From Azolla caroliniana (lineage: Eukaryota > Plantae > Polypodiophyta): 64,000 bases of DNA. The stretch is from positions 14,322,001 through 14,386,000 of the forward strand of contig JBHGNT010000010.1 in the NCBI GenBank assembly GCA_043228905.1, given 5' to 3'. Each line of letters begins with the position of its first letter. Within the stretch, counting starts at the first letter, position 1. The translations under genes were made by a program, and so were the position numbers. The notes under the pieces are model-generated. The model had not been told where the DNA came from. It searched no databases and saw only the letters and a program-made list of their open reading frames with translations. Of this stretch, positions 1 to 64,000 are shown piece by piece.

Positions 1-315
1 AGTGAGCAGAACACAAAAAACTTAGATTCAAAAATAACTCTCAATCACTCTATACAAGATGTGCTCAATCGGCGCTTTTTATACAAGTCTTTATGGACAG
101 ACAGAAGTACTATTAGAGTACTAACACATACTTCAATACTCATTAATGAGCTTCCTACACTAACTCCCAAAATTATTCCGTACAAGAAATAACGCTCTAA
201 CGACCTCTCAGCTTACGCACCGTTACGGCCTTTGTGCGTACGGTTTTACGCAACCAGTCTACGCACTAGGTTACGCACCCGTTTACGCACCCAATGTTGA
301 GCTTGTATCTCAACA
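1..315 (-). mobile_element. Partial LTR of a Ty1/copia family (same family as the LTR at 62808-63246), cut by the window edge
   Basis: Shares blocks (ttttatacaagtc...gacagaagtact...cttcaat...cactaactcccaaaa, gttgagcttg...tcaaca) with 62808-63246. Ends CAACA at 315 (TGTTG on minus) with no PPT adjacent. Confidence 0.7.
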
Positions 316-408
316 ATAATAAACATGTACAAGCCATATAGAGGATGGCAAAAAACAGGATCAGGTTACAAGTTCAGAAACCCAAAACACGTCGTGCCCA
401 CTTAACAA

Positions 409-726
409 TCATAACGCGTAGAAGGTAGACGTCATCATCATCGTACCAATGCTTAGACCCCTACCAAATAGGATGTATAAGAACCAATAATCAAGGACGA
501 CTATAGAAAATGGAAATAATAAGATACTTAGGAAGTTTGGTGATTTGAGGCCATAAGTGAACTCTTCGACAAACATACAAATTGTTTGCATTACATAATA
601 TCCGCAATATGTTCCGTGGGGCTGAGTTGGTATATGGATTTCAGTATATTGGTTCTCAGGTATGATGTTATGGTCTGTGACGGTGCTTGTGACTTTGGTT
701 ATAGCCATTTCTGCCAAACTCTTCAA
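409..726 (-). pseudogene. Possible Ulp1/C48-type protease fragment of the kind carried by plant DNA transposons
   Basis: ORF contains PTQPHGTYCGYYVM, resembling the PxQ...CGYYV catalytic-Cys motif. No other domain support seen. Confidence 0.35.
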
Positions 727-759
727 TTCCCTAAGACTAGTTGAACCGACACAGTCGGT

Positions 760-3160
760 TAATCGGAGATAGCTAGATGGAAGAGCTGAATTAGAGTCCG
801 TCGACTTAGAGCAACCAACCTATGAGTTGGAATTGACGGACCTATTGAAGTCGATCAAAGAATACGAATCAGAGTCAGTGGACATCCAACAACTGATCGG
901 CATGAATGAACCTGAGCCGAGAGAAGAGTTGGCAGAGACATTCGAGCCACAACCAACGACGAATGGAAAGAGATATCCTCTCAGAGAGAGAAGAGCACCA
1001 ACAACATATGCCAATCAATACATCAACTTGACTAATGAAGGTGAACCAGCGTGTTATGGCGAAGACATTGCTGACAAGCACGAAGAAATATGGTTGAGTG
1101 CAATGCAAAATGAGATGGACTCCTTGCATGAAAACTACACCTACGACTTGGTAGAATTACCGAAAGGTAAGAGAGAACTTAGGAACAAGTGGGTCTATAA
1201 AGGGATGATTAGAGAAGTCAACAACGTGCCTAGGTATAAAGCCCACATAGTGGTGAAGGGGTTCCAACAGAAAAAGGGTGTCGAATTCGACGAGATATTT
1301 GCACTAGTCGTTAAGATGACATCCATCCGAATTGTTCTGAGCATAGCTGCCAACATGGACCTAGAGATCGAATAGTTGGATGAAGAGATCTACATGACGC
1401 AACCCAAAGGCTTTGGGGAGTAAGGGAAAGAGAACCTGGTGTGTCAACTGAAGAAAAGCTTGTATGGTCTGAAGCAAGCTCCACGCCAATGGTACAAGAA
1501 GTTTGAATCCTTCATGACGGAACATCGGTTGCAGAAAACACAGGCTGATCACTGTGTGTTCGTCAAAAGGTATGAAGACGGTGATTTCTTGATTCACTTA
1601 TTATATGTAGATGACATGTTGATAGTCAGTCAAGACACAAGGAAGATCGAGAGCTTGAAGAAAGCCCTAGGCAAATTGTTTGCCATGAAAGATCTTGGAC
1701 CGGCTAAACAGATCTTGGGGATGCACATAGTTCGAGATAGAACTAAGAAAGTGTTGTGGTTGTCATAAAGAGGTTCAACATGTCGGAAGTAAAGCCGGTT
1801 GGCTCTACGTTACCAACCAACTACAAGTCAAATGATAACCAATGCCCGAGAAGGGAGAAAGAAAAGGTTGAGATGAAGAAAGTACCATATGCCTCAATCG
1901 TCGGCAGTTTAATGTACGCTATGATCTACACGAGACTAGACATAGCATTTGTTGTGGGAACAGTAAGCTGATATATGAGTAATTTAGGACGAGAACACTA
2001 GGCAACAGTGAAGTGGATACTCAGGTACTTAAAAGGCCTAAGGTATGGCGTCGGAAAACCCATGCTCGAAGGTGTTACCGATTCGGACATGTCAGGGGAT
2101 GTAGACTCGAACCGATCCACGTCAGGGTACGTGATGACCTATGCAGGGAGAGTAGTGTCGTGGCAGTCACAACTGCAAAGGTCTGTGACCTGGTTGACTA
2201 CAGAGGCAGAATATATGGCATCGGTAGAGGCCGGCAAGGAGTTGACTTGGATGAAGAGTTTCCTCAGTGAACTCGGGATGAAGCAAGAAGAATGCTTGCT
2301 CCACTGTGATAATCAAAGTGGCATACATCTTGCAAAGAACGTTGCATACCACTCTCCGACCAAGCATATACAAAGAAGGTATCACTAGTTGCGAGAGAAG
2401 GTAGATGAAGGAAAGTTTTCCTTCGTGAAGATCCATACCGACAACAATGGATCCGACATGCTCCCAAAGAACCTACCAATGGACAGACTCAATGTCTGTC
2501 GACAAAAGACAGGACTGACCGACTCCCACCCACTGGAGTGAAGGTGGAGTTTATTGGGAATATGTCCCTCTAGTGGGAGGAGCCGACTGGTTCGACCAAG
2601 AACTGCCGGCTGTCGAAGAGTCGATTGCGAGAACCGGCATGAAGGAGATCCAAGTTGAAGACCAAGCTGATTAGTCGGACCAACTAGACAGTTGACACTA
2701 GAGTCGGCTCATGGCTACTTATTATTATAGATAATAATAGTAGTGATGTGTAGTAGTGGCTATATTTGTAAATAGCCCATATAGTCTATAAGTATAAATA
2801 CACTTAGGGCAAACATGGTGTGTTGTTGAACAATATAGAGTGTGTGCCTTTGTTGGTGCTAGTGGTAGAGAAGACAGTGTGTGTGAGGAGAGAGTGAGCG
2901 AGGGAGAGAGTGAGAGCGGTGCCATAGCCGAGCGAGGTTTGACGCCAAGAGCCCTGTGCGGCTAATACACTCTGAGTGGAGAGTGTTGTATTCTGATCTC
3001 ATCCTGTACTCTCTCTGTATAGTGGAATCTTTGTTCTCGTGGTTTTCCCTGTTTAGGGTTTCCACATAAATCACCTTGTATTGTGCATTTGTTGTTTCAG
3101 TGTGTATTGTGTATTTCAAAGTAAGTCTTTCTCATAGATTTGGAGATTTGATTCTCAACA
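760..3160 (+). mobile_element. Degenerate, 5'-truncated Ty1/copia (RT, RNase H, PPT, 3' LTR 2552-3160), related to the elements at 34.3-45.7 kb
   Basis: ORF pieces RYPLRERRAP, LKKSLYGLKQAPRQWY, LLYVDD, TTEAEY with many stops. PPT-like gaaggtggag at about 2540. LTR starts tattggg (mutated TG) and ends caaca at 3160. Left boundary approximate. Confidence 0.88.
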
Positions 3161-3634
3161 TGACTAATCCTTTTGTTGAACATTGCTCAACTCTTGTTTG
3201 AGCTGCAACTTTCTGGGCGTCGTGCTCGTGGCGAAAATCCGTTTTAGATTCGCCCATGCATCTTTCGGCGTCTTGGCATCACGGATGTAGCTCAGTAGTT
3301 GATCACTCACACAGGATGCAAAGCAATACAAAACATTGGCCGCATGTTCCCATGCTGGAAAGTCCTTGTGTGTCGACTCTGGTGCTGCATCATTAGCTCC
3401 TTCGACGTAGCTCCAATATTCGTGTCCAAGGAGATATTGGTGCATCTTGTACGACCAAGATGCATAGTTGCTTCTGTTGATCTTCTCTGTCGGAAGCGAG
3501 TTGCCCATGCCTCTATCCATATTTTTGTTTATCTGGAAGAAGGAATGTCTCTATGTAGTCTTTGCTTTTCGGTCGGTTGTAGAGGATTCTCAACCCTTGC
3601 ACTCTGATATCATGTAAAAAGAAATGTGCGAAAG
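3161..3634 (-). mobile_element. Ty1/copia gag N-terminus, tRNA-Met PBS and adjoining piece of the 5' LTR (LTR resumes at 16489)
   Basis: ORF 3164-3520 NYASWSYKMHQYLLGH...KTPKDAW (copia gag). PBS remnant ctctgatatca at about 3602-3612. LTR begins tgtaaa at 3613 and is split by the 3635-16488 element. Confidence 0.8.
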
Positions 3635-6600
3635 TGTTACCCGTAACAATAATGTGGTTCATGTGTATGTGTAATATGAATGAGTGTATGAGGATGAGTA
3701 TGTGTATGAACACATGCACATTCGTGTGCATGTGTACAAAGGTGAGAAAGTGGGTAAGTAATGTAACTCCCTACTTGTCTCATTCTTTATTTGTAACAAT
3801 TACCTCTTGTACTATATAAACCCCACCCATGGGGCATAATGTAAGATAGTTTTTGCCCCTCTCATTTTTGTGTCATTTCTTATTTTTCTTTCTCTTTCTC
3901 TCTCCCTCACACGCAATCCCCTTTGGGAGGGGGCTGAAGCCATTCTAGGCTTCACCCCCCACCCATCAACACTTTTGGCACGCCTGAATGGCTGACCCTC
4001 CCTTCAGAGGAAGTCTATCCCTCACTCTCCCTCTCCATCACTAATCTCTATCTACTCCGCTCTGTATTTCTGTTTGTATTTGTGTTAGAGAGAGGGATTT
4101 GTGCATGGACTGTGTGTATGAGAGCCAACCTGTAATGGAGATCTCAACATTATTCTCTTGAGAAGAAGTCACTCTCCCCTTTTTCTCAGTCCCTCTCTCC
4201 CCTTCTTTTGTGTGATTGTCTGTCTTTATGTGTCTGTGTTTGCTTCCTGAAGAAGAAGAAACTCACAAGAAATAGTGAATGTAGCTTCTCAGTTTTGTTT
4301 TTCATCAAATGATGAGAAAGAGATAATGAAAATGCCATGGCATGCCGCACCCACGGTTCAATCTGATGGTCATTCTCTAATACGACTCGGACTGAGACTG
4401 TTGTAGGATCCATCAAATCCGTGACTGCCTGCGTTCTTCTTCACCCCCACCTATGAGGATGATGACACTTCCTCTTCTGTAGGAAGAACGTCATGGCTGT
4501 AATATTTGGCTTCCTCTAGGCGCAATTGATTCCTAAACCTACATGTGTAGTGGGGCAATGTAGAAGAAGTTGGAGCATGAGGTGGAGCCATGGCGGCTGC
4601 TACTACTAGTGGCCCAACAAGAGAAGCCGCTCCACAGATCGCACATCCCATGACAATATACCCTATAGGCGGATGAGATGAAGAGCTTGTTGCTCCTCGC
4701 ATCGACATGGATCGAAACACAAATGCACGTTGACTCTGTTTCCATCTCCCTGCAGCGCTGTCAAACATCCGTTCTTAATCCCTACAACACCCCTTCCATC
4801 ACTGCCACTTCTTGAATCCATTGCCATTATTAATCCTCTCTGTTGCCACAATGATACTAGGGGGCTCTCCTCTTCATGCCCTTTTACTGTAGCTACTGTT
4901 CTTACACTGCCATACCTTGTTTCGGATTTTGCTTCCGATCTCGAATCTCTCTGTTGATCTACACACAACTACTGAGGCCAAGTGAGATATGGCTATCCAA
5001 TCTCATGGAATGTGATCTTTGATGTATAAGCCCTACTAGAGTCTATAGGCGGTGGCACCTCTGTCAGTGCTCGTTTGTGGACCGTGCCATCGAATCATCC
5101 TCTCGCATCTTATTCTTTATTGTTAAATGACTTGAATTATTTTTTGTGGTTTATGAAAAGCCACGTCTCTCATCTGCATGAAGTTTATATAAAGGCCCAT
5201 GCATGCATCATTATCATGCAAAAGTTAGTGAAGTGAGGGCTATATATATAAAGGCAGCCTTAGTCATTTAAAAATAATGATCACCAAGAGTTGTAGGCTT
5301 GTGACATTTGAGAGAATTAGAGAGTTGGGAAACACCATTTTAGAGAATTCTTGTGAGAGAATTGTGAGGTTATTCTCTTGGGTGTTGGATTTAATTAGAG
5401 AATAATTTCTCTAATTGTTGTAAACTCTCTGTTACATTTTCTTATAGTGGAATCTCTCTCCTTTCCATGGACGTAGGCTAATTTAGTCGAACCACGTAAA
5501 TATTCGTGTCATTATTTCTCTGCTCCTATATTATCATATTATTGTTTTCTATTTAATCTAATGTACTATTTGATCCGAGTGTCAACCTAACAAATTGGTA
5601 TCAGAGCCTTGGTTGTAAGTACATTAGTTTTGGTATTTTCTTGTTAAGTCAAGATGTTGACAACAAAATTTGATGTAGAGAAGTTCAATCGAAAAATCAA
5701 CTTCTCTCTTTGGCAAGTAAGGATGCACTAGATCCTTGTGCAGAATAGAGTTCAGAAGGCTTTAGATGTAAGGCCCGACGGTATGACGGACACCAGGTGG
5801 GAGGATATAGACGAGAAGGCCTGCTCAGCTATTCAACTATCTTTGGCAAATGAAATTTTGCGGGAGGTAATCTCCGAGAAGACATCGAAGGCACTATGGG
5901 AAAATTTGGAGTCTCTCTATTTGAAAAAGACTTTGACGAACAAGCTTTATAAGAAACAGTGCTTGTATTCACTACGGATGACTCATCTCTCAATTTTCAT
6001 ATTGATGAGTTTGAATCTATTATCATGGATTTGCAAAATCTCGATGTTACTATTGATGATGAAGATAAGGCATTGTTGTTGTTGTGTTCATTACCCCATT
6101 CATATAGACATTTTAGAGAAACTATGTTGTATGGGAAAAATACTATTTCTCTAAAAGATGTTAAATTTTCTTTGGAAACTAAAGAAAAGATTGATCATGA
6201 TATCACTGGACAAACTAGTGATAGTTAGGCACAGGGTTTATATGTAAGGGGTAGATCTAAACAAAAAGGGAACAATAGAGATAGGCCTAAATCTAGATCT
6301 AAATCTAGAAGTAGATCTGTTGTGTGTTGGCACTGTAAGGAACCAGGCCACGTTCGCAAGAATTGTGATAAGTTGCAGAGAAAAAAGAATACTCCACAAG
6401 ATAGAAATGAGGATGCAAGTAAAGCTATTGTTGCTGAAGTGGGAGGCGATGTTGATGTGCTCCTTGTGACGGAAAAGTCAATCAAGCTAAATGATGTGTG
6501 GATTATGGATACTGGTTGTTCTTATCATATGTGTCCCAATCAAGACTGGTTTTCATCATACGAGTCTATTGATGGAGGAGTAGTTTTGATGGGGAATAAT

Positions 6601-6662
6601 ACTCCATGCAAAACTATTGGAATAGGAAAAGTACGGATCCGGATGGCTGATGGGATTGTCAG

Positions 6663-9600
6663 TGTCGAATACCTGTGTATAATGGACGTATTCACACCAT
6701 CCCGTTTTGGCCATTTATGTAATTAGCATAAAGGGCAGTTGCCCTAAGTCGGTCACTATATATAGTGACCTTGTAACCTCTTTGTGAGGTTGGTTGTTGT
6801 ATTGTTGCTTTATGAAATAAAGAGTTCTTTTGTGCCTCTCTCTCTCTCTCTCTCTCTCTGTGCAACGACCTACATTCTGTCATACGCAGGGAATAAACAG
6901 GAATCGAGTGCTTCAAGATCTTCCGCACTGACGACATTGCTTCCAACATCTGGTATCAGAGCCTGCACAGTAGTCGGTCCCTCAATCCGCTGTCGGCCGT
7001 CGTCTCTGCATTCGGTTTCCTGCGTCATTCGAAGAAGAGAGAAGAAGAAGAAAAACCAGGTTTGCATCTCATCGCGTTAGATCATCTTTGTTTGGAGTAA
7101 GCCAGCAGGTTGTACTCCGCTCCCCGTGATCGTAACCGCTCGAGGTGAAATCCCCTTGTGCAACTCTGACAACAACCCAAATTCGTGCTTCATCTGGCTG
7201 ATCGACATTCGGGAGGATCAGTCGGATCCGTCTCTCTCGTCGCTGCAGTCAACCGAAGCAAAATCGGCTCAGATAATCGGTTTTAATAATCGGTATTCGG
7301 CATATATATCCGAAACGAACCAGGCTCCGACTCGGCGACATTCGGGAAGACCAGTCGGTTCTGTCCCTCAAGTTACCGGAGTCAATTCGAGCAAGTTCAA
7401 CAATACATCCGAAGCCGAACCGACTCGGGTTCAAATCCGACTAGAACGATATCGGGTGAGCCAACCGACTGCACTCCAACAAGGTTCCCAGTCAACTCCG
7501 AACCGAGCTTCGTCAACCAAAACCGAATTTGATGGCATCAACATCCGGCTCGTCAGAAATGAGTCTACGAAAGTTCGATGGATCGAACTTCAACTTCTGG
7601 AAGGAACAAATGCAGGACTATCTCATAGTCAAGGGGCAAATCGATCCCATCGAAAATGAAGAACCTCCAGAAGGATACAAACCAATTGAGTGGCAGAAGC
7701 TGGACAGAATCGTCCGCGCCACGATTCGGATGCACCTATCGGAATCGGTATACTTTACGGTGCAATCGTGTACGACAGCATTCGAACTGTGGAAAACACT
7801 GTCGGACACTTACGAAAAGAAGGTCGCCGCAACGAAGATGTTTCTGATCCGGCGCCTCTACAACTTGCGGATGAAAGAATCCGACTCGGTTCAAGCACAC
7901 CTCAATGAGTACGAAAGCATAAGCTCCCAAATCTCGTCACAGGGGACGGCAATCGAGGATGAACTCAGAGCAATGATACTCATGAGCAGCCTTCCCTCAT
8001 CATGGGAAACTTTCGTCACAACCGTGTGCAACGCGTCAACCACGGCTGTCAAATACTCCGAAATCACGAGCGCAATTCTGACCGAAGCAGCTCGGAGAAA
8101 GTCTTTCGCCAAAGACTCAACAGACGACGCCTACGTAGTACAAGGTTCGACAGACCGATCGAACATACGAGGACGAGATTCCTCACGGCCGCCGAACAAT
8201 CAGCGAAGACGGAGCCAGTCACGGGATAACCGAATCTGCAACTATTGCAAGAAACCCGGACACATCAAAGCCGACTGCCGCGCACTCAAGAACAAGAACA
8301 ACAAGAAGAGTGGCCGGCATGAGGAGATCAATTACGTCAGCTTCTCGGCTGATGTACTACCGGACGACCCGAATATACTGTCAATCGAAAATCCAGTCGG
8401 ATCCGAAGTTCTGCTCACGACTGAAGAATCGAGCACATGGCTCTTGGATTCGGGCGCGTCATTTCACGTGACTCCTCATCGATCCCAATTTCGGCAATAT
8501 ACGATCCGTCACTCCGACTCAGTTCGAGTCGGCAACTCACAACACTGTGACATCATCGGAATCGGCACAGTAGAGCTCAACCTTGCAGGTGGCTCTACAC
8601 TTGTACTCCACAATGTCCGACATGTACCCGAGCTCTCAAGGCCATTGATCTCAGTCGGACAACTAGATGAAGACGGCATTCGTGCCGGTTTTTCTTCGGG
8701 AGGGTGGACACTCCACAGGGGGAACCTCTTGCTTGCTAGAGGACCCAAGATACACTCCCTGTATCCGTTACATGTTACGCTCAGAGAGGGTAACCTATTT
8801 TTGGTGGACATCCCTGTGTCATCACTATGGCACCGAAGATTAGGACACCTCAGCAAGGCCGGCATCACGCACCTATCTAGAGCCGGATACATCCCCAAAC
8901 TCTCCTTCTCCGACCATCAATTCTGCGAGCATTGCCAGTATGGCAAACAAGCAGCCGCATCACACCCGACATCAGCACCAAGAGAAACGAGACCTCTTGA
9001 TTTGGTCCACTCGGACGTCTGTGGCCCAATGCCGCATCAGTCTCTCGGCGGTGCCTCTTACTTCGTCACTTTTATTGACGATTCGACTCGAAAGGTGTGG
9101 GCTTATCCAATTCGCACCAAAGATCGGGTCTTCTCGATCTTCACCGATTGGCTCGCTATGGTGGAAAATCAAACCGACCGAAAGCTGAAATGCTTTCGGA
9201 CAGACAATGGGGGAGAGTTTAAATCCGAAGAATTCGTCAAATTCTGCCGACAACGCGGCATCCGACGTGAATTTACGGCACCACACAGTCCGGAGCAAAA
9301 CGGGATTGCAGAACGAATGAATCGGACAATCCAAGAAAGGATAGTTTCCATGCTCCAACACTCCGGACTGTCGGATGGCTTCTGGGCAGAGGCTCTACTC
9401 ACGGCAGTACACATAATCAATATGTCGCCAAGTAGACCTCTAGGACTTCAAATTCCTCAGGAACTATGGATCGGCAGCAAGCCGAATTACGACAAGCTGA
9501 GGATCTTCGGATGCGAGGCGTACGCCCTTATTCCGAAAGATGATCGCCGAAAACTTGCACCTCGGTCCAGGAAATGCATTTTCCTTGGATATGGATCAGA

Positions 9601-12026
9601 CGGCGAAATGGGATACCGACTCTGGGACCCCGAACGCAGACAAATCGTTCGAAGTTCGGACGTTGTGTTCAACGAGTCGGCTATGAATCCATCAGTCGAA
9701 AAACCGATTGAAGTCCGAAGGGTAACATTCTCCGATGTGCCGACCCTTCAAGAAGGCCCCGCTCTCAACACACGGTCAGCTTCACGGGTAGCTGAACCTT
9801 ATACTACCGACTCGGACAACTCTGACTCGGCACAGCCGAATGATTCGGTTTCGGACCATCCGACCTCGATACCCGATGCGACCAGTCCAATCATACCTCG
9901 ACGATCCGAGAGACTGTCGCAACCTCCGGAGAGGTATTCTCCTGGAATTTTCTTCACCGACGCCGGCGAACCGACGTCTTACGAAGAAGCATCGACATCT
10001 GTCGATTCGGCCACCTGGCATCTGGCGATGGAGTCGGAAATGCACTCCATCCGTGCAAACAAGACTTGGGATCTGGTCGAATTACCTAGGAACCGACGTG
10101 CTCTTCCTTGCAAGTGGGTTTATCGACTAAAAGAGACGTCTGATTCGACCACCCCAAAGTACAAGGCCAGATTAGTTGCGAAGGGCTTCCGACAAGAATA
10201 TGGCGTCGACTTCGACGAGATTTTTTCACCAGTGGTGAAAATGACAACCCTTCGTTTTCTGCTCGGCGTCGTGGCAGCCGACAACTTGGAGCTGATTCAG
10301 CTAGATGTCAAAACAGCCTTCCTCCATGGTGATCTCGAGGAGGAAATTTATATGGAGCAGCCAAAAGGCTTCGTGGCAACTGGCCAAGAACATCTAGTCT
10401 GCCGACTCAGGAAGAGTCTATACGGCCTCAAACAGGCACCGCGACAATGGTACAAGAAGTTCGACGACTTCATCCAATCGATCGGCTTCTCCAAAAGCGA
10501 TGAGGACCATTGTCTCTTCACCAATACAGCTCAAGATGGATCACCCATCTTCCTCATCATTTACGTGGACGACATGCTAATTTCTGGACGCCACGCGGGC
10601 GAACTTGCCGATCTCGTTCGGCAACTGCGGTTGAAGTTTGCCATGAAGGACCTCGGTCCGGCACGACACATCCTTGGCATGAAGATTAGTCGGCATCGCG
10701 ATAAACGACATCTTTTTTTGTCTCAGACCGACTATATCGGACGTGTCTTGGAACGCTTCAACATGCAATCAGCCAAATCTGCTTCAACCCCACTCCCTAT
10801 GAATCTTCGGCTCTCTCAGCGAGACTGCCCGACATCCGGTTCGGAGGGGGAAGATATGAAGTCGGTACCGTATGCACCGGCAGTCGGCTCCCTTATGTAC
10901 CTGATGGTTGCGACACGGCCTGACATCTCTCATGCCGTAGGAGTCGTTAGCAGATTTATGCACAATCCTGGCCGATCGCATTGGAACGCAGTCAAGCATG
11001 TGTTCAGATATCTGGCTGGCACAAAAGATCACGGCATTCTTTTCGGTCCGAACCGAACCTCAGGCGTAGTCGGTTACACCGACTCGGACTTCGCCGGCTG
11101 TATAGACAGTCGGAAATCAACAACCGGATACTGCTTCAAATTCGGCAATGGAGCAATCTCGTGGAAGTCGAAACTTCAGGAGTGCACAGCGACCTCAACG
11201 ACCGAAGCAGAATATGTAGCTGCGTCCGACGCAGCAAAAGAAGCTTTGTGGCTCGGTCGGCTGGCGCACACGTTTCGACAAGTCGAACATGACTCGGCTC
11301 CAGTTGTCTACAGCGACAGTCAAGGTGCTGTTGCCTTGTCGAAAAATCCGGTTCACCACAACGCCTCCAAACATATCGATGTTCGATATCACTTCGTTCG
11401 GGACTGCGTCATTTCAGGGAAAATCGGTCTAGAGAAAATATCCACAACCGACAATGTCGCAGATGGAATGACCAAGTGTCTTTCGGCAGACCGTTTTCGG
11501 TCTCTTCGGCATCAGATGGGCGTAACGACAAACCAGTCCGGTTAGAGCCGGACACAGAGCAGGATGGTTCCCGACAACCGACATCAGTTCCTTAATGATC
11601 GGCTTCAACTGTTCCGACCCGACCAGTTCGGTCTTCTGCCTTCGGACCCTGCCGACTCGAACAAAGCTGATATGTCCGAGAACCTAAGTCTATACCTGTA
11701 ACCTTAGATAACCCATGTATACGCCCATTACGGGGGAGTGTCGAATACCTGTGTATAATGGACGTATTCACACCATCCCGTTTTGGCCATTTATGTAATT
11801 AGCATAAAGGGCAGTTGCCCTAAGTCGGTCACTATATATAGTGACCTTGTAACCTCTTTGTGAGGTTGGTTGTTGTATTGTTGCTTTATGAAATAAAGAG
11901 TTCTTTTGTGCCTCTCTCTCTCTCTCTCTCTCTCTCTGTGCAACGACCTACATTCTGTCATACGCAGGGAATAAACAGGAATCGAGTGCTTCAAGATCTT
12001 CCGCACTGACGACATTGCTTCCAACA
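6663..12026 (+). mobile_element. Intact full-length Ty1/copia LTR retrotransposon
   Basis: LTRs 6663-6948 and 11739-12026 (TG...CA) identical except (CT)12 vs (CT)13. Perfect 5-bp TSD GTCAG (6658-6662 and 12027-12031). PBS tggtatcagagc 6951-6962. PPT gggggag before 11739. Confidence 0.98.
7532..11545 (+). CDS. Copia gag-pol polyprotein (1337 aa from ATG): Gag, CCHC, aspartic protease, integrase, RT, RNase H
   Basis: Uninterrupted ORF with CNYCKKPGHIKADC, WLLDSGAS, HHCC plus DDE core (VHSDV, TDNGGEF, NGIAERMNRT), IYVDD, TTEAEY, KHIDVRYHF. Confidence 0.97.
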   Translation: MASTSGSSEMSLRKFDGSNFNFWKEQMQDYLIVKGQIDPIENEEPPEGYKPIEWQKLDRIVRATIRMHLSESVYFTVQSCTTAFELWKTLSDTYEKKVAATKMFLIRRLYNLRMKESDSVQAHLNEYESISSQISSQGTAIEDELRAMILMSSLPSSWETFVTTVCNASTTAVKYSEITSAILTEAARRKSFAKDSTDDAYVVQGSTDRSNIRGRDSSRPPNNQRRRSQSRDNRICNYCKKPGHIKADCRALKNKNNKKSGRHEEINYVSFSADVLPDDPNILSIENPVGSEVLLTTEESSTWLLDSGASFHVTPHRSQFRQYTIRHSDSVRVGNSQHCDIIGIGTVELNLAGGSTLVLHNVRHVPELSRPLISVGQLDEDGIRAGFSSGGWTLHRGNLLLARGPKIHSLYPLHVTLREGNLFLVDIPVSSLWHRRLGHLSKAGITHLSRAGYIPKLSFSDHQFCEHCQYGKQAAASHPTSAPRETRPLDLVHSDVCGPMPHQSLGGASYFVTFIDDSTRKVWAYPIRTKDRVFSIFTDWLAMVENQTDRKLKCFRTDNGGEFKSEEFVKFCRQRGIRREFTAPHSPEQNGIAERMNRTIQERIVSMLQHSGLSDGFWAEALLTAVHIINMSPSRPLGLQIPQELWIGSKPNYDKLRIFGCEAYALIPKDDRRKLAPRSRKCIFLGYGSDGEMGYRLWDPERRQIVRSSDVVFNESAMNPSVEKPIEVRRVTFSDVPTLQEGPALNTRSASRVAEPYTTDSDNSDSAQPNDSVSDHPTSIPDATSPIIPRRSERLSQPPERYSPGIFFTDAGEPTSYEEASTSVDSATWHLAMESEMHSIRANKTWDLVELPRNRRALPCKWVYRLKETSDSTTPKYKARLVAKGFRQEYGVDFDEIFSPVVKMTTLRFLLGVVAADNLELIQLDVKTAFLHGDLEEEIYMEQPKGFVATGQEHLVCRLRKSLYGLKQAPRQWYKKFDDFIQSIGFSKSDEDHCLFTNTAQDGSPIFLIIYVDDMLISGRHAGELADLVRQLRLKFAMKDLGPARHILGMKISRHRDKRHLFLSQTDYIGRVLERFNMQSAKSASTPLPMNLRLSQRDCPTSGSEGEDMKSVPYAPAVGSLMYLMVATRPDISHAVGVVSRFMHNPGRSHWNAVKHVFRYLAGTKDHGILFGPNRTSGVVGYTDSDFAGCIDSRKSTTGYCFKFGNGAISWKSKLQECTATSTTEAEYVAASDAAKEALWLGRLAHTFRQVEHDSAPVVYSDSQGAVALSKNPVHHNASKHIDVRYHFVRDCVISGKIGLEKISTTDNVADGMTKCLSADRFRSLRHQMGVTTNQSG

Positions 12027-13975
12027 GTCAGAACATTGACTGATGTGAGGCATGTTCCTGATCTGAAGAAGAATCTCATCTCATTGTGCACCCTTGACGC
12101 CAACGGGTGCAAGTTCTCAGCTGAAGGTGGAGCATTAAAAGTTAGCAAAGGTGCGTTGGTTGTGATGAAGGCTAGAAAAGTAGGATGCCTGTACGTATTA
12201 CATGGTTCGACAGTGACGGCTTCTGTAGCAGTTTCTTCATCGTCTATGTCAGATTCTAATGTTACGAAGTTATGGCACATGAGGCTCGGAATATAAGCGA
12301 AAAAGGTTTAACCTTATTGAGCAAACGAGGACTACTTTGTGGCCAAAGTACGGGAAAGATGGATTTTTGTGAGCACTGTGTATTTGGAAAGCAGAAGAGA
12401 ATCAACTTTGGCACTGGAATCCATAAGACTAGAGGTTCTTTGGATTATATTCACTCTAATTTGTGGGGACCAACACCAGTTCCATCAAAAGGAGGAGCTC
12501 GATATCTTTTGACTTTTATTGATGATTTTTCAAGAAAAGTCTGGGTCTATTTTCTTAAACACAAAAGTTATGTGTTTGATACTTTTAAGAAGTGGAAAAT
12601 TTTGATCGAGAAGCAAACGGGAAAGCAGATTAGAAGACTTCAAACTGATAATGGTTTGGAATTCTGCGGAGGAGATTTTAACAGGTTTTGCGAGGCTGAA
12701 GGAATTTCCAGACATCGCACAGTAGTTAAAACACCACAGCAGAATGGCGTAGCTGAGCGCATGAACATAACTCTTTTGGAAAGGGCTCGTTGTATGCTTT
12801 CCAATGTTGGGTTGTCCAAACACTTTTGGGCCGAAGCAGTTTCCACGACATGTTTCCTAGTGAATTGTTCACCGTCAACGACAATTGAGTTTAAAACTCC
12901 TGAAGAGGTATGGTCCGGTAAACCTGCTAATTATTCAAATTTGAGAATATTTGGATGTCCTGCTTATATGCATGTTAGTGAAGGAAAATTGGAGCCTTGA
13001 GCTAGAAAATGTATTTTTCTTGGTTATGCTTCTGGGGTGAAAGGATATAGATTGTGGTGTCCTGATCCTAAGTCACCTAAATTCGTAATTAGTAGAGATG
13101 TTACTTTTGATGAATCTGCTCTACTAAATCCTCGAAAGGAGCCTGTGTTTTCTTCTGATACATATAAGATAGGAAGTACATCAAAGCAGGTGGAGCTTGA
13201 AGTTCCAAGTCCACCAGTGATGGCTGAAACACCTGCTCCTGAATTTGTAGAAGAGGAGCCTGATGTCGTAGAAGAAGCACCTCTTAAGGAAGAACGAAGT
13301 ATTGCAAGAGATAGACGAAGAAGAGAAATTAGACCACCACAGAGATATGTTGATATTATGCTTTATCAGTTGGAGAAGAAAAAAATTCTATTGGCGAGCC
13401 AGCTTCTTACTCTGAAGCCGTTTCTTTTGTTGATTCCACCAAGTGGTTGTTTTCTATGCAAGAAGAAATTGAGTCTCTTTATAAAAACAAAACTTGGCTA
13501 CTTGTGAAGCCGCTAGCTAGAAAAAGGATTGTTGGTTGTAAATGGATCTTCAAAATAAAGGTAGGAATTCCTGGAGTGGAGAAAGCAAGGTACAAGGCAC
13601 GGTTAGTAGCTAAAGGCTACATTCAGGTACCAGGTGTTGATTTTAATGATATTTTCTCACCTGTTGTGAAACATAGTTCTATTCGTGTATTGCTTGCATT
13701 AGTTGCTATGCATGATTTGGAGTTAGAACAACTTGATGTAAAAACCACATTTTTGCATGGTGAACTTCAAGAAGACATTTACATGCAACAACCAGAAGGG
13801 TTTGTTGTTGAAGGAAAAGAAGATCATGTTTGCCTATTGAAGAAATCGTTATACGGTTTAAAACAGTGTTCGAGACAGTGGTACAAGCGATTTGATTCCT
13901 TTATGGTTGGCAGCGGATACTCAAGGAGCAGTTATGACAATTGTGTCTATTTTAGGAAGACTCATGATGGTTCAT

Positions 13976-14865
13976 TGTTGGAAACAAAACAAAACAAAAC
14001 AAAATAGAAAAAGAAAAAGAACAGAAAAGAAAAGAAAAGCAGACATGGGAAGGGGGGATTTCTAGGGTTTCTCTTTTTCTTCCTTCTGTTCTTTTCAACT
14101 TTTCGCCCACGATCCCTCTCTCTCTCTCTCTCTCTCTCTCTGTTTCATAAATTTAGGGTTTGCAAATTGCAAACATGGATTTCTAGGGTTTCTCTTTTTC
14201 TTCCTTCTGTTGTTTTCAACTTTTCGCCCACGATCCCTCTCTCTCTCTCTCTGTTTCTTTACTCTGTTTCATAATTTTAGGGTTTGCAAATTGCAGACAT
14301 GGATTTCTAGGGTTTCTCTTTTTCTTCTTCTGTTGTTTCGGCCCACACGATCCCTCTCCCTATCTCTCTGTTTCTTTACTCTGTTTCTCTCTATTCCATA
14401 AATTTAGGTTTTTATTTATATGAATTAAATAAGACAATTCATATCTTATTCTAATTACTTTGATTTAGTGGTAGCCTAGAATAGCTTAAAGCTTTTTTAG
14501 GCCTCTATTTTGAGGTCTCGAGTTCGAGTTTCAATTCTCACCCCTATCTTATATGCTTATACAAATATTGACTTTTTTGCTTCATACATACCATCTTTTC
14601 TTAATTTACAACCCTGTCAAACCTCTCTCTCTCTCTTTTATTGTAATTAGCTCACCCTAGTGGTAAGTCGATAACACTACAAGCACTGCGTCTTGGGTTC
14701 AAAACCCAATTTCCTCACCTCTCTGTTATATACTTCATATATATCTCTTAATTCACTAGATGCCTCTGTGGAATGTAGGGGTTGAACCCATGACCACCTG
14801 GTCTCCATTGGGCAACCTTACCAACTTAGCTACATCCATCTGGGCCAACGACACCCCTCTCTCTC
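13976..14865. mobile_element. About 890-bp non-coding insertion in copia RT, with about 110-bp tandem repeats and three tRNA-like A/B-box modules
   Basis: Splits the RT peptide DGS|FIYLLLYVDD. Flanks ttcat/tccat. Three repeats of ggatttctagggtttctctttttcttc. tRNA-like motifs at about 14472-14532 (+), 14648-14707 (+) and 14770-14837 (-). Confidence 0.6.
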
Positions 14866-15466
14866 TCCATTTATCTATTTGCTTCTTTATGTTGATGACA
14901 TGTTGATTGCAGCTAAAAATATGTCGGATAAGCGGCCGAGAAGACGGCCGAGACGCGCAGTCGAGATGTGCGGCCGAGAGTACGACTCAGATGCGCGACC
15001 GAGAGCAGGGCTGAGTGACGGCCGCGAAGACAGCCAGAGAGAACATGGAGAAGAAAGTGTATGAAGAAGAAAAAGAAATAAGAAAGGAAGACGGACAGAG
15101 AGGAGAAATTCACAAGCTCAAGGGTATCCATTAAAATTTCAAAAAATTTGAGGGTAAAAATGAATTTTTTTAAAACCAAGGGGTACAAATCATGAAATTT
15201 CGAAAACACAACTCACATGATGAAAGAAAGAATACACAAACGCACAACACGATCTCACGACCCATGCCACAATGAACTAGCCGATTGGTGTATGATCCAA
15301 TCGCGACTTGTGCTGAACGAACGAGAATGTTCGGGTCTAGCAAAGCTCTGATCGAAGTTATCGATCGTACAACAGTGATCCGCTCGAGGGATTTTCCGAT
15401 CGTTCAGACGACCGATGGAGTTCCGGTTGAGAAGAGGTGCCATGGCTAGTGGGATCATCGTGCCAT

Positions 15467-15986
15467 TAACAATCGGCAATGATTCAGTTTGAACCGAACC
15501 GAATCGTGAAACCGCGGTTTAACGACTTAACGGTTTCAACGGTTCGATTCGGTTTGGGTTTTTTAAAACAGTTCAGTTTGGTTTCGGTTTGGTTTCAACA
15601 GTCAAAAACCACGGTTTAAACGGTTAAACGGTTTTTTTTTAATTTTTTAATTTTTTTTAAAAAAATTGTAAAAATTGTAAAATTTGTTTTTAAAGAATCT
15701 TTTCATTTTTAGACCTTATTATCACATTTTAGGAACATCTTAAAAATTTTTAAAAATGAAATATTATAAATTTAAAAAATTTAAAAATTAGAAATTAAAA
15801 ATTTGACCTATGTTGAAAACCGAAACCGAACCACAAAACCACGGTTTTTACGGTTTAATGGTTTAACGGTTTGAAAAATGTTTACCGGTTCGGTTTAACA
15901 GTTTCACAGTTTGGTTCAGGTTTCAAAAATTTTAAACGGTTCGGTTTAGACCCTCTCAAACCAAACCGAACCGTTGTCAATTGTTA
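15467..15986. mobile_element. hAT-type MITE
   Basis: Degenerate TIRs of about 25 bp (taacaatcggcaatgattcagtttg vs reverse complement taacaattgacaacggttcggtttg), subterminal aaccg/cggtt repeats, AT-rich core. 8-bp flanks cgtgccat/cgtggaat match 6 of 8. Confidence 0.72.
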
Positions 15987-16488
15987 CGTGGAATGCACTG
16001 TTCCACATGCATGCCATGTTTTACCCGTAAGAATATATGGGGAGGCATAAGTGGTGGAACACAATAATGTGGTTGATGTGTATGTGTAATATGAATGAGT
16101 GTATGAGGATGCGTGTACAAAGGTGAGAAAGTCAGTAAGTAATGTAACTTCCTACTTGTCTCATTCTTTATTTGTAACCGTAAGAATATACGGGGAGGCA
16201 TAAGTGGTGGAACACAATAATGTGGTTAATGTGTGTGTAATATGAGTTTATGAGGATGTGTGTACAAAGGTGAGAAAGTCAGTAAGTAATGTAACTCCCT
16301 ACTTGTCTCATTCTTTATTTGTAACGGTTACCTCTTGTACTATATAAACCCCACCCATGGGGCATAATGTAACATAGTTTTTTCCACTCTCATTTTTGTG
16401 TCATTTCTTATTTGTCTTTCTCTTTTTCTCTCCCTCACACGTAATCCCCCTTGGGAGGGGGTTGAAGTCATCCCCCCACCCATCAATA

Positions 16489-16557
16489 GGAAGCATATGC
16501 GGAAGACACAAAGTACACGGTCAGTTATCCAGAAGTCTAATAGTTAGGTATACACAA

Positions 16558-16596
<39 letters not shown>

Positions 16597-16851
16597 CAAA
16601 CAACGGTAAACTTCTGTTATAAAAAAGCTTAATGTTCAGTACAAACAATAGTGCTCAAATGCACTTTATATATACAAGCCCATCCAATAGGGATATCATG
16701 AAGTACTGACATGTACTTCAGTGCTCTTAAAAGAACCTCTGACATTAATTGTCTATATTAGGCCTATTTACCCAAATAGGTCTAATTGGCATGTGTGACA
16801 TTCCGGATCAAGGCTTCCAAAACCACTCCGTCATCCGGATACGGCATCCGG
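16489..16851 (-). mobile_element. Continuation of the copia 5' LTR begun at 3613
   Basis: Same family motifs (gcggaag, GA tract, cactttatatatacaag, gtactgacatgtacttca) as LTRs at 17670, 21367 and 62808. Confidence 0.6.
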
Positions 16852-16991
16852 TGTCGCGGTATTCCTCGTGCATGTGTCAGATCGAGCGGAACCACCGGGG
16901 TCACGGACCAGGAAGAGATGGATGCCAGGAGACCGACTCTCTTCGGAACCGGCTGTGACACAAACCGGGGCGGTTCCGGAGGCTACTGAAC

Positions 16992-17027
<36 letters not shown>

Positions 17028-17613
17028 ATACGCGCAACACCGACTCAACACACGCTACTTATGTACAAAAATAGAAAGAAAGAAATGCACCCGACACCAA
17101 TAGAGACATAGATATTCACAACCTTTCATATGTGTATTTACAAGACAGTGAGATACAACACCGACTTCGAGCCGGACTTAGGTAGATCAGGTTACATCAG
17201 TTGTCTGTAGCCAAGCCGTTGTTCGGGGGAGCTCAGGGGACAGAGCAGAAACGAAACCGCTAGTACATGCGAGCTCTCTACCAGACTAATCCCTTAACAG
17301 ACAAAGACTCAACCCACACGAAGACGAAGAAGAAGACCTAAACGAAACCCTAAAAGGAAGAAAGTAAGAAGAAGAGACAACTACCAAACCCTAGATCTAA
17401 GTGGGATACCCTCCGAACTCAAAATGGGCAACCCCTCATAAGAGCACTTTCCTCTCTTTTTATTGTCCAAGGAGGGAAGGACGTTACAATGTGGGATAAA
17501 TATCCCCTTGTTATTTTATACACATTTTCGAATGTACATGTGCACATGGTGCACATTGCCGACTTTGCCCATTCCACCTGGTTTTCTCACTGTGGCCGGG
17601 AATCTTCACGACA
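16852..17613 (-). mobile_element. Solo or recombinant LTR of the TGTCG...CGACA gypsy lineage
   Basis: Starts tgtcgcggtattcctcg (compare tgtcgaggtattcctcg at 32924) and ends tcttcacgaca. Homologous to 19731-20631. Flanks ccgg/acgt do not match. Confidence 0.8.
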
Positions 17614-17669
17614 ACGTGGAGAAGAGTGTGAGGGCTAATTGAGAATGTAAAGAGGGCAAGGTTACCTTT

Positions 17670-20600
17670 TGTAAAAGTGAAAGTGCAGAGGCGTAGACAA
17701 AAGCAGATAACAAGAGAATACAATGATGAAGGTTTAATGGAAGCTTAACACAATACGCGGGAGAGACAGAGCAGAACAAAGACTCAATTTCAAAATTACT
17801 CAAAAGACTCTATATCTACAACTGTGCTTTTCAGCACTATTTATAAAAGTCCTTAAAGGACTGACTAAAGTACTGACAAGTACTTCGTGCTCGTATAGAG
17901 CACCAGACACTGACTCCCAAAATATGCCTATGTACTAGGCTAGAGTCGTAGGCCTCTATGGAATGACTAAAGTACTGACAAGTACTTAATGCTCGTATAG
18001 AGCATCAAAGACTGACTCCCATAATATGCCTACGTACTAGGCTAGAGTGGTAGGCCTGTAACGATCCACCAGTTACAATCTGATCCGACTCTCCAATCCG
18101 ACTCTTGGTTCCGGATACGATCCGAACATCGATCCAGTTCTTCGTTTCGGATACCGATTGGGCTCTAGCTTATTCTGCCAATCCGGATCCAGTTGAGCTT
18201 GTCCGCTCAACTTAAGGTAGGATCGTCGTGTATGTCTTCACCGAATACTTCTATCAGCATCATCTAGCGTCCCTGCACCTTGCTCGCAGTCCTCGACCCG
18301 TTCAGTCCCGCACACCTCGATCGGCTCGTCTACTCCGTTGGCCCAAGTCAAGTTCGTGGTTGTTGTGGTGTTGACGCCCCTCGACCCGTCGGTTCCTCCG
18401 TGTCGGTGTCAGCTTTGGCTGCCTCCTTGTCCGCTTGGCCTTCAACTGATTTGGCTCTTCCGAATCAAATTCCTCGACTGAATCGGGTATCTCCGATTCA
18501 TTCGGCTCTTGTCTAAATCAACTGTCTTTGATTCATCCTCCTTCAGGCCTTTGACCACATATGCCCATCCTCTTGCCCGATCCTTACTACCATTGACATA
18601 TCGCATTATCCGATGCGTGCACTACAGATGTTCGACAGTCGGATGCGACATAAATTGACTTATCTTGCCGCTTCTACCAACGTCCGGTTCCGACATTTGG
18701 CCACATCGTTCTGCTCCGGCGTGTATCTATAGGAGAACACTTGACGAATTCCCTTAGTCTGCAAAGAACATGTGAGCTGGCCGAAAAAGTACTCTTTTCC
18801 ACCATCTGATCTCAGACACTTGAGCATTCTTCCAGTTTCTCGTTCAACGTGACTTTTTAGGTTCCATAAGCACGAGACGACTTTGCCTTTCTCTCGATTA
18901 GATAGATCCAAGTGTGCCGGTTGAAATTGTCGATGAAAGAGACGAAATATCGACTCTTGTCGATGCTCACGTTTTGTGCCGGTCCCCACACATTCGAATG
19001 GATAAGATCCAGCCGGTTCCGGTTCTAACTAGGCTCAGAGGGACATCCCCAATATCCTCGATGGGATGTGGGGTGTCGTCTCCGGTTTCGACCGCCCCCG
19101 GCTTCTCGAGAAAGGAGAACCACTCTTTGTGGTTTGTCATGTGGTTTGAAGCTCCAGAGTCCATGTACCAAACTTCTTCCGACTTCGAGTCAGATGTAGC
19201 CATGTGAATAGCATCATGCTTCATTATGAGGACCGATCCCGACCCGGCTCTCTCCAAGCCTCCGACGAAGTGCGATCCGTGGCGCCTATCTGCGTCCCTC
19301 TGGCTCGATCCGGCTATGTCCGAATCGGCCCTTTTCTTCCAGCACTCACTTTCTCTATGGCCCTTCCAGCCACAGTACCAGTAGTCTGTCGTGGCCTTTC
19401 CTAGCCGGCTTCCGATGCCGCATTGACCCCCCCTGCTTTCGGAGGGTCCAGTACTGCTATCGGCACCATCTTTGTGCCTCCGATTCTACTCTTTTCGGCC
19501 GCCTGCATAGTGCGTTGATCCGGCTCGATCGCCACGTCCACGGGGCCTCTCCGCCTTCGTGTACAACATCTTGACTCCTGACTGAGTTGCAGTTTCCGGG
19601 ACGTGGTGCTTGCGGCAAAGTCCTTCTTTAGGTTTCCCCAAGCTTCCTTTGGTGTCTTGGCATCCTAGATATGGCTAAGCAGTTGATTGTTGACACTAGA
19701 CGCAAAGCAGTAAATCATCCTGCTTGTCGATGTCGCGAAAATCCGCGTGCACGTGTTAGATCGGGTGGGACAACCGGGATCACGGACCAGGAAGAGATGG
19801 ATACTGGGAGACCAACTCTCTCCGGAACCGACCGCATCGGTCGTGGCACTAACTGGAGCGATTCCGGATGCGTACCGGAGGCTACTGAATAGAAGAGCAG
19901 GAGAGAGAGAGCACACGCGCAACACTGACTCAACACACGCTTCCTATGTATAGAATCCGGAAAGAAAGAAACGCATCCGACACCAACAGAGACACAAATA
20001 TGCACAACTTCTTATGAATGTATATACAAGACCACGAAATTACAACGCCAGTTTCGAGCCGGTCTAGTACCAAACAAATACAGCAATGGCTTGCCTACAC
20101 GAGTGGAAGCCTAGCACTGAAGACGGGCCTTCTTACCAAAGCGCAATAGTTGTCTACCGCCAAGCCGCCAATCGGGGAGCACTCGGGCTCGCCTACGCAT
20201 GTGGGGACTTGCACAGGAGACAGAGCTACAAATGGAAACCCTCAGAGCATACGAGCTCTAAATCGAACAAAACCCTAACCAAGAAGAGAGATAAGAACTG
20301 GGAGAAACCCTAAAATTCCACCCCAAGAAGAACACCCAAAAGAAAGAAGAAGAAGAAAGCTACCAAACTCTAAAGGAAAGTAAAAGAAAGATACAAGACT
20401 ACCATACCTTAGATCTAAGTGGTATACCCTCCTAACTTAAAATGGGCAACCCCTTTACAAGGGACCCTCCCTTCCTTTTATAGCCCAAGGAAGGAGGGGC
20501 ATTACAATGTGAGATAAATACTCCCCCTTTTATTCTACACACATCTCCTAATGTACATGTGCACATGTTGCACCTTGCTGATCTCGTTGACTTGTCCGGT

Positions 20601-21012
20601 TTTCTCACTGTGGTCGGGAATCTTCACGACACCGCGTGTTCCCAAGCCGGAAAGTCCCTGTGTTCCGCATTAGGTGATGTGTCGTTAGCTCTGTCGACAT
20701 AACTCCAATAGCCATGCCCAAGCATGTACTAGTGCATCTTGTATGACCAAGATGCATAGTTGGTTCTGTCAAGCTTCTCCGTCAAGAGCGAGCTCGCCAT
20801 TCCTCTGTCCATTCTTGCCTTCTTGATCTTTACCTGGTGTTAGGGTTCGTCTATGGAAATCGCTTGTCGGCATCAAAGGTTCTCAACCCTAACGCTCTGA
20901 TACCATGTAAAAGTGAAAGTGCGGAAGCATACACAAAACTGGCTGAACTAGATAACAATAGAACACAGAGATGAAGGTTTAATGGAAGCTTAACACAGTA
21001 CGCGGGAGAGAA
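17670..21012 (-). mobile_element. Internally deleted Ty1/copia (RT, RNase H and PPT lost)
   Basis: 3' LTR 17670 to about 18211. Integrase fragment (LRSDGGKEY) 18660-18989. Protease WYMDSGASNHMT. Gag split by solo LTR 19731-20631. PBS gctctgatacca 20894-20905. Truncated 5' LTR from 20906. Confidence 0.82.
19731..20631 (-). mobile_element. Solo LTR of the TGTCG...CGACA gypsy lineage inserted in copia gag
   Basis: tgtcgcg...cttcacgaca ends. Removing it plus 4 bp restores host gag FPAWEHAASRMIYCFAS. Flanks tcga/ccgc. Confidence 0.85.
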
Positions 21013-21366
21013 AGTTAGAGCATAACAGTTTTTACTATCGTTTTTGAGAACACGTTGATAAGAGTGTGAGGATTAATTGAGAATGTAAAGAAGGCAAGGT
21101 TACTTTTAATATTAGGGCATGGCATAATCGTGCATCACATTTGTTAAGTGTATAAAAAGGGGATCCTTACCCTAGTTGACCTCAAGGAGATAACACCAAT
21201 TGAGACAAACTAATTGTACTTGCCCTATTCTTTTAGTCTAGTCAATCTTGCCTTATTATCTTGTTCTTGATATTATTCCTCAATCCCTCTTGCGTATAAT
21301 CGTCTCCTCTAGTTTTGATCTTTTGAGCTTCTATCTACTGGTTATTCCCCACTTGATATTCACAAC

Positions 21367-24300
21367 TGAGAAAACGAAGGTGCGGAAGCATTAGACAACC
21401 AACTTAGCCAGATAGCAACATACAGAGAGAGAGATTAACACATAGAAGGTACGCAGGAGAGACAGAGAAAGAGCAGAACAACTTAAACCTATATCAACAA
21501 CTCCATAAAATTCTCTGTACATACAATGTGCTCAACATCACTATTTATACACGTCCTAAGAGGACTGACACAAGTACGGTGTACTTCAATGCTCACACGA
21601 ACGTCTGACACTAACTACGAGACATTAACTACCTAGTTGTCTAGGTTGCTACTAGGCTTCTGGTTACTTCTGGATCCAGCTAACCGGCTCCCCAACTCAC
21701 TGTCTCACCGATCCACTCATCCTTCCGGATGCCGATCCCGCTCAAGCTTATTCAGCCGATTTGGATCCGGTTGAGCTTGCCGTTCAACACTCCCCCTCAA
21801 ACTCAACTTGAGGTTGGATCGTAGTGTCAGTCTCTATGGTAGCCGGTCCTTCCACCCGGCTCCTTCTAGCGTCACTCCACCTCGCTCGCGCTCCTCGTCC
21901 GGTCCAGTCACGTTTGCCGCGACCCTTCTTATTCTGTGCACCTCGACCTCCTCGGTCGGCTTGTCTGCTCAACATGCCCAATTCATCTCCCTCGTTGTTG
22001 TGACCTCGGCGCTTGTCGATTCGCCGATTCCTTCGTGTTAGCGTCGACTTTCGCTGCCGCCTCGTCCTCTTGGCCTTGAATTGATTCGGTTCTTCCGAAT
22101 CTGTCTATTGAACCGAATCGGCAATTTCCGATTTGTTCCGGCTCTTGTCCGAATCGGTCGCTCCCGATTCGTCTTCCGGTTCCAGGCCCTTCACCACATC
22201 GGACCATGTCCAAGTCTTGCCCTTCTTCTTCCAGTCGGCTCTGACCTTCTTGACTATGCCTTTGTCAGTTCTTCCCTCACCGGCACAATTGGCAGTTTCT
22301 TTGCCTTTGCTCGTTCTGGTGTCTTTGCCCGTTCTCCCCCTCAAGTGTGGCACGTCGAGATCTTGAACACCAAGCATTTAGGTGAAGTGTTGCAACTTGT
22401 CCGACCCGAGCAGTTTGGTGAAGATGTCGGCAACTTGCCGATCCGTATGAACATACCGAAGTTTGACTTCACCACTCAGGACACGTTCACGCACGAAGTG
22501 GTGGTGCACTTCTATGTGCTTTGTACGAGCATGGAATACGGGGTTCTTGGCGAGCTGCATGCTTCTTATGTTGTCGCCATAGATCAAGATCGGGGTCGGC
22601 ACCTCGATCCGCAGGTCTTGCAGTAGTCGCCGAAGCCAAATGGCTTCACATGTGGCAACGGTAGCGCCCCAGTATTCAGCCTCAGTGCTCGAAAGGGCCA
22701 CTATTGGCTGCTTTTTGTTGCTCCACGCAACAGCCGCACTACCAAGGCAAAACATATAGCCGGAGGTGGATCGGCGATCTGATGCATCGTCGACCCAATC
22801 AACATTGGTGTAGCCGACTAGCTCTGCGGTTATACCATGCCGGTATAACAGTCCCCAGTCCTTCGTGCCGCTCACATATCGCAAATTCGATGCGCAAACA
22901 GAAGGTGCTCCACGGTCGGGTTCTACATATATTGGCTGATCACGCCGACCGGATAACTGATGTCAGGTCTCGTGATTGTCAAATATATAAGGCTTCCGAC
23001 AATTTGTCGGAACCGCTTCTCATCACAAGCCGGTTCGGAGTCGGGACAGAGCTTCTGGTTCCGGTCTAGGGGCGTGGGGATCGGTCGGCATTCCGTCATG
23101 TTGAACTTGTACAGCATATTCAACACATAGTGTCTTTGTGAGAGCAATATGCCGTCGGGGGTTCGGATCACCTTGATCCCAAGGAAATAGTGAAGGTCCC
23201 CCAGGTCCTTCATCTCAAATGCGTCTGACAGCTGGGACTTGACTCGGCTGATTTCATCGAGTCCGGGTCCGGTGATGACTAGATCATCAACATATAGCAA
23301 GATGCAAACCGGACCGTCTGGACCTTGCCGGATGAATAACGACGAGTCAGATTTAGAGGTCACAAACCCCATCTTACGCAACCAGTGCGTGATCTTCGCA
23401 TTCCAAGCTTGGGGGGCTTGTTTCAGACTGAAAAGCGACTTCTTGAACCGGCACACCGCCAACTTGTTCATCTCGGACTGAAAGAAATGCATTCTTCACG
23501 TCCATCTGGTGAAGATGTAACCCCCTTGCCGCAACAAACGCTAGCACCACACGAACTGTCGTCATCTTCGCTACCAGAGCGAAGGTCTCGTCGTAGTCGA
23601 TTTCGTGGGTCTGTGTGTATGCCTTCGCCACTAATTGGGCCTTGTACCGGTTAACCGAACTGTCGGTATTGTACTTTACCTTGAACACCCACTTACATCC
23701 GATCGGTTACAGTGTCGGGGAGGGTCAACTAGGTCCCATGTGTCGTAGGCATCAAGTGCCCGCATTTCTTCCTCCATAGCGGCACGCCAATTTGCGTCCT
23801 TTGCCGCTTCTGCGTAGCTCTCCGGCTCACACACTTCTGCCACCTTGGTCATGTACGCATAGTGATGCGCCATGTACTGATTGTACCTGTACTGCTTCAC
23901 GGGGTTCTTCTGGCGGGAAGACCGACGTAACTTATCGTTACCTGGTTTGAGGCCCTTCTTGGTTGATTTAGTCTTCGTTGCCGAAGATCCGCCTTCTTCT
24001 TTTTCGGAGTCGGATCTGCTCCGATCCGACTCACCATTGCCCGTCTCGTGCTCCGACATCTTCCTCTTCCCCTTTTCCTTGCACGTCAACCGTCTCCTCG
24101 GTTCCTTGCGCGTGGGGAACACGACAGAGTCTCCACTACTCACTGGTTCATTTTCTGACTGGTCTGTCTGACCCACTCGCTCGTTCGTCCTGCTCAACCG
24201 AAACGATTCCGGGTTCACATCTAGAGTCTCGAACCCTTCGTCTTCTAACTGGACCAGTTCAGGCTCACTAGCCTCATCCTCCGGTATCGGGTCAGGGTCG

Positions 24301-26210
24301 GAAGTCGGAGTTGGTAAGGCATACCATATCCGACTCACCATTGCCAGTCTCGTGCTCCGACATCTTCCTCTTCCCCTTTTCCTTGCGCGTGAACCGTCTC
24401 CTCGGTTCCTTACATGGGGGGAACACAGTAGAGTCTCCACTACTCACCGGTTCATTTTCCGACTGGTCTGTCTGACCCAGTCACTTGTTCGGCTCGCTCA
24501 ACCGAAACAATTCTGGACTCACATCTAGAGTCTCGAACCCTTCGTCTTCTAACTGGACCGGTTCAGGCTCACTAGCCTCATCCTCCGGTATCGGGTTGGG
24601 GTCGGAAGTTGGAGCCTGTAAGACATACCATGATGTCGTCTCATCAAACTCAACATCCCGGCTAACTCGGACCTGCTTCATTCGGGGGTTATAACACATA
24701 TACCCCTTTTGCTCATGCGAGTAACCGACCAAGATGCATTTCTCCGACTTTGCATCCAACTTCCTCCGCTTCTCATCTGGCACATGCACATATGCAATGT
24801 TACCGAATATTCGAAGGTGTCTCAAATTCGGCTTGCGCCCGAAATACATCTCATGCGCGAATACCTTGTCACCGATCCGGTTTTGGATATAGACGGCCGT
24901 CCGGACCGATTTAGCCCAGTAGAAATGGCGCATGCTCTTCTCCTCAAGCATTGCCCTTGCCGCGTCGACAATCGACCGGTTCTTCCTTACGGCCACATCG
25001 TTTTGCTACGGTGTGTACCTGCATCTGAATTCTCTCCGAATTCCGTTCTGTTGTAGATAACTGTTGAATTGGCCAGAAAAATATTCTTTTCCGCCATCCA
25101 ACTGAAGGCACTTGATCTTCCTCTATATTTCCTGTTCAACCAGGCTTTGTAGGTTCCGGAAACACTCGAAGACTTCGCTCTTCCGCTCAATGAGGTCGAT
25201 CCATGTGTGTCGGCTGTAGTCGTCAATGAAGGAGATGAAGTAATGACTCCCGCCAAGACTAACGTTCTGTGTCGGTCCCCATACATCCGAATGAATAAGG
25301 TCGAGCTTGTTACAACTACGGTTTTGTTTGGTGGGGAATGGAAGCCGATGTTGCTTCCCGAGTTGGCAGGCTTCACATATTTGGACCTTCCGGCCACTGA
25401 ACTTCGACAAACCGAAAACAATTTGTTTTGTTTGCAGGTCTTGAAGCCTCTGGTAATTGACGTGGCTGATCTGCTTGTGCTAGAGATCAATATCCAATTC
25501 AATCTTCTATCCTTTGGCGAACAAAGCAGTGCCGACGTCATTGGTGTCGAGGATGAACATCCTCCCATCTCTACGCCCTTGCGCAATAATCTGGCCCTCT
25601 TCCTCGATGAAGCACCCAAGGTGCGTAAACCGCACATGCATCCCCTGGTCAACGATCTAACCGACTAACACCAGGTTCTTCATGATAGTCAAAACGTGTA
25701 ATACGTTCATCAGCTTCCCCCTCTGTCCGACGTGGCTCAAAGGGACTTCTCCGACATGCACGATTGGGTGAGGAGTGTCTTCTCCGGTTTCGACGACACC
25801 CGGTTATTCCGGTTTCTCCAAGAAAGAGAACTACTCTTTGTGGCTTGTCATGTGATTCGACGCACCGGAATCAACATACCACACTTCCTCTGATTTGGAA
25901 GTGGTCTTCTTCATTGAGTTAGCCTTGTGTTTCATCACCAAGGCTGGCCCTTTACCGGCTTTTCCGGTTTTGGATCCTCCCGATCCTTTTGCGTAGTGCG
26001 AGTGTTGCCGGTTCTCTCTGTCGGCCTTGCCGGATCCAAATCTGTCTGAATCGGCGCACTTCTTCCAACACTCGCTTTCTCTGTGGCCCTTTTTACCATA
26101 GTACCAACATTCCGTGTCGGCCTTTGCTTGCCGGCCTCCGGTGCCGCCTTGACTCCCCCTACTTGTGGAGGGTCCGAAATGTCAAGAACTACACGCTCCC
26201 GATGAACAAC
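21367..26210 (-). mobile_element. Degenerate Ty1/copia (3' LTR 21367-21789, PPT, RNase H, RT, integrase, protease, gag remnant)
   Basis: PPT ctccccctc at 21790. ORFs STEAEY, ARTKHIEVHHHF, LLYVDD, IHSDVWGP, protease at about 25850-25880. 304-bp tandem duplication at 24024-24631. Truncated on the right. Confidence 0.9.
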
Positions 26211-26845
26211 GCTTGGCCACAACCAAGCTTAGAATCAAACACAGAAAACGGAGAATGAGTGCACAACACAGTGAAGAGAAGAGTACACAGGATGTTTACG
26301 TGGAAAACCCAAACACGAGAAAAACCACGGTAGTCCACTGATTGCTAACTATCACTATGTAACAATGTACAATAGATGAACACAGAGGCAACGACCTCTT
26401 ATTCATTGTCTTCGCCACAGGCAGCGGTTACAACAGAGATACGAGCTCTTCGTCTCTTTCTCTCTCTCTCTGTCTCTCTCTCTCTCTGTACACTGTTGCG
26501 CTCAAATCTTGCGCCAACAAGAATGACAACAACACTACACTCTAAGTTTGCCCTAAGTCATATTTATACTAATATGACTTTTCGGCTATTTACAAATATA
26601 GCCCCGATGGCCTCTCAAGAAACATATTTACGAATATGTCCCTTCATCCGGTGAGCACTTCTCACTAGGCCTTCACCATCCGGCTCTTGCCGGGTACTCC
26701 TCATCCGGTTCTCACCGGGTCTTCCGTAGTTGGGTACTCCTCATCCCGTTCTCACCGGGACTATTGCCGGGTACTCCTCATCCGGGTCTTCCGTAGCTGG
26801 GTACTCCTCATCCAGTTCTCACCGGGTCTCTTGCCGGGTACTCCT
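26211..26845 (-). mobile_element. LTR remnant related to the LTRs of the copia elements at 34.3-45.7 kb
   Basis: Reverse complements of ggttgtggcc, ttttccacg, tataaatatgacttagggcaaac and tatatttgtaaatagcc, plus tandem ccgggtactcctcatcc repeats. Confidence 0.7.
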
Positions 26846-26848
26846 AAA

Positions 26849-27013
26849 TACGAGGTCGACCAAATCCTTGACTCGCGTTGGCACCGTCGACACTTGCAAT
26901 ACCTCGTCCTATGCAGGGGTTACCCCATGTCTGAGGCCACATGGGAACCATCGGGAAATTTACAAAATGCCCCAGAGGTCGTCCAAGATTTTCATCACCG
27001 ATATCCCCACAAA
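26849..27013 (+). pseudogene. Chromodomain from a chromovirus (Ty3/gypsy) integrase C-terminus
   Basis: YEVDQILDSRWHRRHLQYLVLCRGYPMSEATWEPSGNLQNAPEVVQDFH matches the chromovirus chromodomain pattern (YEVE.IL...YLVKW.GY...TWEP..NL). The W of the aromatic cage is replaced by C. Confidence 0.85.
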
Positions 27014-27638
27014 CTGAGGATTATTCTAACCCACTTTCATTTTTAACATTTAGTAATGTCAAGAAGGGTTTTTATCGATGCCACATTAACTCATGATATA
27101 TGATAGATCTACTTGTACCCGGGCGTCTCAGGTAGAAAGCAAGGATCCGAGGCAACTTGATTACAATGGAATTCATTTAGTAAATGAAATAGTTAATGTA
27201 CCATTCTAGCCCTTTGTTACAAATAAAGAAACATGGTGCAATGCTCATCGACATTTGACCATTATTCTGCAATCTATGCGTATTTTTTGAAATTGTATCC
27301 AGTTATCCAAACTATAATTGTTGGTGTACGAATTTGTCGTACCAATGTTGACGAATAACCACAACCAAAGATACTGCTTCTTGTTGTCCCGAACAACATA
27401 AGGTTTTGTCCAATTTCATTTGAAACCTCTACCATTAATCGAATAATGGGATTAAGTTTAGAAATTGATGTTAGGAGAGAAAAATGAAAGTAATGTTCGT
27501 CATGAATCCTTCAAACATAATATTGACTATTTTGTTAATTGTACATTATCGTAACATCTACTTTAGGTCTTGAGTTTTTGAGTTGTCAAACAGTTAACAC
27601 ATGATATGCGTCCGAAATTTAATATATGATATTGTCGT

Positions 27639-27711
27639 TTCCATTGCCGGGAGTTGAACCCGGGTCTCTCGGGTGAGAGCCGAGTATCCTAACCAACTAG
27701 ACTACAATGGA
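27639..27711 (-). tRNA. trnE-CUC: tRNA-Glu(CTC), copy 1
   Basis: TCCATTGTAGTCTAGTTGGTTAGGATACTCGGCTCTCACCCGAGAGACCCGGGTTCAACTCCCGGCAATGGAA: full cloverleaf with CTC anticodon. Confidence 0.95.
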
Positions 27712-28254
27712 TCACATTTTGTGTGCTTTTTATCGTAACAATCATTGATTCGTAATAAATAATATTTATATATTGCTTAAACAAGGATCCGAACCAACAA
27801 GACTACAATGGAATTCATTTAGTAAATGATTTAGTTAATGTAATATTCTAGTGGTTTACTTCAAATATAGAAACATGGTGCAATGCTCATCGACAGTTGA
27901 CCAATAGTCTGCGATCTATACGTATTGCTTGAAATTGTATTGTGATATCCAAACTATAATTGTTGGTGTACTAATTTGTCGTACCAATGTTGACGATTAA
28001 CCAAAACCAAATATACTGCTTCTTGTTGTCCCGAACAACATAATGTTGTCCCTAACCAACTAGATTACAATGGCTCCTATCTTGTGTATAGATATATTGC
28101 AATCATAGATTAGTAATAAATAGTATTTACATATTGCGCAAGCATCAACAAGAAACTGAGGATTGCTCTCACACACTCTCGTTTTTAACATTTAATCATT
28201 TCAAGGGGTTTTATCGATGTGACATTACATAATGATCTATGATGTATCTAGTTT

Positions 28255-28327
28255 TTCCAATGGCTATTGTTGTACCCCGGAGTCTCGTGTAAAAAACAAG
28301 GATCCGAACCAACTAGACTACAATAGA
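28255..28327 (-). pseudogene. Decayed full-length tRNA-Glu relic (also at 29873-29945 and 31491-31563)
   Basis: Aligns ungapped to the intact tRNA at 54 of 73 positions by eye. Anticodon and T arms destroyed. Confidence 0.8.
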
Positions 28328-29256
28328 ATTGATTCAGTACATGAATTAGTTAATATAATATTCTAGTGCTTTGCTTCAAATAAAGAACTATGACGCAATG
28401 TTGATCGAGAGTTCACCATTATTCTACAATCTATGCGTATTTCGGGAAACTCTATGAAGTTATCCAAACTGTAATTGTCGGTGTACTAATTTGTCGTAAC
28501 CATGTTGACAAATAACCACGACTAAATATATTGTTTCTTCTTGTCCCGAACAACCTAATGTTTTGTCAAAAGACATTTGAAACCTCTCCTATTAATTGAA
28601 TAATGGGATTAAGTTTGCAAGCATCAACAAAAAACTGAGGATTATTCTAACCCACTTTCATTTTTAACATTTAGTAATGTCAAGGGTTTTTATCGATGCC
28701 ACATTAACTCATGATATATGATAGATCTACTTGTACCCGGGCGTCTCAGGTAGAAAGCAAGGATCCGAGGCAACTTGATTACAATGGAATTCATTTAGTA
28801 AATGAAATAGTTAATGTACCATTCTAGCCCTTTGTTACAAATAAAGAAACATGGTGCAATGCTCATCGACATTTGACCATTATTCTGCAATCTATGCGTA
28901 TTTTTTGAAATTGTATCCAGTTATCCAAACTATAATTGTTGGTGTACGAATTTGTCGTACCAATGTTGACGAATAACCACAACCAAAGATACTGCTTCTT
29001 GTTGTCCCGAACAACATAAGGTTTTGTCCAATTTCATTTGAAACCTCTACCATTAATCGAATAATGGGATTAAGTTTAGAAATTGATGTTAGGAGAGAAA
29101 AATGAAAGTAATGTTCGTCATGAATCCTTCAAACATAATATTGACTATTTTGTTAATTGTACATTATCGTAACATCTACTTTAGGTCTTGAGTTTTTGAG
29201 TTGTCAAACAGTTAACACATGATATGCGTCCGAAATTTAATATATGATATTGTCGT

Positions 29257-29329
29257 TTCCATTGCCGGGAGTTGAACCCGGGTCTCTCGGGTGAGAGCCG
29301 AGTATCCTAACCAACTAGACTACAATGGA
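29257..29329 (-). tRNA. trnE-CUC: tRNA-Glu(CTC), copy 2
   Basis: Identical to copy 1. Confidence 0.95.
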
Positions 29330-30874
29330 TCACATTTTGTGTGCTTTTTATCGTAACAATCATTGATTCGTAATAAATAATATTTATATATTGCTTAAAC
29401 AAGGATCCGAACCAACAAGACTACAATGGAATTCATTTAGTAAATGATTTAGTCAATGTAATATTCTAGTGGTTTACTTCAAATATAGAAACATGGTGCA
29501 ATGCTCATCGACAGTTGACCAATAGTCTGCGATCTATGCGTATTGCTTGAAATTGTATTGTGATATCCAAACTATAATTGTTGGTGTACTAATTTGTCGT
29601 ACCAATGTTGACGATTAACCAAAACCAAATATACTGCTTCTTGTTGTCCCGAACAACATAATGTTGTCCCTAACCAACTAGATTACAATGGCTCCTATCT
29701 TGTGTATAGATATATTGCAATCATAGATTAGTAATAAATAGTATTTACATATTGCGCAAGCATCAACAAGAAACTGAGGATTGCTCTCACACACTCTCGT
29801 TTTTAACATTTAATCATTTCAAGGGGTTTTATCGATGTGACATTACATAATGATCTATGATGTATCTAGTTTTTCCAATGGCTATTGTTGTACCCCGGAG
29901 TCTCGTGTAAAAAACAAGGATCCGAACCAACTAGACTACAATAGAATTGATTCAGTACATGAATTAGTTAATATAATATTCTAGTGCTTTGCTTCAAATA
30001 AAGAACTATGACGCAATGTTGATCGAGAGTTCACCATTATTCTACAATCTATGCGTATTTCGGGAAACTCTATGAAGTTATCCAAACTGTAATTGTCGGT
30101 GTACTAATTTGTCGTAACCATGTTGACAAATAACCACGACTAAATATATTGTTTCTTCTTGTCCCGAACAACCTAATGTTTTGTCAAAAGACATTTGAAA
30201 CCTCTCCTATTATTTGAATAATGGGATTAAGTTTGCAAGCATCAACAAAAAACTGAGGATTATTCTAACACACTTTCATTTTTAACATTTAGTAATGTCA
30301 AGGGTTTTTATCGATGCCACATTAACTCATGATATATGATAGATCTACTTGTACCCGGGCGTCTCAGGTAGAAAGCAAGGATCCGAGGCAACTTGATTAC
30401 AATGGAATTCATTTAGTAAATGAAATAGTTAATGTACCATTCTAGCCCTTTGTTACAAATAAAGAAACATGGTGCAATGCTCATCGACATTTGACCATTA
30501 TTCTGCAATCTATGCGTATTTTTTGAAATTGTATCCAGTTATCCAAACTATAATTGTTGGTGTACGAATTTGTCGTACCAATGTTGACGAATAACCACAA
30601 CCAAAGATACTGCTTCTTGTTGTCCCGAACAACATAAGGTTTTGTCCAATTTCATTTGAAACCTCTACCATTAATCGAATAATGGGATTACGTTTAGAAA
30701 TTGATGTTAGGAGAGAAAAATGAAAGTAATGTTCGTCATGAATCCTTCAAACATAATATTGACTATTTTGTTAATTGTACATTATCGTAACATCTACTTT
30801 AGGTCTTGAGTTTTTGAGTTGTCAAACAGTTAACACATGATATGCGTCCGAAATTTAATATATGATATTGTCGT

Positions 30875-30947
30875 TTCCATTGCCGGGAGTTGAACCCGGG
30901 TCTCTCGGGTGAGAGCCGAGTATCCTAACCAACTAGACTACAATGGA
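30875..30947 (-). tRNA. trnE-CUC: tRNA-Glu(CTC), copy 3
   Basis: Identical to copy 1. Confidence 0.95.
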
Positions 30948-32492
30948 TCACATTTTGTGTGCTTTTTATCGTAACAATCATTGATTCGTAATAAATAATA
31001 TTTATATATTGCTTAAACAAGGATCCGAACCAACAAGACTACAATGGAATTCATTTAGTAAATGATTTAGTCAATGTAATATTCTAGTGGTTTACTTCAA
31101 ATATAGAAACATGGTGCAATGCTCATCGACAGTTGACCAATAGTCTGCGATCTATGCGTATTGCTTGAAATTGTATTGTGATATCCAAACTATAATTGTT
31201 GGTGTACTAATTTGTCGTACCAATGTTGACGATTAACCAAAACCAAATATACTGCTTCTTGTTGTCCCGAACAACATAATGTTGTCCCTAACCAACTAGA
31301 TTACAATGGCTCCTATCTTGTGTATAGATATATTGCAATCATAGATTAGTAATAAATAGTATTTACATATTGCGCAAGCATCAACAAGAAACTGAGGATT
31401 GCTCTCACACACTCTCGTTTTTAACATTTAATCATTTCAAGGGGTTTTATCGATGTGACATTACATAATGATCTATGATGTATCTAGTTTTTCCAATGGC
31501 TATTGTTGTACCCCGGAGTCTCGTGTAAAAAACAAGGATCCGAACCAACTAGACTACAATAGAATTGATTCAGTACATGAATTAGTTAATATAATATTCT
31601 AGTGCTTTGCTTCAAATAAAGAACTATGACGCAATGTTGATCGAGAGTTCACCATTATTCTACAATCTATGCGTATTTCGGGAAACTCTATGAAGTTATC
31701 CAAACTGTAATTGTCAGTGTACTAATTTGTCGTAACCATGTTGACAAATAACCACGACTAAATATATTGTTTCTTCTTGTCCCGAACAACCTAATGTTTT
31801 GTCAAAAGACATTTGAAACCTCTCCTATTAATTGAATAATGGGATTAAGTTTGCAAGCATCAACAAAAAACTGAGGATTATTCTAACACACTTTCATTTT
31901 TAACATTTAGTAATGTCAAGGGTTTTTATCGATGCCACATTAACTCATGATATATGATAGATCTACTTGTACCCGGGCGTCTCAGGTAGAAAGCAAGGAT
32001 CCGAGGCAACTTGATTACAATGGAATTCATTTAGTAAATGAAATAGTTAATGTACCATTCTAGCCCTTTGTTACAAATAAAGAAACATGGTGCAATGCTC
32101 ATCGACATTTGACCATTATTCTGCAATCTATGCGTATTTTTTGAAATTGTATCCAGTTATCCAAACTATAATTGTTGGTGTACGAATTTGTCGTACCAAT
32201 GTTGACGAATAACCACAACCAAAGATACTGCTTCTTGTTGTCCCGAACAACATAAGGCTTTGTCCAATTTCATTTGAAACCTCTACCATTAATCGAATAA
32301 TGGGATTAAGTTTAGAAATTGATGTTAGGAGAGAAAAATCAAAGTAATGTTCGTCATGAATCCTTCAAACATAATATTGACTATTTTGTTAATTGTACAT
32401 TATCGTAACATCTACTTTAGGTCTTGAGTTTTTGAGTTGTCAAACAGTTAACACATGATATGCGTCCGAAATTTAATATATGATATTGTCGT

Positions 32493-32565
32493 TTCCATTG
32501 CCGGGAGTTGAACCCAGGTCTCTCGGGTGAGAGCCGAGTATCCTGACCAACTAGACTACAATGGA
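32493..32565 (-). tRNA. trnE-CUC: tRNA-Glu(CTC), copy 4
   Basis: Two substitutions versus copy 1 (D-loop GGTCAGG, and a T-stem U-G wobble). Cloverleaf retained. Confidence 0.9.
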
Positions 32566-32889
32566 TCACATTTTGTGTGCTTTTTATCGTAACAATGTTG
32601 AGGAATAACGACAACGAAATAGACTATCTGTTGTTGTCCCGAAAAACATAATATTTATTCCAATTTCATTCGCAACCCCTACCATTAATCGAATAATGGG
32701 ATTAAGTTTTGAAATGGATGTGAGGAGTAAGAAATCAAAGTAAATTTCGTTATCAATCCTTCAAACAGAATATTTATTATTTTGTTAATTTTACATTATT
32801 ATAACAGCTACTTTACGTCGTTAGTTTTTGAGTTATTAAGTAGTTAACAAATCACATGCGTCGCAAAATTTGATATATGATATTGTCCT

Positions 32890-32923
32890 TTCTATTCCCG
32901 GGAGTTGAACCCGGGTCTCTCGT
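32890..32923 (-). pseudogene. 3' half of a diverged tRNA-Glu split by the 32924-57028 insertion (5' half at 57029-57071)
   Basis: ttctattcccgggagttgaacccgggtctctcgt joins (tcgt)gtgagagccaagtattctaac to rebuild a tRNA-Glu-like sequence. Confidence 0.88.
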
Positions 32924-34311
32924 TGTCGAGGTATTCCTCGCGGATGTGTGGAATGAGGCGGGACCTCGGGGGTCTTGTACCGAAGAGCAAGAGAGAAAGG
33001 AGAAGGGAAGAGACCCACTAGGTGCGAGCGTAGATCCACAGGGACACGGCCCTTCGACACGAAGATGCGAGTGGGAAACCAACACAGAGAGACACGAAGG
33101 TATGTATGTATATATTAACAGAGACAAACAACAAGAAGCACGAAGTTGGTTACAACCGAACAGGCCGGCGAACAGATGCCGATGCCTGTTCGTAAACGCA
33201 CAGAAAGGAAAGAGTAGGTTGGAGGTGCTGCCGGAAGCACTCGAGCATTCCTTAGAGCTGCACGAGCCTCCCGAAACCTGCACAGCAAGAAGCTACGGAG
33301 TTTGCGAGCGAGAGAGAGAGATAAGCCTCCGACCCACAAACCGACAGCACTTCGTCCTCGACTCTCCGCGATCCCCTTCCTCCTCCTCGTCTCCCTCCTT
33401 TTATAGGCAAGAAGGGAGCCGTTTCCTATTAACTTCCTACCTACCGAATCTACTTACCTAGGATCTTCCATGTCCCTAATTCTCTCTTATGTATATCACA
33501 AGGCGTACGTGCATGAAGAGCCGGTTCCTATGCTCCGGCGCACCGATTCCGCTCGTGGACGGTTTTCTTCACGACATCCGCCCCCACCTAACCGCGCATC
33601 CACCGGCATGCGCCAAATTGAGTTGGGACGGAGAAAACCGGTCCAGCCTTCATTCCCTGCCCCTCGGTTCTTCCTCGGTTTCGGATCGTTCGTCGTTCCG
33701 GTCCAGGTTAACCGGATCCGGCTCGTCGTCGTGACGCTTCTTGAACGCTTTGATCCGCTTCCCAGCTACCGGTATTGCCATTCTCGTGCCGTCAAGTTCC
33801 GCCAGATGGTACGTCCCGTTGTTGTTGGCGCTTTGGACCACGTAAGGCTCGAACCACCTTCTTGCGAACTTCCGTGTCGCTCGGTGCTGGTTGTCGAGGC
33901 TGCTGTCGTAGACTAGCACCCAGTCGCCTTCCTCGATCTTCTTTGGTCGGAGCCGGTGCGTTCGGTCGAACCGGGCTTTGTTCCTCATCCTTGCCACCCG
34001 AAGCTTTCCCGCAGCCTGCTCCACGTCCTCCGGCCTTCGCTCGAGCTGTCGTATGCGCGCCGCCAACAGTTCCTCCTGGCTCATCTCGTCTCTCCAGTGC
34101 ATGGTTGCCCATGAGGAGATCGTACGTTCCATCGGCATGATCGGCTTCTGCCCAAACATGAGCTCTGCCGGCATGAATCCGGTTACCGAACTGTGCGTAG
34201 TTCGGTCAGCCCACAACGCGTAAGGCAGCAGCTGCGGCCAGTTCCCGACTTGACCTCCGCATGCCCGAACTAACGCCTTGACGATCGGTCCGTGTCCGCG
34301 CTCCACCTTCC

Positions 34312-37300
34312 TGTTGGGATTACGGTCCCTCCGGATGGGATGGTCAGATGTCCGGGAATCGGGAATGAAGACCCGAACGAGGAGTACCCGGTATTGGTTC
34401 CGGATGATGAAGACCCCGGCTACGGAGCCGGATGACGAAGACCCGGTTTCGGATCCGGATGATGAAGACCCCGGCTACGGAGCCGGATGACGAAGACCCG
34501 GTTTCGGATCCGGATGATGAAGACCCCGGCTACGGAGCCGGATGACGAAGACCCGGTTTCGGATCCGGATGATGAAGACCCCGACTACGGAGCCGGATGA
34601 CGAATGTACCCGGAGAGAGATCCGGATGCGGGGACATATCTGTGAATATGTTTACCAAGGGCCCTCGAGGCTATATTTGTAAATAGCCCGAAAGTCATAT
34701 GTGTATAAATATGACTTAGGGCAAACAGTTTTTTGTTGTTGCTCATTTTTCTGTTTTCCACTTAGAGGGAGCGAAGTGAGAGTAGCCGAGAGAGAGAGAA
34801 AGGAAGAGGTCGATGCCTCTGTGTAATACCGCCGCCTGTGGCGAGGACAGCGAGCTCAAGGTCGTCGCCTTGCAGCTCGCCATTGTACATTCTCTGCGTA
34901 TAGTGATAGTTGGAGCCTTGCACTCCCATGGTTTTTCCCGTCCAGGGTTTTCCACGCTAAACCCTGTGCATTCGAGTCTCTCTCTGTGTTTTGATTTACT
35001 TCTGCATTGATTCGTGTTTCCTCGGTTGTGGCCGAGAGGTGAAGGGTTTGTTTTAGAAGCGTCCATTCCCTAACAATCTGGTATCAGAGCGACTGCAGTG
35101 CAGAAAATGGAAGGCGGCAGCAGCGGGCAGCCGAGGATGATGGTGCTGAATGCGCAGAACTACGCCGACTGGAAGATAAAGATGGAGGATCTGCTCATTG
35201 TTCGGGACCTGTATGAACCGATCGACAGGTCGGAAATACCCAAGGGGGTACTTGAGACGGAATGGAGGCTTCTGAACCGCAAAGCCGTTGAAACCATTCG
35301 GCAATACGTCGACGTGAGCGTTCTACAACATGTGGCGAACGACACCAACGCATATGAGATGTGGCAGAAGCTGTCGGGCCTCTACGAGAGGAAGAATGTG
35401 TTGAACCGGACCTCCCTGATGAGGAAGATAGTGAACCTCAAGTACCGGGACGGCGAGAGTATGGTGGAACACGTAAGCACGTTCATGAGATTCGTGAACC
35501 AGCTTGCGGTGATCAAGTTCCCGTTGGAGGATGCAATGCAAGCCATCATGCTGATGTGTACATTGCCGGAAAGCTGGGAGAACTTGGTGGTGACTCTCAG
35601 CACCTCCTGCACCGAAGATAACTTGTCCCTACAAACGGTAAAGACAAGCATTTTGAACGAAGAAGCACGTCGGAGAGATAAAGAACCGGCCTCCGATCCG
35701 AAGATGCTGCTTACCGAATCGGATCGGGGAAGACAACGGAACCGGAGTCCGCAAAGACGGGAGAAGTCGGGGACCCGGTCGCAGTCAAGAGGAAGGCCCA
35801 CATGCTTCCACTGTGGGAAGCCGGGGCACTTCCGAAAGAATTGTCGGCATTACCGAAAAGACAACGGAGCCGACGACACCGATTCGAAGAAGTCTTCGGA
35901 ACGGAACGGTGCTTACCGGGGAGCCACGAACCGGAATGGTTCGGATCGGTGAGGGCAGGACCGGAAAGGAACGACGGCACTCGCGGCAAGTGAAGAGGAG
36001 ATCATGCTCATCACCGAAGAAGGTGAACTAAACATTGCCGGCGATGAGACTACCTGGGTGGTCGATTCCGGAGCGTCGTTCCACCTGACCCCGGAAAGAA
36101 GATACTTCTCATCCTACACAGCCGGTGAGCATGGCTGTGTTCGGATGGGAAATGAAGGTACGTGCCGGATTGCCGGCATAGGAGACGTGTGGTTGACAAC
36201 CTCGACCGGAAGCAACATGTTGCTGAAGGATGTCCGACACGTTCCGGAGGTTCGATTGAACCTGATTTCGGCCGGGAGGCTAGACGATGAAGGCTACACA
36301 GGTAGCATCCGGAACTGCGTTATGAAGTTCAGCAAGGGGAGCCTGATAGTGGCTCGGGCCCGGAAAGTCAACACACTGTACCTTATGAATGCCTGGTTGT
36401 GTCCGGATGAGTTGAACGTGGCAGCCGACACTGCCGGTGAGCTGTGGCACAAGAGACTGTGCCACATGAGTGAGAAGGGGATGAAGAGGCTTGCAGAAGA
36501 AAACCTTATTCCAGTGAAGCATGTGCACCTGGAGAAGTGCACCGATTGCCTGGCCGGTAAGCAGAACCGAACCTCCTTCCACTCAAGGCCACCGACGAGA
36601 TGTAGCGCACCATTGGAGTTGGTGCATACTGACGTGTGTCAAGTAGAAACGAAGTCACATGGCGGAGCCCAGTACTTCGTGACATTCATTGATGACCACA
36701 GCCGGAAGCTGTGGACGGCACCGTTGAAGACAAAGGACCAAGTGTTGTGCGTCTTCAAAGAACTCCACGCGAGAGTGGAAAGGGAATCCGGCAAGAAGCT
36801 GAAAGCGATACGAGCGGATAACGGAGGGGAATACCGGGGGCAGTTTGCGGAGTACTGTCGCTCGAAGGGAATACGGCTCGAGTTTACTGTGCCGAAGACG
36901 CCGGAACTGAACGGGCTGGCCGAGAGGATGAACCGGACCATAATGGAGAGGGTCCGGAGTATGCTGGCGCATGCGAAACTACCCAAGGGGTTTTGGGCTG
37001 AGGCAATGTCGACGGCGACATACGTGATAAACAGATCACCCTCAGTACCTTTGGACGGGGACACGCCGCAAAGAGTGTGGACCGGTAGGGAAGTATCCTA
37101 CCGGCATCTGAAGGTGTTCGGGTGTCTCGCATATGTGCATGTGGCAAAAGACCGGAGAGGAAAGCTAGATCCAGACCCGGCCATGCATATTCCTCGGTTA
37201 CGGCGATGATGAGTTCGGCTACCGAGTATGGGACCCGGTCGACAAAAAGATATTCCGGAGTCGTGATATCATCTTCATGGAGGACAAGACACTCGCCGAC

Positions 37301-39812
37301 TGGGAGTCGGAGAAGAAGATGAAGAGCTCCAAGTCGACCGGTGAGGATCAACTCTACGAGGAGCAGTCCCGACCGGCAAGGGACCGATTAGCACTCGAGG
37401 ATCCGGCCGAAGACGGTGAAGAAACAGAACCGGCCGAGGAAGATGAAACTGATACCGGAACCGGCCCCGATCCCGAAATGGATTCGGATGAAGAGGAAAC
37501 GGAGGAGCCGGTTACCGAAGCTCCGGAACGGAGATATCCTCTAAGAGAGAGAAGGGCCCCCCGGAGATTTCCGGAACCAGAGCACGTGTTGCTAACCGAC
37601 GAGGGGGAGCCGGAGAGTTTTGAAGAAGCAAAGCTTGACACCCATAGCCGCAGGTGGTTGAGTGCCATGCAGGAGGAGATGGATTCCCTGTATGAGAACC
37701 ACACATATGAACTTGTGGAGTTGCCGAAAGGAAAGCGGGCACTTCGAAACAAGTGGGTGTTCAAGCTGAAACCGGGAGATGCCGGAAACCCCCCGAGATA
37801 CAAAGCCAGGATCGTGGTGAAGGGGTTCCAGCAGAAGAAGGGCGTCGACTTCGACGAGATATTTGCCCCGGTAGTGAAGATGACCACCATCCGGACGGTG
37901 CTGAGCATAGCGGCAAGCATGGACCTCGAGGTAGAACAGATGGACGTGAAGACGGCATTCCTTCACGGTGACCTCGAAGAAGAGATCTACATGCAGCAAC
38001 CGGAAGGATTCGAGAAGAAAGGGAAGGAGCACCTGGTATGCTGGTTGAAGAAGAGCCTTTACGGACTGAAGCAGGCTCCCCGACAATGGTACCGGAAGTT
38101 CGACTCTTTCATGACCGACGAAGGGCACCACAAAACGGAGTCCGATCACTGCGTGTTTGTGAAGAAGTTCGAGGGAGGAGACTCTCTAATACTCCTCCTG
38201 TACGTGGACGACATGTTGATCGTCGGACGGGACCAGGTCAAGATACGGATGCTGAAGAAAGCGCTTCACCGAACCTTCTCAATGAAGGACCTGGGTCCGG
38301 CGAGACAAATACTAGGGATGCACATCATCCGGGACCGGAGCAAGAAGCAATTGTGGCTTCACCGGTTCAACATGTCGGAAGCAAGACCGGTCGGGTCAAC
38401 CCTCCCGGCAAACTGCAAGTTGTCTAGCAAGCAAAGCCCCAAGACAAAGGCTGAGAAGGAGGACATGATGAAAGTACCATATGCCTCTGCCGTCGGAAGC
38501 TTGATGTACGCAATGGTGTGTACAAGACCAGACATAGGATATGCAGTCGGAGTGGTGAGCCGGTAGATGAGCAATCCTGACAAAGAGCACTAGAACGCGG
38601 CCAAGTGGATACTCCGATACCTGAAGGGCACGGCAAACGTGTGCCTCCGATTCAGCTCCGGTAAGCCCGAACTCGACGGCTTTACCGATTCGGATATGTC
38701 GGCTGATGCAGATACCAGCCGGTCCACATCAGGGTATGTGATGACGTATGCAGGGGGAGCTGTTTCGTGGCAGTCGAGGCTGCAAAAGACGGTTGCGTTG
38801 TCAACCACGGAGGCGGAGTATATGGCGGCTGTTGAAGCCGGCAAGGAAATAATATGGATGAAGGACTTCATTAGAGAGCTCGGTATCCGGCAGGAGGAGT
38901 ACCGACTCTACTGCGACAGTCAGAGTGCAATCCACCTTGCGAAGAACGCGGCCTATCACTCACGGACGAAGCACATCCAGCAAAGATATCACTGGATCCA
39001 GGAAAGGATAGAAGACCAGGAGTTCGTGCTGACGAAGATCCACACGGACGAGAACGGGTCAAATATGCTGACCAAAGTGCTCACACCCGACAAGCTGGAA
39101 GCGTGCCGGAAGAGGGTCGGACTGGAATGACATCCCATGCCGAAGTGAAGGGGGAGTTTGTTGGGATTACGGTCCCTTCGAATGGGATGGTCAGATGTCC
39201 GGGAATCGGGAATGAAGACCCGAACGAGGAGTACCCGGTATTGGTTCCGGATGATGAAGACCCCGGCTACGGAGCCGGATGACGAAGACCCGGTTTCGGA
39301 TCCGGATGATGAAGACCCCGGCTACGGAGCCGGATGACGAATGTACCCGGAGAGAGATCCGGATGCGGGGACATATCTGTGAATATGTTTACCAAGGGCC
39401 CTCGAGGCTATATTTGTAAATAGCCCCAAAGTCATATGTATATAAATATGACTTAGGGCAAACAGTTTTTTGTTGTTGCTCATTTTTCTGTTTTCCACTT
39501 AGAGGGAGCGAAGTGAGAGCAGCCGAGAGAGAGAGAAAGGAAGAGGTCGACGCCTCTGTGTAATACCGCCGCCTGTGGCGAGGACAACGAGGTCAAGGTC
39601 GTCGCCTTGCAGCTCGCCATTGTACATTCTCTGCGTATAGTGATAGTTGGAGCCTTGCACTCCCGTGGTTTTTCCCGTCCAGGGTTTTCCACGCTAAACC
39701 CTGTGCATTCGAGTCTCTCTCTGTGTTTTGATTTACTTCTGCATTGATTCGTGTTTCCTCGATTGTGGCCGAGAGGTGAAGGGTTTGTTTTAGAAGCGTC
39801 CATTCCCTAACA
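34312..39812 (+). mobile_element. Full-length Ty1/copia element C nested in the integrase of element A
   Basis: LTRs 34312-35075 and 39159-39812 (differ by two 55-bp repeat units). TSD CTTCC. PBS 35079-35090. gag-pol broken by stops and frameshifts (ORFs 35098-35952, 36004-37209, 37277-38566, 38639-39130). Confidence 0.96.
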
Positions 39813-40353
39813 CTTCCCATTCGCCTCCGGATTGTACGCAGTGGTAAGCGAGAGCTTGACTCCTAGCCGGCCGAACAACTCCTCGGCCTCTTCAGCGTCC
39901 AACTCCCCGCGATCAGCCACGATCTTCCCGACGCACCCGTACCGGCATATCACGTCCTCGATCAGGAACCGACATACGGCCGTGGTCGTTTTGCCCTGAA
40001 GGGCTCGGCCTTCCACCTGGTTCGTCAGATCTTCCCGAGCCAGGACCAAATACCGCATCTATCCTACTCCCATCGGCATTGTCACCAGATCTACCATCCA
40101 TTTGAAGTGGATGGTCGAAGGGTACGTAGGGTGAAGCTCGTCCCGATGTCGGACTATGGAGTGCATCTGACAACTCTCGCAAGTTGTCACGAACCGATGC
40201 ACGTCCCGGTACAGTCCCGGCCACCAGTACTTCCCCTTTATCTCCTCGAACGTGGCCCACGTTCCACGGTGTCCAGCCCAGGGGCTGTCGTGGTAGGCCG
40301 TCAGCAGCTCCTCCTGTTCTTCCTTCATCGCCACCACCCGGAGCGGGACACCC

Positions 40354-43300
40354 TGTTGGGATTACGGTCCCTTCGGATGGGATGGTCGGATGTCGGAGAT
40401 GAATGACGACAAGCCCGGTTGCGGTTTCGGAACCGGATGATGAAGATCCCGGTTACGGAGCCGGATGACGAATGTACCCGGAGAGAGATCCGGATGCGGG
40501 GACATATTTGTGAATATGTTTTCCAAGGGCCCTTGAGGCTATAGTTGTAAATAGCCCGAAAGTCATATGTGTATAAATATGACTTAGGGCAAACAGTTTT
40601 ACTGTTGCTACTCATTTTTCTGTTTTTCCACTCAAGAGGAGTGAAGAGAGAGCAGCCGTGAGAGAGATAGAGCGTGAGAGAGGAAGAGGTCGACGCCTCT
40701 GTGTATTTCCGCCGCCTGTGGCGAGGACAGCGAGCTCAAGGTCGTCGCCTTGCAGCTCGCCATTGTATATTTCTCTGTGCATAGTTTTGGTTCGGAGTCT
40801 TGTACTCCCGTGGTTTTTCCTGAACAGGGTTTTCCACGTTAAATCGTGTGTCCACTTATTTACTACTGCATTTCCCATTTTCTGCAACAACGATTCGTGT
40901 GTTTCCTTGGTTGTGGCCGAGAGGTGAAGTTTGGAAAGTGTCGATTAATTTCCATCAATTTGGTATCAGAGCGAGTTGCTGGAGAAAATGGAAGGCGGCG
41001 GAAGCGGGCAGCCGGGGATGATGGTGCTGAATGCGCAGAATTACGCCGACTGGAAGATCAAGATGGAGGATCTTCTGATTGTTCGGGACCTGTACGAACC
41101 GATTGACAGGTCGGAAATACCGAAGGGGGTACTTGAGTCGGAATGGAGGCTTCTGAACCGCAAAGCCGTTGCAACCATTCGGCAATACGTAGACGTGAGC
41201 GTTCTACAACATGTGGCGAACGACACCAACGCATATGAGATGTGGCGGAAGCTGTCGGGCCTCTATGAGAGGAAGAATACGTTGAACTGGACCTCCCTGA
41301 TGAGGAAGATAGTGAACCTCAAGTACCGGGACGGCGAGAGTATGGTGGAACACGTAAGCACGTTCATGGGACTCGTGAACCAGCTTGCGGCGATCAAGTT
41401 CCCGCTGGAGGATGCAATGCAAGCCATCATTCTGATGTGTACATTGCCGGAAAGCTGGGAGAACTTGGTGGTGACTCTCAGCACCCCCTGCACCGAAGAT
41501 AACTTGTCCCTACAAACGGTAAAGACAAGTATTTTGAACGAAGAAGCACGTCGGAGAGATAAAGAACCGGCCTCCGACTCGAAGGCGCTGCTTACCGAAT
41601 AGGAACGGGGAAGACAATGGAACCGGAGTCCGCAAAGACGGGAGAAGTCGGGGACCCGGTCGCAGTCAAGAGGAAGACCCACATGCTTCCACTGTGGGAA
41701 GCCGGGGCACTTCCGAAAGAATTGTCGGCATTACCGAAAAGACAACGGAGCCGACGACACCGATTCGAAGAAGTCTTCGGAACGGAACGGTGCTTACCGG
41801 GGAGCCACGGACCGGAATGGTTTGGATCGGCGAGGGCAGGACCGGAAAGGAACGACGGCACTCGCGGCAAGTGAAGAGGAGATCATGCTCATCACTGAAG
41901 AAGGTGAACTAAACATTGCCGGCGATGAGACTACCTGGGTGGTCGATTCCGGAGCGTCGTTCCACCTGACCCCGGAAAGAAGATACTTCTCATCCTACAC
42001 AGCTGGTGAGCATGGCTGTGTTCGGATGGGAAATGAAGGTACGTGCCGGATTGCCAGCATAGGAGACGTGTGGTTGACAACCCCGACCGGATGCAAAATG
42101 CTGCTGAAGGATGTCCGACACGTTCCGGAGGTTCGATTGAACCTGATTTCGGCCGGGAGGCTAGACGATGAAGGCTACACAGGTAGCATCCGGAACGGCG
42201 TAATGAAATTCAGCAAGGGGAGCCTGATAGTGGCTCGGGCCCGGAAAGTCAACACACTGTACCTTATGAATGCCTGGTTGTGTCCGGAAGAGTTGAACGT
42301 GGCAGCCGACACTGCCGGTGAGCTGTGGCACAAGAGACTGTGCCACATGAGTGAGAAGGGGATGAAGAGGCTTGCAGAAGACAACCTTATTCCAGTCAAG
42401 CACGTGCACCTAGAGAAGTGCACCGATTGCCTGGCCGGTAAGCAGAACCGAACCTCCTTCCATTCAAGGCCACCGACGAGACGTAGCGCACCATTGGAGT
42501 TGGTGCACACTGATGTGTGTCAGGTAGAAACGAAGTCACATGGCGGAGCCCAGTACTTCGTAACATTCATTGATGATCACAGCCGGAAGCTGTGGACGGC
42601 ACCGTTGAAGACAAAGGGCCAAGTGTTGTGCGTCTTCAAAGAACTCCACGCGAGAGTGGAAAGGGAATCCGGCAAGAAGCTGAAAGCGATACGAGCGGAT
42701 AACGGAGGGGAATACCGGGTGCAGTTCGCGGAGTACTGTCGCTCGAAGGGAATCCGGCTCGAGTTTACTGTGCCGAAGACGCCGGAACTGAACGGGCTGG
42801 CCGAGAGGATGAACCGGACCATAATGGAGAGGGTCCGGAGTATGCTGGCGCATGCGAAATTACCCAAGGGGTTTTGGGCTGAGGCAATGTCGACGGCGAC
42901 ATACGTGATAAACAGATCACCCTCAATACCTTTGGACGGAGACACGCCGCAGAGAGTGTGGACCGGTAGGGAAGTATCCTACCGGCATCTGAAGGTGTTC
43001 GGGTGTCTCGCATATGTGCATGTGGCTAAGGACCGGAGAGGAAAGCTAGATCCAAAGACCCAGCCATGCATATTCCTCGGTTACGGCGATGACGAGTTCG
43101 GCTACCGAGTATGGGACCCGGTCGACAAGAAGATATTCCGGAGTCGTGATATCATCTTCATGGAGAACAAGACACTCGCCGACTGGGAGTCGGAGAAGAA
43201 GATGAAGAGCTCCAAGTCGACCGGTGAGGATCAACTCTACGAGGAGCAGTCCCGACCGGCAAGGGACCGATTAGCACTCGAGGAGAAACAGAACCGGCCG

Positions 43301-45656
43301 AAGAAGATGAAAATGATACCGGAACCGGCCCCGACCCCGAAATGGATTCGGATGAAGAAGAATCGGAAGAACCGGTTACCGAAGCTCCGGAACGGAGATA
43401 TCCTCTAAGAGAGAGAAGGGCCCCCCGGAGATTTCCGGAACCAGAGCACGTGCTGCTAACCGACGAGGGGGAGCCGGAGAGCTTTGAAGAAGCAAAGCAT
43501 GACACCCAGAGCCGCAGGTGGTTGAGTGCCATGCAGGACGAGATGGATTCCCTGCATGAGAACCACACATATGAACTTGTGGAGTTGCCGAAAGGAAAGC
43601 GGGCACTTCGAAACAAGTGGGTGTTCAAGCTGAAACCGGGAGATGCCGGAAACCCCCCGAGATACAAAGCCAGGATCGTGGTGAAGGGGTTTCAGCAGAA
43701 GAAGGGCGTCGACTTCGACGAGATATTTGCCCCGGTAGTGAAGATGACCTCCATCCGGACGGTGCTGAGCATAGCGGCAAGCATGGACCTCGAGGTAGAA
43801 CAGATGGACGTGAAGACGGCATTCCTTCACGGCGACCTCGAAGAAGAGATCTACATGTAGCAACTGGAAGGATTCGAGAAGAAAGGGAAGGAGCACCTGG
43901 TATGCCGGTTGAAGAAGAGCCTTTACGGACTGAAGCAGGCACCCCGGCAATGGGACCGGAAGTTCGACTCTTTCATGACCGACGAAGGGTACCTCAAAAC
44001 GCAGTCCGACCACTGCGTGTTTGTGAAGAAGTTCGAAGGAGGAGACTTTCTAATACTCCTCCTGTACGTGGACGACATGTTGATCGTCGGACGGGACCAG
44101 GTCAAGATACGGATGCTGAAGAAGGCTCTTCACCGAACCTTCTCAATGAAGGACTTGGGTCCGGCGAGACAAATACTAGGGATGCACATCATCCGGGACC
44201 GGAGCAAGAAGCAGTTGTGGCTGTCACAGGAGAAGTACGTGACAAAGGTGCTTAAACGGTTCAACATGTCGGAAGCAAGACTGGTCGGATCGACCCTTCC
44301 GGCAAACTGCAAGCTGTCCAGCAAGCAAAGCCCCAAGACAAAGGCTGAGAAGGAGGACATGATGAAAGTGCCATATGCCTCTGCCGTCGGAAGCTTGATG
44401 TACGCAATGGTGTGTACAAGACCGGACATTGGATACGCAGTCGGAGTGGTTAGCCGGTACATGAGCAATCCCGGCAAAAAGCACTAGAACGCGGCCAAGT
44501 GGATACTCCGATACCTGAAGGGCACGGCAAACATGTGCCTCTGATTCGGCTCCGGTAAGCCCGAACTCGACGGCTTTACCGATTCGGATATGTCGGCTGA
44601 TGCAGATACCAGCCGGTCCACATCAGGGTATGTGATGACGTATGCAGGGGGAGCTGTTTCATGGCAGTCGAGACTGCAGAAGACGGTTGCGTTGTCAACC
44701 ACGGAGGCGGAGTACATGGCGGCTGTTGAAGCCGGCAAGGAAATAATATGGATGAAGGACTTCATTAGAGAGCTTGGTATCCGGCAGGAGGAGTACCGAC
44801 TCTACTGCGACAGTCAGAGTGCAATCCACCTTGCGAAGAACGCGGCCTATCACTCCCGGACGAAGCACATCCAGCGAAGATATCACTGGATCCGGGAAAG
44901 GATAGAAGACAAGGAGTTCGTGCTGACGAAGGTCCACACGGACGAGAACGGGTCGGATATGCTGACCAAGGTGCTCACACCCGACAAGCTGGAAGCATGC
45001 CGGAAGAGGATCGGATTGGAGAGACATCCCATGCCGAAGTGAAGGGGGAGTTTGTTGGGATTACGGTCCCTTCGGATGGGATGGTCGGATGTCGGAGATG
45101 AATGACGACAAGCCCGGTTGCGGTTTCGGAACCGGATGATGAAGATCCCGGTTACGGAGCCGGATGACGAATGTACCCGGAGAGAGATCCGGATGCGGGG
45201 ACATATTTGTGAATATGTTTGCCAAGGGCCCTTGAGGCTATAGTTGTAAATAGCCCGAAAGTCATATGTGTATAAATATAACTTAGGGCAAACAATTTTA
45301 CTGTTGCTACTCATTTTTCTGTTTTTCCACTCAAGAGGAGTGAAGAGAGAGCAGCCGTGAGAGAGATAGAGCGTGAGAGAGGAAGAGGTCGACGCCTCTG
45401 TGTATTTCCGCCGCCTGTGGCGAGGACAGCGAGCTCAAGGTCGTCGCCTTGCAGCTCGCCATTGTATATTTCTCTGTGCATAGTTTTGGTTCGGAGTCTT
45501 GTACTCCCGTGGTTTTTCCCGAACAGGGTTTTCCACGTTAAATCGTGTGTCCACTTATTTACTACTGCATTTCCCATTTTCTGCAACAACGATTCGTGTG
45601 TTTCCTTGGTTGTGGCCGAGAGGTGAAGTTTGGAAAGTGTCGATTAATTTCCATCA
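40354..45656 (+). mobile_element. Full-length Ty1/copia element D nested in the integrase of element A
   Basis: 604-bp LTRs 40354-40957 and 45053-45656. TSD CACCC. PBS 40961-40972. gag-pol very similar to C, with several stops. Confidence 0.96.
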
Positions 45657-47890
45657 CACCCTTCCTCTTCTTCGGGTGCTTCCATAAGTATCCGTCCCGG
45701 AGAAAGAATCGGTATGCTTTCTTCCGGATCCGGTTGGCCTCGTCCCTCGTCCATGACGTATCCGGCGTCATTGTCCTCAAAAACCCACCGATCTATAGCC
45801 ACTCGCCGTCGTACTTGCTCTCGTCAAAGTCGTTAAGTGTCGGAGTGCTCGTCCCATCGGTCGTCACGTACGCTGCTCCGAAGAAGACCACGCCGACTTC
45901 TTCGTCCTCCAAAACCATGCCGCCCTCGTCATGAAACCTCGCCCTCGAAAGCATGTCGGCCATGGCGTTGTCTTTTCCGGAAATGTGTCGTATTTCCGGG
46001 TCCAGGGACTTGATGTACGCTATCCACCTGAGCATCGCCAGGTCCGGTGTCGCGCATCCGGAAACCATGCCGAGAATTGGCAGGCAATCCGTCTCGATAA
46101 TCACTTCTGTCCCGATCAGGTAGTCTTTGTCGGACTTTACTGCCGAAACAATACCCCAGAGTTCGCGTTTAACCTGGGCGTACCCTCGCTGTCGCTCACT
46201 GAGGACCTTTGCGCCGAATCGGATCGGGAACCGGGTGCCGTCCTCGTCTTCTTGGTTGACGACCCATCCGATCCCGGTCGGGCTCGTATCCACCGTTATG
46301 TATACCGGGGTACTCTTCTCGTAGACAGCCTTCCGGAGCGCTGGTGCTACCGCAAGAGCTTCCTTTAGCTTCCGGACCGACTCCGTGTGCTCGTCTCGCC
46401 ACTCGAATTTTTCAGCAACTCGTATAGCGGCTCCGCAACGTGGGCGTAATGCGGGATCCATATGTGGTAGAAAGCGCATGCCCCCAGGAACCTCCGAACT
46501 TCCGTAACCGAGCTACAGTCGGTCTTCATCGCGGAGATGGCTTCTACCTTTGCCGGAGACGGCTTCCGGCCATATGGTCCACATAGGTGTCCGACCACCA
46601 GGATTTCTGATTGCCCGAAGGCCGATTTCTCCCCGGAGAAGGTGAGCCTCGCGTCCTCTAGCCTTTGTAGCACCTTCTCGCAGTCATGGATGTCTGTTGC
46701 CACGAATCGCCGGCATCCGTCCGGCCCGAGTGTCTCGTCCTTCTCTTCCACCGGGCACCCTTTGATCGGGATGTCGTCTAGAAATGGCATGGTGATGTCC
46801 GGGATGCAATCCCTCAGTACCTTGTTCATTGCATTCACCATGTGGGCCACCGAGTTGGTCCCTCCTTGTGGCAGGGTACACATTCGCACTAGGCCGAGGG
46901 GAGTTCGCATCGTCGTAATGTCTCTGCTCTCCACGGCTAGCTGGAACTGGTCGTACCCCGAGTACAGATCACCGACCGAGTAAATCGACCTTCCGGCGAA
47001 GGCCTCCGCGAACTCGTCTATGGTCGGTCCGATTCATGCGTTCCGAATGGTCACTTTGTTGACCGGCTGCAGGTCTTGAATGAAGCGCAATGTTCTGTTT
47101 TTCTTTGGTACGGTAAACCATCGGTTCGAGTATGGGGCACTTGACGGTTCGAGAATGCCCATATCGACTTTCTGCCTCAATAGCTCCATCAATTTCGGAT
47201 GTGAGCTCTCGGTACCGGAATTGGCTTGAGATTCCACGGCACATGCGGTACCGTGAATATCACCATCGGCTCCACGATTGTCGGGTCTACGCACCCGATC
47301 TCTTCCGGCGAGAATGCGAAGGCTTTCCCGTGCCTTCCGAGCATTCTCCGAAACCGGTCTTCCTCCGCCGGCAGTAGGAACCCGCCCCCACCGATTTTGA
47401 GCTCCCGGAGCGTCCCGTCGGTGAAGGTGTGTTCTATGAAGACCGGATCTCGCAAACTGGGGTCCGACGCAACCCCTCTGATTCGGGACTCGCTGCCCTC
47501 CGGCAAGGGTGCCGCGACGGGCCTTACCTTCTGGTCCACAGTCTTGTACTTCGTGCTAACTCGGGCCGTCCGGTCCGACCTGAGCCCTTGACTGAAGCTC
47601 GCGATGACTTCGTACATCTCTTCGGAACATACTGGTATCGTCCGGTCTTCGTTAAGGTCTTCTCCGGCTACCTTCCTCAGCATCCCCAAGGTGTCGTCGA
47701 AGGAGACCGCCTCCACGGCTCCGCTAATTTCCTCGTCCGGGCCGAGAACTCCGCACGCTCGAAGTCGCTCCTCCGCCCTTGCCTTTTCTCGGCCAACGAT
47801 GCCGACTATCATACACCCTCTGTTGTTGGAGAAGCAAAATTTTCTTCCCACTGTACAGGGTTTCTTCGGTTTCGGTTCTATCGTACAGCT

Positions 47891-47956
47891 GTGGGGTCTT
47901 TCCCGAGTGTCCGGACTGTCTCGGCCCCACGCCTTGGCAGCCCTCTCTAAAAATCC
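47891..47956 (-). promoter_or_regulatory. Predicted -1 programmed ribosomal frameshift signal (G GAU UUU plus pseudoknot), element A
   Basis: Heptamer 47950-47956 lies directly before the gag-pro TAG. The -1 frame is open into pol. Stem GGGCTG/CAGTCC with loop GTGGGG able to pair with downstream CCCCAC. Confidence 0.75.
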
Positions 47957-50900
47957 TCCTGGTTCTCGCCACCGAGGGATTTGCGGTTTTGCTCGTGGTT
48001 CGGCCGCACCGTCAGAAATTGGACCGAATGGTGCCCATCCTGGCTTTTGACCCTCGCGTAGGCCGAACTGTTGTCCAGCACTTTGGTCTCCATTCTCGCC
48101 GCCATTATGTATGGTTCCCCTAAAATGACCGGATGCGAGGACGTCTCCTGTACGAAGAAGTATTGGTCAATCTCGATGTCGCCGATCTTGACTCGCACAT
48201 TCGGGCAGGCCCCGTGCAGTTCCTCGGTGGCGCGCGTCGCCGCCCGTATCTTCCACCCGTGCTTGGTGTTGATCGGCCATTTTCCCTTCTTATAGAAGTC
48301 CATGGACATCAGGTTTATTTCCGAACCGTGGTCCACCAGTGCTACCACCGGTTCCTGAACATCTCTGATCTTTACCGGGGTCTCCGTGGTCGCTCGGGCC
48401 CAGTGTGGCCTCGAATAGTGGCTCTCCGCCCACCCATCTTCCAGTGCTAAGTCGTCGATGTGCGTCGTCCGCACCTCCACCGGTCTTTCCGGTTCCGTCT
48501 CCGTCGACAGCCTCTTCCATTTCACCAAGTCTACAATGGAGTCATGGAACTCCTTCTTGGCGATCCCTAGCACCTCCCGCGATGACAACTCCACTTTGCT
48601 GTCGAGGATCCGTTCTTCTAGGACCTTTCATAGGTCCGTGGTCCTTTCTATTTCCGTCCCCAGTCGGTATCCGCCCTTCCTGGGGTTATCTTGCGAGCTG
48701 GACCCACCGGCATTGTTCCGTCGTTGCCCTAATCGGGTCTCGTATCGTTGTGAGGGCCCGGCCGCTCCGGCTTTCCCCACTCGTTTGTCTTCTACCAGAG
48801 CCTCGTAGTTCCAGCAGGCGGCTTCTACGAAGCCCGTCTTCTCCTCGACCGGATCGCTCCACCCGGTTATTTCCCGGACCCGTCTCTCAGCGCGGTCCAT
48901 TTCATCTTTCCTCAGCCGTGCACCGGCGAGGCCTTCCAGCATTGCTGACCAGAATCCGTCTTTGCTCTCCTTTCGGGCCTCGCTGCCCCCGACCCGAATA
49001 CCGGCCGACGCCGAGTCCGGGCCTTCCCACATGTACACCACCTGGTTCCTCAACGCCTCTACGAAATCGCCGCAGTCCTTCCGAATGTGGCCGACCTCGT
49101 CGCACCACATGCACTTGTTCCCTGCTGCCGGCCGTCGGTCACGAGCCGGTTCGCCGCCTTCCCTTCGAGTCTGGGTGATCTGGAGATCCTTTATCGCCGG
49201 TGTCAACTCCTCCAGCGCTGCTCCTCCGGACGAGCCACTGACCATGTCGGTCGAAGCCGGACCGGTTTTTGAGCCATTCCCGGGTTTCTTCCCTTCGCCC
49301 TTGCGGTGCCGGTTCAAGCCTCCTTGCTGTGACAGAGCCCGCACCAGCCGCCCCGTTGTCAGCCCATTCTCGCCGTTTGTTGAAACGGCCACAGACTCTC
49401 TTAACCGCAGCCCAGTCGGTCGTCAGCCCGTCTTCGGTTTCCAGCAAGGAGCCGACTTGATCCCGGTCCCGCTCGTCCACCGACTTGACGAACAGTAGGA
49501 CCCGGCTCATATCCAGAACGGTTCGGTCAAGCGCCGAAATGCGCGCAAAGCGTTCTTCGAACTCCCGGAGGAGTGCCGACGCGTTTCTTCCCTTGCCGGG
49601 GGACTCCACCCATTCCATGAAGTCTCGTTTCGAAAGCCGGAGCGCGTCGTCCAGCCCGTATTTTTCTAGGAGTCGGCCTTCGAACTCCTCCCAGGTACGG
49701 CTCTCTGCCCGCACCTCGAGCACCTCCGCATGGATGCTCGGCATCGCCACTCGAGGAAACCCGACAAGACGCCTCTCTTCCGGAATGTCCCACTGTCGTG
49801 CCTTTCGGCTCCGGATCGTTGCGTGAGTCGGGTGGGAACCACAGAGGTCTTGGACTAGGAGAAAGAAGTTCGTGAGATAGAGATTAATTATGAGTAAATA
49901 GCAAAGAGAAAGATAAGAAACTCGTGAATCACACGAGTATACTATATTAATTGGTACTTAGGGTGTTAAGAGAGACGTAGATGTATAAATCGTGAATCCC
50001 ACGAATAAATTTCGTATTGATTAATACTTAATCCAAATAATCAACAACCCTTTACATATTTCTCTCCTCCTTATATAAGGAAGGAAGAGCTAAGCATGGC
50101 TTCATGTTTTTTTTTTACAAAAAGTGTTCATGTCCACTAAATGTGCATGTGATGCTTTTTTTATTTCCTAAGTATAGGGCTCATGCACGCTAGATGTGCA
50201 TGAGTTATTTTTTAGTGTCTCGTCTTTTTCATATATTAAAAAATACACGATTTACCTTTTAATAAAGGTATGCATAAATAAAGGTCTTATACATATTAAA
50301 TCTATATTTAAAGCACTTAAGATAAGTTAATGTAATGGTAAGGTTGGGGTTTGTCAACGTGGAGGTGCAGAGTTCAAATCACGCCCTGCGCAGTAGTGAG
50401 TATTTCCTTTCTTTTTACTTTTATGTCTCTTTATCCGGCTCTTCCTTGCCGGTATGCCGTTTTCTTCCTTGCCGGTATGCCGTTTTTCCTCCTTGCCGGT
50501 ATGCCGTTTTCTTCCTTGCCGGTATGCCGTTTTCTTCCGGTTCTCACCGAGCACTCCATTCTCTATCCGGAGGGACAAAAATATAATTTCCACATAGTGT
50601 GCAACCTACACTACGACACTCGCCCCCTCCAAACCCGCACATCCTCCGGTATGTGCCGAAGTTCTTGATTCTTCGTATCCGTCTTCATCCGAAGCTTCCT
50701 CCGATTCTCCCCTTATGTCGACTATGAGTTGTAATCCACTTTCTTTGCTTCCCGCATCATTGTGGTCTTCGTCCGATTGCTCCTCGTTGTCGGCCTCGAC
50801 TTGGATCACATAAGGTTTGTCGTCGGTCCGCTTCTTGAAAATCTTCACCCGCTTCCCGGCTATAGGCACTCGTAGTATTGTTCCATCCAACTCGGACAGT

Positions 50901-51438
50901 CGGTACGTCCCGTTGTCGAAGACCTTCCGAACCTCGTACGGCCCGAACCACCTTTTCGCGAATTTCCGCATCGTTGTATGTTGATGGTCCAAGCTACTAT
51001 CATAGACGATCACCCAATCTCCTTCTTCAATCCTCCTCGGTCGTAGTCGGTGCTTTGTGTCGAACCGGCTTTTGTTCCGGAACCGTGCTTCTTGTTGTCG
51101 GCGTGACGCTTCCGCTACATCTTTCGGTCTTCCCTCCAGTTGTCGTATCCGGACTGCTAGTAGTTCTTCCCGGCTCATCTCTTCCTTCCACGGTAGTATT
51201 GTCCATGTCGCGATTGCGGTTTCCGTTGGCATTACCGGTGCTTGTCCGGTCATGAGTTCTGCCGGCATGTAACCGGTCACGGAGCTATGCGTCGTCCGAT
51301 CCGCCCATAGTGCATACGGAAGCATTTGTGGCCAATCCTTCACCCTTCCGTCGCATGCCTTCGCAAGTGCTTTCACGATCGGACTATGTCCTCGTTCGAT
51401 CTTCCCGTTGGCCTCCGGATTGTAGGCCGTTGTCAACG

Positions 51439-54069
51439 TTAACCGAACTCCATGTTTGGCGAAGAATCCCCTTTGTCCGAGTCGAGTTCTCCCCGGTCCG
51501 CAATCACTTGTCCTACGCAGCCGTACCTACAAAACACTTCTTCCAAAAGAAATTGGCACACCGCGGCACACGTTTTCCTCCGAAGCGCTCGACCTTCAAC
51601 TTGGTTTGTGAGATCTTCTCGAGCTAACACCAAGTATTTCTTTTGTCCAATCCCGGTCGGCATAGCTACAATGTCGACCATCCACTTAAAGTTGATTGTC
51701 GGTGAGAATGTCGGATGCAGCTCATCTCGGTGTCGGACCCCGGAGTAGACTTGACATTTCTCGCAGCTTTCTGTGAACTCCGCGACATCTTTATACATGT
51801 TCTTCCACCAATATCTTTGCTTGATTTTCACAAAAGTTGCCCATGTTCCTCGATGTCCAGCCCAATCGGATTCGTGGAACTCGGACATTATCCGGTTTCG
51901 TTGCTCTTTCGTCCCGACTACTCGAAGTGGTATCCCATCCGGTCTTTTCGGCGTCCTCCATATTAAACCGTTTTCCAAGAAGAACTTTTGGACTTGCCTC
52001 TTCTTCCTTCGGATCTCGGCTCTCCTTTCTTTATTATTGGTTGAATCCTCGACCTCTTGTAGCATCTTCCCGATCATCAAGGTTTCCCCTTCGTATTCTT
52101 CTTCCCGGAATTCTCGGATCACGTTCACTCGGCATATGTGTTCTGACGTGAAGTAGTCTTCGGAAACTTCTTCATTATCTGATTCGGTTATGTCGTCTTC
52201 AAACCGCGCCCTCGATAACATGTCCGCTACCGCGTTGTCCTTCCCCGAGATGTGTCGAACCTCCGGATTAAGTGACTTGACATATGCAATCCACCTTAGC
52301 ATAGCCACATCCGGTATCGTACAACACCGCATCATCCCGAGTATCGGAAGACAATCCGTCTCGATCACCACTTCAGCTCCGATCAAATAATCCCGATCCG
52401 ATTTTATCGCCGACATGACTCCCCACAATTCTCTTTTGACTTGTGCATATCCGCGTTGCCTTTCATTGAGGACCTTTGCTCCAAATCGGATCGGATACCG
52501 CGAACCATCCGAGTCGGCTTGATTGATGACCCACCCGATACCGGTTGGACTTGTATCAACCGTTACTATGATTGGCCGCTCATAGCTTGGCTTCTTAAGT
52601 GATTCTGCCCTCCATAGTGTCTTCTTGAGCTTCCTCATGGCTTTAGTGTGTTCCGATTTCCACTCGAATTTCTTACCTTTCCGCAACAAGTGATAGAGCG
52701 GGTCCGCTATATGTGCATAGTGCGGAATCCATATGTGATAGAATGCACACGCACCCAGAAACCTTCGGACTTCCGATGTTGACTCACATACTTCCTTCAT
52801 AGCTTGAATCGCATCGATCTTTGTTGGTGACGGTCTTCGGCCGTAGGGTCCACATAGATGTCCGACCACCAATATTTCTTCTTGCCCGAATGCCGATTTC
52901 TCCCCGGAAAGTGTTAGGTGCACATCTTCTAGCTTTCGCAACACTTTCTCGCAATCATGAATATGGTCGACCACGAACTTTCGGCATCCCTGATCATCCA
53001 TAGTCTCATCTTTTTCTTCCACCGCGCATCCTTTCATCGGAATGTCATCTAGAAACGGCATCGTTATCTCCGGAATGCAATCTCGAAGCACCTTGTTCAT
53101 CGCGTTCATCATATGTGCAACCGAGTTTGTCGCTCCTTGTGGTAGTGTGCACATTCGAACTAGTCCTATCGGTGTCCGCATGGTAGTGATGTCTCGGCTC
53201 TCCACGGCTAGTTGGAATTGATCATACCCCGAGTATAGGTCCCCGATGGAGTATATCGCACGTCTGGCAAAAGCTTCCGCGAATTCGTCCACTATCGGAC
53301 CGACTCCCGAGTTCCGGATCGTGACCTTGTTCACCGGTTGCAAGTCTTGGATGAATCGGAGTGACCCATTCTTCTTCGGAACCGTAAACCATCGATTTGA
53401 GTACGGAGCACTTGATGGCTCTAGAATCCCCATCGCCACCTTCTCCTTGAGCAAGTCGATGACTTTCGGAATATGCGCCCGTGGCACCGGAATCGGCTTC
53501 AGGTTCCACGGTACATGATCAATCGTGAAGATCACCATCGGCTCCACTATCTTTGGATCAATGCATCCGATCTCCCTCGATGTGAACGCGAATGCTTTGC
53601 CGTGTTGCTCCAACATCTCTCGAAACCGTTTTTCTTCTTCTTGTAAGAGGAACCCACCTCCACCGATCCGAAGTTTCTTCCGGGTCTCATCTGTGAAGGC
53701 ATGTCCGATATGCACGGTCTTCCGAAGTGTCGGATCTCCCGAGACTTCTTTCCTCTTTTGTTCGCTATCGGCGGGTAGTGGTCCCGCGGCCGGTTTCACC
53801 TTCTTCTCCACGGTCTTGTATTTCGTACTTACCATTGCTTCTTCTTTGCGGAGCGCATCCGGCCCCATTTTCGCAACGATCTCGTACATCTCGACCGATT
53901 CCACCGGGACTACCCGGTTCCCTTGGCTTTTATCTTCCGCAAGCTCTTCAAGCCGTTGTAGTGTATTCCCATAGAACACTTCCTCGATCACTCCCACGAT
54001 TTCTTCGTCTTCTTTTATTATTGATGCCGACCGTAACTTATCCTCCACTTGTCGGTATTGTTTTTTCAT
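51439..54069 (-). CDS. Gypsy pol (RT, RNase H, integrase N-terminal part) of element B; integrase continues frameshifted in 50606-51436
   Basis: DLYSGYDQ, LPQGATNS, PFLDD, VDTSPTGIG, IETDCLP, NAVADMLSR, H..GH...CxxC zinc finger, ADRGE, NPEANGKIER, GPY motif. Confidence 0.92.
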   Translation of the reverse strand: MKKQYRQVEDKLRSASIIKEDEEIVGVIEEVFYGNTLQRLEELAEDKSQGNRVVPVESVEMYEIVAKMGPDALRKEEAMVSTKYKTVEKKVKPAAGPLPADSEQKRKEVSGDPTLRKTVHIGHAFTDETRKKLRIGGGGFLLQEEEKRFREMLEQHGKAFAFTSREIGCIDPKIVEPMVIFTIDHVPWNLKPIPVPRAHIPKVIDLLKEKVAMGILEPSSAPYSNRWFTVPKKNGSLRFIQDLQPVNKVTIRNSGVGPIVDEFAEAFARRAIYSIGDLYSGYDQFQLAVESRDITTMRTPIGLVRMCTLPQGATNSVAHMMNAMNKVLRDCIPEITMPFLDDIPMKGCAVEEKDETMDDQGCRKFVVDHIHDCEKVLRKLEDVHLTLSGEKSAFGQEEILVVGHLCGPYGRRPSPTKIDAIQAMKEVCESTSEVRRFLGACAFYHIWIPHYAHIADPLYHLLRKGKKFEWKSEHTKAMRKLKKTLWRAESLKKPSYERPIIVTVDTSPTGIGWVINQADSDGSRYPIRFGAKVLNERQRGYAQVKRELWGVMSAIKSDRDYLIGAEVVIETDCLPILGMMRCCTIPDVAMLRWIAYVKSLNPEVRHISGKDNAVADMLSRARFEDDITESDNEEVSEDYFTSEHICRVNVIREFREEEYEGETLMIGKMLQEVEDSTNNKERRAEIRRKKRQVQKFFLENGLIWRTPKRPDGIPLRVVGTKEQRNRIMSEFHESDWAGHRGTWATFVKIKQRYWWKNMYKDVAEFTESCEKCQVYSGVRHRDELHPTFSPTINFKWMVDIVAMPTGIGQKKYLVLAREDLTNQVEGRALRRKTCAAVCQFLLEEVFCRYGCVGQVIADRGELDSDKGDSSPNMEFG

Positions 54070-54149
54070 TCCTTCGGTTACGGCCGTGTACGTAGATGCC
54101 CCATCCGGGCCGATTCGTACTTGTTTTGCTCCGAGAGTTTTCTTCCTGT

Positions 54150-54213
54150 GTGGGGTATCAGGGTTTCTCGGACTATCACTTCCCCACTCCGCAATAGTCC
54201 GCTTTAAAAATCC
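54150..54213 (-). promoter_or_regulatory. Predicted -1 programmed ribosomal frameshift signal, element B
   Basis: G GAT TTT TAA (54204-54213). The -1 frame is open into the 51439-54069 ORF. Stem CGGACTAT/ATAGTCCG with loop GTGGGG able to pair with CCCCAC. Confidence 0.75.
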
Positions 54214-55329
54214 ATTCTCACTTGGGACAAGAGTTCCTTTCGTGATTTGCCGGCACCGTTAGGAATTGGACGGATTTCCCTCCGTTTTGGCTCCGAATTC
54301 GCGCAAAAGCCGCACCACTATCGAGCACCTTCGTCTCCATCCGTCTTTCCGGAAGTTCGGTCGGAGTGGCTTCCGAGAGTCCATCGAATGAATCCGGTTT
54401 CCCTCGTAGTAGATGAGATCCCGTCGTAGCGCCTCCTTATGGTCGTCGCAATCCCTCCGATCGTGTTCGGCGCTACGCACCATATGCACCGTCGATCCGT
54501 ATATTTGGAGCTTGTGGGGCGGTCATCCGACTTCTTCACCATCGCGATCTTTAGATTCTCCATCTCCTTCAGCAGCTGCTCCACCGTAGACGCGTCGACT
54601 CCCTTCTCGGCCGTAATCTCCCGAGCCCTCGGTTGATGGTCTTCCAATCCCGTTCTCGGTTTCGGAATCGGTTCCGAAACCCTCTTTTCTTCGTTGGCAA
54701 GCCATTGCCCCCTCTTCGTGTACCGCGCGACGATATCCCGCACGCTTTCCCATGTTTCGGTGAGGCCGCTTTCGGTGGTCGTGTCCTCAAGAAGCACTCC
54801 GAGATCTTTCCGGTCCCGGACGTCCACAGCTCGCAAAAACATGATGACTTTGTCCGGTGCAAGAATAGTTTGATCTCTCGCGGACAACCTCCCGAACCGA
54901 CTTTCGAATGTCGAAAACACTTCGAGGACCTTCAACCCCTTACCTGACGTTTCCACCCAATCCTCGAATCCCCTCCGCGTTGCCTTGGAGGAGTCCTCGA
55001 TGGCAAACGTGGTCTTTAACGCCTCTTCGAATGCTTCCCACGTCGGATTTTGTTGTTGCAACCCGTGGATACTCCCTTGAAGCGCGTCGGTCGCCACCCG
55101 GTTAAAGGATGTCACTTGCAGTCCTTCCGAAGCCCGGCACCGGAGCATCTCCGCCTTGTAGTCCTGCAAATATCGCGACACATCCTTACCATTAAATTGC
55201 CCGTTGCGTTGCACGAGCCGCTCTACTGATGCCGAAATCTCCGACATCGTGCGTTGTTCTTGAAGCATCCGTTCGAACATCGCCATCATATTGTTAGCTT
55301 GTTGAGCCTCCATCTCCTTGCCACCCGTT

Positions 55330-55347
55330 TTCACGTCGGGTTCACCA
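55330..55347 (-). promoter_or_regulatory. Primer-binding site complementary to the tRNA-Trp 3' end (element B; same at 56356-56373 in A)
   Basis: Plus strand ttcacgtcgggttcacca equals the 3'-terminal 18 nt of plant cytosolic tRNA-Trp plus CCA as I recall it. Lies 3-4 bp from the LTR. Confidence 0.85.
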
Positions 55348-57028
55348 ACTGTGTCGTGCCTTTCGGCTCCGGATCGTTGCGTGAGTCGGGTGGGAACCAC
55401 AGAGGTCTTGGACTAGGAGAAAGAAGTTCGTGAGATAGAGATTAATTATGAGTAAATAGCAAAGAGAAAGATAAGAAACTCGTGAATCACACGAGTATAC
55501 TATATTAATTGGTACTTAGGGTGTTAAGAGAGACGTAGATGTATAAATCGTGAATCCCACGAATAAATTTCGTATTGATTAATACTTAATCCAAATAATC
55601 AACAACCCTTTACATATTTCTCTCCTCCTTATATAAGGAAGGAAGAGCTAAGCATGGCTTCATGTTTTTTTTTTACAAAAAGTGTTCATGTCCACTAAAT
55701 GTGCATGTGATGCTTTTTTTATTTCCTAAGTATAGGGCTCATGCACGCTAGATGTGCATGAGTTATTTTTTAGTGTCTCGTCTTTTTCATATATTAAAAA
55801 ATACACGATTTACCTTGTAATAAAGGTATGCATAAATAAAGGTCTTATACATATTAAATCTATATTTAAAGCACTTAAGATAAGTTAATGTAATGGTAAG
55901 GTTGGGGTTTGTCAACGTGGAGGTGCAGAGTTCAAATCACGCCCTGCGCAGTAGTGAGTATTTCCTTTCTTTTTACTTTTATGTCTCTTTATCCGGCTCT
56001 TCCTTGCCGGTATGCCGTTTTCTTCCTTGCCGGTATGCCGTTTTTCCTCCTTGCCGGTATGCCGTTTTCTTCCGGTTCTCACCGAGCACTCCATTCTCTA
56101 TCCGGAGGGACAAAAATATAATTTCCACATAGTGTGCAACCTACACTACGACACCGCATCAGCATTTCTGCCCCGTAGGACGCCAAATACTTCGTGGCAT
56201 CCTTTCCGCTGAACCGGCCGATCGTACCGACGACCACCTCAATGGCTCTGTCGAGGGCGTCGGTGCCCTCGCGTGCGCTCAATATCCGATCCACGGCCGA
56301 AGCCATGGGCTCCGCAAGATCCGACCCCTTCATCTTCTGCTCTTCTGCCGCCTCCTTCACGTCGGGTTCACCAAGATGTCGAGGTATTCCTCGCGGATGC
56401 GTGGAATGAGGCGGGACCTCGGGGTCTTGTACCGAAGAGCAAGAGAGAAAGGAGAAGGGAAGAGACCCACTAGGTGCGAGCGTAGATCCACAGGGACACG
56501 GCCCTTCGACACGAAGACGCGAGCGGGAAACCAACACAGAGAGACACGAAGGTATGTATGTATATATTAACAGAGACAAACAACAAGAAGCACGAAGTTG
56601 GTTACAACCGAATAGGCCGGCGAACAGATGCTGATGCCTGTTCGTAAACGCACAGAAAGGAAAGAGTAGGTTGGAGGTGCTGCCGGAAGCACTCGGGCAT
56701 TCCTCAGAGCAGCGCGAGCCGCCCGAAACCTGCACAGCAAGAAGCTACGGAGTTTGCGAGCGAGAGAGAGAGAGAAGCCTCCGACCCACAAACCGACAGC
56801 ACTTCGTCCTCGACTCTCCGCGATCCCCTTCCTCCTCCTCGTCTCCCTCCTTTTATAGGCAAGAAGGGAGCCGTTTCCTATTAACTTCCTACCTACCGAA
56901 TCTACCTACCTAGGATCTTCCATGTCCCTAATTCTCTCTTATGTATATCACAAGGCGTACGTGCATGAAGAGCCGGTTCCTATGCTCCGGCGCACCGATT
57001 CTGCTCGTGGACGGTTTTCTTCACGACA

Positions 57029-58083
57029 TCGTGTGAGAGCCAAGTATTCTAACGAAATAGACGAAAATGGCTCACATCTTGTGCACTATTTTTTTTTGCA
57101 ATCATTGATTAGAAAAATATAATATTTATCTTTTGTGCAAGCAACAACGAAAAACTGAAGATTATTCTAACACACTCTCGTTTTTAAGATTTAATAATTT
57201 CAAGGGTTTTTATCTATGCCACATTAACTCATGATATATCATATATCTACTTGATTACAATGGAATTCATTTAGTAAATGAATTAGTTTGTTACAAATAA
57301 AAAAACATGGTGCAATGCTCATAGACTGTTAACCATTATTCTGAAATTTATGCGTATTGTTTAAAATTGTATCGAGTTATCCAAACTATAATTGTTGGTG
57401 TACCAATTTGTCGTACCAATGTTGACGAAAAACCACAACTAAATATACTGCTTCTTCTTGGCCCAAACAACGTAATGTTTTGTGAAATTTCATTTCAAAA
57501 CTTGTACTATTAATTGAATAATGGGATTAAATTTAGAAATTGATGTTAGGAGAAAAAAATCAAAGAAAAGTTCTTTATCAATCCTCCATACATAATATTG
57601 ATTATTTTATTAATTGTACATTATTGTAACAACTACTTTAGGTCTTGAGTTTTTGAGTTATCGAATAGTTAAGAAATGACATGCGTCACAAAATTTGATA
57701 TATGATATTGTCTTTTCCATTGGTGGGAGTTGAACCCAGGTCTCTCGGGTGAGAGCCGAGTATCCTAACCAACTAGACTACAATGGATCACATCTTGTGT
57801 GCTTTTTAATATTGCAATCATTGGTTATTAATAAATAATATTTATATATTGCGTAAGCATTAACGAAAAACTGAGGATTATTGTAACACATTGTCATTTT
57901 TAAGATTTAATAATTTCAAGGGTTTTTATCTGACCCACATGAACTTATGATCTATGATGTATCTAGTGTTGTCATTGCCTGTAGTTGTACCCGGGCGTGT
58001 CGGGTAAAAAAGCAATGATCCGAACCAACTAGACTACAATGGAATTCATTTAGTAAATAAATTAGTTAATGTAATATTCTAGT
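57029..58083. repeat. Diverged continuation of the tRNA-Glu array
   Basis: Same blocks (aaaactgagg, catggtgcaatgctc, ttatccaaactataattgttggtgtac) with many substitutions. Contains tRNA relics at 57029-57071 and about 57969-58043. Confidence 0.9.
57715..57787 (-). tRNA. trnE-CUC: tRNA-Glu(CTC), diverged copy with a T-stem C:C mismatch; function uncertain
   Basis: Acceptor, D and anticodon arms intact. T arm CTGGG-TTCAACT-CCCAC. T4 terminator 21 nt downstream. Confidence 0.75.
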
Positions 58084-58089
58084 CGTCTC

Positions 58090-59505
58090 CTTAGGACACA
58101 CCAACTGTGTACTTGTGTTTCCAGTTTTGAAAATTAGAATTGCGTTCTATTTACATAATTGTATTATTAGTCCATCTACAGTTGCTTGTCCAATTGATAA
58201 TAGGTGTTTAGCTAGTCCTAGTACATAATAGACATTTGGGACTGTAATCACGTGATTGTCTGACAATCTGAGTTCAATAGTTCCTTTTCCAATTGTTGTT
58301 TTTCGTTTGTTGTCTCCAAAAGTAACTGATAGTGGATTGGAAAGAATCTTATAGCAATTCAACTAGTCCTTTCGATATGTGAGGTGATGTGTAGTACTAG
58401 TGTCTAGGTACCATGTATCATGTTCGGTTTTTGTCTCTTCTGTAGTGACATGGTATGCTTGCAAAATATTGTCATCTTCTGGTATTTCATCCAAATTCTA
58501 TTTATTCTTTTGACTTCAAGTTTGATTTGTCTTCTAATGTTGCATTATTTTCTTGTGATCGTCTTTTGTTCTCTGCAACTTGCTTCAATCGACATGCCCT
58601 TTCTGTATGCCCTTCTTTCTTACAATATCTGCAAATCAGTTTGAAACCACCATTGGATTGTTTTGTTGAAGCTTTCCAAGCATCATTTACCTTGTTGGTA
58701 CTTGATATTTCTGCATTTCTGTAAGCATCCAATTTAGCTCTATATCTATTATTATAAGATGATTTTTGTGTTCTGCTAAATGTTACAGTCATTGCCAAAG
58801 ATGGAGTGGATTCTTTTAATTGCCGCCGAAGTTTTTCATGGCGGATCTTGGTAATCAAATCAGACAAAGAATTACCTTGGCTATTCATTGTGACAAACGT
58901 GCTCCAGGATTCTAGAAGTTTACTCAATAGGAGCTCAATCTTCATTTCTTTTGAGATTTCATTTCCCGCAATGATAGCTTCTTCGAGATATATCTCCCAG
59001 GTATCCAAGAAGGTAAGAACATTTTCTTCTTCCTGCAAAACCCACATGTGAAACAAGGTAGGAAGAGTATGGATTCTAGTAGTACCATCTTGTGGTTCAA
59101 ACATCTATTTTACTTTGGACCACATTTCTGTTGTAGTTGTGAGTTTTCGAATGCCATCAGCTTGCTTGTCTTCTACATGTAGCAGTGTTTCAAGCTTTGC
59201 CCTTTTGTCTTTGTTTTTCCAATCTTTCCATGCTTTTGATTGTGTATTTTTTTGTGCTTGACAAGTTTCGGTGATGACTTCAAGTAGCTCCTCCAAATCA
59301 AGTAGTAGCTCCATCCTTGGTTTCCAAATTCTGTAGTTTTTTGCGGTAAGTCTATCTACCGAGTATTTTCTTGTTTAAGTGGAGCTTGCCATAATGTTGA
59401 GGCTATTATCTTTTTTTTATTATATGTTTATATTGATCAACAAAAGTAGAGTATGGTGCGGGTAATATATTTTCAGGCTTCATACTATTGATTCTCTGAT
59501 ACCAT
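58090..59505 (-). mobile_element. Degenerate AT-rich Ty1/copia 5' part (PBS, gag, protease)
   Basis: PBS ctctgatacca at 59494-59504 next to TG at 59505. Gag with CRYCKKEGHTERAC. Protease WYLDTSTTHH and V.FGDN....IGKG...NVYYV..L.KHLLSIGQ. LTR extent not determined. Confidence 0.8.
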
Positions 59506-61501
59506 GTTTTTTTACTATTAATAACTTGTGGTGTGGGGTTATATTTAGTAATTAACGAAGTAGTTGCTCACTATCAGCTAATTAGTTATTTATAACTTCT
59601 AACAATTGTGACCAAACAAGTAACTTATAATTACAATGCTCAATTATATATGTGTTTATAAGAATGGGACAAGTGCACTCACTCACTCACTAAATGCATA
59701 GCGTTTCAAGCTAATGTTAAGGCATATTGTGCATGGGATAGCTTGACGAAAGCCAAAGCCAAAGACAAAGCCAAAACGCGAAGGATCCTCATCTCATCTA
59801 CGTCATCCATCAACTGGAGAGCTAACTCCACATAACACACTATGCATGCATGCATGCATGTACGTATGTATGTATGTATACCAAGATAGAGGGTTTGGAG
59901 GTCGGTGGGTACCTGCCTAGAAGAGTGAGCGATATAATTTAATTAATTAGGAGAAAGCAACAAGGAGAGAAGCCAAGAGAATCCGGAGTGAAAATATCCG
60001 AAGATGAAGCAAATCACCAAATGCCCGTGACATTGTGGAGGAAGAAAACAATTACACAACCAACAAGTGATGATGAACCAAGAAAGTCAGAAAAGATCTA
60101 GAGCTAACTAACCAGATAGATAGGTAGATAGATAGATGCAGAGCAAAAGGCCCAGATCGATCGATCTCACCAAATGCCCCCCCAATAGAGATTATACATC
60201 TATTTACCATCCATGCATATACGTGAATACTGGGTTAAACATTTCTATATATATAATATCCATGCTTTTAGGAGGGCCATACTTTTAAATGGCACAATTG
60301 AAATGTAGTTGGTAGTGGAATGTAATTAAATTGCATAGAGATTGAATATAAAGGAAATGGAGCCAACAATTTGGAACATGTAATATTATTATGCTTCATG
60401 GCTTTGAGGATGACAAGGGGGATGAATAACATCATAACCATTGCACGGTTATCCCACTATTTGATGCGTATTTAAGCCTGTGGACGAAATGAAAAATATC
60501 TCAAGAATAGGCATAATGGTTACAATGCCCATTTCTTTCTAATTTGGCATTCATTCATGTTCTTATTTAGTTATGGGTTTTGAAAACTACACAGCATTAA
60601 GATTCAAACTACTATGCCGTTCCACACCTTCCATTAAGTGTCCAATGCTTTCACGACTACTAGCATTCATACATATACAAGAAGCTTATACAGCAACTAC
60701 AAACTAAGCTATCACATGCCTGAACTGAGACAAAAGAATCCTAACATAGCAATAAGAGTTGTGCAAGTCCACTAAATAGTGAAAAGATAAAGAGTGGCAA
60801 GGATAATAAAACATACTGAATTCCTCTATGAGTGTCTCCACAGCTTGGCTTCTACAAGCAGTAGCTTTTTCACAATTCAAACTAGGCAACAGAAATTGTG
60901 ATATTCACCCTTGAAAAAGTCCTGAATTTTCAACACAATTCATAACTTGCTACGCAAATGCTCACACAGAATATAATGGCTGAACATATAGGTATTAATC
61001 TTCTAAGCACAGGGAAGTCACACAAACCAGGAGCACACAAATTTATACTGAGTGGCACTTAATCTATATATGTTTTTGGCGTATGAACTTAGTCACAAAA
61101 GTCCAACAAAACCCAATCAGTCGATGTATACTTTGCAGGTGGATAATGAATAATAAATAAAGGTGAAATGCAAGAGTATTACAAAAAGAAATTTCAGACT
61201 TCGAAATACTACAAAACTTGGCAATTGTTACTCATGTGCGAGCTTCACCACTACCAAATGTTATGGTTAATATCTCCCAATGAAAATTGCTCAGCTTTCT
61301 GTCACCAGCAAAATTGTTAACTTACACAAATTTGTATTACTTGCTATGAAAATTCAATACTCAGAATACAAGTGACCCCTTAGAATTTTGGTGAAAACTA
61401 ATTTGGAAAATGTTTTTTTTCTAATTAGAACGAAACTGTTGAGGACGTATATCTCGACTCAGATGTCATGTTCAAAAAAGAAAAAGAAACACTTTTCCAG
61501 C

Positions 61502-62002
<501 letters not shown>

Positions 62003-62258
62003 CTACATCCAATGCATAAAACATGGTTATAATATGGAATTCCCTTCTAATCCATTACTGCAAACTTACAGTTCCTTAAGGTCACAATTAAAATTTGTAC
62101 AGATCCTACATCTTCATTTATGGATGTCGTGTCTCTGCAAACCAATTATTGACTATAGGACCAAAAAATGTGTGCAAGATTCCTCAACAACCTTTAGCAA
62201 ATGTGAACATTAAAAGAGAGCATATATCCAATGTTTGATTCAAAAACTATTATTTTCA

Positions 62259-62483
<225 letters not shown>

Positions 62484-62572
62484 CTAGTATAAGAGAAAGA
62501 GAGAATATCAAAATGTTCAGACTACAAATATTTATGTATCAGCAATCCATAACTCACATTCACGCATGTTAC

Positions 62573-62746
62573 CTTTCCTTGCCCTTGACTCCCATTTGCC
62601 TTCTGAGAATGAATGAGATCCATCAACATGCTTCGTTTCTCTTGATCCAGAACATATTCAACCCTTTGGGCAAATAGATCAGTGCTCGAACCCACTCTTC
62701 CAACAGCCAAGAAGATATAATTAGACAAGAAATCTGCAGCCAGCCT
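62573..62746 (-). CDS. DEAD-box helicase internal exon
   Basis: AG/GT-bounded 174-bp exon RLAADFLSNYIFLAVGRVGSSTDL...KRSMLMDLIHSQ...GK. Confidence 0.9.
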
Positions 62747-62807
62747 CTGCCAAAACAAATCACTTAATCTCTCACTCCATGATGTTGGTGATTTTTTATT
62801 GCAAACA

Positions 62808-64000
62808 TGTAAAGATTAGTGTGCGGAAGTTAAATAGACACAACCGGCTCAGCCGGACAGTAACAGAGAACGGTAAACACTGAGAACAACGGAGAGAGAG
62901 AGAGTACACAGGAGAGACAGAGAGAGTAGAACAATAAAACTCAAATTCAAATAACACTCTATACATACAAATGTGCTCCGAGAGCACTTTTATACAAGTC
63001 CTCAAAAGGACTGACAGAAGTACTAACATGTACTTCAATGCTCATAACTGAGCGACAGACACTAACTCCCAAAAAATATGCCTATCTACTAGGCTAGGAT
63101 TGTAGGCCTCTAATGGCTTACTAGCTCTCATGGATCCGACTCACCGATCCGATCTAGGCCTAGCCGATTCAGTCTTCGCCCAATCTAGCTCTCGGCTTGT
63201 TCAGCCGATTCGGCCCATCGGCCCATGTTGAGCTTGCTTCTCAACACTCCCCCTCAAGCTCAAACTGAGATTCCATCTGATCTGCCAGTTCCTTGCCTCG
63301 GCTTCTCCTAGCGTCTTTTCGCCTTGCTCGCACCCCTCATCCGGTTCGGTCCTGCGTTCCACAACCCCTCCAGTCCAACGCTTCTTGACCCATCCAGCTC
63401 CATGCATCTTGACCCATCCAACCGCCGCATCTCGACCCCTACAGTCGGCTTGTCTACTCATTAAGCCCATCTCAGCTCCATCGTTGTCGCGGTATTGGCG
63501 CTTCTCGACCCGTCGAATCCTTCGTTTCGGTGTCGGCTTCGGCTGCCTTCCTGTCCGCTTGGCTTTCACTTTATTCGGCTCCTCCGAATCGAACCACTCG
63601 ACTGACGCAGCTGTCTCCAATTTGTCATCCGTCTGCAAGCCCTTGACCACATCCGAACATTTTCTGGTCCCAGCCTCTTTCCTTTGGTCGGCTCTGTCCT
63701 TCTTGACTCTACCGCCTTTGCTGCTTGTTCCAACTCTATCGGATGTGTTGACTTCTTCAATCGATTCGGCATCTTGTTCAGTTTCAACTTTCTCTCGTTG
63801 CTCTCTCCATTTTTCTCTACCTGTGCGGCACATTGAGATGTTATAGCCCAAGCATCTCCAAGAAGTGTTGCAACTTGTCCGATCCGAGCGCTTTGGTGAA
63901 GATGTCGGCAACCTGCCGATCGGTTCGAACATATCGGAGTTAAAATTCACCGCTCAAGACCCGCTCGCGCACAAAGTGATCATGAACTTCTATGTGCTTT
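62808..64000 (-). mobile_element. Ty1/copia 3' end (LTR 62808-63246, PPT, RNase H C-terminus) inserted in the helicase intron
   Basis: TG...CA LTR, PPT ctccccctc at 63247, KHIEVHDHFVRER and RQVADIFTK peptides. Lies 61 bp upstream of the exon at 62746. Confidence 0.9.

What the first reader, a model, noticed from the sequence alone, without database searches (positions are those of the whole stretch)
16848..57032. Gypsy lineage inserts with a 4-bp TSD centred on CpG (NCGN)
Seen: junction tetramers of all four insertions with TGTCG...CGACA ends are tcgt/tcgt (A), ccac/ccgc (B, left copy explicable by CpG deamination), tcga/ccgc (solo LTR 19731) and ccgg/acgt (LTR 16852). Seven of eight have a central CG. 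The three well-preserved copia elements here (6663, 34312, 40354) show ordinary 5-bp TSDs without this bias. Known: plant LTR elements mostly make 5-bp TSDs with weak sequence preference. Inference: a CpG-directed, possibly methylation-sensing, integrase that would steer insertions into other transposons and tRNA genes. The sample is only four events.
Basis: partly seen in the sequence, partly recalled or inferred. Interest (0 to 1): 0.72.

Follow-up and report, generated by a model that had tools for sequence, protein, structure and literature searches.

The report
Phygy-type retrotransposons insert at CpG
These plant jumping genes almost always insert at a CG pair and duplicate four bases, a habit already published for the moss Phygy lineage to which they likely belong, while the idea that they sense DNA methylation remains untested.

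Summary
Real, genome-wide, and already published. Two Ty3/gypsy families (A, B; 63% identical Pol) make 4-bp target site duplications (TSDs) centred on CG: 39 of 47 paired insertions chosen blind to their flanks have an exact 4-bp TSD (all NCGN), all 47 match with at most one mismatch, none has a 5-bp TSD, and 130 of 137 outer junctions have central CG (background 3.7%). A copia control gives 5-bp TSDs (36 of 39) with no CG bias. Neumann et al. 2019 list exactly this for Phygy: 4-bp NCGN TSD, tRNA-Trp primer site, no extra domain; all three are met here, and the closest named Gag/protease relatives include Physcomitrium proteins. No labelled Phygy reference could be placed in a tree. New here: the motif narrows to VCGB (ACGT commonest), matching the signature of 4-bp-stagger retroviral integrases, and the lineage is active outside Physcomitrium. 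tRNA targeting is not supported (0 of 57 sites). Steering into repeats is weak (79% versus 67% expected from CpG availability, 70% for copia). Methylation sensing could not be tested; no reader domain was found.

The parts
32924..57028 (-). Family A Ty3/gypsy element (about 6.9 kb without its three nested inserts); 3' LTR 32924-33576, 5' LTR 56377-57028, 98% identical, ends TGTCG...CGACA
   Evidence: self-BLAST; net length; RT and RNase H
32920..32923 (.). Left TSD copy of A, TCGT (right copy 57029-57032); exact 4-bp TSD, a rare T-first type (20 of 516 family-A NCG ends)
56356..56373 (-). Primer binding site of A, 18 nt complementary to the 3' end of host tRNA-Trp(CCA) plus CCA
33577..33590 (-). 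Polypurine tract of A
   Evidence: sequence; 470 genome hits
49794..56153 (-). Family B Ty3/gypsy element nested in A (6360 bp; seven to eight full copies elsewhere 7250-7456 bp); 3' LTR 49794-50618, 5' LTR 55352-56153
49790..49793 (.). Left TSD copy of B, CCAC, decayed from CCGC (right copy 56154-56157)
   Evidence: empty site in other A copies
55330..55347 (-). Primer binding site of B, tRNA-Trp
51439..54258 (-). B pol frame: RT, RNase H, integrase zinc finger and start of the core (P0001); integrase continues in another frame 50606-51526 with an SH3-like C-terminal domain and an acidic tail
54318..55412 (-). B gag frame (P0004)
   Evidence: related gag found in family-C elements
19731..20631 (-). 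Family C solo LTR in a copia element; decayed 4-bp TSD TCGA/CCGC
16852..17613 (-). Family C LTR whose flanks (CCGG, ACGT) come from two places 1.16 kb apart in one host repeat; likely recombinant of two insertions or a deletion
6663..12026 (+). Control: copia element, 5-bp TSD GTCAG
34312..39812 (+). Control: copia element nested in A, 5-bp TSD CTTCC
40354..45656 (+). Control: copia element nested in A, 5-bp TSD CACCC
27000..32923 (-). Target region of A: tandem array (1618-bp unit) with tRNA-Glu(CTC) genes, continuing at 57029-58100; A split a decayed copy beside the anticodon

Best explanation
These are non-chromovirus Ty3/gypsy retrotransposons, likely of the Phygy lineage, that insert with a 4-bp duplication centred on CG, likely because their integrase reads the target DNA directly. 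Shown: 4-bp TSD, near-invariant central CG, avoidance of T first and A last (VCGB), a weak palindromic extension (A/C before, G/T after), tRNA-Trp primer site, no chromodomain or extra RNase H. Inferred: the integrase dimer cuts with a 4-base stagger, kinks the DNA at the central pyrimidine-purine step as foamy-virus and MLV integrases do, and adds base contacts that narrow YR to CG. Because CpGs in this genome are concentrated in repeats, insertions pile up in other transposons without any methylation reader; selection against genic insertions likely adds the rest. The non-CG junctions are later 5mC deamination.
For: TSD and motif. Same signature (T disfavoured first, A last, central YR) in retroviruses with 4-bp TSDs: PMC4422553 section 6; closest solved structures are PFV and Ty3 integrases. 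Phygy profile: PMC6317226. PBS 18/18 match in 54 of 64 copies, at least 16/18 in all 64. Pfam finds RT, RNase H, integrase, DUF4100, protease, no Chromo, aRH, MBD or SRA at E<0.05 in 15 proteins; conservation in 33 aligned integrases ends at the SH3-like domain, followed by a variable acidic tail. CpG density of insertion flanks equals that around random VCGB sites (0.0589 vs 0.0590). Repeat-matching flanks: A+B 121 of 153, copia 50 of 71, difference 0.09 with interval -0.06 to 0.24. Precedent for CGCG targeting by ZAM-group elements in Drosophila (PMC5408687), whose genome lacks CpG methylation (recalled). Five of 9 TSD mismatches are transitions at the central CG.
Against: Flexibility alone would admit CA, TG and TA, so base-specific contacts are needed and none is identified. 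Flanks match repeats more often than CpG availability predicts (79% vs 67%, difference 0.13, interval 0.01 to 0.27; in the repeat-poor distal part of C1 73% vs 30%, copia 47% of 15), which leaves room for chromatin or methylation steering. No labelled Phygy sequence could be compared; elements (6.9-7.5 kb) are slightly shorter than the P. patens range of 7656-9968 bp.
Confidence: 0.72

Rival explanations
1. The integrase prefers methylated CpG (through its core, or through the altered bendability of 5mCpG), and so targets silenced repeats without a chromodomain.
For: Strict CG rather than any YR step; excess of repeat flanks over VCGB background, largest in repeat-poor distal C1; TSDs and LTRs show CpG decay, so these regions are methylated after insertion (A LTRs 6 of 102 CpG positions vs 7 of 550 others). 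A 1992 paper title on CpG methylation and retroviral integration was seen in a reference list only (not held).
Against: No methyl-reader domain; repeat excess not separable from the CpG-blind copia control; 32 of 153 flanks matched no repeat in my limited library; decay shows methylation after, not before, insertion; Drosophila CGCG precedent.
Confidence: 0.13
2. Two layers: direct VCGB readout for the exact site plus a host tethering factor, bound by the SH3-like domain or acidic tail, that brings the complex to heterochromatin.
For: Repeat excess in distal C1; Phygy domains reported enriched in centromeric regions of a liverwort (PMC12885004 passage); Phygy-in-Tcn1 nesting in P. patens (PMC6911290 passage).
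Against: No excess in two of four strata; the acidic tail is not conserved; retention bias explains the same pattern, since copia also exceeds random background (70% vs 42%).
Confidence: 0.13
3. Artefact of boundary calling: the LTR ends are longer than TG...CA and the CG tetramers belong to the element.
For: The LTR termini themselves hold CG (TGTCG/CGACA).
Against: Internal sides of the same LTR ends read PBS or PPT, not NCGN; the tetramer varies between insertions but is the same at both ends of each; empty sites carry one copy.
Confidence: 0.01

Closest known systems
Phygy (non-chromovirus Ty3/gypsy, Physcomitrium patens; Neumann et al. 2019, PMC6317226)
   Same: 4-bp TSD with NCGN (100% of 186 elements there), tRNA-Trp PBS (81% there), no chromodomain, no aRH, no extra ORF, coding region filling the interior; protease 61-65% identical (medians) to 22 P. 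patens proteins.
   Different: Different host and different families; 6.9-7.5 kb against 7656-9968 bp; the paper gives NCGN, here it resolves to VCGB with ACGT commonest. Described there as species-specific; homologous Gag/Pol proteins are in Riccia and Adiantum.
TatI (Selaginella; same paper)
   Same: 4-bp TSD (4 of 4 elements) and tRNA-Trp PBS (75%).
   Different: TatI carries an archaeal-type RNase H between protease and RT; none found here; no NCGN preference reported.
Selgy (Selaginella; same paper)
   Same: Short non-chromovirus, 4-bp TSD (96%).
   Different: tRNA-Ala PBS, about 5 kb, no NCGN preference reported.
Drosophila errantiviruses of the ZAM subgroup (ZAM, Tirant; PMC5408687)
   Same: Gypsy integrase with a palindromic CG-containing target (CGCG).
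   Different: Animal lineage with env and AGT ends; not tested for relationship here.
Retroviral integrases with 4-bp TSD (PFV, MoMLV, PERV, XMRV; PMC4422553)
   Same: Central YR step favoured, T disfavoured at the first and A at the last TSD position; PFV integrase is the best PDB match (E 8e-19).
   Different: Their preference is weak (YR about 63% above random); here central CG is about 95%. The residue aligned near PFV Ala188 is Glu in an invariant DRGEL motif (20 of 20 matches).

Membership tests
Phygy | 4-bp TSD | tested here: met
   39 of 47 exact, 47 of 47 within one mismatch, 0 of 47 exact 5 or 6 bp
Phygy | NCGN target preference | tested here: met
   130 of 137 junctions; at least 516 of 592 genome-wide for A; 287 of 530 B ends, inner ends included, followed by VCGB
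Phygy | tRNA-Trp primer binding site | tested here: met
   host tRNA-Trp genes found; 18-nt match; 64 of 64 copies at least 16/18
Phygy | No chromodomain, no aRH, gypsy domain order | tested here: met
   Pfam; alignment
Phygy | Short element whose polyprotein spans nearly the whole interior, no extra ORF | tested here: met
   B: gag starts next to the PBS and the integrase frame ends at the 3' LTR; 6.9-7.5 kb, slightly below the P. patens range, which is descriptive
Phygy | RT/RH/INT clusters with Phygy references in a tree (the primary criterion) | not testable with these tools
   REXdb and the paper's FASTA and element table were too large to read. Proxy only: protease tree places A+B (100/99) among P. 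patens, Riccia and Adiantum proteins, next to 19 P. patens rows at 88/78, unrooted, unlabelled
TatI | aRH between protease and RT | tested here: not met
   no RNase H hit in that region at E<0.05
Selgy | tRNA-Ala PBS | tested here: not met
   PBS is tRNA-Trp
Chromovirus (Tcn1, Galadriel, Tekay, Reina, CRM) | Chromodomain at the integrase C-terminus | tested here: not met

The most novel reading that the evidence does not exclude
The Phygy integrase reads methylated CpG itself, giving a chromodomain-free route to aim a retrotransposon at silenced repeats, conserved across mosses, liverworts and ferns; this genome's more than 800 CG-centred junctions would make it directly testable against a methylome.
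Probability: 0.13. Interest if true: 0.7.

Novelty: new member of a known kind. Interest (0 to 1): 0.2.

Why it matters
As it stands it confirms a published lineage trait in another seed-free plant and sharpens the motif to VCGB. Phygy-type integrases are unusually sequence-strict for LTR elements, so they are a usable model for how an integrase narrows a flexible-step preference to one dinucleotide. It would matter much more if the preference proved to depend on 5-methylcytosine; five literature searches listed no paper that tests this for Phygy.

Tried and rejected
tRNA-gene targeting: rejected; the family-A and copia flanks flagged matched a copia-like LTR piece beside an array, not tRNA. 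First repeat comparison (A+B 113 of 153 vs copia 6 of 16, Fisher p 0.007) did not hold when the copia and background samples were enlarged and bootstrapped by locus. Treating 16852 as one TSD: rejected. Bisulfite runs: none was listed. ESM Atlas gave only generic gypsy RT clusters. Host placement from a helicase exon was inconclusive: fern and Sphagnum proteins lead among named hits after one angiosperm row, so only 'land plant, probably seed-free'. Tandem Repeats Finder found nothing because the unit exceeds its 500-bp limit. No protease hit in the two family-C stretches fetched, gag only. Kitamura 1992 not held. Scan look-up by words found nothing. No structure was predicted.
Full report
Observation. 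Elements A (32924-57028) and B (49794-56153, nested in A) lie on the minus strand with gypsy domain order. Only A is an exact TSD pair. B's left copy CCAC decayed from CCGC, the commonest reading at that site in other A copies (34 of 39 rows). Solo LTR 19731 has a 4-base flank overlap in a homologous repeat. The flanks of LTR 16852 lie about 1.16 kb apart in an intact relative, so they are two half-sites, both NCGN.

Genome-wide test. The family-A LTR end occurs 1062 times; 470 are followed by the polypurine tract, 516 by NCG, 76 by neither. For B, 287 of 530 ends are followed by VCGB, inner ends included. I fetched the first 100 listed A hits and the first 30 B hits, chosen without regard to flank, all on contigs C1 and C2. 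Three A LTR sides with mutated PBS or PPT were reclassified by eye as internal. Of 36 A pairs or solos, 3 lacked a recognisable left end; of the 33 left, 28 have an exact 4-bp TSD, all NCGN, and 33 are within one mismatch. For B the figures are 11 and 14 of 14. None has an exact 5- or 6-bp TSD. 35 A and 6 B LTRs stayed unpaired. Ten more A elements were picked from the NCG list and are counted apart (9 of 10 exact). Over all blind outer junctions 130 of 137 have central CG and 7 have TG or CA. Background CG is 0.036-0.037 per dinucleotide and 0.055 in the flanks. The copia family gives exact 5-bp TSDs in 13 of 13, 17 of 20 and 6 of 6 pairs, with CG anywhere in the 5-mer in 0 of 16, 6 of 20 and 1 of 9 (the last read's output).

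Motif. Against background NCGN, ACGT is 5.6-fold and ACGG/CCGT 2.7-fold enriched, while T-first or A-last tetramers are nearly absent (48 exact TSDs, both strands). Genome-wide only 20 of 516 A ends read TCG, against 32% of background NCGN. The next base out favours A or C. The same avoidance of T first and A last, with a central YR step, is reported for retroviruses with 4-bp TSDs (PMC4422553, abstract and section 6 read), where base contacts such as PFV Ala188 shape the preference (PMC4005685, abstract). PFV and Ty3 integrases are the best PDB matches.

Identity. Neumann et al. 2019 (PMC6317226; passages, section 9 and supplementary file 5 read; files 1 and 3 too large to read and they bear on membership) state that Phygy elements alone prefer NCGN and tabulate 4-bp TSD 100%, tRNA-Trp PBS 81%, 7656-9968 bp, no extra domain. 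Here the PBS matches the 3' end of host tRNA-Trp (54 of 64 copies 18/18). Pfam shows DUF4100, protease, RT, RNase H, integrase and a weak SH3-like domain, and no chromodomain or aRH, which excludes chromoviruses and TatI. Named Pol relatives are from Riccia (up to 68-71% identity) and Adiantum; named Gag/protease relatives include many P. patens proteins, best E 1.6e-132. A protease tree of 54 rows puts A and B together, among P. patens, Riccia and Adiantum proteins, without a labelled reference or root. A and B Pol are 63% identical, so the preference is shared by distinct families. Jedlicka et al. 2019 (PMC6911290, passages) also report GC-rich centres in 4-bp TSDs and Phygy nested in Tcn1. 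Phygy domains are reported in a liverwort (PMC12885004, passages). PMC7466625 (passages) and PMC9033089 (one passage) added nothing on target sites.

Steering. No tRNA gene was found in 57 in-silico empty sites (positive control 40 of 40; the window's own A site also scored negative, as that copy is decayed) or within 1.5 kb in 60 loci. With a repeat library limited to the DNA I fetched, 121 of 153 A+B flanks (20 of them from the NCG-picked loci) match a repeat elsewhere, against 1663 of 2500 flanks of random VCGB sites, 842 of 2000 random positions and 50 of 71 copia flanks. Bootstrapped by locus, A+B exceed VCGB background by 0.13 (0.01 to 0.27) and copia by 0.09 (-0.06 to 0.24). By stratum the excess over VCGB background is 0.05, -0.04, 0.46 and 0.19. 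CpG density beside insertions equals that beside random VCGB sites. So most of the repeat bias follows from where CpGs are; a residual remains that selection, tethering or methylation could each explain.

Mechanism. Shown: stagger length, motif, primer, domain content. Inferred: direct readout of a kinked central CG by the integrase (0.72); methyl-CpG preference (0.13); readout plus host tethering (0.13). ZAM-group elements target CGCG in Drosophila (PMC5408687, passages), whose lack of CpG methylation is recalled, not from a call. CpG decay in TSDs (5 of 9 mismatches) and in A's LTRs shows methylation after insertion only. No bisulfite run was listed.

Verdict. Real and strong, but a new member of a described lineage showing its described trait. 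Interest 0.2. The methylation question is open; five searches listed no test of it.

Noticed in passing
window 27000-32923 and 57029-58100: tRNA-Glu(CTC) genes sit in a tandem array with a 1618-bp higher-order unit (642+515+461 subunits); four units are near-identical, and only one subunit per unit keeps an ARAGORN-positive gene.
   Followed up: no
L179, L180 (G000:C16:5015833-5024460), L178: tRNA-Trp genes are also in tandem arrays (5 calls per 3 kb), one copy with anticodon CTA called tRNA-Pyl by ARAGORN, probably a mutated Trp copy. Isotype-specific tRNA arrays may be a genome-wide feature.
   Followed up: no
L085 (G000:C2:19815542): A family-A element sits directly against the end of an older family-A LTR, separated only by ACGG: re-insertion into a previous TSD, which keeps its CpG; its other flank equals that of the insertion at C1:20423304.
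   Followed up: partly
background loci L158-L177, L201-L220, L234-L240: Repeat-rich stretches have CpG observed/expected near 1.0 while repeat-poor ones have 0.4-0.6, the reverse of what methylation-driven decay usually leaves; consistent with young transposons.
   Followed up: no
window 49794-56153: The window's B copy is about 0.9-1.0 kb shorter than eight other B copies although its LTRs differ at 1 of 802 aligned positions.
   Followed up: no
window 61502-62002 (-): Last exon-like frame of a DEAD-box helicase (RH37/RH52 type) among transposons, with a changed residue in the last helicase motif; possibly a pseudogene.
   Followed up: partly
L105, L106 and L115, L116: Two pairs of B LTRs share an identical outer flank 5-15 kb apart, pointing to local duplication or tandem elements.
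   Followed up: no

Follow-up and report, generated by a model that had tools for sequence, protein, structure and literature searches.

The window, a 64,000-nucleotide stretch of Azolla caroliniana DNA, contains two nested Phygy-like Ty3/gypsy elements on its minus strand, both of them defective. Element A spans 32924..57028 (5′ LTR 57028-56377; 3′ LTR ~33576-32924) with the target-site duplication (TSD) ACGA/ACGA. It carries stops and indels and is broken up by copia insertions (45656-40354 and 39813-34311) as well as by element B. Element B (49794..56153) lies inside the gag of A and has the TSD GCGG/GTGG and LTRs (56153-55352 and ~50619-49794) that are 97% identical. The window copy of B has lost approximately 900 nt of gag/protease (junction 54321/54342) and has a 10-nt deletion near 54232, measuring 291 nt in this region compared with 301 nt in other copies.

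A sequence-only reading of the window had placed a −1 ribosomal frameshift signal between protease and reverse transcriptase (RT) in each element, and both sites were found on the minus strand where it had located them. In A, the 3′ part of the Gag-protease frame (47947..48627, 226 codons) contains a DHGS active-site motif and ends in ...EDF-stop, with its final two codons in the slippery heptamer G GAT TTT (47950..47956; the same in 30/30 top A loci). The 6-nt spacer (47944..47949), which consists of the stop codon TAG (47949-47947) and three further nucleotides, leads into a 31-nt stem-1 block (47913..47943) with arms at 47943-47936 and 47920-47913 and one C-A mismatch. The loop GTGGGG within this block (47930-47925) would supply the 5′ strand of stem 2, and CCCCAC (47891..47896), preceded by a 16-nt loop 3, its 3′ strand. 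The pol (−1) frame is open for 255 codons from the heptamer in the window copy (47192..47956). In B, the heptamer (54207..54213; again the same in 30/30 top loci) is followed by TAA (54206-54204), by stem 1 with its loop (54169..54201; core 54200-54193/54177-54170), in which GTGGGG occupies 54187-54182, and, after a 14-nt loop 3, by CCCCAC (54150..54155). The pol ORF of B, in the −1 frame (51439..54258, 939 codons), encodes RT, RNase H and an integrase zinc finger and is open for more than 554 codons beyond the heptamer; the rest of the integrase (51526-50606) lies past a copy-specific frame break.

The observation of a shift signal in A and B is confirmed, with corrections. The description of an upstream frame ending in G GAT TTT and a stop, with the −1 frame open into pol, holds for A. 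In B the heptamer and stop are as described, but the frame that ends there in the window copy is not the protease frame, which stops at 54220-54218 because of the 10-nt deletion near 54232; in the other 29 of the 30 top B loci it is indeed the protease frame that ends in this way. Placement of the switch between protease and RT also stood, in that the upstream domain is predicted to fold as a retroviral-type aspartic protease. This fold was modelled from an alignment on the homologous domain of family B (a single-sequence fold reached a pLDDT of only 35), and a sequence search of the PDB returned nothing useful. An additional programmed shift, at the boundary of gag and protease, was considered and rejected, because most B loci, and those A loci whose frame stays open over this distance, encode the zinc knuckle and the protease in a single frame.

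The frame relationship is consistent across copies. The pol frame is −1 in 24/28 anchored loci of the A family and in 29/30 loci of the B family, and 60 of the 63 readable metagenome pol frames are −1, two are −2/+1 and one is degenerate. A single-frame gag-pro-pol, the arrangement that would have counted against a switch, was found in none of the 58 anchored family copies and in none of the 63 metagenome loci whose pol frame could be read. The −1 layout is retained in families that are 55–99% identical, among them copies whose ORFs are unbroken and whose LTRs are 97–99% identical. In families L088 and L133 the pol frame opens merely 3 nt upstream of the heptamer and the ORF1 stop directly follows it. 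Upstream of the site, third-position substitutions are enriched in the ORF1 frame (80/140); downstream, the enrichment moves to the pol frame (325/701), and this switch of pattern places the frame crossover at the heptamer. Identity is 0.24–0.48 in the upstream linker and 0.72–1.0 in the heptamer, across 33 rows that were picked for having the heptamer. The pol ORF thus overlaps the upstream ORF and is conserved in the −1 frame, as in a canonical −1 PRF signal.

Metagenome loci were located through protease peptides rather than through the signal, and in the best 80 of 175 the heptamer and stem are present in 75; the contigs mostly have neighbouring accession numbers and may represent a few related mosses. 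Among the 74 loci counted, which leave aside L139 as the 75th, the heptamer is G GAU UUU/C in 68, G GGU UUU in two and G GUU UUY in four, and the spacer to the stem core is 6 nt in 72, within the 5–9 nt typical of such signals. All three stop codons follow the heptamer (27 TAA, 26 TAG and 11 TGA). A search of the genome for the heptamer, 6 nt and stem gave 1876 matches, against none for the reversed control and eight for a 5-nt spacer. The heptamer follows the X XXY YYZ pattern of −1 sites or an accepted variant of it: PMC5009743 lists G_GA among the known XXX variants and G_GAU_UUU as an umbravirus shift site with a stop close by. GGA is nevertheless non-canonical as XXX, which counts against a −1 reading.

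Covariation in the downstream structure was assessed in 33 representative families, comprising 38 clusters minus L041, L077, L111, L138 and L139 (duplicates, degenerate or without a pol match). The representatives were chosen with a preference for an open pol frame, so the absence of stops in their pol linker is partly selected. Stem 1 is paired in 257 of 264 cells (97.3%), with 28 double changes and with changes on both sides at six of the eight pairs; slid registers pair in 24–44%, and none of 5000 tree simulations reached this level of double changes. For stem 2, the cognate duplex scores −11.3 compared with −9.5 when permuted, a difference reached in 0/20000 permutations (not tree-corrected). 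Each of the ten altered loops can pair with the partner from its own family, against 19% for partners taken from the others, and loop 3 is 10–16 nt long, so that stem 2 is local. Four stem-1 pairs are in the top 15 of 435 by MI-APC (ranks 1, 3, 4 and 9); few rank high because several are near-invariant. The sequence-only reading was right that the stem is paired with conserved pairing, but the stem is longer than it had stated, with an 8-bp core that extends to 11 bp in B. Its pairing of GTGGGG with CCCCAC was recovered at the positions given for both elements. It had also named absence of the heptamer and stems from most family copies as grounds for rejection; instead, the copies retain the heptamer together with stems 1 and 2, and the stems covary.

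Folding of the window regions in isolation gave z-scores of −0.37 for A, no more stable than shuffled sequences, and −2.86 for B, and alternative folds compete with the pseudoknot. Since A alone is no more stable than shuffles, the case against chance rests on the comparison between families, and single-sequence energy was dropped as evidence. No Rfam family matched the signal at E<=5. The covariation in stems 1 and 2 points to a 3′ stimulatory pseudoknot as the predicted fold.

A and B are Phygy-like. Pfam searches of P0001 and P0002 identified protease, RT, RNase H, integrase and SH3 domains and no chromodomain at E<=0.1, giving the Phygy domain order, which lacks a chromodomain or an extra RNase H. 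Of 13 copies examined, 12 have a located 5′ end; the 5′ flank is NCGN in all 12 of these and is duplicated exactly at the 3′ end in seven, corresponding to a 4-bp NCGN TSD. A shared primer-binding site (PBS) motif, which we take to match tRNA-Trp, is present in 12/13 copies. Element lengths are ~6.9 kb (A), 7.2–7.4 kb (B) and 7.9 kb (a derived clade described below), and the published Phygy range, from one species, is 7.66–9.97 kb. REXdb lists Phygy as a clade specific to Physcomitrella and gives its ORF organisation as ‘ND’ (Neumann et al., 2019). The elements studied here share with it the 4-bp NCGN TSD, the absence of a chromodomain and homologues labelled Physcomitrium patens (48–63% identity), but they have homologues in Riccia, Adiantum and mushroom-forming fungi as well, and the lineage extends to liverworts and probably to fungi. 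Among 120 protein homologues, 98 end in D/G/N-F or in DF/GF plus five residues, and the C-terminal dipeptides of Gag-Pro are heptamer-compatible in liverwort and mushroom proteins too. The residue preceding DF lacks a G-ending codon in 0/91 cases, against a background of 30%. No relative was found in the viral contigs searched.

Taken together, these comparisons support a −1 recoding switch in this lineage. We assign a probability of about 0.9 to the reading that, in Phygy-like elements, the conserved G GAU UUU, the 6-nt spacer and the predicted covarying H-type pseudoknot shift a minority of ribosomes −1 into pol. The majority would terminate and so yield Gag-Pro, supplying protease 1:1 with capsid, and the remainder would make Gag-Pro-RT-RNase H-integrase after tandem tRNA slippage from GAU UUU to GGA UUU. 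Both the folding of the pseudoknot in vivo and the ratio of the proteins are, like the slippage step, what we infer from the comparisons. No description of such a signal for this lineage was found in the literature searched, with limited reach into subscription journals.

The junction might instead be crossed by splicing, with an intron between protease and RT removed in some transcripts and the structure serving splicing or packaging. Ogre (Tat-clade Ty3/gypsy), likewise a non-chromovirus lineage, splices out a spacer there (PMC6317226), and in eight Riccia gene models protease and pol are joined, with 5–110 residues fewer than expected. However, the non-coding spacer of Ogre type (~274 nt) is absent here: the protease and pol ORFs overlap with no gap between them, the linker is under pol-frame constraint, and the sequence past the pseudoknot evolves as pol-frame coding, whereas the other two frames hold 3–24 stops each. 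The G GAU UUU sites contain no GT donor, and the Riccia junctions, compared as gene models, are short and mutually inconsistent, as expected of predicted introns. RNA reads at the junction are too few to bear on splicing or expression (runs from a related organism gave 56–92 each across 2 kb, with hardly any at the junction itself, and 0–6 each on the derived clade). We regard splicing as very improbable, and hold the same view of a Pol made separately, the structure then assisting internal initiation or termination-reinitiation. The latter applies mainly to the derived −2/+1 clade: pol-frame AUGs precede the stop in L125 (at −67 and −16) and L129 (at −7), and an early pol-frame AUG is present in each of the eight full-length derived-clade copies examined (in L197 only past a copy-specific stop). 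The AUGs of L125 and L129 are, however, non-homologous, and an upstream pol-frame AUG is present in 0/31 −1 families, in which the first downstream AUG falls anywhere from codon 3 to codon 111; a +1-frame AUG open to the heptamer arises by chance in 15/31 families. Reinitiation also leaves the kept heptamer unexplained, and packaging of Pol normally relies on its fusion to Gag, which counts against its separate synthesis.

The partly conserved pol-frame peptide over stem 1 (G-F-x-x-R...S-P) could be taken to mean that an amino-acid motif at the beginning of Pol, or a mutation shared by dead copies, accounts for the conservation, with no RNA function. This reading is less probable still and is already largely refuted, as double changes alter amino acids while pairing stays, the loop and its partner change together and the −1 layout persists over the range of divergence given above, intact copies included.

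A nested clade, with 92 matches in the genome and LTR identities reaching 100%, departs from the −1 layout. It has the heptamer AG GUU UUU, a spacer one base shorter (5 nt) and pol in the −2/+1 frame; AG_GUU_UUU with a conserved ORF in the −2 frame was found in 13/15 genomic loci, the other two having downstream indels. In the common copies with UUU GAC a stop is met at once in the −1 frame. It seems reasonably likely that the same pseudoknot drives a −2 shift in this clade, the −1 to −2 switch having come about through two coupled changes, heptamer A to U (giving AG GUU UUU) and the loss of one spacer base. Within the clade, a +1 shift, which would reach the same final frame with one residue fewer, is the unlikely but appreciable alternative. 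The two are indistinguishable by sequence alone, and the six-T run in L129 and a few genomic copies would permit UUU to UUU re-pairing in +1. Most copies, however, have UUU GAC, where +1 re-pairing (UUG) is poor, and the A-to-U change gives the A-site tRNA a perfect match after a −2 slip, at a site identical to the arterivirus AG_GUU_UUU −2 site (PMC7618472). Shorter spacers favour −2, frameshift direction having so far been shown with engineered spacers (PMC3458567); on the side of +1, a 5-nt spacer is also present, through an extra C-G pair, in 10/33 families if counted to the first possible pair, several −1 families among them. L128, with G GUU UUC and a 6-nt spacer, remains −1. A genome pattern search for the GUU heptamer with a 6-nt spacer gave no matches, a partial control because T after the heptamer was excluded.

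The closest functional parallel is Rous sarcoma virus/ASLV, in which the Gag frame includes protease (PMC12789967) and pol is reached by a −1 shift that a pseudoknot stimulates close to the end of gag (PMC5009743). The elements described here differ in being non-enveloped retrotransposons of non-seed plants with the heptamer G GAU UUU and a compact two-stem pseudoknot, whereas RSV requires a third stem, and the likeness is probably convergent. Umbravirus PEMV RNA2 and dianthoviruses use G_GAU_UUU with a nearby stop on plant ribosomes (PMC5009743), but their apical-loop/internal-loop pairing reaches kilobases away, whereas stem 2 is local here and the stop is usually immediate. The derived clade shares AG_GUU_UUU with arterivirus nsp2TF of PRRSV (PMC7618472), and its −1 frame is likewise soon stopped in UUU GAC copies. 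PRRSV uses no RNA structure and requires nsp1beta/PCBP on CCCANCUCC approximately 10 nt downstream; the derived clade has instead a covarying pseudoknot 5 nt downstream, and no CCCANCUCC motif was seen by eye in the 80 nt past its site.

In the published lineage table that includes Ogre and Retand, both of the Tat clade, no lineage has overlapping GAG-PROT and RT frames and the polyprotein expression of Phygy is entered as not determined, an entry that the −1 switch would answer. Beside the Ogre intron and the in-frame stop of Retand, the switch would be a third way to separate Gag-Pro from RT in plant retrotransposons. The ‘frameshift mutations’ and short predicted introns annotated at this junction in mosses, liverworts and fungi are likely to be the functional state. 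We lean slightly towards an ancient recoding device between protease and RT across a Ty3/gypsy lineage of mosses, liverworts, ferns and mushroom-forming fungi, turned from −1 to −2 in one recently active moss clade. If so, it would provide a natural pseudoknot-driven −2 shift that needs no protein cofactor and has −1 relatives in the same genome. The change from −1 to −2 would then be an evolutionary test of the mRNA-tension model, and the matched −1 and −2 families a natural pair for testing the determinants of frameshift direction.

The window holds two minus-strand Ty3/gypsy elements, A (57028-32924) and B (56153-49794), the second inserted in the gag of the first. Their reverse transcriptases (RT) are 73% identical. 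The further-down part of A is interrupted by copia elements, with two related copies at 34311-45656, and another copia element, at 7460-11545, has an unbroken 1361-codon polyprotein. The insertion site of A is a tandem tRNA-Glu(CTC) array (27000-32600 and 57100-58100; 1618-nt unit, one gene per unit, at 27639, 29257, 30875, 32493 and also 57715), and the end of its 3' LTR lies ~360 nt upstream of a tRNA gene. Locus L063 (G000:C191:30000-39900) matches the locus of A and its flanks at 98% identity with A uninterrupted by B or copia, and is likely to be another haplotype or a duplicate older than the nested insertions.

A sequence-only reading had described a conserved -1 frameshift signal between protease and RT, with the upstream frame ending in the slippery heptamer G GAT TTT and an immediate stop. 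On checking the sequence, both sites map to the minus strand, where they had been placed, and the description holds for A and for the family of B. Both window copies are defective, A through stops and indels, B through the loss of ~900 nt of gag/protease and of 10 nt immediately before the heptamer. These deletions put the protease-frame stop of B at 54220-54218, so that the description is inexact for this copy, in which the frame at the heptamer is open for 37 codons only and is not the protease frame.

For each family, the 30 best genomic loci, window copy included, were chosen by similarity over 290-400 nt spanning the site. Pol is -1 relative to protease in 29/30 B loci and in 24 of the 28 anchored A loci (two loci without anchors were left out of the frame count), the other four carrying copy-specific downstream deletions. 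A single frame through protease and pol, which would have counted against the frameshift claim, was found at none of the anchored loci. The heptamer is kept in 30/30 loci of both families, with the stop directly after it in 29 (A) and 30 (B), and in one B-family copy the Gag-Pro ORF (ORF1) is intact over 679 codons and the pol frame (ORF2) runs for 1203 codons from the heptamer. Against Pfam proteases, the domain at the C-terminus of ORF1 gives only a weak score (E = 0.005), with one fungal homolog above the cut-off, but a structural model of the domain (pLDDT 75) resembles Ddi1 and retroviral proteases (E = 4e-7). ORF2 encodes RT, RNase H and integrase, and the break therefore falls between protease and RT, as had been proposed. 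The heptamer followed 6 nt later by the stem gave 1876 matches in the 523-Mb genome compared with 0 for a reversed control, a count of matches and not a share of elements.

The predicted H-type pseudoknot was assessed in 33 families aligned by the heptamer anchor only, which gave a gap-free 31-nt block after the heptamer. The 8-bp core of stem 1 is paired in 257/264 cells (slid registers, 24-44%), with 28 double-change cells spread over 6/8 pairs, or ~8 separate double changes by parsimony. When columns were simulated independently along the protease+RT tree, 232 ± 11 paired and 4 ± 3 double-change cells were obtained, and the observed 257 or 28 was reached in 0/5000 runs. For stem 2, the register was picked per sequence and the tests carry no tree correction; in 32/33 families all four nucleotides of the loop core are paired to a partner that lies 10-16 nt downstream of the stem (4-8 contiguous bp), and the ten families with a core other than GGGG all pair with their own partner (10/10, versus 19% of 230 cross-combinations). 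The claim of a conserved stem of differing sequence with loop-partner pairing is supported. An Rfam search with the signal matched no family.

A metagenome scan with protease peptides gave 175 loci, of which the best 80 were taken. Heptamer and stem are present in 75 of these, L139 included; of the rest, two stop short of the site or diverge ahead of it, a third carries a deletion of it, and L141 and L145 have a decayed heptamer. The last two, Gag-Pro relatives, lack the first G, the stop and the stem and have no pol behind; they are possibly a pol-less derivative with a decayed signal, or assembly chimeras. Pol frame was readable in 63 of the 80 (60 at -1, two at -2/+1, one degenerate, none in frame). 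All three stop codons follow the heptamer across families, and in a few the stop is 3 or 15 nt further on. In L124, L126, L127, L130 and L132 it lies 15 nt past the heptamer, within the 5' arm of stem 1, adding five residues to Gag-Pro. The linker upstream of the heptamer spans 22 to 37 codons, in the ORF1 frame in every case, and L088 and L133, where the pol frame is open from only 3 nt upstream of the heptamer, narrow the crossover down to ~10 nt. In nine sister pairs (two with alignment artefacts), substitutions are in excess at third codon positions, counted in the ORF1 frame upstream of the site (80/140) and in the pol frame once past the pseudoknot (325/701; for the derived clade of L125 and L129, 35/60).

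The wider range was surveyed at the protein level: of 120 homologs classified by C-terminus, the last residues are D/G/N-F in 75 and DF/GF plus five residues in 23, the latter matching the extended Gag-Pro of L124 and the four other families with the later stop. The residue before DF lacks any G-ending codon in 0/91 DF cases, against a 30% background, as G GAU UUY requires. A Rhodofomes query returned 91 homologs, as protein sequences, those named being from mushroom-forming fungi; 76/91 end 105-160 residues past the active site, 56 of the 76 in DF, EN, GF, GN, EK or GK, all of them compatible with -1 heptamers. Only ten proteins fusing protease to pol were found, two fungal and eight Riccia sorocarpa gene models (P0123-P0130). 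The latter join the two over shortened, inconsistent junctions, which are probably gene-finder introns bridging the frameshift. In members of this lineage from non-seed plants and from mushroom-forming fungi (P0133-P0223), DUF4100 (PF13352) is located between Gag and protease; the literature searched does not name this domain.

The 5' flank is NCGN in 12/12 copies with a located end, exactly duplicated in seven, and one PBS motif, a putative match to tRNA-Trp, is common to 12/13 copies. Named homologs from the protein search come from Physcomitrium, Riccia and Adiantum. An NCGN 4-bp flank duplication and a tRNA-Trp PBS are given as hallmarks of Phygy; for that lineage, the entry under polyprotein organisation is 'not determined' (PMC6317226). 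On these hallmarks, the elements are called Phygy-like.

Alongside the ORF layout and covariation, both observed directly, we infer pseudoknot folding, slippage and a Gag-Pro : Gag-Pro-Pol ratio. Ribosomes would read Gag-Pro as far as G GAU UUU, with the pseudoknot then at the entrance of their mRNA channel; the majority would terminate at the adjoining stop, and some, after slipping to GGA UUU, would produce Gag-Pro-Pol. Splicing could also join the two frames, but is disfavoured because the linker is under coding constraint, and the same holds for separate initiation of pol, since no AUG is conserved. The junction can be likened to that of Rous sarcoma virus, in which protease, as here, belongs to Gag (PMC12789967, PMC5009743), and the same heptamer is already known in an umbravirus. 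Among plant gypsy lineages, the break between PROT and RT takes the form of an intron in Ogre and of a stop in Retand, and is not known as an overlap of frames like that of the A/B lineage. The signal is absent from passages of PMC12786077, PMC11963269, PMC3248453, PMC5014426 and bioRxiv 10.1101/2022.06.16.496473, and no description was found in the literature searched, which did not extend to subscription journals, Gao et al. (2003) or Repbase/GyDB, where it may have been mentioned. Taken together, the signal is real and strongly supported as a new variety of a known kind of recoding.

In a midpoint-rooted tree, L125 and L129 group together with support of 100/100, placed among the -1 families. 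They have CAG GTT TTT where relatives have CAG GAT TTT, 5 rather than 6 nt before the stem core and pol in the -2/+1 frame, and keep both stems with compensatory changes of their own. This pattern has 92 matches in the 523-Mb genome, compared with eight when a 5-nt spacer follows the GAT heptamer, and 13/15 genomic loci of the clade are -2/+1. In 3/8 full-length copies both ORFs are unbroken and the LTRs are 99.6-100% identical, so the arrangement has spread recently. AG_GUU_UUU is the -2/-1 site of PRRSV, which works by proteins without RNA structure (PMC7618472, PMC4937337, PMC8310308); the derived clade shares the site but, unlike PRRSV, has both predicted stems. In engineered constructs, -2 shifting was reported to be highest at spacers 1-2 nt shorter than for -1 (PMC3458567), and the A-to-U change in the heptamer would make perfect A-site re-pairing at -2 possible. 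In family L128 the heptamer is G GUU UUC, the spacer measures 6 nt and pol is still at -1.

A +1 shift, which leads to the same frame, may operate instead, and in 10/33 families one C-G pair added to the stem would also give a 5-nt spacer. Upstream pol-frame AUGs, from which pol could start, are present in the clade, but arise by chance in 15/31 other families. On balance we lean towards a -2 shift (probability roughly 0.6). A natural switch from -1 to -2 frameshifting in this clade is plausible, and would be the newest part of the finding.
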